DNA of 64,000 bases from Balanoglossus misakiensis (lineage: Eukaryota; Animalia; Hemichordata), in contig CM082582.2 of the NCBI GenBank assembly GCA_040954595.2, positions 9,229,483-9,293,482 of the forward strand, in the 5' to 3' direction. The notes beneath the pieces were generated by a model. The model worked only from the letters and a program-made list of their open reading frames with translations. It ran no database searches and was not told the origin of the DNA. Shown here piece by piece: positions 1-64,000 of this stretch. Each line of letters opens with the position of its first letter. Position 1 is the first letter of the stretch. Position numbers and translations under genes: made by a program.

Positions 1-1325
1 ATGGCAACTGTTCACGATCAGATTTTTTGTAGAATTTCCCAAAATAAAAAGCCAAAAGGGAATAAGTGACTTTTAACGCTCAGTTCCCGTCTGTTTCGTA
101 CAGAAATCAGGCATTTCACCATATGAACCCTATTATCATCAATCAATTTTTTTCCATTCACTCTTATTAACAATAACATGCCTATGTGACTCGAATGATA
201 ACAATCATGTACTATACCTCCAGCATCGCGGCGAGGTTATACGAGGTTTTTTTCCTGGCCTAAGAGAAACTGCTGATCGACCAAACTGATTCAAAAACTT
301 AGATCCTGTTGATAATAAACGCAAGAAAAGCAGGGCCCATCTTCTTTGAAGCTTTAGATTCCAAGCGAGATGCGAATAAAAACACTTTTCACACTGCTAA
401 AGGCACCTATGATCTGTTGAACAGCTTCTAATCTCGATGTGGGAGATTAAATGCAAATTAAGCAGTGTCAGCAATTTATCGAGGAGGCCTTCTAAGGCTC
501 TGGGTCGTATAAGAAAGATCATTACCAACTAGCAACATTCACCATTCAGATTGTAAAATCCCAACGAGCCAAAATGCAAACATAATGTCTTTCTTTCAGA
601 GTGATTTGCACTGCCAGCTGTGAATTGCCCCTCCGCCGGAAAAATTCTTGACGTTTTCCGACTGAGTATGATTGAAGCTGATATCGAATTTCAAAAAGCT
701 AGGTTCGATGGCCGCACAGATTTTGCAATGGGCGAACAGCGAGATAACAGTATTGGATTCACATGTTGCCATGGCAACTGGGAGTGATGAAAAAGATGAT
801 CTGACCCAGCCGGTGTGCGCAGCATTTGTATTTTCTGTTAATTTATAACAAAACAGTCAAGTTCGCAAATAGGTAAATACGTGATTGTGTGATGAGATGG
901 AGGTACCTATGGTATTGAAATATTAACTGCTGATTAATATATAATCCCTGCCATTGTAATTATCACACGAATATTTTACTGATTTTTTTTATTTCATTGT
1001 CAATCATTATTCGGGATCAATTTCTGTGAAATGTAGTCAATTAATTAATATCTTTTTTATTTCCTCAAAGCTGTTCATGACATGTGGATTTATTTAACAT
1101 GTGTGGCTTGTGTGTGGGTATAATAAGCGTTTATCCGAATATGACATTCTGTGAGAGACACTGCAAGTTAATTATGGATGCGTCTAAAAATATGATCTCG
1201 CCTATTCAGACATCGATTTAAACATGGCGGGGTTCAATGGACTTTTCTTCTTTGCTGTGTATATATGTGTTAAAATCAGAATTCCTTTTGAAATTTCCTG
1301 TTTTCACCAAGTATTACTCATGAGA

Positions 1326-1488
1326 AAACAGCCAACCAGTGACAGCTCGTAAACAGCCAGTCCGTGTGGGCTCCTAATTAAGCAGCCAATCGGATTGTAC
1401 ACAGCCAATCAATAACAGCTTGTGAACAGCCAATCAGCAACGGTTTTAGAACTGCCAATCAGCAACGACTTTAGAACAGCCAATCAGG
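1326..1488 (+). repeat. Degenerate minisatellite or cluster of about 7 ACAGCCAATC(A) motifs (CCAAT/NF-Y-like) in the VAT1L-like intron
   Basis: Repeats acagccaacc, acagccagtc, gcagccaatc, acagccaatc, acagccaatc, actgccaatc and acagccaatc at roughly 19-29 bp spacing; the last units share 'gccaatcagcaacg..tttagaac'. Confidence 0.7.
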
Positions 1489-2350
1489 CTCACAGAGAGA
1501 GAAGATAGATAATGCACACAAGCAAAGACAATATCCATCTTTTTGTAATTGATTACATTTTTCCTACGCAAAAATAGTACTAGAATATTACAAAAAAATT
1601 ATGGCAGACGTAGCCAACACTGAGAATTTTTCCCCAACTTGTTGATTAAGCTAGGCACCCTCTCCAGGGGCTACGGATTTTGCTTGTCATACTGTCACGT
1701 GACCTATTACGCCAATACGGGTCGTAAGATGTTGGCTTCCAAAAGCTGGAAGATCTGTATTCAAAAGAAAGCAACCTGAACTCTTATTTTTGAGCTGTAT
1801 ACATGTACATTTGTGTTCCAACGAGATTGAGTGATATACGTTTATTTTCATTAAAATGTATGCAAGTGACCTCACTAGAGACCTTGATGTATCAAGGTCA
1901 CGAAATCATTTGCCAATAATCAACAAAATCAGCGAATAATCAAATCCTTCGACTCATTCATTTGTTAATAACAAAACAATTCAATTATTCTTCATTCGGC
2001 ACGTCTGCACTATATTGGTAAATCAATAGCTGCGCGGTAGATTTCATCATTTGACTAAATATGCCCATCAATTAATACAAAAGCATTGCAATGTCAACGA
2101 ATCTTTTCTGAATTTGATTTCCTTATCGTACGAAATTATGGAGGTCAAATTTTCCTGAATCCCGGCGCTTAATACGTTGTCCTTGTTTTCCTTTTACAGA
2201 ATCTGGGTTGACGACTTAATTTCAGCGTACGCATCGAAATCATTGGATGCGTGTGGCCCACCATCACATTAGGTAGGCCTGCATCTAAATTAGATTTTTT
2301 CCGACTTTTTTTTTAAATTTATGAAAAATGAAAATATAATTGTCACTTAC

Positions 2351-2535
2351 CATGCCTTCACGCGGATCAACAGTTCACCTTCTTGCGGAGGAGAGGGTTC
2401 GGGTCGCTTCATCACTCGCATCTTGTTCAAGCCCCCGACGCTAGTTAGCACCACCGATCGCATCTCCTTCGTGTCCGGGAGGTGATTTTCCTCCGTCTTC
2501 TCGACCGGCTCGGGGCTTTCGGCTTCCGTGGACAT
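2351..2535 (-). CDS. VAT1L: First coding exon of a synaptic vesicle membrane protein VAT-1 homolog(-like), MDR/quinone oxidoreductase superfamily; the rest of the gene lies left of the window
   Basis: ATG at 2535 gives MSTEAESPEPVEKTEENHLPDTKEMRSVVLTSVGGLNKMRVMKRPEPSPPQEGELLIRVKA. This matches the VAT-1 N-terminus (EMRxVVLxxxGGLNKxxV...GExxIRVKAC). The exon ends in phase 2 (TG|GTAAGT, donor at 2350-2345), as expected for the Cys of 'ACGLNF'. VAT1 versus VAT1L cannot be settled from one exon. Confidence 0.8.
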
Positions 2536-3556
2536 TTTTCGCGTTAAACGGTACAGAAAAAAATTGAATTTGCAACGGGGAATATAAGCTGTGCCGTCAA
2601 CTGCAAAGCTGTGATTATAGCCACCCGCGACGACAGCCTCCGTTCTGAAGCGACTGTGCACACTCCGTACGGTGGAGCCTGACGATGGAGAATGAATCGC
2701 CGATGCGGCAGAGCAAAACAGAGACGCAAAATTTAAGTCAATGCGCATTGATTTGACCGGCGTTTGAACTGTGAAGATTGTACAAATAAAATAGCTCCGA
2801 AAACGTCGGAAATCTTCAGCAATTAAAATGCATCAGGTGTCGAGAAACATGTATTTTATAATGTAAAATTTTATTTGCGCTTTCTTTCGTAGCAAGATTG
2901 CAAATTATTTCAGTGTTGTAAAAAACAGAATAAATCGGAGCTTTCAGTGGTCAAAGGTCAAGATGCGTTTATCGGTAGCTGAGTATCGACCGATCTCTTC
3001 TTCTGTGCAAGGATGCTTTCAAGCATGCTGTGATTACCGCAGAGGTATTATCCGATATCTTCCCACTAAATTATGACGTCTGTACGCATCCAAAAGTACA
3101 TCTCCTACACGTCATCGACTGAGATTTGTAGACCGCATCCTATGCTTCGATTTGCATGACAAGATATTGCTGCAGTTCAGTTGATCGAGATTTTTTCCTT
3201 GGTCTGGTTTTGCCGTCTTACACAAACCAAGGAAAAACCTCCAACTACTAAACTGCAGCTATAATAGACAAGTCCTAGAAAGGGATATGAAAACATTTAA
3301 AACTATAAATGCATGATAGTTATCCGTGTCCCCTAACAATGCATACGTTTTAGTTGTCATGGAAACACACAGTAGTTGTAGATAAGTGAAGTAACTGAGG
3401 TCATTCTTCCATCCTATTATCATTTTCCGTGGGAATACTTTCTGGATTTTTTTTTCTCTCCAGATAACTAACCAGAGCTACTTTACTGTCTACCACTGAC
3501 AGGTCATTGACTCAGAACAGGACGAAGACAGTGAATGCGGCGAATTAAAATGAAGT
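2536..3556. promoter_or_regulatory. Probable shared bidirectional promoter and 5'UTR region of the VAT1L-like and POMGNT2-like genes
   Basis: The start codons diverge about 1 kb apart. A strong acceptor (tttttttttctctcccag, ending at 3463) precedes the POMGNT2 ATG, implying a 5'UTR intron and a TSS closer to the VAT1L-like start. Confidence 0.5.
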
Positions 3557-5407
3557 ATGCACCGCATAGTGTTCTTGTTGTTCGGCGTATTTCTCGGTGC
3601 CATTTTACCCTGGTTCGCTGACAGACGGAAAGAGGAAAAGGATTCGCCGGTGCTGTTGAGTAGCCATGGCAACCGGCATCTCGACGAATCCGACACGAGC
3701 AAGAGCGATCCTTCCGCGTTGCTACGCGCAATACCCGATCCGGATGTTGGCAGAGATGGAAGTTCGGTGTGGTGTACGGGAAGCGAGCATACCGAGAGGA
3801 TGTGCAAGTTTCGCAACTTGTGCTACGCCCCGGGCCACGACAGCTTCGTCTTTTTCCACGGGAGAGACACGGTCTTGCAAGGGGTCCCCGAGAACCGCTT
3901 CGACCCCGCCCTCCTCGACATGACCTCCGTCTCCGACCACAACACGCAGTACTTCGACTTCGTCGACCTGAGGAGCAGCGACGTGTCCAACTTCGCCGTG
4001 ACGTTTCACCATGGCAACAGTGTCGTGTTCAACCGTTTCAACCCGGACAACTTGATGCACGTGCTGCACGACGACCTCTTGCCGCTTTTCGTCACGCTGA
4101 TGCAGGTGACGCAATCAGGTGCCGATCCGTTTGATCTGGACACCAGGTTGGTTTTGATGGAAGGCTGGCCACCGGGGGAAAACTTTGAGCTGTATCAGCT
4201 CTTTTCGCACCAACCAGTACTTCTTAAGTCCGACTTTACGAAGAATCCAGCAGATTCCCTCATCTGCTTCCAAAGCGCCTTTGTTGGACTCTCCAAATCT
4301 TCCGTGTGGTACCAGTACGGGTTCAACGAGCCACAGGGACCCGTCAAAGATACCAAAGTCACATCGACCCAAATCAGACAGTTCACGCGATTCGTCAGGA
4401 GGAGGATGGATATCAACGTGGACGACAGTTCGTCCGATCCGTTTATTGTTATCTTGTCCAGGAAAATAAACAGGCTGATCTTGAATGAATCAGAAGTCAT
4501 GTTTTCTCTGATCCAGGAGTTCGGCTTGAGAGTCATCACCGTCAGTTACGAGACGCATTCCTTGAAGGAACAGATCAGAATCGCCAGCAAAGCCTCTGTT
4601 CTCATAGGCGTCCACGGCTCCTTGCTGACACTCTCCATGTTCCTACCGCAGTGGGCAGCCATCGTCGAAATCTTCCCGTACGCCGTCAACCCAGAAAACT
4701 ACACGCCGTACAAGACCCTCGCCTCTCTCCCGGGAATGAATCTCGTGTACAGGGCGTGGAGGAACGCGAGATCGGAGAACACAGTGACCCACCCGGACTA
4801 CCCTCCCCACCTGGGGGGAATAGGCCACCTCCCCGACCCCTTGCAGAGGGAGATCTTGCAAAGCAGTGAAGTGCCCGTGCACCTGTGTTGTAAAGACCCG
4901 CAGTGGCTGTTCAGAATCTACCAAGACACCATCATTGACGTACCATCATTTATTCACACTGTACAAGAAGCCCTTTCGGAAAGCAGGACTCGAAAATCTC
5001 AGGAAAGTAAAGAAAATTACCACTGGTCCCTTTACGCAACCAAAGTCAGAAATCTAACCTGTCAGGTATTCAGTCTAAATAATCAGGATTATTCAGATGA
5101 ACCCGAAACTAAATCAACCAATCAGGAGTCTGGTTTCAAAGGTGATGACTCCCCATCTGCCAATCAACAGGTTGGTTTGAAAGTTTCGTTTGAACCACCG
5201 TGGAATTTGCCTTATTTGGGAGCCGAGGAAGTCAGATACGAGGTTTGGATTCAGGAGTCTGGTCAAGAGAAATATACCGCTTGGCTCCTCCCGCATACAG
5301 AGCACGTTTTCACAGAGAACATAAAACAGGGTATTCATTATTTCATTTGGGTAAGATGCATTACCAGTGGACATTTGAAGGGACCCTTTTCGATTGCCAC
5401 AACATAA
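3557..5407 (+). CDS. POMGNT2: Protein O-linked-mannose beta-1,4-N-acetylglucosaminyltransferase 2 (GT61 family), 616 aa, single coding exon
   Basis: N-terminal signal-anchor; motifs RMCKFRNLCY, FDPALLDMTSVSDHNTQYFDFVDL, NRFNPDNLMHVLHDDLLPLF, WYQYGFNEPQGP, RLILNE, GVHGS, EIFPYAVNPENYTPYKTLA, HLCCKDPQWLFRIYQDT; C-terminal FN3-like segment (PPWNL..EVRYEVWIQE..YFIWVRC). AATAAA at 5439. Confidence 0.93.
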   Translation: MHRIVFLLFGVFLGAILPWFADRRKEEKDSPVLLSSHGNRHLDESDTSKSDPSALLRAIPDPDVGRDGSSVWCTGSEHTERMCKFRNLCYAPGHDSFVFFHGRDTVLQGVPENRFDPALLDMTSVSDHNTQYFDFVDLRSSDVSNFAVTFHHGNSVVFNRFNPDNLMHVLHDDLLPLFVTLMQVTQSGADPFDLDTRLVLMEGWPPGENFELYQLFSHQPVLLKSDFTKNPADSLICFQSAFVGLSKSSVWYQYGFNEPQGPVKDTKVTSTQIRQFTRFVRRRMDINVDDSSSDPFIVILSRKINRLILNESEVMFSLIQEFGLRVITVSYETHSLKEQIRIASKASVLIGVHGSLLTLSMFLPQWAAIVEIFPYAVNPENYTPYKTLASLPGMNLVYRAWRNARSENTVTHPDYPPHLGGIGHLPDPLQREILQSSEVPVHLCCKDPQWLFRIYQDTIIDVPSFIHTVQEALSESRTRKSQESKENYHWSLYATKVRNLTCQVFSLNNQDYSDEPETKSTNQESGFKGDDSPSANQQVGLKVSFEPPWNLPYLGAEEVRYEVWIQESGQEKYTAWLLPHTEHVFTENIKQGIHYFIWVRCITSGHLKGPFSIATT

Positions 5408-6544
5408 CTTTCCAGTCATACTATCTCATTACATGTACAAATAAAATTTGAAAAAAAAAATACAAATTCTTGAATTCCGAAATCAAATGACTGGATACAA
5501 GGAAAACTACCGAAAGAAAAGTATTCCTCACACATTGGTATTTGTGTATTCGAAATCATGTACCCTCAACTACGGCTTTCCAATTACCGATCCCTTGACC
5601 TCGGGCATTGACCGCTGCTTCGCGTTTCCATGGAAATAACGAGATGAGATTCAAGAGCGTTGAGTGATATCCTGTAGGTGAGCTACAGTTGGGTTATTGT
5701 GTGTGGATGTGTAATTACACGTACTAGAATTTCTACCCAAGAAATCAAACGGTTCTCCCCTTATCCAAAGATGCTCCAATCTGTTGATTCTGGTCGTGTC
5801 TCGCCGTGGTACATACATACATCAAAATTTGAAGGGATAAGCCCAGTAGACGAGAGGCAGGGATGACCTTGGCCCGTAGACAACGAGAAATGTCTGATGA
5901 GGGATGATGGCCCAGGGTTGTCGAGTGGCTTCGCTATATGCACACCGCCCAGCCCTTTAGGGCGTGCAATTACCAGGGGGATTTAGAACCGTTCCAAGGA
6001 GACGCCTAGATATCCGATATCGGGAACTCCAATCCGAGTCTCGCATGTTGTTGCTCCTTAGATTATACGTCAAGAAAACCGTGAAAAGGCCGCTGTCCAT
6101 TAGACGGAGGACAGAGAGATATTGCGCTCAGAATAAGTGGGGATTCATTTTCACAGATATCAGAAGGCAAAATCGTCACAACAATTGACTGATGGTCGCA
6201 GATTTTCTGTCGGGTCTCATAAACCATAACAAAAATGAATTGTATTGAAATTGAATGCAGAGAACACATTTTAAAGTGCGGACTGATAAGGCTTGCACAT
6301 GGGAACCCATCCAGTGCGCACACATGTGACGCATATATATGTGCGCCCTCTGACGATAGAAAAAGCGTCCCGTGTGTTCGACTTTGGAAATGATTCTAAT
6401 TTTCCACTTTCCGAATGGAAACAACGGGTTCTGCGCCGCTTACAAATTTATGATGGCCCTGCAATATCGATGAACTGACAGATTTTCTCGTGTTTTTTTT
6501 TTAACCTGCGGTTTCTTTCGAGGGCGTGACTTCAGGTTTGAACG

Positions 6545-8254
6545 ATGGCGGACCATCAAATTATGTACCATCGTGTTATCGCCTGTCTTCGCAAAGAACT
6601 TCAGGAACTCGCCACAGAAAACACGTTGCTGCAAGCAAAACTGAAGTTCACGGAAACGAATGGGGACTTGAAGCAGGCCGCTTTGATCACCATGGTGATG
6701 TCGTGGTTTTACAAAAGGGGTCTGTTAACAGACGACACTGTTGACGATTTAGTTGGAAGCCTTCGCCTTGAATCATTGGAAGATCTTTCAGAATTTGTTA
6801 AATCGAAAAGCGTTGAGTATCAAGACGATGCGACGTCGCCTGGGATGGTGCCACAGGCAAGTAATTCGACAAGGAGTCAACGTTCTACCGAAGTTTCAGA
6901 GCAAACACGGCTTGACAGACGACGAGCACAGTCCCCTACTACACGGCGTAACATGGAAATGTTGCAGAGGGACCAGTTCGGCCAGAAATGGCGCTCGCTA
7001 TACCACAGCTTGGTCACGGGAGAAAAAGAACTGGACAAAACCCACGAATCTCTGGGCAGGAGACTTGAAAAAGTCGAGGAACGGGTGGACGTACATGTTT
7101 CAGAATCGACCAGGCGGCGCGCGGTGTGGAAAACTGAGTTCAAACCAGGATCCCGAGACTGGGGAACTCTCTTCCAGCTCGGGAGCGTAGTGACATCGAC
7201 TCCGTTGAGGAAAGCCCCAAAGCAAGATGAAAAGTTGTCTGAAAGGGTGAACGATAAAGTGCCATTTCTTGGTGAAAGTATAGACGCCGGAAAAAGTGAT
7301 ATCGGACGGCGTGAAAGAACAACTCCCCGACAAGCCAGATTGCATGATGGACATGGTAATATTTCTGCACAACAAACTACTACCTCTGAAGAGGTTAAAA
7401 GTGGTCAAAAATTTTGGTCTGGAGAAGGGAACGATCGTCAGATTCTGGACGAGGGCAAACCTGGTCTCCGAGATGATGGTGGCGGTCAGGGCAAAATGCA
7501 ACGTGTGTTTGATATGAAAGAAAATGACGCCCATGTGTTGTCTGCCGGGCACGAACCTTACATCGAAGAACTGCCGCTTGACCTGAGCGGTGAAGGGGGA
7601 ACTACTTGGAGGGACAGCGGGTTTGTTGAAATGTCAAGTCTGCGTCGCGCTCACAATTGCACTGAAAGACAAAATAACCCGAATACTGCATGTACGACGT
7701 GTAGCTGGACCATTCCTTTCAAAGACGCAAAGAATCCACCGTCTGCGCAGTGCATCCCCAGTGAGATTCCTACAAGCGCCTCCCTTCCTCCGACCAAGGA
7801 ATTAGACTTGTCGCCCCCTGCCAGCCACCCCGACAACGCCCTCGTCGGGGAAGCTGCCTACCAGCTTGAAAGGCGAATCCTGAAGTACGTCTTCCAAGGG
7901 GAGTACACGCTGATAGGTTACAAGCTGAGCAACATGGATGTCATGATTCGCTGTTACCATGGTGAGAGGCAGCAGCGTCGCTACGAGGAATTGATGTCGA
8001 AACTGCACGGTTATGGCTGGAGTCAAAGCAGGCACCCAGAGGTGGTCTCGCGACTGATCACAAACTACGGAACCTTCTTGAACGCAAAAGAGGCAAGAGA
8101 GGTGTCCGAGAAAGCAGAATTAAACAAACCTGGCGTTCTTAAGGAGAGAGTTCTCCGTCTGATTCCCACGTCACAGCTACGAGACGTTTTAGTCATCCTT
8201 GACTGTTTACTTATGCTAGCTAGAGAAGACAAGTTACCAACTTTTGTGTTATGA
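6545..8254 (+). CDS. Speriolin-like (SPATC1/SPATC1L family) centrosomal/sperm protein, 569 aa, single coding exon
   Basis: N-terminal coiled coil (LRKELQELATENTLLQAKLK) and a long low-complexity middle. The C-terminus matches the speriolin C-domain: LVGEAAYQLERRILKYVF...RRYEELMSKL..YGW...HP..VSRLITNYG...LRDVLVILDCLLMLAREDKLPTF. Acceptor ttcag at 6535; AATAAA at 8418. Confidence 0.8.
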   Translation: MADHQIMYHRVIACLRKELQELATENTLLQAKLKFTETNGDLKQAALITMVMSWFYKRGLLTDDTVDDLVGSLRLESLEDLSEFVKSKSVEYQDDATSPGMVPQASNSTRSQRSTEVSEQTRLDRRRAQSPTTRRNMEMLQRDQFGQKWRSLYHSLVTGEKELDKTHESLGRRLEKVEERVDVHVSESTRRRAVWKTEFKPGSRDWGTLFQLGSVVTSTPLRKAPKQDEKLSERVNDKVPFLGESIDAGKSDIGRRERTTPRQARLHDGHGNISAQQTTTSEEVKSGQKFWSGEGNDRQILDEGKPGLRDDGGGQGKMQRVFDMKENDAHVLSAGHEPYIEELPLDLSGEGGTTWRDSGFVEMSSLRRAHNCTERQNNPNTACTTCSWTIPFKDAKNPPSAQCIPSEIPTSASLPPTKELDLSPPASHPDNALVGEAAYQLERRILKYVFQGEYTLIGYKLSNMDVMIRCYHGERQQRRYEELMSKLHGYGWSQSRHPEVVSRLITNYGTFLNAKEAREVSEKAELNKPGVLKERVLRLIPTSQLRDVLVILDCLLMLAREDKLPTFVL

Positions 8255-8652
8255 TCGGTGATATGCTGTCATCGGTGCCCGGATGTTGTGGTTCTCCTAA
8301 ATTTATCAGAACTGGAAACTGCTGTCATTAGAACCAATTTCTGACCACTTGTTAATTTTCTGTACACAGTAAACGTTTAATGAACGTAAACTTCATTATA
8401 TACACGTGGTAAAATACAATAAAAAATAGTTTTATTTCATTTTGGTGTCCATATTGTGCCAAGGCTACACACGCTTTGTTCAACTTTACTTCAATGGAAA
8501 GTATCAAGTTCGAAATTTGCCCGTTTATGGTTCTCTAAATTCATACATTTTACTCCGACGGCAACATTTACCCGAAAATCATGGGAGAAAAATATAAATG
8601 AAATCTTGTTTCTGTTAGTGTAAAAGTTTTAGATAAACAAGTGTCAGTGTGT

Positions 8653-9744
8653 TCAAATCAGTAATTTCTTGTCGTCGCTTGCGTTTGAGAAGGGTTGAGT
8701 TATACTTCTGTAGATGACGAGCCCGATGCGGATGATGAACAAAACACCGACGAGGACGGTCATGACCAGCGTAAGGATTTGTGACGTCAGGTTGGGGTCG
8801 TAGTTGCCGGCCAAGACACCGGCGAGAGCCCAGATGAGCGTCGGGTAGATGGTGAGGGTGTAACGCACGTACACCTCGAAGACAAAGTTCTCCAGGATGA
8901 ACCAGACGACGATGATGACGGTGAGGATCGAGAGGCAGAGGACGCAGGCGGTTTCCATGTCCACGCCGGCGAAGTAGACCAGCGCCGAGCAGAGGTTCAG
9001 GTGGGTCGCCACGGTGACCCAGGAGGCGTAGACGGCCAGCCCGTTGTGGACCAGCACGCGCACGGCGTTGATGTCGTCCTGTTGGTCGTACTGCCTCAGC
9101 AGGGCCAAGTTGTTGTAGAGCTCCTTGTGCGACGTGGTGAGGCAGATGTACAGGCTGGCGGCCATCAGTAAGCACATCAGCGTGGACCAGGTGAGCAGCT
9201 CGCGGTCCCAGAGGAGCAGCCAGGAGACGTTGGTGATCATGACACCGATGAAGGCCGAGTAGAAGGTGGCGGTCAGCACCTGAGGGTACATGTACACTGG
9301 GCCCTTAATGTTCGTCCGACACAGCGTCGTCTGACAGTAGACCATCGTCGCCAGCAGCCATGTGTAGATGAGACCCCAGATGCTGAACGTGTAACCATCC
9401 GGTGTGATGTTCACGTAGTACTTTTCAGACACGGCAGCCGTGGGTTGATTAAATATTCCTGTTGAAAACGAAATGAAAATTAGAGCAAAAGAACTCCGGT
9501 AAAAATAGTCCGATTAGTTTACTTGTCCGGGGGAACTTTTTTCTCTCACATTCACATTGTATTGTCATATTTTAGAGTGACGATTCAAGTCAGATTGATA
9601 GCCAATGAATTAACTAACTATAATTTTTAGACATAAATAAATACCTTGACCAACAACTGCTTGGTAGTTGAGGAAGACAACTGCTAAATACACAATAAGC
9701 GAGGCGATGATCATCCCCATAAGAGACAGTTTTGAGTCGGCCAT
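8653..9744 (-). CDS. Multi-pass membrane protein, TPAxWTFxIW family (TspO/MBR-like; resembles the uncharacterised si:ch211-161h7.5-related family), paralog 1, about 301 aa; exons 9744-9645 and 9458-8653
   Basis: Exon 1 is MADSKLSLMGMIIASLIVYLAVVFLNYQAVVGQ, followed by a phase-1 donor (G|GTATTT). The acceptor ttttcaacAG gives GIFNQPTAAVSEKYYVNITPDGYTFSIWGLIY. Shared motifs NVSWLLLWDR, LVHNGLAVYASW and RYTLTIYPT; about 8 hydrophobic segments. Confidence 0.85.
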
Positions 9745-12700
9745 CTTGGTTTCCGTGGTTATCTTCTCGTATCGAACGTCTGCAAAAGTGGTCAACAAAG
9801 ACATTTGATTCTTGTTATAAGCTTGTCTATCTATTTTTTATGCGATCGGATCTATGACTTGCGTAATAGTTATGACTCAACTCTAAGTATGGTGATGATC
9901 AAACATACTTCTAAGTCTATTGCGTAATTGGACACAAATGGCAACGCCCATGTTCAGGCATACCACAGCACCCACTTGGTAAAATCTGATCATATATAAC
10001 GTGACCGTACCACAGGTACTTAGACCTACATTGTATTTATTATTGCGACACAAATTACTGTATGAAAAAAGCTCGATTTGGCCGTCATTCAATGGTGTTC
10101 TCACATATATGACTCGGAACTAATCAAAAATTGAGCAGTCGACAAGTGGTTTTTCCCACAAGCTTACTCTGGCCAATCATGAAGAAATCAATGGCAAAAA
10201 TGGATGGTACCGAGATAAGAATATAGAAATTGTCAATATTTGAAAATATCAATGGATTCACACGCCAGTACATTAGACTACGTTGTGTTGACTGACTTAC
10301 CGGGTGAGTGGATCCTTCGCAAGTGGTGCGATGTCCTTTGAGATGGCCACTCTTAAATACCAACACGTTTCCGCATACGTTAAATAATGTGAGTGACTCG
10401 TGATTAGAAATCTTTCAAGGAAGGTCAATAATGGACGCCCCCTCGAAAAACTCTTACACAATGGATCGGACCATAATAGGAAACTTCAATGCACGGAACA
10501 ACGGCAACAATTAGAATAACAGTCAGATAAACACGCCCATGAAAGTTTTCTATTAGAAGACAAATTTGTTTTCTTATTAATTCAGATGTAAACAGTGGGT
10601 TTATTCTGTAAATCATTATTCTCGAGCCTCAAAAGTTAAACGTGTGATGATACAGACTTTGATAGTAGCCTGCCAATAGGTTGCCTCTTTATGAACCCGT
10701 AATGTTTGTGCGTGAAGTCGTGTAATAACAAACATGTTACTGTATCGTATGCAAACTATTCCGGCATTTATATTTTTATCATATACTGTTCTATTTTAGC
10801 AAATTTACTACAAACGCTTGTGGCTGGAGTGTGGTTGTATACTATCCTCTGATCTCTGTGCACATTTACTGAACACGTGGATCTGCTTGGCGGTTGTTTA
10901 TCAGAATCACGAAATCTGATTTGAGTTTCTTCAAGTTGTTCAAAGTCTATGCCTCTTGACCGTTCACGTGTAAAAGACACGTGGACAAGGCACAACAACT
11001 TGAACTACAAGCGTCATATCGCGTGACAAACACCAAAGCGTCGATATTAATCGCACGGGTCACACAACAAATATTGCATTAACGGTGAAGTGTCTCTGAT
11101 TTCAATGTTCGGGGCTGATAGTGAATTTGTGCACTAACAGTAAGTTATAAAGTCAGATAGGACTATATGATGATAAACCAGTCCTCGGTTTATTTGTTTT
11201 GGGATGTGCAAATTCAAATTTTGCCGTGTCAACCATGGAAAGTCACGAAAATTAAATTATATCAGCTTTTCCATCGACGCACTTCCAAAGTAAGCAATTT
11301 GCTAAAACAACGAAGAAAGATTAACAAGCTCCTGTTTGGAGAAATCTTGAAAGTTTCTAGAAGGGCGAAACCCAAAATAGGCGGGTGTTAGGGGCATATA
11401 TTGTGTCTTGGTTATTTTGAGGTTGAACTGGAGACAAAATCCCCCAACCCATCATGTGGAAAATCTGCATTGCATTCTGGGCGTTTTCAAAATGGCCGCC
11501 CCCTTCAGTGGAGGATGCAGGAAGCATTTGTAAGTACATTTTTGGTTGATTCTTCTACTATGTGGCATTGCATTTGAACGAAACCCCTTCTACAGCCCAG
11601 CATGCACCTGTTACACGAAATACAAAGACCATACATGTACGGCGACTGCTCCTATGACTTAGAAAAGGGGGAATGTGTGTTTTGCGGCGATTTATGAGGG
11701 ACCAATGCTTTCCAAACACCCAATCCACTTTTATTTCGTTTTCCTTCGCTTCCCGGACAGGCTCGAAGGTAGATGGGTTGTGATTGGCTGCCTACTGAAT
11801 TACGCAGAGGACGTGACGTCCAACATTTTCTCAGTAGACAACCAATCACATCATCGCTACTTTCCAGGGGACAGCTGAGGTAGAACGAAAATTGATTGAG
11901 CATGTAGAAACATAGGTCCCCTCAGAAATAGCCTGGTAGTCGGCGCACTAGGCTTCCGCCAATTAATGTCATTGACTTTTGGTGCTTGGCGGCGCAGAAA
12001 ACGAAGAGATGAATATATACACGGACTCGTTTGCAAATATTGTGAATGCTTATATTTTATTCATATCGCAAAACATGGCACTTGAGGAAAACGTTTAAAA
12101 ATAACTGTTAACATGAAGGAACGTTCAAGTTGAAATAAATAATTATCTCGTTGTTATTTCCCGGTTGTCAGATCCAAATTATATCTGTGTGTGTGCTGTG
12201 GTAAGGCCTAGAACCCCTACCCACTCTGCAAAATATTCACGTTTATATTGATTCCTAATCGATAAACCCATCACACCCGAAAACGACTGGCCTGTGTTTA
12301 ATACCCCGGTAAATTCGTGTCAATTAGTTTGACAACAAAAGCACTTGACTAAAATACGGAATACTAAAAGTTACATTGGTTTGCATTGCAAGAACTTGAA
12401 ACAAATACCAACCACCTAATATCTACCGAGAATCTAGTATTTCTACTGTCTACGCTATCTAAAAGATCTATCTATACCATATCTAGGTATCTGAACCTTT
12501 TGAATTGTCAGTTTCGGACCGTATAACATCTTACCCTAAAGCTCTCTAGGAGCGCTTCATTTGAACCGTCACGACAAATGCACAAGCAGGACCCCTTTTT
12601 GTCTGAGGGTGCCGCCAAGCGAAAACGCCGACTTTAACGCCCCACGATGTGTCTGTGTTTGCATAATTTTCACGAAGAAATACTCCAATCTTCAATAGTC

Positions 12701-12895
12701 GCCTGATAGCACAATTTTAAATTGTGAAGATTCTATTACCCATTTGCCATAGTTGTGATTGTACACTTGTATGTACCCATCAGTAAGCTTATTTACAGTA
12801 AATGGGCCAATCAAAGTTTGCAAGTAAAGTCATGAAAATAATGCAAAAAGTGGCAGCTGATGACAGATTTAACTTTTGAATCAGTCGATCTCAAT

Positions 12896-14128
12896 TCAGG
12901 GCATTTCTTTGAATGACTGATTGTGTGCCTGCATTTCTATGCTCTGGGCTTCTAGTTCCTTGGCGATGGCGTCCTTGTCGTCGTCGGAGAGAGAGACTCC
13001 GGGTCGGGTTGCCACGGTGATGGGGACTTTGATGTGACGGTAGATGACGAGCATGAACCTGGCGACGCAGAGGCAGCAGAGGACGGTCAGAACCACCAGG
13101 GCGTAGATGGACGTGGTCTTGCTCGGGTCCCAGTTCTCGTCGATGATGCCGGCGTAGGCGACGATGGCGGTCGGGTAGATGGTGACGGTGTAGCGCAGGT
13201 ACTTGTCGAAGATGAAGTTCTCGAAGATGACCCAGAAGAGGACCTCGGCGGAGACGACGACGTGTGAGATGAGCGTGGCCGTGTCCATGTCGACGTCGGC
13301 GAAGTAGTGCAGCACAAGGCAGACGTTCAGCAGGGTGGCGATGCTGGTCCAGGTGGCGTAGATGGCGAAGCCGTTGTGGATCAGGATGCGCGTGGCCCAG
13401 ATGTCGCCGCGCTGGTGGAGCGTCAACTCCCCGTAGTGCACGATGAGGTTCCGCATGGAGTCGAAGAGCACAATGTAACTGGTGAAGGCGATCAGCGCCA
13501 CGAAGGCCAAGGCCACGATCATGTACTGGCGGTCGAAGAGCAGCACCCAGCCGACGTTCAGCGCCTGGTTGAACATGAAGGTGACGAAGAACACCCAGGT
13601 GTGGATCTTGGGCTTGACGTAGATGTAATCGTGCGAGTTACGCCGGCACGTGCCTATCAGCAAGTAGCCGAGGCCGAGACCCATCCAGACGTAGATGACG
13701 GGCCATATCTGGAAAGTCCAGTACGCCGGGGTGAAGTCTGTGTGATAGGCGTCAGATATGTCCTGTGTTTCGTTCAGGAATATACCTACAGGTAGAAAAG
13801 CAGTCTGGTGTTTAGTGGGCTCATTAAGGCGGCGAGATCAAAGAGATCTATAATTTGTAAACGGATTCGATAATATTACACAATGACACCTGTATTGCAC
13901 TGAGCATGGCCACGACACAAAAAAAACGTGGTATAAATAAATAATGTATTACAGCCTTCATGGCAACTTTATATTTTATGGCAAAACATTGTTTTTGGTC
14001 TCACGCGCAATAAACTTACCCCATTTCACTCCCAGCGCAACAGAGAGCTGGGCGAAGAACAGACTGAGGGCATACATCCATAGCGACCCGATGATGTAGA
14101 AGATGTACAGCGGCTGATGTTTCGGCAT
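12896..14128 (-). CDS. TPAxWTFxIW-family multi-pass membrane protein, paralog 2, about 332 aa; exons 14128-14020 and 13785-12896
   Basis: Exon 1 is MPKHQPLYIFYIIGSLWMYALSLFFAQLSVALGVKW, followed by phase-1 G|GTAAGT. The acceptor ...cctgTAG gives GIFLNETQDISDAYHTDFTPAYWTFQIWPVIY, in frame with the 262-aa ORF (NVGWVLLFDR, LIHNGFAIYATW, RYTVTIYPT). Confidence 0.85.
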
Positions 14129-16247
14129 TTCGGCACCAAGTTTCTTCTTGTCTATACACCAAGAAACTCCAACACCACTGCTCATAAGACACAGACTGGG
14201 GAGAAAAGAGTAAAGTTGACGCCATCAAAATACATTGTAATATAATGTACCACCAAAATATAACAATGTCAGAAGGAACTAAGACAATATCTTCCAATGT
14301 AAATACTACTAAATTTCGCACCTCAAGATAGGAACGCCCAACGAAGAACTGCGAGGGACAAACCAAACCTGCCATTTTTATGCCATTGTTCGCAAAATAT
14401 TTTTATCTCACAAGATGATTTGACGTCAAGTTAAGTTGCATAACAATGTTGACTTCATTGTCAGGCAAACTTGAACCTTGTACTCCCGTAAAGCGTCCGG
14501 GCAAGTCTGGATTATTTGACAATCTCTCAGCGATTACTGGTTTGCGGGTGCTCACGTTCAGGACAACGTGCACGAGTTTAGTTCGTGAACTTATCCGTTG
14601 CTGTCCAGTGACGGAACCGTTCTCATTCATCTTATTTCCCCCGAATTTAATTGTCTTCAATTTTAATTTCCTTTTTTGATGTTGACAGCGTGAAACCTAT
14701 AATACGACTGTTTTGTCTGCGATATGAGAGCATGTGATGTAGAATTTTGGCGGGCACTTGTTACACATGTCGCGCAGTGTCACAACTAGTTATCAATATG
14801 CGAAGAATTTCTGACGGTTCTGGGGCTATAGCGCCTTAGCAACCGTGGCAATCCCAAACTACAGAACGTATGTACATGTCTATCCTATGGATGCATGGGA
14901 TAGATAAAATACAAGACGAATACTGACCATAAACCCATTTAAAAGACGGATTTGTTGCCAACGAGGTTACCTTCACAAGCAGCTGTAGAGAGAAGACAAG
15001 TTACTTGTTAGAGCAAAGAATAAACTAAGAATGACTTACACAACTACCCGTGTCACGACCGACGACCAACCAAGACTGCTGAAGAGTGGTGGGTGTGAAT
15101 GGAAACTTGTCTACAGGTTTCCAAACGATATTCAAAAGAATTACATAACTGGTATAAAACATCTACAGATTAAGACTGGATTCGGTGGGTGATATGGTGG
15201 ATGGCATATGCGCAGTACAGGTGCGCCGAAGACGGGGGGAATATTTCATAACTTGTCGGGCGATAAAAATCTGCACAGACAACGCACCTTTGTTGAATTT
15301 GGATCGCTAATATTTCGATTAGGGACATGAAATACATGGAGTTTTACATCCATCGAATGTCGTTAGGCGTCCGTGATATGAAATATGTGTACCAAGTCAC
15401 GGTGGAAATTTCTTCGGAAGTGGCCTTGCCGTGAACAATCTGGATTGTCTACCCATCACGTCGTCGGGGACGGTCAAGATTTATGACAGACAAAACGACG
15501 CAAGAATATCTTACCTGAACTTTAACGACTTTTCGCCAAATATTTTCCAAGAAAAGGCGTTGCTGTGGAGACAATTAGACAGTTCGCGCCAAAAGATGCC
15601 AAGGAAATCGTAGAAGTTGGCAATTTTCCGACCAGCCTTGACGGCAAGACACTGGCTGCCTGTCAATATTGAAGATTTTGAATGGGGAAACGATTATTTT
15701 ATAAAAGTCGTCTCCACCTATAACCAGGTTCAAAGGTCACTTGTTCGTAATCATCATGAGTTCAGATGAAGGCTGAGTTACCCATAATTCTTTGTAATGA
15801 GGCGCCCAAGTAATTGGAGTTGCCTTTTTCGTCCAATTGATGCTGCTTGCTCATTGTGAATCATGACTGTTAGTCACTGACTGTTAGTCATGTCAGATTT
15901 TGCGATTCAAGATCTCTGCCAGAACGGGGACGTTATGTAACGTCTACCAAACAGAGAGAACCAATTAGTCATCGCGGGATAAAGACATATTTCTTGATTA
16001 TTTAAAATATTCCGAAGGCCAAGCCACGGTTACAGCTTCCCCCGTGAACTGGTTTTGCGGCACGGCAACTATTTATAGTCATGCCCTCTATATTCCGCGA
16101 TAAACCCCAACGTGATACCATGCGCTTGAACTAACATTCGCCCCAGGCAACAGATACCTAATTTTGTTGAATAAACAACTGCCCTCGGCGACTTTGACTC
16201 AAAATTAGACCCCTCGGTGATAATTAGGTCGAGTGTGTAAGGAAAGC

Positions 16248-16334
16248 CAATTATTATGTTATTTCCTTCAATTATTATGTTATTTCCATCAATTATTATG
16301 TTATTTCCTTCAATTATTATGTTATTTCCTTCAA
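16248..16334 (+). repeat. 21-bp tandem repeat, 4 copies (CAATTATTATGTTATTTCCTT)
   Basis: Four near-perfect copies with one T>A variant; this explains the spurious IIMLFPS and GNNIIIE repeat ORFs. Confidence 0.95.
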
Positions 16335-17309
16335 ATCCGGTCGTGTTTTCAACGAGCAAAAGTTATAGCGTATACTATATATTTCGGTTGCGTGTAAGAA
16401 AACACAGATACACATGTCCGCATGCAGGGGTGTTTATTCAACAAGGCCAAGCAACCTTGAAGTCACAAAATAATGTGAAAGTGAGTACTATAAGGCTTAA
16501 TAAATACGACAATTGCTGATAACGAGAGAATGTTCTGGACGTTCAAGATATAGCCGGTGTGAATGGCCACCCAATGTGTGTGTTTATTGTTTGACTTCTA
16601 ATCAATAAGCCACCAATTTACATCTCTGCTCGGAAGTGTTAATTGTTTTTTTTCCCCAGCCAATTAGCAGTGTCCACTAATAGACTAATTAACGCATGCG
16701 ACTGTAACAGTGAACAGTTAAAATTTGCATGGGCCACGGACCATACACTGGGGACGATAAATAACATAAATTCTCGGTTTTGGACCAACACTATTTTTAA
16801 ACGGGGAAGTTGGCGTCCCATTGGCTCAAATCGTCTTCTTGCGTACAAAATAAAAGTATAGCTTAAGTTTCGAACTCTAAGTTTACACGTATACTAATAA
16901 ATCATGGAAACGCTATTGATGTCAAACAACAGGGACATTGAGCCAAAAGCAGATGACAGCATGTCGAAAGTATAGGCAGTGGAAATTGTCAACGTGATGA
17001 CGTAGGTGAAGAAGTAGAACCGGCGATGCATCGATGGTATACTTAGGTACATGTACTCATGAACGACTATGGGTATAGGGGATGTTTTTTTCTCTGGGGA
17101 AAGTCGCCTGTAAGGAAAGGCAAAGTTTTTTTTCTTTCCCGTCAATGATCGCATCGGCCTTTATCTACTAGTATTACCCTCGTGTCAAACAACACGACGA
17201 TAATGTGAGAACTATCTCTACGACAAACGACTCTAAAACTTAGGCGATAACCCTGGCTGCAGTGATTAAAACTACTATCCCACAAATATGTGAAGGAGAT
17301 ACTATGTAT

Positions 17310-17969
17310 TTATGGATGAGCTGTACATTCACACTGGCAGTTGCACGTTTGTTTGGTGCTCCCGTGTCCCATGCCCGATATCGTCGTAACTGCTTCACGC
17401 ATCGACGACGTCTGTGCCGTTTGGGTGCTGCTGGTCATATTCGCGCCAAGATCCGTCACGGCTTCGACGGTCGGTGCCCTGGTGGTCTTGGGAGGATGCT
17501 CGATGTCGAACTCCACGCACGCTCCGTCGTTCGGGCTCTTCGGGAAATTCTTGCACTTCAGACTTCGCGGCCAGCGAAAGCCGTAGGCCTTCATGATGCC
17601 GGCGCAGCCCGCCCGCGCCGCCAGGCACAGGGGACGGCAGGGCGGGATGGCCGAATTGTTCTCCCGGGAGCGCAGGCCGCACGGTGGAGCGTACACGGCG
17701 CACAGGAGCAACCTCAAGTACGGCGAGCACTCGATCTCGACCAGCGGCCAGAACTGGTGAACCTCCAGCCCAGCGTCGTCTTGAGAGTCGTGGTCCAGCA
17801 GATTCGGCAGGAGTGTCTCGTTGTATGTCCCCAGGCTTTTGCACATTGGAATCGTCAGTGGCTCACATCGACTTTCGGATCTTCTGGCAGCGGCAGTGTG
17901 GATGGACGGCAGCAGAACGACGACCACTATTGCTAAGTATTTGCAGGCGATCTTCAAAGAGTGGAACAT
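17310..17969 (-). CDS. Secreted Frizzled cysteine-rich-domain (CRD)-only protein, Fz5/8-like CRD, 219 aa
   Basis: Signal peptide (YLAIVVVVLLPSIHTAAA). All ten CRD cysteines are present (CEPLTIPMC..YNET.LPN..DHDSQDDAGLEVHQFWPLVEIECS..LLCAVYAPPC..PPCRPLC..ARAGC..IMKAYGFRWP..LKC..FP..AC). A Thr-rich linker and CNCQCEC precede the stop. Candidate 5'UTR intron 18201-18001 (CAG|GTAAGT ... ttatAG). Confidence 0.88.
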   Translation of the reverse strand: MFHSLKIACKYLAIVVVVLLPSIHTAAARRSESRCEPLTIPMCKSLGTYNETLLPNLLDHDSQDDAGLEVHQFWPLVEIECSPYLRLLLCAVYAPPCGLRSRENNSAIPPCRPLCLAARAGCAGIMKAYGFRWPRSLKCKNFPKSPNDGACVEFDIEHPPKTTRAPTVEAVTDLGANMTSSTQTAQTSSMREAVTTISGMGHGSTKQTCNCQCECTAHP

Positions 17970-20920
17970 CTTGGTCAATTTTCCAGCCGTTAGTGCAGCT
18001 CTATAATAAGAACCAAAAAACCTCAGTCAAAATTTATTAAACTACACATTACTGAAATATTCATGCCATGTGCGTAAAGCATGGTGAGTAGGGCTAGCTT
18101 ATCATGGGAAACAGCGTGATGAAAATGTCATCGCCACTAGCTTCCAACACAAGTAATATTCATCAAGCCCAGATGAACTGGATTTAAAATGGTTTACTTA
18201 CCTGCCTGTGAGTTTGAAAAAATCTGCGTCAATTGGAATACAGCCTACTATGCATGAACCGCGCTTTTGGCCGAGAAGAACGGACAGATATGTCGCTGTA
18301 CTGGGAACCAGCTGCACCAATATCGTCGAATGTTTATGTTGACGACAACGGACAGCGTGAAATAAAGTAGCTTACCAAGGAGTTGTTCGACATGAGCTCT
18401 CGCTGGAATGTGACAAGCATAAACAACTTTATCTGATGAAAACGTCTGATAAATAATGCCGCGATGGGTTTTGCGCTTGTTAACGATGCGGCCATCCATT
18501 TTAGGGATGAGCCTTTTGACATGGTGGGGGGGGGCTGGCAGATAGTGGCTGTTCCCCATTTCTTCTACACGTCACCCCCGTGATATCAAAATGGTCCGCC
18601 CCTTATTTCTAATTTCATATTAAACGTACTGAATATTCGAACAGAACGTGGTACCATGTGCCTATACCTAAAGCGCACACATCTCACTTATGGATTTCTC
18701 ACCGACCCTCACCGCGTCCGATTTGCGTGCTCTTTGCCCTGTCTCTTGGAAGAACACCGCAGGACTTGTCGCTAAATATATCAAATTTCAAACCCTTGAT
18801 ATGGACTGAGCGACCGTGCTCTGGACTGACAGTTGACTTTGGAATCAAGGTCATGGGACAGACTCCTAGAAGTGGGTAATTGGTCCAGAAAGTGGGTGGC
18901 ATCATTGCAAATATTGTCAACGGAAGTAAACAAACGCACAAGAAAACACGTACACAGTTTAGGCCTAATATACATACATGATGTGATTGTCACATCGTGA
19001 TTTTACTGAAAAACAAACAATTTGCAAAAATGTCAATGCAGTTTGTGATGAAGTTTGTCAATGTTTGCGCTGTTTTCGTGGCCAGGTGTACCTCTGTTGC
19101 TTACTTCATTTACATATAAGCATGACCAGGTGTTTGAATTGATTAGTTTCGCTCATGTAAAAGCCACGCTTTGCCACGTTCTTTTGTTGTTGAATTGGTA
19201 CTGGTCTCGTAGCCTTGCCGTCGCCTTGTGTGGCGGAGTTTGGATCCAACTTTACGGTTATTTGTCTGTCTTCTGTGGTGCCTATATTGGTATGAAGATT
19301 GTGACTGCAGTCGGAATTTTGTGAAGTCCGGTGGTCGTCGAGAAGCCGTGTTTGATGTTTTTCAAGTACGCCGCGTGAATTTGGAGCCGTCCCATGTGCA
19401 GTGAGGGTGCGAGTTTCTGTGTCGCCGGTACTACGTTGTGTGGACTACACGGCGGAACTGCATTTGAGGTAATACGTGGCTGCTACGTTCTTTAGTACAC
19501 TTGTGATTTAAATTACTTAATTTCCATTGCATCATTTTCATTCTTTTATACGGTAGTCCGTTTACCTGACAATATTCTTCAGTGCGAGTGGACTTTGTAT
19601 GGAGTTGCTGAGGACACGTGTCACGTGATCAGCTTTCATAACCCGGGCATAACCCTTTCGTAAGAAGTGATTTGCTATCGGGACAAGTATTTGACCCCAA
19701 GTTAAAAATTGATATGACCTCACGATAAACACAACGTGAGGAGGGTAAACCGCTGTTTCTGAGTTGCCCTACTCTACTGAACTGTCCGACTCACTGTGTG
19801 TGACTGGTTTGGCCGTGAGAAGCTGTTTGAGAAGTAGGTTCGGTCAGGACGGGCGCTTTATTCTGAAAGTAGACAAAGGCGAGGTGTCCTTTACGTTTGT
19901 AGTTTGGGGGAAAGAAGACGCGGTACTCTGAAAAACGTAAGTTAATACTTTTATTTTTTGCTTTCAATATTAAGACCCTCTCGCTCTTCATATGGTCCTG
20001 CACTACGTATATACGGAGTGCTGAAAGACCATAATTGGCTGCTAGTACCTAGTGCACGATTATATAACCCGTTAGGTGTTAAAATCGAAGTGTTCCAACG
20101 GCTAAATTCTATATTAACAGGTGTGGAACATGTTACCGGTTGCAATTGGTGTCTTTTTTTCTGTCATCAAGATCACAGAAAATGATGGAATTAATAATAA
20201 CGGCCGACACGGGAAAGACAAATATTTATAATATGACCGTTCCCACTTACACAAACAAAATGTGGCTCGTTAAATATTGTCGAAATAAATATCGCTCATG
20301 GAAATTGAGTTCACCGCGAGAGGGAAAATACAGACCCGGCAGAAACTATCATCATGGAGGTAGTCTTCGGTACTACCCCCGTGGCATCAGTTATGATGTG
20401 CAGCTTTTGAAGTACACGTATATTGAACATTGCCTCTTTCCAATACTACGTTGTTTAGCAGTTCTTCTTAACTACCAGCTAGAACACACTTGATCGTCAA
20501 CGTAGAAACGCATCGATTCTTCATTAAAATCGCCGGCGCAATCAAGCGGTTTGCAGATATGAAATTTAATCTGATGTAATAATTAATGCGCTTGTGTGTG
20601 GAAATGAAATCCCTCGTTTGTGTTATTGACTTGACAATTTAATATTTTAGAACGCACATTCTGTTTTCGCTTGCGATCTGTTATAATTTGATTCCGTTTT
20701 CTGCGTTTGGCTGGACACTTCAGCAAATACGTACACTGGTTTTACACGTAACAACGAGTACGTAATGTACACGATTGCTGGAACAAAGTTTAAATTTATA
20801 GTGATAACATTCTTGATAAGATTAGGGACAACGCCGAGATAATTCCACTCGCGGCGTTAATGATTGACAATAATTTTTTGTACTTTTTTGTTCTAGGTTT
20901 TTGATCAATACAAATCCAAA

Positions 20921-22105
20921 ATGGCAGAACATCAAGTTTGGATGATTGTGACCATACTATTTGCGACCCTGGCGTTCGCGACAATGGTAGTTTTCAATGC
21001 ATTGGCCGCTGTGAACGTGGGTAAGTTTAGCGGGCTCAGATGACGATACGTGTCTTATAATGGAACACTGATTTGGAAAACTTTCGAAAATTTATAGATA
21101 AAAATCACGAGTTTTACTTTTAAAGAAATTTGTTTTGCGTTCTGTTGCACATGGTTGATTATTCTGCACACACAAAATGCAATCAGCGCCTTCCACCCGT
21201 ACGCGAGATCGGTTACAACAGGCGACAAAATTTTCACTCTCCTCCATAACTTTTTTATAGGCGTTATATTCCTGAACGACACTGGCAGTATCTCTGATAA
21301 GTACTATTTCGTCCTCACACCGGCCGGTTGGACTTTCAGCATCTGGTCTCTCATTTACATCTGGTTGGTGCTTGCCATACTGTACACCTTAACGACAATT
21401 TGTCGCAAAAACAAGACCGACTACGTCTACGTGCGCCCCAAAGTGTTGACGTTCCCTTTCTACTTCTGCCTGATCGTGAACTTCGGTCTGAACATCGGGT
21501 GGTTGATTCTGTGGGACCGTCAGTACATCCCCGCCTCCACGATCGCGCTGCTCCTCATGTGCTTCACGCAGTATATCTGCATGGGGGTCTCCCACGCCAA
21601 CCTGTACCAGTACCTGCCCCGGCTGATGCACTCCCAGAAGTTCGACGTCTGGTGCCTCCGGATCTTGGTCCACAACGGCCTCGCCGTCTACACCACCTGG
21701 TGCACCATCGCCGCCCTGCTGAACGTCGGCACCACGCTGATCTACTGGATCGACCTCAGCCAGCAGACGGCCGGGATCATCTGCCTCTCCATCCTGGCGG
21801 GCGAAGTCGTCCTGTGGGCTCTGCTGGAGGTGCTCGTCCTCGACAGGTGGTTCCGCTACACGCTCACCATCTGGCCCACCGTCATCTGGGCCCTGGCCGG
21901 CAGCCTGGAGCAAAACTGGGACCTGACCGTGACCACCTGTATCTACACTCTAGTTCTGATTGTCGTCGCTGCTTGCCTCTTCGTCTTCCGTATTGGTGTC
22001 TTCTTCTGGAGGGTCTGCAGCAAGCCACTAATCACAAGAGATCAACTTCAGTTAATCGAACATGAAATGACGGCAACTACAAGCAAACAACATCTTGATT
22101 CCTAG
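20921..22105 (+). CDS. TPAxWTFxIW-family multi-pass membrane protein, paralog 3, about 314 aa; exons 20921-21020 and 21261-22105
   Basis: Exon 1 is MAEHQVWMIVTILFATLAFATMVVFNALAAVNV, followed by phase-1 G|GTAAGT at 21021. The acceptor ttttttatAG at 21260 gives GVIFLNDTGSISDKYYFVLTPAGWTFSIWSLIY; motifs NIGWLILWDR, LVHNGLAVYTTW and RYTLTIWPT. Confidence 0.88.
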
Positions 22106-23226
22106 AATAGACTCTTTGATGAATATTTTGCGGCTACCGACTCCGATTCCAATTCGAATGTATAAATCTTTAAATTGGCCAATTTCAATTTGTAAGTTTT
22201 TGCCGATTCTCCCTTTTTACAAATTTGCAGCAAATCAATATTTTATTAGGAAGGTTTTTGAAGACTTAACATTTTATCAATTTCAAATTGAGATTCATCA
22301 ATCTCCTATTTCCACATTTTGACTTCCAACCAGCTATTTGCATTTCAGATGAACAGTGACCAGATTACTAGTGCTTTGTTCAAATAATATTCTTGGTGTA
22401 TCATTTTTGGAGTGGCATAGGTTTTCCTTGATGTGGCATTATTTTCTGACAAACACATTAAAAGAGATAAATAAGACATTTCTGTTCGAGTAATGGTTTT
22501 ATGTCGACAGACGGATCGCCGAGCAGGCGAAATGATGGACGGAGAGATGGACCGAGCACAGTGTTTTGTCGTGAGGAACGTATATGGCGCCCTCAACCGG
22601 TCACACCTTGGTTTCGATGGCTCCTGAAGCCACTCTCGTCTTCATTATATATTTTTCTCTAAACTCCACATTGCTGGAAAAACAATTCTAGATTTCGGAA
22701 TTCGGTTTAAAGATGTGGAATAAAGAAGCTTGCACTATAGTATACGCCCTAAAGACAAGTTGCGCGGCGTTTTGGGATGTCGAAATACACCACATCACTT
22801 TCGGGGCAACGGTCAAGGAGCAAAAGAATGTCCGTTACATAAAACTACGCAATTCATGAAGTGTAGCAACACATAGGTTGGGCAGGGATTTGTCAATGGT
22901 TAACGGAATCATATCTAATTTTAAACAGTCACATTCATGAGAACGTGAGATCGTCAGCAGATTTTCTGAGCATCGCATTCTTGCGATAAGCTGACGACAA
23001 AGGATTTTGGACACTTCTCTTCTAGACATCGTCGGCGGAGGTTGCATTCAGACAAAGTTCACAGGTGAGTACGCGAATACCTTTGACTACATATTCATCG
23101 ACCAACTGACCACTTAGCGCGCAAAGGATGATGTCTTAATTAATTATACAATGACCGTTATTTAGTTCTGTTCATATATTTAGTTTTTTTTTCTTTTTCT
23201 CTGTTTCGCTTGATTTCGCAGGCAAG

Positions 23227-24761
23227 ATGGCGAAGCATAAAGTGTGGCTTATGCTTATCATTATCTTATTCGTTCTCGTGTACGTGGCAACTCTTGCAAT
23301 CAACGCCTTGGCCAATATTCCTGATTTAAGTAAGTAGCAACGTGACGAGATACGACAACCGTTATCATGGTGATAAAACAAATAGAGGTACAAACGTAAA
23401 ATCCGGGCTCCCGTGGGAGGGGGGGGGGGACTCTTTCTCGCATTGAACGTAATTTAACAAGAGTTCAACATGTCACAATATCAGAGTGACGTAAACTACC
23501 TTGGCCAGAAGTCGACTCGGATTTGATTCAAAATATCATAAAAACTGAAGCGTAAAACACCGGGCGATCAAGGTGATGTCGCTTGGGGGACATCCGGGGT
23601 GTCATCAACCACCTTGGCCTGAAGTCGACTGCAATCAGGGTTTAAAGGTCACAAAATCAAGGTGATGCCAGTTTACATAGGCTCCAGATCGGCTGTAAAA
23701 TCTTGGGTCCAAAGTTTGCAAAATCGCCCACAGAGTGACGTAAATTAAATGACTAATTCATTATCTTAAGTCGGCCCTAATCACTACACACCTTCCTTCA
23801 TCTGTGGCGTCTTTAGGTTTCAATAGTATTTTATTTGGCATTGCGTGCAAAAACTTGATTCCCATTAGACTATTTCCTAATAAAAACTATTTTCATTCCC
23901 AAATGTACAGATTTGAAGATTTTCCAAAACTCAACAGGCGACATTTCAGACAAGTACATACTCAACATAACACCGGCCAATTGGACATTCACAATATGGG
24001 GCATCATCTACTTCTGGCTGACTCTGATGGTCGTGTACTGCTTCACCACGCTCTGCCGCAAGAACGACACCGACTACGTGTACGTGCGACCGCGCGTGCT
24101 GACGCCGATGTTCTACGTCTGGTTCATGCTGAACCTGGGCCTGAACACCGCCTGGCTGGTCTTATGGGACCGTGAACTCATGCCCTACGCGTTCCTGGTG
24201 CTGATCGCCGTGTCCCTGTCCAACTACTTCGTGCTCATCATCGCCCACAAGAATCTGTGGAAGCACCTCTCCAACATGACGGCCAACCAGATCTTCGACG
24301 TGTGGGCCATCCGCGTGCTCGTGCACAACGGCGTGGGCGTGTACGCCACCTGGTGCACGGTGGCCACGCTGCTCAACACCGGCATCTGCCTCGTGTACTG
24401 GTACGACGTCGACCAAGAGACGGCCGGTATCGTCTGCCTGTCGATCCTGTCGCTTGAGGTTGTCGTGTGGTTCAGCTTGGAGACATTTGTCCTGGACAGG
24501 TGGACCCGCTACACCCTGACCATCTGGCCCACCATCATCTGGGCTCTCTCCGGCATTCTCAGCCTGAACTGGAATCTGGACAACGCCACCTGTATTTTCA
24601 GCCTCGTTCTGATCATCCTGGCCGGTCTCATCTTCATCTTCCGGATTGTGCTTTTTGTCTGGAGAGTTTGCAACCAGCCGCTGCTGAGCTCTAAGACCTC
24701 TCCAGAATCGCTCGGCATGGAAACATACAAATCCGAAAGCAAACAGAATATTGTCGCCTAG
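23227..24761 (+). CDS. TPAxWTFxIW-family multi-pass membrane protein, paralog 4, about 317 aa; exons 23227-23329 and 23911-24761
   Basis: Exon 1 is MAKHKVWLMLIIILFVLVYVATLAINALANIPDL, followed by phase-1 A|GTAAGT at 23330. The acceptor gtacAG at 23910 gives NLKIFQNSTGDISDKYILNITPANWTFTIWGIIY. It is closest to paralog 3 (TTLCRKNDTDYVYVRP, AGIVCLSIL, LDRWTRYTLTIWPT). Candidate UTR intron 23065-23221. Confidence 0.88.
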
Positions 24762-27700
24762 ACAGAAAGAAGAAGGAAAGGAAAAACGTGAAGAACCCCG
24801 CCCTCACAGCTCGCACCAATTGATGACATTCGCACAGAATTTTGTATTTGCTTGTGACAGCACGCTAACGTCAATGCAAAATCATTTCCATAGTCAAATT
24901 GATACAAGGTAGCTCATCTCCATGTCCATGAGACGAAAAAACACTATTTACACATTTTTGAGAGACCATGATGTGCCTGGCATGGGTAAAGGAACCCTGG
25001 CAGTATTCTTCATCCATCAAAATTGGACCCTCGGGTGTCAGAAATCTCATCAATCAATGGTCCTGGAGTGTCAAAAATATTATGATTCAATGTAGACGTT
25101 GAACCACATTGAATCATTGTAAACTATGATGGATTACTGCAGAAAATCATTTCTATATGTTTAAAATAAACGCCTGCTAAATAATGCCTGCTAAATTTTG
25201 ACAAACTACAAAACAAAATAAACTGAAATGCAGTTGGTTTTCTCTACAGAAATCATTTTAGATTTTCCACTGAAGTTTAGAAAGGACTTGAAAAAATAGG
25301 GGGAGGATTGAAGGGTTGCCTTTTTGTGTGAAAATCTCTTTCCGACGAGGACAAAAATAATTATATGTAAATATCACATGATTTGTAACTGTTCCGTTTT
25401 TGCCCTTAGTAAAATTGTATCACCATAAATTCAATAAACGGTTTACTTTTTAAAGTGTCCTGATAAATTGTGATTTACCTTGAGTGTCTTTTATCGCCTT
25501 GGGTCCCTGAGGTGAGACGGCGGTTCGAAACCGAGGCCAGAAGTTACGTGCGTGTGTTGGCTGTTCCTGTACGGAGGAGGGGGGGATTGGGTCCTTGCAC
25601 TGAAAATCAACAACCGTATAGTATAAGTCGGAATTCACCGGAAGAAGACTGCAGTTAACCCCAGGAAGTGGTGGAAATGGTTCTGACTGAATTCGAAAAC
25701 CGTCTTCACTCCGAGAGGTCGAAGATCTCAATCAACGGATGACATTGCACGCGTCACAGAAGACCCACTTTTTTCAACACAAATTCGATGGCTCTGATGT
25801 TTTTCAAACATACAAAGTTTGCCTATGGTCTCAAGGGGCAAAAGGAAAAATGGAAGAGATTATTCTAAATAAAGTTAATTTTCATTAGTGAAGACCGAAC
25901 TATAATGTCTGAAAAACATACTTGTGCTATTACATTGTGTTTTTAAATATTTTATTCGGGACGAAAAACATTACAAGATGTCAGGGTGAGCAAAGGTGCA
26001 CAAAACATGGTAAACAACTTGGTAAAAATTAAGAATACAATGCTTATGGCTATTTTACTTGCAAATATTTGTGAATTTTAGCAAGGTCGCGAAAACAGTG
26101 AATCGTCTAGGAGAAGCATTTCAGGGTTCAATGAGACCCTTATTCCAAAATATCCTTGTGAGGTGTCCACGAAAGTAGAAAAATATTTATGCGTTTGAGG
26201 GGACTCGTGGTGGCATATTATTAAAGATACTCAAAAATGTCGTTCGACTAATGACAGTTAACTTGAAAATATTTGTCTCGTCAATTCCATGTGAACGACA
26301 ACTTATGCATACTTATACGTGCACTGTATTTGTAGGTCAACGCAAATATAATGTGTGCACATCGATATTGCTTGAGGCCTGCACCATGGCCGAGATGCCG
26401 TTTATCCTTCACGTGTGACGTCACCTTCAACAACCCTCCCAAATAAATTTATTTGAAAAAAATACAGAAACGGTGACTTAAAATGGCCGTGTAATATTCT
26501 TAGCGTTCATTAGCAACTTCACGTCCCAGTTTATAATATAATGTAGAATACCAGCATCTGAAGTACACGTGGTTTGCTGAAGTTCCAACTGACTGCCCCC
26601 TACGTTCAATTTTTTGATTCCACAGGCTATCGACTGTGCCTTTGGAAAAAATTCATAGCCAGACTATGGTTCGTTTCACACTGCGTGGTTACCTTTAATA
26701 GTTACTGTTTTTTTTCATAATGGGAAATTTTACGTCGGCTATATTATTATGATACATCACAGAAGGTGGGTGATTGTTGTCGCGTTGACCATTGGCAGTA
26801 TCAGCTCATTCTGTACAAGCTCTGCATTGGCAGTGAAGCTTCGCCTGTGGACGCCCGCCCTCATATCTTTCAATCAGTCACTCAAGAATATCGTTTCATC
26901 GGAAAAAAACAAGAACCACAAAACATGAAGTTACAGTTGAGTGACCGCTGGAGCTATAGAAGTCCATTCAGGTTGTCAAAACACCTACAACGTGTTTTTT
27001 TTCTTTCTCTTTTTGGGGTGTTTTGACTTTGGACCACGGTGTATGTGACGTCACGGCCTCGCTCTGCAGCATGCAGGACAAGACCGTAGTTGGTTCGCAA
27101 TGGCGGGTGTCTTGGGGACTAACAAGTGTTTTCGCCTCATCCCGATCGGCGAGATAAAGGTCAAAGCTACACATGTAGACAGGCATCATCCTCTGAACCT
27201 AACACTAAAAGACCACAACATTCAAAGCCAATAAACAAGACCATAAAACTAAAAAAAATGTTGTTGTTTTCTTCGTTATACTGCCGGAACGTTACTTTTG
27301 TGAACTGATAAAATTTAAAGATTCTTTCCTAAGTATAAATCCTGGAAATATCGGAAAAGCATCGATGTTCACTGACATTGCCATTTGCAAGTACACTCCA
27401 TAGGGATGGATTCCCATAGTTCCGTGGGAGATACCAAAGACTGCCCAACTGGTGCCATGTATGATACCATGGTCACAGTTGCTAGGAGTAATTGGTCACC
27501 ATCTCGACTACAAAACACTGCAGAAAGGTGTGACAGTACTTGTCACAGTATATTATGATTTTCAATGAATAAACTGCGTTGGAAAGGAAACCACTTTTTC
27601 GTGGAAACCAACCCCACGTGTTTACAGTTCCACTGAAGAAAACACGTCGTACGTGCTGACTGAGGTGTACGTTTCTGCAACCTGTTGCCATGGCTGCCGA

Positions 27701-29023
27701 CATCGACACGCGCACGTTACCAGGTCATTAGATATGTACCTGGTGACTCAAAAACGAAACCGTACAGTCATACCGACATCTTCATCTTAATATAAAGATC
27801 GCGATAAAAAGTTATGACAAGACAAGACTGTGAAATGTAGGAATGAGGAAAATTTGATGATAACACAGTCACATTTGTCTATTTGCACAATTCATGCATC
27901 AATTGCTTCCAGGGATAAGGGTTGGGTCGAGTCTATCAACTTCAGAAGTCAATTATGCTTTTAACTTTGGTCTCAGTGGCCTCAGGACAGAAATTTATAT
28001 TGTTCAAATTACAAAATAAAGAAAATTGGGGAAAAGTGGTATTATTGACGAATTCTGGACTTGTGTACCTTAATTCGCCGAAGCAGAGGTGACAAAGTCA
28101 CCTTGTGTCAATGACCTGACCACTTCCGTCACACCACCCCTCGGGCCAGACAAACCTTGCGGTGTCTGGTTTCACATGGGTCGTTACCCTTGAAGGAGGA
28201 TTTACAAAATCAAAACTCAAATATGAGCGCAAACAGACGCGTTATCGGAACCATTTAAAAAGGGGGAGCTGGTGCAATATCGACACATATGCACAACAGC
28301 GTTTTCACACAACAAGTCTCACACTTCACTCCCCACAAAAAGTGCTTGGAGGCGGACTCTGACAGGAACAGAAAATACCTCTTTTTACTATAAGGTAGGA
28401 TCAACGAAAACATGGTGGTGTATTGGTCCATCGCTTGGTTATGATGTTCTGCATGTTGTCAGTGCAAGTTGACTTTCAGAGATTTCGATTCGGTGTGTTA
28501 CCCTGTTCTGGTGTCTATCTGCAAGATATAAGCACTGGAATGCAAAGAAAAGCTATTTCAAACTAACGCTGAAACGTGATGTTCTAGCTACAATTCAGTT
28601 ATGTATCCTTGAAATGAGGTTTGCAAAATTGTGCCAAAGCTAACCGATTTAAAGCACTACGAAAATGGTAAGAGACATATACAGTGTGCATAGCATAATA
28701 CACGTTTCCAAGTTTCTCGCCAGAGCTGTAATACCTGAAAGTGTAACGTATGTGGGGGTTACCACGTTGTTTTTGATGACAAATGTGATTTTGACAAAAA
28801 TGGCGTAAGTAACATGTATATCGACACCTTAAAATTGATAACTGCGTGTTAAAAGCCATGCAGTTGTCCCGGTTTAACATGTTTAGTAGAGTTTGGTTTC
28901 CCACTTGAACTTTCAACCCCACGCGGCCGACTTGTCAAAACTTGCATACCACTGAACTCGAACTTGCGGTTAATTGATCCTCGAGGTGTATATTGCTGTC
29001 CTGTGTACAGATAAACTGAGTTG

Positions 29024-29042
29024 AAAACCTTGACATGTCTGG
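29024..29042 (+). promoter_or_regulatory. Conserved 19-bp upstream element AAAACCTTGACATGTCTGG (copy 1), 399 bp before the ATG of short gene 1
   Basis: Identical to 60456-60474, upstream of the paralogous short gene, while the surrounding sequence shows little similarity by eye. Confidence 0.6.
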
Positions 29043-29422
29043 ATTTTGGACATTGATTTTGTTTGCTTCTTGATAAACTTTTGGTACATGTGTAACGACG
29101 ATACAGATTTAAAACTACGTTTTCACTCGGCTATGATTGTTGCCGTTTTTATGTAAAAACTTCCAATCTGAGAGATCCGCAACTTGCGGTCAGAGTTTAG
29201 TTTTGCGTAAGTAAGTGCATGCTTACTTGCATTAAGTCTCTGCCAATGAAAATCTCTGTAAGTAATGAAACATTCAAAGTCTGCTAAACGGCCTCAACAA
29301 ATGCATGTTGAGCAATTTGATTTGTGGTTTTCTTTAGTCATATCGGTTCCTCCTCCAGATTACTGATTCGTCTTTTAGAACAAATAATTAACTCTCCGTT
29401 TTTTGTATATATTTCAGACAAA

Positions 29423-29880
29423 ATGAAGCAACAGAAAATATGGTCAGCAATTCTTATCATATGCCTAACATTGATCTGTTGGGTTACCATGGTGACCGGT
29501 GCACCGATCAATTTTCCTGATCCAGGTATGTACAGTGATTTTTACTGAACCTTCGTTTTCAATTTTGCCCCTACTCTGCAATCAACTGCTTTTAGAACCA
29601 GTTCATTTATTCAAGTTCGACTGATTTCAGTCTCAAGGTTTACAGAATTATCACTAGACAGCGTGGCGTCATCTTAAATTCATTACCGCAGCCTACTAAC
29701 AATTTTCCCCTTTCAATTGTCGAAACAGATATCACAATAAGGACGACAAACAACACGTCGTGCGCGGCGTCCGAACCGTACACACTGCACATCACGCCCG
29801 CAGACTGGACACTTCTCATCGTCTACTCGTGCTTCGGCTGCGCCATGTCAAACAGCGTTGCATCGTCGCTCCCTAAGTGA
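29423..29880 (+). CDS. 84-aa putative secreted mini-protein 1, a short derivative of the TPAxWTF membrane-protein family; exons 29423-29525 and 29729-29880
   Basis: Acceptor atttcAG at 29417 precedes the ATG. Exon 1 is MKQQKIWSAILIICLTLICWVTMVTGAPINFPDP, followed by phase-1 G|GTATGT. The acceptor aaacAG at 29728 gives DITIRTTNNTSCAASEPYTLHITPADWTLLIVYSCFGCAMSNSVASSLPK*. AATAAA at 30215. Supported by the collinear paralog at 60823-61313. Confidence 0.78.
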
Positions 29881-30464
29881 CTACTATAAAAGAAAGTTTT
29901 TTTTAATGAGTGTGCTTCTGTCACTGCCGAGGACATGTCTCCAGAGACGGGAATATATCTAGAGAGAGAGAGAGTATGTATGTGTGTACACGAGGCGGCT
30001 GGATCGTCCGTCTTGTAATTGTTGTGATACATGTTGTGCGTCTGCAAGAACGATAAATTATTTATGTACTTTTTTGTAGTAAACGACAAAATGTCTTGTC
30101 TTTTCGAAGTTCAAAAGGCGCCATCACTTCGGATTTAGTAATGTATTGAAGAAATGAATATATATGATGTATATACTATAAATTCCTTCGAATGAGATCA
30201 TTGAATGAACATTTAATAAAGTTTAATACGTATTTTAGAACTAAAGGCTACATCTCTTTGATTGTATACTGTTTGGGGGTTCTTTGCATTGAAGAAAGAG
30301 AAATGGATGATTAGAACGAGATGATAGGGTGGCTCTGAGCTAACCAGCGCCAGTTATGGCGGCCATTTTCATGACTTCCGGAACATGACATCACATCCCT
30401 GTATTTTTGATCGTATGAATCCCCATTTGTATTTACAAATTAAATGTAAGAAACAGCCACTGTA

Positions 30465-33400
30465 TTTTGAAAATTCGCAAAGTCGGAAAACCGTCATTTT
30501 TTGATGATTTTCATGAGCAATAACCCATGATTTTTTTTTAAAAATGAAGAAATTACTGAAATTCGCAAAGTGAAAAAATGACCAAATTTTGAAAATTCGC
30601 AAAGTCGAAAAATCATCATTTTTTGACGATTTTCAGGAGCTATAACCCATGATTTTTTTTCAAAAAATGACCAAATTTCGAAAATTCGCAAAGTCGAAAA
30701 ATCATCATTTTTTGACGATTTTCAGGAGCTATAACCCATGATTTTTTCAAAAAATGACCAAATTTCGAAAATTCGCAAAGTCGAAAAATCGTCATTTTTT
30801 GACGATTTTCATGAGCTATAACCCATGATTTTTTTCATAAAATGACCAAATTTCGAAAATTCGCAAAGTCGAGAAATTGTCATTTTTTGACGATTTTCCT
30901 GAGCTATAACCCATGATTTTTTCAAAAAATGACCAAATTTCGAAAATCCGCAAAGTCGAAAAATCCTCATTTTTTGACGATTTTCCTGAGCTATAACCCA
31001 TGATTTTTTCAAAAAATGACCAAATTTCGAAAATCCGCAAAGTCGAAAAATCCTCATTTTTTGACGATTTTCCTGAGCTATAACCCATGATTTTTTTCAA
31101 AAAATGACCAAATTTCGAAAATCCGCAAAGTCGAAAAATCCTCATTTTTTGACGATTTTCCTGAGCTATAACCCATGATTTTTTCAAAAAATGACCAAAT
31201 TTCGAAAATCCGCAAAGTCGAAAAATCCTCATTTTTTGACGATTTTCCTGAGCTATAACCCATGATTTTTTCAAAAAATGACCAAATTTCGAAAATCCGC
31301 AAAGTCGAAAAATCCTCATTTTTTGACGATTTTCCTGAGCTATAACCCATGTTTTTTTCAAAAAATGACCAAATTTCGAAAATCCGCAAAGTCGAAAAAT
31401 CCTCATTTTTTGACGATTTTCCTGAGCTATAACCCATGATTTTTTCAAAAAATGACCAAATTTCGAAAATCCGCAAAGTCGAAAAATCCTCATTTTTTGA
31501 CGATTTTCCTGAGCTATAACCCATGATTTTTTCAAAAAATGACAAAATTTCGAAAATCCGCAAAGTCGAAAAATCCTCATTTTTTGACGATTTTCCTGAG
31601 CTATAACCAATGATTTTTTCAAAAATGACCAAATTTCGAAAATCCGCAAAGTCGAAAAATCCTCATTTTTTGACGATTTTCCTGAGCTATAACCCATGAT
31701 TTTTTCAAAAAATGACCAAATTTCGAAAATCCGCAAAGTCGAAAAATCCTCATTTTTTGACGATTTTCCTGAGCTATAACCCATGATTTTTTCAAAAAAT
31801 GACCAAATTTCGAAAATCCGCAGAGTCGAAAAATCCTCATTTTTTGACGATTTTCCTGAGCTATAACCCATGATTTTTCAAAAAATGACCAAATTTCGAA
31901 AAATCCGCAAAGTCGAAAAATTGTCATTTCTGGGTGATTTCATGAGCTATAACCCATGGTTTTTCTCAAAAAATCACCAAATTTCGAAAATCCGCAGAGT
32001 CGAAAAATTGTCATTTCTGGGTGATTTCATGAGCTATAACCCATGGTTTTTCTCGAAAAATCACCAAATTTCGAAAATCCGCAAAGTCGAAAAATTGTCA
32101 TTTCTGGGTGATTTCATGAGCTATAACCCATGGTTTTTCTCAAAAAATCACCAAATTTCGAAAATCCGCAGAGTCGAAAAATTGTCATTTCTGGGTGATT
32201 TCATGAGCTATAACCCATGGTTTTTCTCGAAAAATCACCAAATTTCAAAAATCCGCAAAGTCGAAAAATTGTCATTTCTGGGTGATTTCATGAGCTATAA
32301 CCCATGGTTTTTCTCAAAAAATCACCAAATTTCGAAAATCCGCAGAGTCGAAAAATTGTCATTTCTGGGTGATTTCATGAGCTATAACCCATGGTTTTTC
32401 TCGAAAAATCACCAAATTTCAAAAATCCGCAAAGTCGAAAAATTGTCATTTCTGGGTGATTTTCATGAGCTATAACCCATGGTTTTTCTCAAAAAATCAC
32501 CAAATTTCGAAAATCCGCAAAGTCGAAAAATTGTCATTTCTGAGTGATTTCATGAGCTATAACCCATGGTTTTTCTCAAAAAATCACCAAATTTCGAAAA
32601 TCCGCAAAGTCGAAAAATTGTCATTTCTGGGTGATTTCATGAGCTATAACCCATGGTTTTTATCCAAAAACCACCAAATTTTGAAATTTCGCGAAGTCGA
32701 AAAATTGACATTTCTGGATGATTTTCATGAGCTATAACCCATGGTTTTTATCCAAAAACCACCAAATTTTGAAATTTCGCGAAGTCGAAAAATTGACATT
32801 TCTGGATGATTTTCATGAGCTATAACCCATGGTTTTTATCCAAAAACCACCAAATTTTGAAATTTCGCGAAGTCGAAAAATTGACATTTCTGGATGATTT
32901 TCATGAGCTATAACACATGGTTTTTATCCAAAAACCACCAAATTTTGAAATTTCGCGAAGTCGAAAAATTGACATTTCTGGATGATTTTCATGAGCTATA
33001 ACCCATGGTTTTTATCCAAAAACCACCAAATTTTGAAATTTCGCGAAGTCGAAAAATTGACATTTCTGGATGATTTTCATGAGCTATAACCCATGGTTTT
33101 TATCCAAAAACCACCAAATTTTGAAATTTCGCGAAGTCGAAAAATTGACATTTCTGGATGATTTTCATGAGCTATAACCCATGGTTTTTATCCAAAAACC
33201 ACCAAATTTTGAAATTTCGCGAAGTCGAAAAATTGACATTTCTGGATGATTTTCATGAGCTATAACCCATGGTTTTTATCCAAAAACCACCAAATTTTGA
33301 AATTTCGCGATGTCGAAAAATTGACATTTCTGGATGATTTTCATGAGCTATAACCCATGGTTTTTATCCAAAAACCACCAAATTTTGAAATTTCGCGATG

Positions 33401-36400
33401 TCGAAAAATTGACATTTCTGGATGATTTTCATGAGCTATAACCCATGGTTTTTATCCAAAAACCACCAAATTTTGAAATTTCGCGATGTCGAAAAATTGA
33501 TATTTTTGGATGATTTTCATGAGCTATAACACATGGTTTTTTTCCAAAAACCACCAAATTTTGAAATTTCGCGATGTCGAAAAATTGACATTTCTGGATG
33601 ATTTTCATGATCTATAACCCATGGTTTTTATCCAAAAACCACCAAATTTTGAAATTTCGCGAAGTCGAAAAATTGACATTTCTGGATGATTTTCATGAGC
33701 TATAACCCATGGTTTTTATCCAAAAACCACCAAATTTTGAAATTTCACGAAGTCGAAAAATTGACATTTCTGGATGATTTTCATGAGCTATAACCCATGA
33801 TTTTTATCCAAAAACCACCAAATTTTGAAATTTCGCGAAGTCGAAAAATTGACATTTCTGGATGATTTTCATGAGCTATAACCCATGGTTTTTATCCAAA
33901 AACCACCAAATTTTGAAATTTCGCGAAGTCGAAAAATTGACATTTCTGGATGATTTTCATGAGCTATAACCCATGGTTTTTATCCGAAAACCACCAAATT
34001 TTGAAATTTCGCGAAGTCGAAAAATTGACATTTCTGGATGATTTTCATGAGCTATAACCCATGGTTTTTATCCAAATACCACCAAATTTTGAAATTTCGC
34101 GAAGTCGAAAAATTGACATTTCTGGATGATTTTCATGAGCTATAACCCATGGTTTTTATCCGAAAACCACCAAATTTTGAAAATTCGCGAAGTCGAAAAA
34201 TTGACATTTCTGGATGATTTTCATGAGCTATAACCCATGGTTTTTATCCAAAAACCACCAAATTTTGAAATTTCGCGAAATCGAAAAATTGACATTTCTG
34301 GATGATTTTCATGAGCTATAACCCATGGTTTTTATCCAAAAACCACTAAATTTTGAAATTTCGAGAAGTCGATAAATTAACATTTCTGGATGATTTTCAT
34401 TAGCTATAACCCATGGTTTTTATCCAAAAACCACCAAATTTTGAAATTTCGCGAAGTCGAAAAATTGACATTTCTGGATGATTTTCATGAGCTATAACCC
34501 ATGGTTTTTATCCAAAAACCACCAAATTTTGAAATTTCGCGAAGTCGAAAAATTGACATTTCTGGATGATTTTCATGAGCTATAACCCATGGTTTTTATC
34601 CAAAAACCACCAAATTTTGAAATTTCGCGAAGTCGAAAAATTGACATTTCTGGATGATTTTCATGAGCTATAACCCATGGTTTTTATCCAAAAACCACCA
34701 AATTTTGAAATTTCGCGATGTCGAAAAATTGACATTTCTGGATGATTTTCATGAGCTATAACCCATGGTTTTTATCCAAAAACCACCAAATTTTGAAATT
34801 TCGCGATGTCGAAAAATTGATATTTTTGGATGATTTTCATGAGCTATAACACATGGTTTTTTTCCAAAAACCACCAAATTTTGAAATTTCGCGATGTCGA
34901 AAAATTGACATTTCTGGATGATTTTCATGATCTATAACCCATGGTTTTTATCCAAAAACCACCAAATTTTGAAATTTCGCGAAGTCGAAAAATTGACATT
35001 TCTGGATGATTTTCATAAGCTATAACCCATGGTTTTTATCCAAAAACCACCAAATTTTGAAATTTCACGAAGTCGAAAAATTGACATTTCTGGATGATTT
35101 TCATGAGCTATAACCCATGATTTTTATCCAAAAACCACCAAATTTTGAAATTTCGCGAAGTCGAAAAATTGACATTTCTGGATGATTTTCATGAGCTATA
35201 ACCCATGGTTTTTATCCAAAAACCACCAAATTTTGAAATTTCGCGAAGTCGAAAAATTGACATTTCTGGATGATTTTCATGAGCTATAACCCATGGTTTT
35301 TATCCGAAAACCACCAAATTTTGAAATTTCGCGAAGTCGAAAAATTGACATTTCTGGATGATTTTCATGAGCTATAACCCATGGTTTTTATCCAAATACC
35401 ACCAAATTTTGAAATTTCGCGAAGTCGAAAAATTGACATTTCTGGATGAATTTCATGAGCTATAACCCATGGTTTTTATCCGAAAACCACCAAATTTTGA
35501 AAATTCGCGAAGTCGAAAAATTGACATTTCTGGATGATTTTCATGAGCTATAACCCATGGTTTTTATCCAAAAACCACCAAATTTTGAAATTTCGCGAAG
35601 TCGAAAAATTGACATTTCTGGATGATTTTCATGAGCTATAACCCATGGTTTTTATCCAAAAACGACCAAATTTTGAAATTTCGCGAAGTCGAAAAATTGA
35701 CATTTCTGGATGATTTTCATGAGCTATAACCCATGGTTTTTATCCAAAAACCACCAAATTTTGAAATTTCGCGATGTCGAAAAATTGACATTTCTGGATG
35801 ATTTTCATGAGCTATAACCCACGGTTTTTATCCAAAAACTACCAAATTTTGAAATTTCGCGATGTCGAAAAATTGACATTTCTGGATGATTTTCATGAGC
35901 TATAACCCATGGTTTTTATCCGAAAACCACCAGATTATGAAATTTCGCGAAGTCGAAAAATTGACATTTCTGGATGATTTTCATGAGCTATAACCCATGG
36001 TTTTTATCCGAAAACCACCAAATTTTGAAATTTCGCTAAGTCGAAAAATTGACATTTCTGGATGATTTTCATGAGCTATAACCCATGGTTTTTATCCAAA
36101 AACCACCAAATTTTGAAAATTCGCGAAATCGAAAAATTGACATTTCTGGATGATTTTCATGAGCTATAACCCATGGTTTTTATCCAAAAACCACCAAATT
36201 TTGAAATTTCGAGAAGTCGAAAAATTGACATTTCTGGATGATTTTCATGAGCTATAACCCATGGTTTTTATCCAAAAACCACCAAATTTTGAAATTTCGC
36301 GAAGTCGAAAAATTGACATTTCTGGATGATTTTCATGAGCTATAACCCATGGTTTTTATCCGAAAACCACCAAATTTTGAAATTTCGCGAAGTCGAAAAA

Positions 36401-39400
36401 TTGACATTTCTGGATGATTTTCATGAGCTATAACCCATGGTTTTTATCCAAAAACCACCAAATTTTGAAATTTCGCGATGTCGAAAAATTTACATTTCTG
36501 GATGATTTTCATGAGCTATAACCCATGGTTTTTATCCAAAAACCACCAAATTTTGAAATTTCGCGAAGTCGAAAAATTGACATTTCTGGATGATTTTCAT
36601 GAGCTATAACCCATGGTTTTTATCCAAAAACCACCAAATTTTGAAATTTCGCGAAGTCGAAAAATTGACATTTCTGGATGATTTTCATGAGCTATAACCC
36701 ATGGTTTTTATCCAAAAACCACCAAATTTTGAAATTTCGCGAAGTCGAAAAATTGACATTTCTGGATGATTTTCATGAGCTATAACCCATGGTTTTTATC
36801 CGAAAACCACCAGATTATGAAATTTCGCGAAGTCGAAAAATTGACATTTCTGGATGATTTTCATGAGCTATAACCCATGGTTTTTATCCGAAAACCACCA
36901 AATTTTGAAATTTCGCTAAGTCGAAAAATTGACATTTCTGGATGATTTTCATGAGCTATAACCCATGGTTTTTATCCAAAAACCACCAAATTTTGAAAAT
37001 TCGCGAAATCGAAAAATTGACATTTCTGGATGATTTTCATGAGCTATAACCCATGGTTTTTATCCAAAAACCACCAAATTTTGAAATTTCGAGAAGTCGA
37101 AAAATTGACATTTCTGGATGATTTTCATGAGCTATAACCCATGGTTTTTATCCAAAAACCACCAAATTTTGAAATTTCGCGAAGTCGAAAAATTGACATT
37201 TCTGGATGATTTTCATGAGCTATAACCCATGGTTTTTATCCGAAAACGACCAAATTTTGAAATTTCGCGAAGTCGAAAAATTGACATTTCTGGATGATTT
37301 TCATGAGCTATAACCCATGGTTTTTATCCAAAAACCACCAAATTTTGAAATTTCGCGATGTCGAAAAATTTACATTTCTGGATGATTTTCATGAGCTATA
37401 ACCCATGGTTTTTATCCAAAAACCACCAAATTTTGAAATTTCGCGAAGTCGAAAAATTGACATTTCTGGATGATTTTCATGAGCTATAACCCATGGTTTT
37501 TATCCAAAAACCACCAAATTTTGAAATTTCGCGAAGTCGAAAAATTGACATTTCTGGATGATTTTCATGAGCTATAACCCATGGTTTTTATCCAAAAACC
37601 ACCAAATTTTGAAATTTCGCGAAATCGAAAAATTGACATTTCTGGATGATTTTCATGAGTTATAACCCATGGTTTTTATCCAAAAACCACCAAATTTTGA
37701 AATTTCGAGAAGTCGAAAAATTTACATTTCTGGATGATTTTCATGAGCTATAACCCATGATTTTTATCCAAAAACCACCAAATTTTGAAATTTCGCGAAG
37801 TCGAAAAATTGACATTTCTGGATGATTTTCATGAGCTATAACACATGGTTTTTTTCCAAAAACCACCAAATTTTGAAATTTCGCGATGTCGAAAAATTGA
37901 CATTTCTGGATGATTTTCATGATCTATAACCCATGGTTTTTATCCAAAAACCACCAAATTTTGAAATTTCGCGAAGTCGAAAAATTGACATTTCTGGATG
38001 ATTTTCATGAGCTATAACCCATGGTTTTTATCCAAAAACCACCAAATTTTGAAATTTCACGAAGTCGAAAAATTGACATTTCTGGATGATTTTCATGAGC
38101 TATAACCCATGATTTTTATCCAAAAACCACCAAATTTTGAAATTTCGCGAAGTCGAAAAATTGACATTTCTGGATGATTTTCATGAGCTATAACCCATGG
38201 TTTTTATCCAAAAACCACCAAATTTTGAAATTTCGCGAAGTCGAAAAATTGACATTTCTGGATGATTTTCATGAGCTATAACCCATGGTTTTTATCCGAA
38301 AACCACCAAATTTTGAAATTTCGCGAAGTCGAAAAATTGACATTTCTGGATGATTTTCATGAGCTATAACCCATGGTTTTTATCCGAAAACCACCAAATT
38401 TTGAAAATTCGCGAAGTCGAAAAATTGACATTTCTGGATGATTTTCATGAGCTATAACCCATGGTTTTTATCCAAAAACCACCAAATTTTGAAATTTCGC
38501 GAAGTCGAAAAATTGACATTTCTGGATGATTTTCATGAGCTATAACCCATGGTTTTTATCCAAAAACGACCAAATTTTGAAATTTCGCGAAGTCGAAAAA
38601 TTGACATTTCTGGATGATTTTCATGAGCTATAACCCATGGTTTTTATCCAAAAACCACCAAATTTTGAAATTTCGCGATGTCGAAAAATTGACATTTCTG
38701 GATGATTTTCATGAGCTATAACCCATGGTTTTTATCCAAAAACCACCAAATTTTGAAATTTCGCGATGTCGAAAAATTGACATTTTTGGATGATTTTCAT
38801 GAGCTATAACACATGGTTTTTTTCCAAAAACCACCAAATTTTGAAATTTCGCGATGTCGAAAAATTGACATTTCTGGATGATTTTCATGATCTATAACCC
38901 ATGGTTTTTATCCAAAAACCACCAAATTTTGAAATTTCGCGAAGTCGAAAAATTGACATTTCTGGATGATTTTCATGAGCTATAACCCATGGTTTTTATC
39001 CAAAAACCACCAAATTTTGAAATTTCACGAAGTCGAAAAATTGACATTTCTGGATGATTTTCATGAGCTATAACCCATGATTTTTATCCAAAAACCACCA
39101 AATTTTGAAATTTCGCGAAGTCGAAAAATTGACATTTCTGGATGATTTTCATGAGCTATAACCCATGGTTTTTATCCAAAAACCACCAAATTTTGAAATT
39201 TCGCGAAGTCGAAAAATTGACATTTCTGGATGATTTTCATGAGCAATAACCCATGGTTTTTATCCGAAAACCACCAAATTTTGAAATTTCGCGAAGTCGA
39301 AAAATTGACATTTCTGGATGATTTTCATGAGCTATAACCCATGGTTTTTATCCAAAAACCACCAAATTTTGAAATTTCGCGAAGTCGAAAAATTGACATT

Positions 39401-42400
39401 TCTGGATGATTTTCATGAGCTATAACCCATGGTTTTTATCCGAAAACCACCAAATTTTGAAAATTCGCGAAGTCGAAAAATTGACATTTCTGGATGATTT
39501 TCATGAGCTATAACCCATGGTTTTTATCCAAAAACCACCAAATTTTGAAATTTCGCGAAGTCGAAAAATTGACATTTCTGGATGATTTTCATGAGTTATA
39601 ACCCATGGTTTTTATCCAAAAACCACCAAATTTTGAAATTTCGAGAAGTCGAAAAATTTACATTTCTGGATGATTTTCATGAGCTATAACCCATGATTTT
39701 TATCCAAAAACCACCAAATTTTGAAATTTCGCGAAGTCGAAAAATTTACATTTCTGGATGATTTTCATGAGCTATAACCCATGGTTTTTATCCGAAAACC
39801 ACCAGATTTTGAAATTTCGCGAAATCGAAAAATTGACATTTCTGGATGATTTTCATGAGCTATAACCCATGGTTTTTATCCAAACACCACCAAATTTTGA
39901 AATTTCGCGAAGTCGAAAAATTGACATTTCTGGATGATTTTCATGAGCTATAACCCATGGTTTTTATCCAAAAACCACCAAATTTTTTAAATTTCGCGAA
40001 GTCGAAAAATTGACATTTCTGGATGATTTTCATGAGCTATAACCCATGGTTTTTATCCAAAAACCACCAAATTTTGAAATTTCGAGAAGTCGAAAAATTT
40101 ACATTTCTGGATGATTTTCATGAGCTATAACCCATGATTTTTATCCAAAAACCACCAAAATTTAAAATTTCGCGAAGTCGAAAAATTGACATTTCTGGAT
40201 GATTTTCATGAGCTATAACCCATGGTTTTTATCCAAAAACCACCAAATTTTGAAATTTCGCGAAGTCGAAAAATTGACATTTCTGGATGATTTTCATGAG
40301 CTATAACCCATGGTTTTTATCCGAAAACCATCAAATTTTGAAATTTCGCGAAGTCGAAAAATTGACATTTCTGGATGATTTTCATGAGCTATAACCCATG
40401 GTTTTTATCCAAAAACCACCAAATTTTGAAATTTCGCGATGTCGAAAAATTTACATTTCTGGATGATTTTCATGAGCTATAACCCATGGTTTTTATCCAA
40501 AAACCACCAAATTTTGAAATTTCGCGAAGTCGAAAAATTGACATTTCTGGATGATTTTCATAAGCTATAACCCATGGTTTTTATCCGAAAACCACCAAAT
40601 TTTAAAAATTCGCGAAGTCGAAAAATTGACATTTCTGGATGATTTTCATGAGCTATAACCCATGGTTTTTATCCGAAAACCACCAAATTTTGAAATTTCG
40701 CGAAGTCGAAAAATTGACATTTCTGGATGATTTTCATGAGCTATAACCCATGGTTTTTATCCGAAAACCACCAAATTTTGAAATTTCGCGAAGTCGAAAA
40801 ATTGACATTTCTGGATGATTTTCATAAGCTATAACCCTTGGTTTTTATCCGAAAACAACCAAATTTTAAAAATTCGCGAAGTCGAAAAATTGACATTTCT
40901 GGATGATTTTCATGAGCTATAACCCATGGTTTTTATCCGAAAACCACCAAATTTTGAAATTTCGCTAAGTCGAAAAATTGACATTTCTGGATGATTTTCA
41001 TGAACTATAACCCATGGTTTTTATCCAAAAACCACCAAATTTTGAAAATTCGCGAAATCGAAAAATTGACATTTCTGGATGATTTTCATGAGCTATAACC
41101 CATGGTTTTTATCCAAAAACCACCAAATTTTGAAATTTCGAGAAGTCGAAAAATTGACATTTCTGGATGATTTTCATGAGCTATAACCCATGGTTTTTAT
41201 CCAAAAACCACCAAATTTTGAAATTTCGCGAAGTCGAAAAATTGACATTTCTGGATGATTTTCATGAGCTATAACCCATGGTTTTTATCCGAAAACCACC
41301 AAATTTTGAAATTTCGCGAAGTCGAAAAATTGACATTTCTGGATGATTTTCATGAGCTATAACCCATGGTTTTTATCCAAAAACCACCAAATTTTGAAAT
41401 TTCGCGAAGTCGAAAAATTGACATTTCTGGATGATTTTCATGAGCTATAACCCATGGTTTTTATCCAAAAACCACCAAATTTTGAAATTTCGCGAAGTCG
41501 AAAAATTGACATTTCTGGATGATTTTCATGAGCTATAACCCATGGTTTTTATCCAAAAACCACCAAATTTTGAAATTTCGCGAAGTCGAAAAATTGACAT
41601 TTCTGGATGATTTTCATGAGCTATAACCCATGGTTTTTATCCAAAAACCACCAAATTTTGAAATTTCGCGAAATCGAAAAATTGACATTTCTGGATGATT
41701 TTCATGAGTTATAACCCATGGTTTTTATCCAAAAACCACCAAATTTTGAAATTTCGAGAAGTCGAAAAATTTACATTTCTGGATGATTTTCATGAGCTAT
41801 AACCCATGATTTTTATCCAAAAACCACCAAATTTTGAAATTTCGCGAAGTCGAAAAATTTACATTTCTGGATGATTTTCATGAGCTATAACCCATGGTTT
41901 TTATCCGAAAACCACCAGATTTTGAAATTTCGCGAAATCGAAAAATTGACATTTCTGGATGATTTTCATGAGCTATAACCCATGGTTTTTATCCAAACAC
42001 CACCAAATTTTGAAATTTCGCGAAGTCGAAAAATTGACATTTCTGGATGATTTTCATGAGCTATAACCCATGGTTTTTATCAAAAAACCACCAAATTTTT
42101 TAAATTTCGCGAAGTCGAAAAATTGACATTTCTGGATGATTTTCATGAGCTATAACCCATGGTTTTTATCCAAAAACCACCAAATTTTGAAATTTCGAGA
42201 AGTCGAAAAATTTACATTTCTGGATGATTTTCATGAGCTATAACCCATGATTTTTATCCAAAAACCACCAAAATTTAAAATTTCGCGAAGTCGAAAAATT
42301 GACATTTCTGGATGATTTTCATGAGCTATAACCCATGGTTTTTATCCAAAAACCACCAAATTTTGAAATTTCGCGAAGTCGAAAAATTGACATTTCTGGA

Positions 42401-44108
42401 TGATTTTCATGAGCTATAACCCATGGTTTTTATCCGAAAACCATCAAATTTTGAAATTTCGCGAAGTCGAAAAATTGACATTTCTGGATGATTTTCATGA
42501 GCTATAACCCATGGTTTTTATCCAAAAACCACCAAATTTTGAAATTTCGCGATGTCGAAAAATTTACATTTCTGGATGATTTTCATGAGCTATAACCCAT
42601 GGTTTTTATCCAAAAACCACCAAATTTTGAAATTTCGCGAAGTCGAAAAATTGACATTTCTGGATGATTTTCATAAGCTATAACCCATGGTTTTTATCCG
42701 AAAACCACCAAATTTTAAAAATTCGCGAAGTCGAAAAATTGACATTTCTGGATGATTTTCATGAGCTATAACCCATGGTTTTTATCCGAAAACCACCAAA
42801 TTTTGAAATTTCGCGAAGTCGAAAAATTGACATTTCTGGATGATTTTCATGAGCTATAACCCATGGTTTTTATCCGAAAACCACCAAATTTTGAAATTTC
42901 GCGAAGTCGAAAAATTGACATTTCTGGATGATTTTCATAAGCTATAACCCTTGGTTTTTATCCGAAAACAACCAAATTTTAAAAATTCGCGAAGTCGAAA
43001 AATTGACATTTCTGGATGATTTTCATGAGCTATAACCCATGGTTTTTATCCGAAAACCACCAAATTTTGAAATTTCGCGAAGTCGAAAAATTGACATTTC
43101 TGGATGATTTTCATAAGCTATAACCCATGTTTTTTATCCGAAAACAACCAAATTTTAAAAATTCGCGAAGTCGAAAAATTGACATTTCTGGATGATTTTC
43201 ATGAGCTATAACCCATGGTTTTTATCCGAAAACCACCAAATTTTGAAATTTCGCGAAGTCGAAAAATTGACATTTCTGGATGATTTTCATGAGCTATAAC
43301 CCATGGTTTTTATCCAAAAACCACCAAATTTTGAAATTTTGCGATGTCGAAAAATTGACATTTCTGGATGATTTTCATGAGCTATAACCCATGGTTTTTA
43401 TCCAAAAACCACCAAATTTTGAAATTTCGCGAAGTCGAAAAATTGACATTTCTGGATGATTTTCATGAGCTATAACCCATGGTTTTTATCCAAAAACCAC
43501 CAAATTTTGAAATTTCGCGAAGTCGAAAAATTGACATTTCTGGATGATTTTCATGAGCTATAACCCATGGTTTTTATCCGAAAACCACCAGATTTTGAAA
43601 TTTCGCGAAGTCGAAAAATTGACATTTCTGGATGATTTTCATGAGCTATAACCCATGATTTTTTCAAAAAATGACCAAATTTCAAAAATCCGCAAAGTCG
43701 AAAAATCCTCATTTTTTGACGATTTTCCTGAGCTATAACCCATGGTTTTTTCAAAAAATGACCAAATTTCGAAAATCCGCAAAGTCGAAAAATCCTCATT
43801 TTTTGACGATTTTCCTGAGCTATTACCCATGTTTTTTTCAAAAATTGACCAAATTTCGAAAATCCGCAAAGTCGAAAAATCCTCATTTTTTGACGATTTT
43901 CCTGAGCTATAACCCATGTTTTTTTCAAAAATCGGCCAAATTTTGAAATTCCGCAAAATTCTCATTTTTTGACGATTTTCCTGAGCTATAACCCATGGTT
44001 TTTTCAAAAATCGGCCAAATTTTGAAATTCCGCAAAATTCTCATTTTTTGATGATTTTCCAGAGCTATAAATCATGGTTTTTTCAAAAATCGGCCAAATT
44101 TTGAAATT
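30465..44108 (+). repeat. Satellite array, left arm (about 155 units of 87-88 bp); main monomer TCATGAGCTATAACCCATGGTTTTTATCCAAAAACCACCAAATTTTGAAATTTCGCGAAGTCGAAAAATTGACATTTCTGGATGATTT
   Basis: Direct tandem periodicity of 88 bp (e.g. 33341 to 33429). Zones: variant A (87 bp) ~30465-31920; variant B ~31920-32660; variant C (88 bp) ~32660-43655; variant A again plus 79-bp deleted units ~43655-44100. Confidence 0.97.
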
Positions 44109-47100
44109 TTTCGACTTCTCGAAATTTCAAAATTTGGTGGTTTTTGGATAAAAACCATGGGTTATAGCTCATGAAAATCATCCAGAAATGTCAATTTTTC
44201 GACTTCGCGAAATTTCAAAATTTGGTGGTTTTTGGATAAAAACCATGGGTTATAGCTCATAAAAATCATCCAGAAATGTCAATTTTTCGATTTCGCGAAA
44301 TTTCAAAATTTGGTGGTTTTCGGATAAAAACCATGGGTTATAGCTCATGAAAATCATCCAGAAATGTCAATTTTTCGACTTCGCGAAATTTCAAAATTTG
44401 GTGGTTTTCGGATAAAAACCATGGGTTATAGCTCATGAAAATCATCCAGAAATGTCAATTTTTCGACTTCGCGAAATTTCAAAATCTGGTGGTTTTCGGA
44501 TAAAAACCATGGGTTATAGCTCATGAAAATCATCCAGAAATGTCAATTTTTCGACTTCGCGAAATTTCAAAATTTGGTGGTTTTCGGATAAAAACCATGG
44601 GTTATAGCTCATGAAAATCATCCAGAAATGTCAATTTTTCGACTTCGCGAAATTTCAAAATTTGGTGGTTTTTGGATAAAAACCATGGGTTATAGCTCAT
44701 GAAAATCATCCAGAAATGTCAATTTTTCGACATCGCGAAATTTCAAAATTTGGTGGTTTTTGGATAAAAACCATGGGTTATAGCTCATGAAAATCATCCA
44801 GAAATGTCAATTTTTCGACTTCGCGAATTTTCAAAATTTGGTGGTTTTCGGATAAAAACCATGGGTTATAGCTCATGAAAATCATCCAGAAATGTCAATT
44901 TTTCGACTTCGCGAATTTTCAAAATTTGGTGGTTTTCGGACAAAAACCATGGGTTATAGCTCATGAAAATCATCCAGAAATGTCAATTTTTCGACTTCGC
45001 GAAATTTCAAAATTTGGTGGTTTTCGGATAAAAACCATGGGTTATAGCTCATGAAAATCATCCAGAAATGTCAATTTTTCGACTTCGCGAAATTTCAAAA
45101 ATTTGGTGGTATTTGGATAAAAACCATGGGTTATAGCTCATGAAAATCATCCAGAAATGTCAATTTTTCGACTTCGCGAAATTTCAAAATTTGGTGGTGT
45201 TTGGATAAAAACCATGGGTTATAGCTCATGAAAATCATCCAGAAATGTAAATTTTTCGACTTCGCGAAATTTCAAAATTCGGTGGTTTTTGGATAAAAAC
45301 CATGGGTTATAGCTCATGAAAATCATCCAGAAATGTCAATTTTTCGACTTCGCGAAATTTCAAAATTTGGTGGTTTTTGGATAAAAACCATGGGTTATAG
45401 CTCATGAAAATCATCCAGAAATGTCAATTTTTCGACTTAGCGAAATTTCAAAATTTGGTGGTTTTTGGATAAAAACCATGGGTTATAGCTCATGAAAATC
45501 ATCCAGAAATGTCAATTTTTCGACTTCGCGAAATTTCAAAATTTGGTGGTTTTTGGATAAAAACCATGGGTTATAGCTCATGAAAATCATCCAGAAATGT
45601 CAATTTTTCGACTTAGCGAAATTTCAAAATTTGGTGGTTTTTGGATAAAAACCATGGGTTATAGCTCATGAAAATCATCCAGAAATGTCAATTTTTCGAC
45701 TTCGCGAAATTTCAAAATTTGGTGGTTTTTGGATAAAAACCATGGGTTATAGCTCATGAAAATCATCCAGAAATGTCAATTTTTCGACTTCGCGAAATTT
45801 CAAAATTTGGTGGTTTTTGGATAAAAACCATGGGTTATAGCTCATGAAAATCATCCAGAAATGTCAATTTTTCGACTTCGCGAAATTTCAAAATTTGGTG
45901 GTTTTTGGATAAAAACCATGGGTTATAGCTCATGAAAATCATCCAGAAATGTCAATTTTTCGACTTCGCGAAATTTCAAAATTTGGTGGTTTTTGGATAA
46001 AAACCATGGGTTATAGCTCATGAAAATCATCCAGAAATGTCAATTTTTCGACTTCGCGAAATTTCAAAATTTGGTGGTTTTTGGATAAAAACCATGGGTT
46101 ATAGCTCATGAAAATCATCCAGAAATGTCAATTTTTCGACTTCGCGAAATTTCAAAATTTGGTGGTTTTTGGATAAAAACCATGGGTTATAGCTCATGAA
46201 AATCATCCAGAAATGTCAATTTTTCGACTTCGCGAAATTTCAAAATTTGGTGGTTTTTGGATAAAAACCATGGGTTATAGCTCATGAAAATCATCCAGAA
46301 ATGTCAATTTTTCGACTTCGCGAAATTTCAAAATTTGGTGGTTTTTGGATAAAAACCATGGGTTATAGCTCATGAAAATCATCCAGAAATGTCAATTTTT
46401 CGACTTCGCGAAATTTCAAAATTTGGTGGTTTTTGGATAAAAACCATGGGTTATAGCTCATGAAAATCATCCAGAAATGTCAATTTTTCGACTTCGCGAA
46501 ATTTCAAAATTTGGTGGTTTTTGGATAAAAACCATGGGTTATAGCTCATGAAAATCATCCAGAAATGTCAATTTTTCGACTTCGCGAAATTTCAAAATTT
46601 GGTGGTTTTTGGATAAAAACCATGGGTTATAGCTCATGAAAATCATCCAGAAATGTCAATTTTTCGACATCGCGAAATTTCAAAATTTGGTGGTTTTTGG
46701 ATAAAAACCATGGGTTATAGCTCATGAAAATCATCCAGAAATGTCAATTTTTCGACTTCGCGAAATTTCAAAATTTGGTGGTTTTTGGATAAAAACCATG
46801 GGTTATAGCTCATGAAAATCATCCAGAAATGTCAATTTTTCGACTTCGCGAAATTTCAAAATTTGGTGGTTTTTGGATAAAAACCATGGGTTATAGCTCA
46901 TGAAAATCATCCAGAAATGTCAATTTTTCGACTTCGCGAAATTTCAAAATTTGGTGGTTTTTGGATAAAAACCATGGGTTATAGCTCATGAAAATCATCC
47001 AGAAATGTCAATTTTTCGACTTCGCGAAATTTCAAAATTTGGTGGTTTTTGGATAAAAACCATGGGTTATAGCTCATGAAAATCATCCAGAAATGTCAAT

Positions 47101-50100
47101 TTTTCGACTTCGCGAAATTTCAAAATTTGGTGGTTTTTGGATAAAAACCATGGGTTATAGCTCATGAAAATCATCCAGAAATGTCAATTTTTCGACTTCG
47201 CGAAATTTCAAAATTTGGTGGTTTTTGGATAAAAACCATGGGTTATAGCTCATGAAAATCATCCAGAAATGTCAATTTTTCGACTTCGCGAAATTTCAAA
47301 ATTTGGTGGTTTTTGGATAAAAACCATGGGTTATAGCTCATGAAAATCATCCAGAAATGTCAATTTTTCGACTTAGCGAAATTTCAAAATTTGGTGGTTT
47401 TTGGATAAAAACCATGGGTTATAGCTCATGAAAATCATCCAGAAATGTCAATTTTTCGACTTCGCGAAATTTCAAAATTTGGTGGTTTTTGGATAAAAAC
47501 CATGGGTTATAGCTCATGAAAATCATCCAGAAATGTCAATTTTTCGACTTCGCGAAATTTCAAAATTTGGTGGTTTTTGGATAAAAACCATGGGTTATAG
47601 CTCATGAAAATCATCCAGAAATGTCAATTTTTCGACTTCGCGAAATTTCAAAATTTGGTGGTTTTTGGATAAAAACCATGGGTTATAGCTCATGAAAATC
47701 ATCCAGAAATGTCAATTTTTCGACTTCGCGAAATTTCAAAATTTGGTGGTTTTTGGATAAAAACCATGGGTTATAGCTCATGAAAATCATCCAGAAATGT
47801 CAATTTTTCGACTTCGCGAAATTTCAAAATTTGGTGGTTTTTGGATAAAAACCATGGGTTATAGCTCATGAAAATCATCCAGAAATGTCAATTTTTCGAC
47901 TTCGCGAAATTTCAAAATTTGGTGGTTTTTGGATAAAAACCATGGGTTATAGCTCATGAAAATCATCCAGAAATGTCAATTTTTCGACTTCGCGAAATTT
48001 CAAAATTTGGTGGTTTTTGGATAAAAACCATGGGTTATAGCTCATGAAAATCATCCAGAAATGTCAATTTTTCGACTTCGCGAAATTTCAAAATTTGGTG
48101 GTTTTTGGATAAAAACCATGGGTTATAGCTCATGAAAATCATCCAGAAATGTCAATTTTTCGACTTCGCGAAATTTCAAAATTTGGTGGTTTTTGGATAA
48201 AAACCATGGGTTATAGCTCATGAAAATCATCCAGAAATGTCAATTTTTCGACTTCGCGAAATTTCAAAATTTGGTGGTTTTTGGATAAAAACCATGGGTT
48301 ATAGCTCATGAAAATCATCCAGAAATGTCAATTTTTCGACTTCGCGAAATTTCAAAATTTGGTGGTTTTTGGATAAAAACCATGGGTTATAGCTCATGAA
48401 AATCATCCAGAAATGTCAATTTTTCGACTTCGCGAAATTTCAAAATTTGGTGGTTTTTGGATAAAAACCATGGGTTATAGCTCATGAAAATCATCCAGAA
48501 ATGTCAATTTTTCGACTTCGCGAAATTTCAAAATTTGGTGGTTTTTGGATAAAAATCATGGGTTATAGCTCATGAAAATCATCCAGAAATGTCAATTTTT
48601 CGACTTCGCGAAATTTCAAAATTTGGTGGTTTTTGGATAAAAACCATGGGTTATAGCTCATGAAAATCATCCAGAAATGTCAATTTTTCGACTTCGCGAA
48701 ATTTCATAATTTGGTGGTTTTTGGATAAAAACCATGGGTTATAGCTCATGAAAATCATCCAGAAATGTCAATTTTTCGACTTTGCTGATTTTCGAAATTT
48801 GGTGATTTTTTGAGAAAATCCATGGGTTATAGCTCATGAAAATCACCGAGAAATGACAATGTTTCGACTTTGCGGATTTTCGAAATTTGGTGATTTTTTG
48901 AGAAAAACCATGGGTTATAGCTCATGAAAATCACCCAGAAATGACAATTTTTCGACTTCGCGAAATTTCAAAATTTGGTGGTTTTTGGATAAAAACCATG
49001 GGTTATAGCTCATGAAAATCATCCAGAAATGTCAATTTTTCGACTTCGCGAAATTTCAAAATTTGGTGGTTTTTGGATAAAAACCATGGGTTATAGCTCA
49101 TGAAAATCATCCAGAAATGTCAATTTTTCGACTTCGCGAAATTTCAAAATTTGGTGGTTTTTGGATAAAAACCATGGGTTATAGCTCATGAAAATCATCC
49201 AGAAATGTCAATTTTTCGACTTCGCGAAATTTCAAAATTTGGTGGTTTTTGGATAAAAACCATGGGTTATAGCTCATGAAAATCATCCAGAAATGTCAAT
49301 TTTTCGACTTCGCGAAATTTCAAAATTTGGTGGTTTTTGGATAAAAACCATGGGTTATAGCTCATGAAAATCATCCAGAAATGTCAATTTTTCGACATCG
49401 CGAAATTTCAAAATTTGGTGGTTTTTGGATAAAAACCATGGGTTATAGCTCATGAAAATCATCCAGAAATGTCAATTTTTCGACTTCGCGAAATTTCAAA
49501 ATTTGGTGGTTTTTGGATAAAAACCATGGGTTATAGCTCATGAAAATCATCCAGAAATGTCAATTTTTCGACTTCGCGAAATTTCAAAATTTGGTGGTTT
49601 TTGGATAAAAACCATGGGTTATAGCTCATGAAAATCATCCAGAAATGTCAATTTTTCGACTTCGCGAAATTTCAAAATTTGGTGGTTTTTGGATAAAAAC
49701 CATGGGTTATAGCTCATGAAAATCATCCAGAAATGTCAATTTTTCGACTTCGCGAAATTTCAAAATTTGGTGGTTTTTGGATAAAAACCATGGGTTATAG
49801 CTCATGAAAATCATCCAGAAATGTCAATTTTTCGACTTCGCGAAATTTCAAAATTTGGTGGTTTTTGGATAAAAACCATGGGTTATAGCTCATGAAAATC
49901 ATCCAGAAATGTCAATTTTTCGACTTCGCGAAATTTCAAAATTTGGTGGTTTTTGGATAAAAACCATGGGTTATAGCTCATGAAAATCATCCAGAAATGT
50001 CAATTTTTCGACTTCGCGAAATTTCAAAATTTGGTGGTTTTTGGATAAAAACCATGGGTTATAGCTCATGAAAATCATCCAGAAATGTCAATTTTTCGAC

Positions 50101-53100
50101 TTCGCGAAATTTCAAAATTTGGTGGTTTTTGGATAAAAACCATGGGTTATAGCTCATGAAAATCATCCAGAAATGTCAATTTTTCGACTTAGCGAAATTT
50201 CAAAATTTGGTGGTTTTTGGATAAAAACCATGGGTTATAGCTCATGAAAATCATCCAGAAATGTCAATTTTTCGACTTCGCGAAATTTCAAAATTTGGTG
50301 GTTTTTGGATAAAAACCATGGGTTATAGCTCATGAAAATCATCCAGAAATGTCAATTTTTCGACTTCGCGAAATTTCAAAATTTGGTGGTTTTTGGATAA
50401 AAACCATGGGTTATAGCTCATGAAAATCATCCAGAAATGTCAATTTTTCGACTTCGCGAAATTTCAAAATTTGGTGGTTTTTGGATAAAAACCATGGGTT
50501 ATAGCTCATGAAAATCATCCAGAAATGTCAATTTTTCGACTTCGCGAAATTTCAAAATTTGGTGGTTTTTGGATAAAAACCATGGGTTATAGCTCATGAA
50601 AATCATCCAGAAATGTCAATTTTTCGACTTCGCGAAATTTCAAAATTTGGTGGTGTTTGGATAAAAACCATGGGTTATAGCTCATGAAAATCATCCAGAA
50701 ATGTCAATTTTTCGACTTCGCGAAATTTCAAAATTTGGTGGTTTTTGGATAAAAACCATGGGTTATAGCTCATGAAAATCATCCAGAAATGTCAATTTTT
50801 CGACTTCGCGAAATTTCAAAATTTGGTGGTTTTTGGATAAAAACCATGGGTTATAGCTCATGAAAATCATCCAGAAATGTCAATTTTTCGACTTCGCGAA
50901 ATTTCAAAATTTGGTGGTTTTTGGATAAAAACCATGGGTTATAGCTCATGAAAATCATCCAGAAATGTCAATTTTTCGACTTCGCGAAATTTCAAAATTT
51001 GGTGGTTTTTGGATAAAAACCATGGGTTATAGCTCATGAAAATCATCCAGAAATGTCAATTTTTCGACTTCGCGAAATTTCAAAATTTGGTGGTTTTTGG
51101 ATAAAAACCATGGGTTATAGCTCATGAAAATCATCCAGAAATGTCAATTTTTCGACTTCGCGAAATTTCAAAATTTGGTGGTTTTTGGATAAAAACCATG
51201 GGTTATAGCTCATGAAAATCATCCAGAAATGTCAATTTTTCGACTTCGCGAAATTTCAAAATTTGGTGGTTTTTGGATAAAAACCATGGGTTATAGCTCA
51301 TGAAAATCATCCAGAAATGTCAATTTTTCGACTTCGCGAAATTTCAAAATTTGGTGGTTTTTGGATAAAAATCATGGGTTATAGCTCATGAAAATCATCC
51401 AGAAATGTCAATTTTTCGACTTCGCGAAATTTCAAAATTTGGTGGTTTTTGGATAAAAACCATGGGTTATAGCTCATGAAAATCATCCAGAAATGTCAAT
51501 TTTTCGACTTCGCGAAATTTCATAATTTGGTGGTTTTTGGATAAAAACCATGGGTTATAGCTCATGAAAATCATCCAGAAATGTCAATTTTTCGACTTTG
51601 CTGATTTTCGAAATTTGGTGATTTTTTGAGAAAATCCATGGGTTATAGCTCATGAAAATCACCGAGAAATGACAATGTTTCGACTTTGCGGATTTTCGAA
51701 ATTTGGTGATTTTTTGAGAAAAACCATGGGTTATAGCTCATGAAAATCACCCAGAAATGACAATTTTTCGACTTCGCGGATTTTTGAAATTTGGTGGTTT
51801 TTGGATAAAAACCATGGGTTATAGCTCATGAAAATCATCCAGAAATGTCAATTTTTCGACTTCGCGAAATTTCAAAATTTGGTGGTTTTTGGATAAAAAC
51901 CATGGGTTATAGCTTATGAAAATCATCCAGAAATGTCAATTTTTCGACTTCGCGAAATTTCAAAATTTGGTGGTTTTTGGATAAAAACCATGGGTTATAG
52001 CTCATGAAAATCATCCAGAAATGTCAATTTTTCGACTTCGCGAAATTTCAAAATTTGGTGGTTTTCGGATAAAAACCATGGGTTATAGCTCATGAAAATC
52101 ATCCAGAAATGTCAATTTTTCGACTTCGCGAAATTTCAAAATTTGGTGGTTTTTGGATAAAAACCATGGGTTATAGCTCATGAAAATCATCCAGAAATGT
52201 CAATTTTTCGACTTCGCGAAATTTCAAAATTTGGTGGTTTTTGGATAAAAATCATGGGTTATAGCTCATGAAAATCATCCAGAAATGTCAATTTTTCGAC
52301 TTCGCGAAATTTCAAAATTTGGTGGTTTTTGGATAAAAACCATGGGTTATAGCTCATGAAAATCATCCAGAAATGTCAATTTTTCGACTTCGCGAAATTT
52401 CAAAATTTGGTGGTTTTTGGATAAAAACCATGGGTTATAGCTCATGAAAATCATCCAGAAATGTCAATTTTTCGACTTCGCGAAATTTCAAAATTTGGTG
52501 GTTTTTGGATAAAAACCATGGGTTATAGCTCATGAAAATCATCCAGAAATGTCAATTTTTCGACTTCGCGAAATTTCAAAATTTGGTGGTTTTTGGATAA
52601 AAACCATGGGTTATAGCTCATGAAAATCATCCAGAAATGTCAATTTTTCGACTTCGCGAAATTTCAAAATTTGGTGGTTTTTGGATAAAAACCATGGGTT
52701 ATAGCTCATGAAAATCATCCAGAAATGTCAATTTTTCGACTTCGCGAAATTTCAAAATTTGGTGGTTTTTGGATAAAAACCATGGGTTATAGCTCATGAA
52801 AATCATCCAGAAATGTCAATTTTTCGACTTCGCGAAATTTCAAAATTTGGTGGTTTTTGGATAAAAACCATGGGTTATAGCTCATGAAAATCATCCAGAA
52901 ATGTCAATTTTTCGACTTCGCGAAATTTCAAAATTTGGTGGTTTTTGGATAAAAACCATGGGTTATAGCTCATGAAAATCATCCAGAAATGTCAATTTTT
53001 CGACTTCGCGAAATTTCAAAATTTGGTGGTTTTTGGATAAAAACCATGGGTTATAGCTCATGAAAATCATCCAGAAATGTCAATTTTTCGACTTCGCGAA

Positions 53101-56100
53101 ATTTCATAATTTGGTGGTTTTTGGATAAAAACCATGGGTTATAGCTCATGAAAATCATCCAGAAATGTCAATTTTTCGACTTTGCTGATTTTCGAAATTT
53201 GGTGATTTTTTGAGAAAATCCATGGGTTATAGCTCATGAAAATCACCGAGAAATGACAATGTTTCGACTTTGCGGATTTTCGAAATTTGGTGATTTTTTG
53301 AGAAAAACCATGGGTTATAGCTCATGAAAATCACCCAGAAATGACAATTTTTCGACTTCGCGGATTTTTGAAATTTGGTGGTTTTTGGATAAAAACCATG
53401 GGTTATAGCTCATGAAAATCATCCAGAAATGTCAATTTTTCGACTTCGCGAAATTTCAAAATTTGGTGGTTTTTGGATAAAAACCATGGGTTATAGCTTA
53501 TGAAAATCATCCAGAAATGTCAATTTTTCGACTTCGCGAAATTTCAAAATTTGGTGGTTTTTGGATAAAAACCATGGGTTATAGCTCATGAAAATCATCC
53601 AGAAATGTCAATTTTTCGACTTCGCGAAATTTCAAAATTTGGTGGTTTTCGGATAAAAACCATGGGTTATAGCTCATGAAAATCATCCAGAAATGTCAAT
53701 TTTTCGACTTCGCGAAATTTCAAAATTTGGTGGTTTTTGGATAAAAACCATGGGTTATAGCTCATGAAAATCATCCAGAAATGTCAATTTTTCGACTTCG
53801 CGAAATTTCAAAATTTGGTGGTTTTTGGATAAAAATCATGGGTTATAGCTCATGAAAATCATCCAGAAATGTCAATTTTTCGACTTCGCGAAATTTCAAA
53901 ATTTGGTGGTTTTTGGATAAAAACCATGGGTTATAGCTCATGAAAATCATCCAGAAATGTCAATTTTTCGACTTCGCGAAATTTCAAAATTTGGTGGTTT
54001 TTGGATAAAAACCATGGGTTATAGCTCATGAAAATCATCCAGAAATGTCAATTTTTCGACTTCGCGAAATTTCAAAATTTGGTGGTTTTTGGATAAAAAC
54101 CATGGGTTATAGCTCATGAAAATCATCCAGAAATGTCAATTTTTCGACTTCGCGAAATTTCAAAATTTGGTGGTTTTTGGATAAAAACCATGGGTTATAG
54201 CTCATGAAAATCATCCAGAAATGTCAATTTTTCGACTTCGCGAAATTTCATAATTTGGTGGTTTTTGGATAAAAACCATGGGTTATAGCTCATGAAAATC
54301 ATCCAGAAATGTCAATTTTTCGACTTTGCTGATTTTCGAAATTTGGTGATTTTTTGAGAAAATCCATGGGTTATAGCTCATGAAAATCACCGAGAAATGA
54401 CAATGTTTCGACTTTGCGGATTTTCGAAATTTGGTGATTTTTTGAGAAAAACCATGGGTTATAGCTCATGAAAATCACCCAGAAATGACAATTTTTCGAC
54501 TTCGCGGATTTTTGAAATTTGGTGGTTTTTGGATAAAAACCATGGGTTATAGCTCATGAAAATCATCCAGAAATGTCAATTTTTCGACTTCGCGAAATTT
54601 CAAAATTTGGTGGTTTTTGGATAAAAACCATGGGTTATAGCTCATGAAAATCATCCAGAAATGTCAATTTTTCGACTTCGCGAAATTTCAAAATTTGGTG
54701 GTTTTTGGATAAAAACAATGGGTTATAGCTCATGAAAATCATCCAGAAATGTCAATTTTTCGACTTCGCGAAATTTCAAAATTTGGTGGTTTTTGGATAA
54801 AAACCATGGGTTATAGCACATGAAAATCATCTAGAAATGTCAATTTTTCGACTTCGCGAAATTTCAAAATTTGGTGGTTTTTGGATAAAAACCATGGGTT
54901 ATAGCTCATGAAAATCATCCAGAAACGTCAATTTTTCGACTTCGCGAAATTTCAAAATTTGGTGGTTTTTGGATAAAAACCATGGGTTATAGCTCATGAA
55001 AGTCATCCAGAAATGTCAATTTTTCGACTTCGCGAAATTGCAAAATTTGGTGGTTTTTGGATAAAAACCATGGGTTATAGCTCATGAAAGTCATCCAGAA
55101 ATGTCAATTTTTCGACTTCGCGAAATTTCAAAATTTGGTGGTTTTTGGATAAAAACCATGGGTTATAGCTCATGAAAGTCATCCAGAAATGTCAATTTTT
55201 CGACTTCGCGAAATTTCAAAATTTGGTGGTTTTTGGATAAAAACCATGGGTTATAGCTCATGAAAGTCATCCAGAAATGTCAATTTTTCGACTTCGCGAA
55301 ATTTCAAAATTTGGTGGTTTTTGGATAAAAACCATGGGTTATAGCTCATGAAAATCATCCAGAAATGTCAATTTTTCGACTTCGCGAAATTTCAAAATTT
55401 GGTGGTTTTTGGATAAAAACCATGGGTTATAGCTCATGAAAATCATCCAGAAATGTCAATTTTTCGACTTCGCGAAATTTCAAAATTTGGTGGTGTTTGG
55501 ATAAAAACCATGGGTTATAGCTCATGAAAATCATCCAGAAATGTCAATTTTTCGACTTCGCGAAATTTCAAAATTTGGTGGTTTTTGGATAAAAACCATG
55601 GGTTATAGCTCATGAAAATCATCCAGAAATGTCAATTTTTCGACTTCGCGAAATTTCAAAATTTGGTGGTTTTTGGATAAAAACCATGGGTTATAGCTCA
55701 TGAAAATCATCCAGAAATGTCAATTTTTCGACTTCGCGAAATTTCAAAATTTGGTGGTTTTTGGATAAAAACCATGGGTTATAGCTCATGAAAATCATCC
55801 AGAAATGTCAATTTTTCGACTTCGCGAAATTTCAAAATTTGGTGGTTTTTGGATAAAAACCATGGGTTATAGCTCATGAAAATCATCCAGAAATGTCAAT
55901 TTTTCGACTTCGCGAAATTTCAAAATTTGGTGGTTTTTGGATAAAAACCATGGGTTATAGCTCATGAAAATCATCCAGAAATGTCAATTTTTCGACTTCG
56001 CGAAATTTCAAAATTTGGTGGTTTTTGGATAAAAACCATGGGTTATAGCTCATGAAAATCATCCAGAAATGTCAATTTTTCGACTTCGCGAAATTTCAAA

Positions 56101-58916
56101 ATTTGGTGGTTTTTGGATAAAACCATGGGTTATAGCTCATGAAAATCATCCAGAAATATCAATTTTTCGACTTCGCGAAATTTCAAAAATTTGGTGGTTT
56201 TTGGATAAAAACCATGGGTTATAGCTCATGAAAATCATCCAGAAATGTCAATTTTTCGACTTCGCGAAATTTCAAAATTTGGTGGTTTTTGGATAAAAAC
56301 CATGGGTTATAGCTAATGAAAATCATCCAGAAATGTCAATTTTTCGACTTCGCGAAATTTCAAAATTTGGTGGTTTTTGGATAAAAACCATGGGTTATAG
56401 CTCATGAAAATCATCCAGAAATGTCAATTTTTCGACTTCGCGAAATTTCAAAATTTGGTGGTTTTTGGATAAAAACCATGGGTTATAGCTCATGAAAATC
56501 ATCCAGAAATGTCAATTTTTCGACTTCGCGAAATTTCAAAATTTGGTGGTTTTTGGATAAAAACCATGGGTTATAGCTCATGAAAATCATCCAGAAATGT
56601 CAATTTTTCGACTTCGCGAAATTTCAAAATTTGGTGGTTTTTGGATAAAACCATGGGTTATAGCTCATGAAAATCATCCAGAAATATCAATTTTTCGACT
56701 TCGCGAAATTTCAAAAATTTGGTGGTTTTTGGATAAAAACCATGGGTTATAGCTCATGAAAATCATCCAGAAATGTCAATTTTTCGACTTCGCGAAATTT
56801 CAAAATTTGGTGGTTTTTGGATAAAAACCATGGGTTATAGCTAATGAAAATCATCCAGAAATGTCAATTTTTCGACTTCGCGAAATTTCAAAATTTGGTG
56901 GTTTTTGGATAAAAACCATGGGTTATAGCTCATGAAAATCATCCAGAAATGTCAATTTTTCGACTTCGCGAAATTTCAAAATTTGGTGGTTTTTGGATAA
57001 AAACCATGGGTTATAGCTCATGAAATCACTCAAAAATGACAATTTTTTGACTTTGCTGATTTTCGAAATTTGGTGAATTTTTGAGAAAAACCATGGGTTA
57101 TAGCTCATGAAAATCACCAAGAAATGACAATTTTACGACTTTGCGGATTTTCAAAATTTGGTGATTTTTTGAGAAAAACCATGGGTTATAGCTCATGAAA
57201 ATCACCCAGAAATGAAAATTTTTCGACTTTGCGGATTTTTGAAATTTGGTGATTTTTTGAGAAAAACCATGGGTTATAGATCATGAAATCACCCAGAAAT
57301 GACAATTTTTCGACTTTGCGGATTTCCGAAATTTGGTGATTTTTTGAGAAAAACCATGGGTTATAGATCATGAAATCACTCAGAAATGACAATTTTTCGA
57401 CTTTGCTGATTTTCGAAATTTGGTGATTTTTTGAGAAAAACCATGGGTTATAGCTCATGAAAATCACCCAGAAATGACAATTTTTCGACTTTGCGGATTT
57501 TCAAAATTTGGTGATTTTTTGAGAAAAACCATGGGTTATAGCTCATGAAATCACTCAGAAATGACAATTTTTCGACTTTGCGGATTTTCGAAATTTGGTG
57601 ATTTTTTGAGAAAAAACATGGGTTATAGCTCATGAAAATCACCCAGAAATGACAATTTTTCGACTTTGCGGATTTTTGAAATTTGGTGATTTTTCGAGAA
57701 AAACCATGGGTTATAGCTCATGAAATCACCCAGAAATGACAATTTTTCGACTTTGCGGATTTTCGAAATTTGGTCATTTTTTGAAAAAATCATGGGTTAT
57801 AGCTCATGAAAATCGTCAAAAAATGAGGATTTTTCGACTTTGCGGATTTTCGAAATTTGGTCATTTTTTGAAAAAAAACATGGGTTATAGCTCAGGAAAA
57901 TCGTCAAAAAATGAAGATTTTTCGACTTTGCGGATTTTCGAAATTTAGTCATTTTTTAAAAAAATCATGGGTTATAGCTCAGGAAAATCGTCAAAAAAGA
58001 GGATTTTTCGACTTTGCGGATTTTCGAAATTTGGTCATTTTTTGAAAAAATCGTGGGTTATAGCTCAGGAAAATCGTCAAAAAATGAGGATTTTTCGACT
58101 TTGCGGATTTTCGAAATTTGGTCATTTTTTGAAAAAACCATGGGTTATAGCTCAGGAAAATCGTCAAAAAATGAGGATTTTTCGACTTTGCGGATTTTCG
58201 AAATTTGGTCATTTTTTGAAAAAATCATGGGTTATAGCTCAGGAAAATCGTCAAAAAATGAGGATTTTTCGACTTTGCGGATTTTCGAAATTTGGTCATT
58301 TTTTGAAAAAATCATGGGTTATAGCTCAGGAAAATCGTCAAAAAATGAGGATTTTTCGACTTTGCGGATTTTCGAAATTTGGTCATTTTTTGAAAAAATC
58401 ATGGGTTATAGCTCAGGAAAATCGTCAAAAAATGAGGATTTTTCGACTTTGCGGATTTTCGAAATTTGGTCATTTTTTGAAAAAAACCATGGGTTATAGC
58501 TCAGGAAAATCGTCAAAAAATGACGATTTTTCGACTTTGCGAATTTTCGAAATTTGGTCATTTTTTGAAAAAATCATGGGTTATAGCTCATGAAAATCGT
58601 CAAAAAATGAGCATTTTTCGACTTTGCGGATTTTTGAAATTTGGTCATTTTTTGAAAAAACCATGGGTTATAGCTCAGGAAAATCGTCAAAAAATGAGCA
58701 TTTTTCGACTTTGTGGCTTTTCGAAATTTGGTCATTTTTTGAAAAAATCATGGGTTATAGCTCAGGAAAATCGTCAAAAAATGAGGATTTTTCAACTTTG
58801 CGGATTTTCGAAATTTGGTCATCTTTTGAAAAAATCATGGGTTATAGCCCAGGAAAATCGTCAAGAAATGAGGATTTTTCGACTTTGTGGATTTTCGAAA
58901 TTTGGTCATTTTTTGA
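44105..58916 (-). repeat. Satellite array, right arm (about 168 units), reverse complement of the left-arm monomer
   Basis: The monomer reads AAATTTCAAAATTTGGTGGTTTTTGGATAAAAACCATGGGTTATAGCTCATGAAAATCATCCAGAAATGTCAATTTTTCGACTTCGCG. Zones: C' ~44105-57020; B' ~57020-57770; A' ~57770-58916. Confidence 0.97.
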
Positions 58917-60455
58917 TATCTTCTCGACCTCGATGTTATTAACAATCGGGTTTATACTGCTGAATGGACGATATCTGATTGAGACACGCCAGACTCGCAA
59001 TCGTGTCCGTTGCGATATCTGCGGTGTCGTTTATTATCTGGTAAATTGAGTTGGTCGCAAGATGACAGCGAATAAACAACTTGAAGCGCAATCGTGGTTG
59101 GTGTGTTGGTTTATTGCGTTAGAGGTCGGTGAACTCGATCGAAATGTTTAGTAGTACATGTAGTCCCGTAGAATCATGCAGTCTGCATGGGCCACCAAAG
59201 CTCTTAGCAGTTTGAAGTCAATGGCTCGACATTCCCTCTGCTGTTGGGCGCAGTAATGGACAACGGTAGAACAAGGGGTGGTCATTAGTAACTATACGCC
59301 TCCTTCAGGAATTTTAAGAGTGTAATAGCTCTAACCTCAGGAGCAAGGATGTTGAGCTATTTAGAGCACGGACCCTGGGACTGTTGATGATAGAATAAGG
59401 TCTTATATCTGACCGACAGTGCAGTAAAGTCATTGTCACCTTAAGCTTTTATTATATTGTGAGGTCCGTGTGGTGTAGATGAAGATGACCCTTGTTCAAT
59501 AAAGGAGGTGAGGGGGACAAGTTGTCTACCTGCAAGAGAAAGTGGACGAGGCTGCATCTATCCTCAAAAGCCACCCAACTTTTGTGTCAGTGTGGTTAGT
59601 TTTTCCATAGACCTTATTGCTCCCAGGGTCTGTGTTTTTTTTTTATGTGTCCAAGGTGATCTCGACGCCAAACCATCACCGATAAAAATTCCCGATCGTG
59701 CCGACTTGCTGAGCGAGCGATATCAGAAGGAGACAAACCGCGCCGGAGCCGCAATTGTTCAACAGTGACCATTTAACGATGTCTGTCGTATCGTCAGTTA
59801 CCTTGACTTGAAGTGGCAACAAGCAAAGCATAAAAATCGTTCAATGCAAACCATGTGTACCAGAACAGAAAGTGCTTTTAGGCTCCTTCTGCGTCCGAGG
59901 TCGTTTTTGCTTGGGCATGTTGTACTTGGCCAACCTTGGCAGATTGAATTCTCCCACCGATTATTACCGCCAATTCTTCGATTCGATGATCAATTTAAAA
60001 TCACAGCTGTACAGCCCTGCCCCTTTCAACGTAAAATGAAAACCGGTAAAGACAGGTATCACTGAAATGTGTGTACACGTTCTGTTTACAATATTGTAAA
60101 GTGTTTCTTGTTGACTCAGTTTATGTTCGCTGTGTCGACCAGGTGACTGTGTACCACATTTGGGCGAAACATTAATTCCAATCACTTTCAGGTAAAGGCG
60201 CAAATTAACCAGCCAAAGTTATTTTTGCCTGATTGTTCGTCGCAGTAAATACATAACCGATTTTTTTTTCTCATTGCAATTGCTCGTATATTTCTTCGTT
60301 GCCATACAATTAGAGGGACGTTCGCCCGGTATGCAGATGTTTGTAAACACACCCAATCACCAAGTTCACAAAAAAATTGTGTGCCCTTGTATCGTTCACA
60401 AGACAAATCACATTAGAGATCCGGGTCATTCAACTGTTTTCGGTTATCTCCGCTC

Positions 60456-60474
60456 AAAACCTTGACATGTCTGG
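60456..60474 (+). promoter_or_regulatory. Conserved 19-bp upstream element AAAACCTTGACATGTCTGG (copy 2), 367 bp before the ATG of short gene 2
   Basis: Identical to 29024-29042, in the same orientation and at a similar distance from the start codon. Confidence 0.6.
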
Positions 60475-60822
60475 TTTTGTAAATCGATACCGACCAATGC
60501 TTGGCAACTGATGTGTATATCACTTCTGTGCACACGACGAGTTTGACAACAACGCCAGAATGATTTCAGATCCCTGTCAGAGGACTACGTAGTATCCGGA
60601 CGTGCCTGGACATATCACACACACACGCCTAAAACTATTCCAGCGCGACGGTTTGCCTAGTTGTGACGAGTTGGTCTCTACCTTTATTGTTCAGGTAAAG
60701 TTAAATATTTTTCTTGAGAAAATCAAACGTATTTAACTACATTTATACGTGTAAGTAGAACATTACATTGGAGAGAGGAGTGTGTAATACAGGTTTGTCT
60801 CTTGTTATTCGCAGGCAAAATC

Positions 60823-61313
60823 ATGGTACTTCTAACAGGAAAGTCATGGGTTGCTGTTCTCTGGTGTATGCTGGCATTTCTGTTTAACGTGGTATTCAGC
60901 GCACCCATAGATTTGGCTGAACCAGGTAATGAAAAGCAGGGTGGATTCGAAAGAAATCGTCGTGTTTTTTTGCTCAAATTTCCGAAGCAAGATTTTGTTA
61001 GTATATGAGCTAAAAGAGTTTCACCATGGTCACAAATGACTGTGAGTTCCTAGTCGGTCCAAAGGACTTGAACCTACACGTTTTAAAGACACCGTACAAA
61101 ATGAAAAGGTAGATATTTGAAAAAACAACGCAAATATTTATCCACTTTTACTTTTTTGCAGAGCAAGGTTTATTCATCAACGCCACTTGTGACGCGGCTG
61201 AGAGATACACGCTCCGGGTTACTCAGGCCGATTGGACATTCATCGTGATGTATTCCTGCTTTGGCTACACTCTTTCGGAGACTGCGCATAAAGAAGTCTT
61301 CCAGGCGATCTGA
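60823..61313 (+). CDS. 84-aa putative secreted mini-protein 2, paralog of 29423-29880; exons 60823-60925 and 61162-61313
   Basis: Acceptor ttcgcAG at 60814 (candidate UTR donor CAG|GTAAAG at 60695). Exon 1 is MVLLTGKSWVAVLWCMLAFLFNVVFSAPIDLAEP, followed by phase-1 G|GTAATG. The acceptor cttttttgcAG at 61161 gives EQGLFINATCDAAERYTLRVTQADWTFIVMYSCFGYTLSETAHKEVFQAI*. AATAAA at 61466. Confidence 0.8.
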
Positions 61314-62390
61314 CGTCCTCACAACCCGAATTAGTACCGAGGATTTTTGCGGGTTGGCTTGTGTGTTGCCCGCTGTTTCCGGCTCGCAACGGTCTTGGTG
61401 AAGAGATACGAGATGTTTTGATGAACGTGACATTATATTAGTGAAAGGATAAGACACTTGTGAATAATAAATATTTTCCATCTGATCCAATGAATTTCAA
61501 ACGAAGATTTCAACTTTTATGACCGTACATCGATGCCGGACATTGGTGGCGAAGGTAAAATTGGTGGGAAAAATTCAACACTGACGAGGTCCCTCCTTTT
61601 CGGAACAGGGATTACATGATGTCATACTTATAAGCAGAAGTGAAAAAATAATACCTGGAAAACGTGATATCCGTAGACTGAGACAGAAACAACAGCTCGC
61701 ATTACCAAGAATAGATATTGATAAGATGCGTATAATGATGATGGTTTTTAAATTTGTTAATATCCGCTACTGTAGATATATCCTGTCGTTATTGTCGAGA
61801 ATAAAGAATTATTCACTACTGACGTGCTGTGCGTTTCACTGAAAGATTTTCTTCGACAGCATGTGATTTGCTGCAGTGTGAAGGTTTCGACCGCGTGGGG
61901 GCGCTCTAGCACCCTGTTGCCACTGGTGACATGCTAAACAACATCCTTTCGCACCTTCAATCGCAAAAAAAACAGATTTGAGTCGTTTGAAATTATTTTA
62001 TTTCGTATAAGTTGTATCAAAAAGTGACATAACAACAGAATAATACATCCACACATATGAATGGTTGTGAACTGTACATGGTCTGGTTCCCCTGCATCAG
62101 GGTTTTAAGAATGATTTTAAAAACTCTAAGGGTTAAAATGCGGACAGTAGCTGTAATTTTGACATGTCTCCAGCATTTACATTTTGTGGTTCAATGTATG
62201 TTGGAAAACATGTAGAATTCGGTTTGTTGGGCAGGTATCTTTGTGTACAGCTGAATGATTAACTGGGCACTTTGGTATTCGCTTCGCAGAATGAACAGTG
62301 GTGGTTGTAGCACAAAACAAAACTGAAGACAAAAAAAGCCAAACTCACAGCTACTGCCCCTTCTATTGTCTTGCAGACTAAATTTCGCTT

Positions 62391-63816
62391 TCAATAAAAC
62401 TTGTGGAAGGCTATTGCTAACGTCCATGCTGGCAGTTTGAGAAATCTTGGCACAAAGCAAGCAATCCAGGGATGGCCTAGAGCTTGAAGTACGTGCTTGA
62501 CGCGACGATAGTTAGGTGGCTCTTTCCCGTCAACATCTTTGAATCCATACTCGTCAGCTAACTCGCCAGTCCATAAAATATAACCGGATTTTTTCATGAT
62601 ATTTGGATCTATTGAAACAAAAACACCTAATGTCAGAGTATGCAATATTTTGGAGAACTTCACAGAAAATTCAAAGCTTTCTTATGTGAAATGTTTTTTT
62701 TTTACAGGCAATATATGGCAGTATATCAAACAATGATTTATTTTGCAATATTAGGTAAAAGCAACTGTTGATAAATGCCAATAGAAACAGTAAGTTGTTC
62801 TTTGTTTGAATGATGCCAACACATAGTGTGTTTCATGAATATGTAAATTCCATGCAAATTTCACATTATATATGCATAATCAGGTTTATGACTAATGCAC
62901 AGCCTGGTCTCTACTGCCTGAGAAGAACACATTCACTTTCTGATATTGCTGTCTCATGAATATCAAATAGGCAAGAGAAAACCCTGCAGAGTAGACCAGT
63001 CTGTGGTGTTTTGTGTTGAATGAGACTCACCAGTAGCTAGGTGCACTATACATTTCCCTGGGTACTCAATACTTTCACCATTTTCAAAACCTCGCAGTAA
63101 CTGTAAAAATAAATGAGAATATACTCTGCAAATGTCTCAGGAAGTAACAATAACTTTCATATACTTGTATGAGTAAATAATAACCAAAAGATGGCCACTT
63201 TCATCCATCCAGTCTCCATCTTGTTATATCTCAGTGTAGAAGTTTGTAAAACACATAAATTGGATTTATTGGCCGCCATGAAGCAATTAAATAATCATGA
63301 AAATTTGAACAGGAGAAATCATTCTAGCTTATTCTCTGTTTTTCTGATATCTGTTGATGAATATATAATGTATGCTTACCATATCATCTGCATCAAATTT
63401 GCCTTTAGTCAAGCCGTCTGTTATAATTTCTGTCTTGACAGGGCCTGGCCATAGTGACACACAGGCAATGTTGTGAGGTCTCAACTCCACAGCACAGTCC
63501 ACCATCATCTTATCACACTGCACAAAATCAAATCAAATCAAATCAACCAAGTGATATTATTGATAACACTGAATTATTTGTAATGGCGATTTTTGACAGT
63601 TTCAATGTCTTCAATGACAGAGAATAAATCACTGTTCAATTTACTACATGTATCACGCAATGTACCACAAAAATTAAACATACCCCAGCTTTGCCAGTAC
63701 CATATGGGACGGTAAAGAGATGTTCGACAGCACCCACTGAAGATATATTTATCATGAGTCCCCGTTTGTTTGGAATCATTAGCCTGGCTCCATACACGGC
63801 ACATATGTAATGGTTT
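62391..63816 (-). CDS. DHRS1: Dehydrogenase/reductase SDR family member 1-like, last four coding exons: 63816-63684, 63517-63380, 63100-63031 and 62608-62391 (5' part outside the window)
   Basis: Spliced translation is NHYICAVYGARLMIPNKRGLMINISSVGAVEHLFTVPYGTGKAG / CDKMMVDCAVELRPHNIACVSLWPGPVKTE...DDM / LLRGFENGESIEYPGKCIVHLAT / DPNIMKKSGYILWTGELADEYGFKDVDG...WIACFVPRFLKLPAWTLAIAFHKFY*. It has the SDR NISS and YxxxK motifs and a DHRS1-type C-terminus; all junctions are GT-AG with consistent phase. Confidence 0.9.
63525..63545 (+). repeat. (AAATC)4 microsatellite in a DHRS1 intron, forming the T-rich tract next to the acceptor
   Basis: aaatcaaatcaaatcaaatca immediately upstream (on the - strand) of the CAG acceptor at 63520-63518. 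Confidence 0.8.
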
Positions 63817-64000
63817 CTATGAAATAAACAAACAGATTGAGCTTGTAAACAGATCCCTGAAAATATAAGAAGATAATGAGGGATGGTTGAAGGTGATACA
63901 TTACACCACCAAATTTTATTTTATCAGCAGTTATGGATAACAGGTTTGGAGTTAATTGGATCTCTGATACTCATACAATTGGTGCACTAAAAAAAAGATG

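Follow-up and report, generated by a model that had tools for sequence, protein, structure and literature searches.

Two short genes of Balanoglossus misakiensis derived from the N-terminal part of an eight-helix membrane protein, with candidate secreted products

Two short genes, g1 and g2, in a 64,000-nucleotide stretch of the genome of the acorn worm (enteropneust hemichordate) Balanoglossus misakiensis (the window) originated when part of paralog D, one of four full-length membrane-protein genes (A to D) in the same window, was duplicated; the membrane-spanning remainder was lost and the shortened paralogs were kept by purifying selection. On balance, we favour a reading in which their products are glycosylated, disulfide-closed mini-proteins of about 58 residues that are likely to be secreted and to have a new role. 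The finding concerns one lineage and one uncharacterised family.

Results

Structure of the two genes

As the initial annotation proposed, each locus reads as an 84-aa open reading frame across a single phase-1 GT-AG intron, with the C-x22-C spacing, a sequon and the YSCFG motif in both (Table 1). Neither copy has a lesion in its ATG, splice sites, reading frame or stop codon, and the mature part of g1 has a third cysteine (72) beyond the shared pair. The same annotation placed the phase-1 intron at the same position as in the four paralogs; this intron follows TM1 in six of six genes, but among the paralogs a first exon of 103 nt is found only in D (A 100, B 109, C 100 nt). The equal length of 84 aa is true but is the product of offsetting gaps, and is not separate evidence. 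The codon bias of exon 2 is paralog-like in g1, whose value was reached in 0 of 5000 null draws, and weak in g2 (p=0.004), with first exons that lack the paralog bias (GC3 0.44 and 0.41). No GT-R-AG donor occurs in exon 2, where the GT-R sites are all weak.

Table 1. Positions in the window of the parent paralogs, the two short genes and their flanking elements.
Feature	Position	Strand	Details
Paralog A	8653..9744	-	301 aa
Paralog B	12896..14128	-	332 aa
Paralog C	20921..22105	+	314 aa
Paralog D	23227..24761	+	317 aa; full-length lineage from which g1 and g2 derive
19-bp non-coding element, g1	29024..29042	+	399 nt upstream of g1 ATG; identical to g2 copy
Pyrimidine tract and AG, g1	29395..29417	+	ends 5 nt before ATG
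g1 first coding exon	29423..29525	+	103 nt; predicted signal peptide (residues 1-26) and start of mature chain
g1 intron	29526..29728	+	predicted; phase 1, GT-AG, 203 nt; phase and place as in paralogs A-D
g1 second coding exon	29729..29880	+	sequons N42/N43, Cys46, Cys69, Cys72, TGA
First AATAAA after g1	30215..30220	+	candidate poly(A) signal
88-bp satellite, two inverted arms	30464..58918	.	between g1 and g2; context, outside genes
19-bp element, second copy, g2	60456..60474	+	367 nt upstream of g2 ATG
Pyrimidine tract and AG, g2	60792..60814	+	ends 8 nt before ATG
g2 first coding exon	60823..60925	+	103 nt; predicted signal peptide (residues 1-26)
g2 intron	60926..61161	+	predicted; phase 1, GT-AG, 236 nt
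g2 second coding exon	61162..61313	+	sequon N41, Cys44, Cys67, TGA
First AATAAA after g2	61466..61471	+	candidate poly(A) signal

Upstream of both genes lies an identical 19-bp element, the longest match among 561 window pairs (the next, of 16 and 15, are both between coding paralogs) and likely a promoter element. It is unchanged, whereas the introns and 3' flanks of g1 and g2 share runs of at most 7 bases, and it was not found at the parent paralogs with up to 3 mismatches allowed. The pyrimidine tract and AG before each ATG, which in g1 are as in paralog D, are likely the 3' splice site of a 5' UTR intron. About 1.1 kb downstream of g2 lies a short-chain dehydrogenase gene in convergent orientation. 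Two further candidates were dismissed. One was a full p53 site before g1 (one match with 3 mismatches, about chance by estimate); the other was D-boxes, of which about 35 kb contained 5, with one before g1 and none at g2. Rfam gave no match over positions 25000-31000.

The evidence base is genomic sequence, and exon 2 might splice on to further exons to give longer products, for example full membrane proteins. We consider this very improbable, since the donors in exon 2 are so weak, AATAAA follows each stop and the dehydrogenase gene closes off g2; moreover, a six-frame search of the window with the family HMM found no TM3-8 segment outside the four paralogs, and the remaining TM helices are thus absent, as first proposed.

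The parent family

The parents are uncharacterised, eight-helix membrane proteins of the si:ch211-161h7.5 / si:dkey-29d8.3-like, TspO/MBR-like kind. Paralog D shares 84% identity with a protein of Ptychodera flava, and its splice model agrees with RefSeq XP_070574999.1 both across the junction and in its 317-aa length. The models suggest that helices 1-5 resemble TSPO: parent residues 7-197 superimpose on BcTSPO (4RYI), the best fold match, with Z 11.3 and rmsd 4.0 over 148 of 151 residues, where about 13 is asked for helical bundles, and a full-length paralog gave a Foldseek E of 3.2. Pfam TspO_MBR (PF03073) matched at E<=0.1 in 3 of 29 family members, and among eight proteins scanned singly against Pfam one exceeded the cut-off (homologue P0004, 25.1 versus 24 bits). 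A sequon in 22 of 25 homologues, together with the positive-inside pattern, puts loop 1 on the luminal side, in keeping with the extracellular loop of the initial annotation. This loop, some 28 residues long, contains a single short helix and offers no autonomous ectodomain for the minis to keep.

Descent from paralog D

The origin of both minis from the family N-terminus, suggested at the outset, is borne out by HMM scores and trees. Against a family HMM built from 25 outside homologues, g2 scored 25.2 and g1 20.1 bits over positions 1-62, and the mature parts alone scored 17.9 (g2) and 12.0 bits (g1), beyond shuffle maxima of 8.1 and 7.9 (5000 each). The HMM and alignments also identify the first coding exon of g1 as the homologue of paralog D TM1. 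In trees drawn from 18 of the alignment's 31 rows, g1 and g2 group together (support 98/98) and join the D lineage (97/96); in AU tests on the same rows, grouping them with C, A or B was rejected (p-AU 0.024-0.038). As judged from these sequences, the two minis form a single clade that branched from the D lineage by partial duplication.

Derived changes shared by g1 and g2

At the end of TM1 both minis have replaced Asn26 with Gly or Ser and Leu28 with Pro. Position 26 is Asn, Ser or Thr in 24 of 25 homologues, and Pro is not among the residues listed for column 28. The result is Val at -3, Gly/Ser at -1 and Pro at +2 in both minis, an arrangement that the parents lack. Two shared new cysteines stand at the sites of D Gly44 and Trp70, each codon one base away from the GGC or TGG of D. 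Every one of 25 homologues carries Trp64, and the minis lack it in every alignment; the HMM, local and genafpair alignments remove it by a 3-codon deletion, a gap not present in the global alignment. An alternative 12-codon deletion, which would tie the second cysteine to the Cys at the end of TM2 in D, was rejected because the HMM and two of three alignments favour the 3-codon gap. Both genes share the early stop, and the invariant Trp182 (TM5) falls beyond it.

The second segment has a best 19-residue Kyte-Doolittle mean of 1.30 in g1 and 0.77 in g2, compared with 1.90 in D, the g1 value being about that of paralog A TM2 (1.36). The 84-aa minis have one strong hydrophobic segment, and the five-helix bundle is not present. 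Loop 1 is indeed retained, as had been claimed, but not loop 1 alone, for a remodelled TM2 is kept too.

Purifying selection

Between g1 and g2, pS exceeds pN both over 80 codons (0.74 and 0.42) and in the ungapped 30-codon core (0.91 and 0.23). Codon-model tests rejected dN/dS=1 for the mature part (p=1.4e-6) and not for residues 1-26 (p=0.9); the distance bound was reached, so the tests are reported without point values. Purifying selection rather than decay, as first suggested, is the outcome, although pairwise dN/dS reads past selection and not present activity. The AP-I-N/D stretch at residues 27-30 is kept in both minis. In D the first 26 residues are identical to those of its two orthologues at 24/26 and 20/26 positions, so constraint on the first helix was lost only in the minis, as it would be in a signal peptide.

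The truncation, the long branches, the want of annotation in relatives and the weak codon bias of g2 would suit truncated pseudogenes, or once-selected genes that died recently. We think this improbable, because dN/dS=1 is rejected, both genes have every signal intact and the 19-bp element is unchanged beside diverged introns and 3' flanks; furthermore, a simulated neutral copy (substitutions only) remained intact in just 0.2% of trials at 0.5 substitutions per site and 2.9% at 0.25. Saturated synonymous sites, the rejection for the mature part and the identical element indicate instead, at the level of sequence, that both loci are intact genes long under selection and not decaying fragments.

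Searches for relatives

Orthologues were sought with the two exon-2 sequences, exon 1 being left out. Protein collections yielded no candidate of 26-86 aa, and none of 19 candidates of 87-2000 aa was a mini orthologue. A search of 1.84 billion representatives gave one match, to a bacterial-type repeat protein of 711 aa, which was judged chance; of 102 metagenome stretches one matched, antisense to a bacterial ORF of 374 aa, and was rejected. Neither exon 2 matched a Pfam or NCBIfam family, PDB sequence searches gave 0 matches, and a search of the ESM Atlas with g2 exon 2 gave no usable match and carries no weight. With dS saturated, copies would be expected in relatives, and their absence counts weakly against the selected-gene reading, short genes often being unannotated.

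Discussion

A candidate route to secretion

Both minis have the tripartite layout, the -3/-1 pattern and the relaxed constraint on residues 1-26 of signal peptides, as read from sequence; cleavage, secretion and a disulfide are plausible. The former first helix would target the chain to the ER and be cut after residue 26, as the Gly/Ser in place of Asn26 and the Pro in place of Leu28 suggest. The loop-1 sequon would be glycosylated, the two new cysteines would pair with each other, and TM2, shortened and more polar, would no longer insert. Loop 1 and the TM2 remnant might then refold, possibly as a beta-hairpin in a low-confidence model (pLDDT 50; the best Z of a fold search with it, 3.3, is meaningless), and the product would leave the cell to meet a partner other than the parent's ligand. 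Points that count against this reading include the odd third cysteine of g1, a second segment in g1 about as hydrophobic as paralog A TM2, and first exons without the paralog codon bias. The marks of a neuropeptide precursor are dibasic sites for cleavage or an amidation signal of the Gly-Lys/Arg type; by reading, the mature g1 and g2 sequences contain no KR, RR, KK, RK or G-K/R. A GPI anchor was discarded, since the C-termini are polar.

TM1 may instead stay uncleaved, which would make the minis type II single-pass proteins with a Cys-closed domain facing the lumen or exposed at the cell surface. The segment descends from a signal anchor and is still strongly hydrophobic (Kyte-Doolittle 2.47 in g1, 2.12 in g2), and the hydrophobic run of g1 is at the long end of the 7-15 residues given for the signal-peptide h-region in PMC8745461 (section 2.1). 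We nevertheless hold this to be unlikely, because small residues at -3/-1 with Pro at +2 occur in both minis and not in the parents, and because residues 1-26 evolve at dN/dS near 1, yet residues 27-30 are kept.

The initial idea of a ligand, decoy or regulator of the neighbouring full-length proteins finds no support in the results. As regulators akin to microProteins, the minis would bind the full-length paralogs in competition with loop 1. The minis are linked to their parents and keep the loop-1 motif; loop 1 of BcTSPO packs on loop 3 and is required for porphyrin binding (PMC10598825), and truncated LRR-RLK paralogs are discussed as competitors in PMC7318236. Tandem duplication alone would give the linkage, however, and the upstream element occurs at no parent; Trp64 is deleted, and joining the cysteines that replaced the conserved Gly44 and Trp70 needs a different fold. 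We rate this reading slightly below that of an uncleaved TM1. The deletion of the invariant TM2 Trp and a TM2 too polar to span the membrane suggest that the minis do something new instead of imitating the parent.

A bolder proposal, which we regard as doubtful, is that the interior of a polytopic membrane protein became a new secreted family through a few point changes and a 3-codon deletion, TM1 turning into a signal peptide and loop 1 with half of TM2 changing from helices to a disulfide-closed beta-hairpin. If so, this would be a natural fold switch, its steps open to reconstruction with the parent gene still present. With the parent gene adjacent and a short, mapped list of changes, it can be tested how a secreted protein came about and whether helices turned into strands. 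The minis also exemplify small genes of a type overlooked by protein collections.

Comparison with known systems

With the parent family the minis share the sequence of TM1, loop 1 and the beginning of TM2, the intron phase and position and the luminal sequon. They lack six of the eight helices, Trp64 and Trp182, cannot build a five-helix bundle, and carry two cysteines that are absent from the family. Relative to TSPO (TspO-MBR, PF03073; BcTSPO 4RYI), the minis correspond to TM1-LP1-TM2 and are without the pocket. Family Trp64 is presumably BcTSPO Trp51, an equivalence taken from motifs and not from a residue alignment. The full-length parents add three helices and carry a luminal loop 1 whose glycosylation is predicted from the sequon, whereas LP1 of BcTSPO is called intracellular in PMC10598825.

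By size the minis are small (84 aa), single-segment paralogs of a larger protein, as microProteins are. Like microProteins and truncated LRR-RLK paralogs, as described in PMC7318236, they are small truncated paralogs missed by gene searches; microProteins, however, keep the parent interaction domain intact, whereas the kept segment of the minis is remodelled.

If the proposed route is right, targeting signal and soluble fold would both come from membrane-helix sequence, an unusual route to an extracellular protein. Soluble truncated paralogs normally reuse an ectodomain already able to fold. The zebrafish integrin beta-1 paralogs, as set out in PMC1538996, are C-terminally truncated without transmembrane parts and, like the minis, have a changed functional site and were re-duplicated in tandem; they retain a signal peptide of their own and some of an ectodomain that was already soluble. 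The parent of the minis, in contrast, has no folded ectodomain, and both their signal peptide and their soluble fold would be new.

Gene structure and coding constraint

The mini-genes g1 and g2 are genuine, selected genes whose origin is clear and unusual. Removal of their GT-AG introns (203 nt in g1, 236 nt in g2), as proposed in the initial annotation, gave two proteins of 84 aa; both are indeed of this length, but the equality is produced by offsetting gaps in their alignment (38% identity across 73 residues). The full-length membrane-protein paralogs encode 301 (A), 332 (B), 314 (C) and 317 aa (D), with the gene model of D agreeing with RefSeq XP_070574999.1 of Ptychodera flava (84% identity in exon 2), which identifies the window as acorn-worm DNA. 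The phase-1 intron held to be common to minis and paralogs was indeed found following the first helix in 6/6 genes, with first exons of 100 nt (A and C), 109 nt (B) and 103 nt (D, g1 and g2). A pyrimidine-rich tract and AG 5–35 nt upstream of every ATG (D and g1, 5 nt; g2, 8 nt) suggests a shared non-coding first exon in all six genes.

Using blastn, no coding similarity was detected between g1 and g2, and their exon 2 sequences share exact matches of at most 7 bases. Over 80 codons pS was 0.74 and pN 0.42, and 18 of the 26 identical residues with degenerate codons are encoded by different codons. Purifying selection, as initially claimed, was borne out by a codon model that rejects dN/dS = 1 over the entire gene (p = 1.6e-5) and in the mature part (p = 1.4e-6), but not for residues 1–26 (p = 0.9). 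The 30-codon core of ungapped alignment was picked after inspection of the alignment, a choice of which the whole-gene test is free. Codon use in exon 2 resembles that of the paralogs for g1 (0 of 5000 null draws reach it) and, more weakly, for g2 (p = 0.004), and in exon 1 is unlike theirs. According to a simulation counting substitutions only, a neutral copy would rarely remain intact; this and the rejection of dN/dS = 1 stand against the minis being dead genes, which we regard as very unlikely. As judged from the sequences, the mini-proteins have been under long selection, that is, past selection and not evidence of present-day expression.

Origin from the D lineage

A family HMM built from 25 outside homologues matched g1 and g2 at family positions 1–62, and each mature part outscored all 5000 of its own shuffles. 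Trees of the N-terminal segment recover g1 and g2 as sisters (support 100/98 with 31 rows; 98/98 with 18 of those rows), and their clade joins the D lineage; HMM match and trees together corroborate the earlier proposal that the minis derive from the family N-terminus. Grouping with A, B or C was rejected (p-AU 0.024–0.038). The exact branching place is unsure because the branches are long (before versus after the Glandiceps orthologue, p-AU 0.25).

Derived changes common to both minis relative to D are Asn26 to Gly/Ser, Leu28 to Pro, Gly44 (GGC) to Cys and Trp70 (TGG) to Cys; a 3-codon deletion in both removes Trp64, invariant in 25/25 homologues, and both have a stop codon 15–17 codons past the second Cys. 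These common changes place the truncation in a single event preceding the g1/g2 split. Continuation of the minis into further exons is extremely improbable, as a six-frame search of the window gave no TM3–8 remnant near either gene. No orthologue was found in the protein collections searched; since dS is saturated one is expected in P. flava, and the simplest cause of its not being found would be a lack of annotation. A third Cys (72) of g1 adjoins the conserved pair, where g2 has Tyr; it could be a dimer link or lipidation site.

The parent membrane family

The homologue search returned 27 proteins, mostly labelled 'uncharacterized', the named members being from deuterostomes, molluscs and one bryozoan; those of coelacanth carry the labels si:ch211-161h7.5 and si:dkey-29d8.3. 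The P. flava orthologue model (pLDDT 89) has eight long helices, with TM1 at 6–29, TM2 at 58–83 and a short loop helix between them at 43–49. The best fold match of its residues 7–197, the TSPO structure 4RYI (BcTSPO; Z 11.3, rmsd 4.0, 148 aligned), lies under the tool's helical-bundle bar and is suggestive of a TSPO-like core. A Foldseek search with the parent model gave no significant match, and one homologue passed the Pfam TspO_MBR cut-off. Paralogs A–D belong to this uncharacterised family, with the putative TSPO-like core and three extra helices. A sequon within loop 1 of 22/25 homologues and a higher Lys/Arg content of the C-terminus and loops 2 and 4 than of loops 3 and 5 make it likely that loop 1 is luminal; BcTSPO loop 1 would then face the other side of the membrane.

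The genes cry5, cry-dash, soul5, ddb2 and per2 are light-induced. Within the literature covered, si:ch211-161h7.5 appears only as one row in an expression table for zebrafish (section 3.4 of PMC11589825), up +4.03 log2 alongside these genes (Table 2 of that paper). The co-rise hints at a link between the parent family and light or porphyrin stress.

Predicted product of the mini-genes

The cationic-hydrophobic-polar layout that section 2.1 of PMC8745461 gives for signal peptides is seen in mini residues 1–26, where Val occupies −3 and Gly or Ser −1; the constraint on TM1 sequence found in D is lost there. These residues would act as a signal peptide, with predicted cleavage after 26, releasing a mature chain of 58 residues into the ER lumen. 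Both the sequon and the Cys pair would fit the lumen with or without cleavage; that the minis are uncleaved membrane anchor proteins is unlikely. By hydrophobicity, the TM2 remnant of g2 is too polar for a membrane span, and that of g1 is marginal.

AlphaFold models of the two exon-2 sequences (pLDDT 50) placed strands at 17–23 and 27–34, in stretches that are loop and helix in the parent; at this confidence a beta-hairpin in the mature chain is only a lead. As Gly44 is within the loop helix and Trp70 mid-TM2 in the parent model, the predicted disulfide between positions 44 and 70 would require a fold unlike the parent's. Loop 1 of BcTSPO matters for porphyrin binding (PMC10598825), which leaves some room for the minis as regulators of their full-length parents, a role we consider quite unlikely. 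For product and function alike we infer, with some preference, that the minis encode a secreted product acting on a new partner.

Genomic surroundings

Without the satellite between them, g1 and g2 would be about 2.5 kb apart. Its arms are not mirror copies (10/94 unit variants common; no alignment at 98% identity), both outer ends have the same divergent unit type, and we take it to resemble a foldback-type element. The Frizzled-domain ORF, possibly a secreted Wnt-binding protein, sits between B and C.

An element of 19 bp lies upstream of both minis. At ≤3 mismatches this pattern, picked from the data, occurs twice in the window versus 0.03 expected; in a fair control for such picking, the 19-bp match was the longest among 561 pairs of 1-kb blocks. 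It may be a dispersed repeat, the counts covering the window only. Around GACATGTC the element forms an imperfect palindrome. Presumably one strand resembles a p53-family half-site and the other an NR5A/ERR-type half-site, both candidate resemblances.

Features of the mini-gene region and its neighbours (window positions)
Feature	Position	Strand	Remarks
Exon, presumably VAT-1-like	2350–2832	−	no Pfam match
Glycosyltransferase 61	3554–5404	+	presumably POMGNT2-like
Speriolin_C protein	6542–8251	+	
Paralogs A–D	8653–24761		D at 23227–24761 (+)
Single ORF, predicted signal peptide and Frizzled cysteine-rich domain only	17313–18026	−	Pfam Fz 5.9e-32
19-bp element, copy 1	29024–29042		399 nt upstream of g1 ATG; identical to copy 2
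g1	29423–29880	+	
88-bp satellite	30464–58918		two inverted arms, about 154 + 168 copies; junction 44105
19-bp element, copy 2	60456–60474		367 nt upstream of g2 ATG; identical to copy 1
g2	60823–61313	+	
Short-chain dehydrogenase	62394–63920	−	presumably DHRS1-like

Comparison with known systems

No description of the mini-genes or of parent-family function was found in the literature covered, which holds few subscription journals. Truncated paralogs without membrane parts are described for zebrafish integrin beta-1 (PMC1538996) and as LRR-RLK fragments or microProteins (PMC7318236). The integrin beta-1 paralogs, like the LRR-RLK fragments and microProteins, reuse an existing soluble domain, whereas the minis would not.
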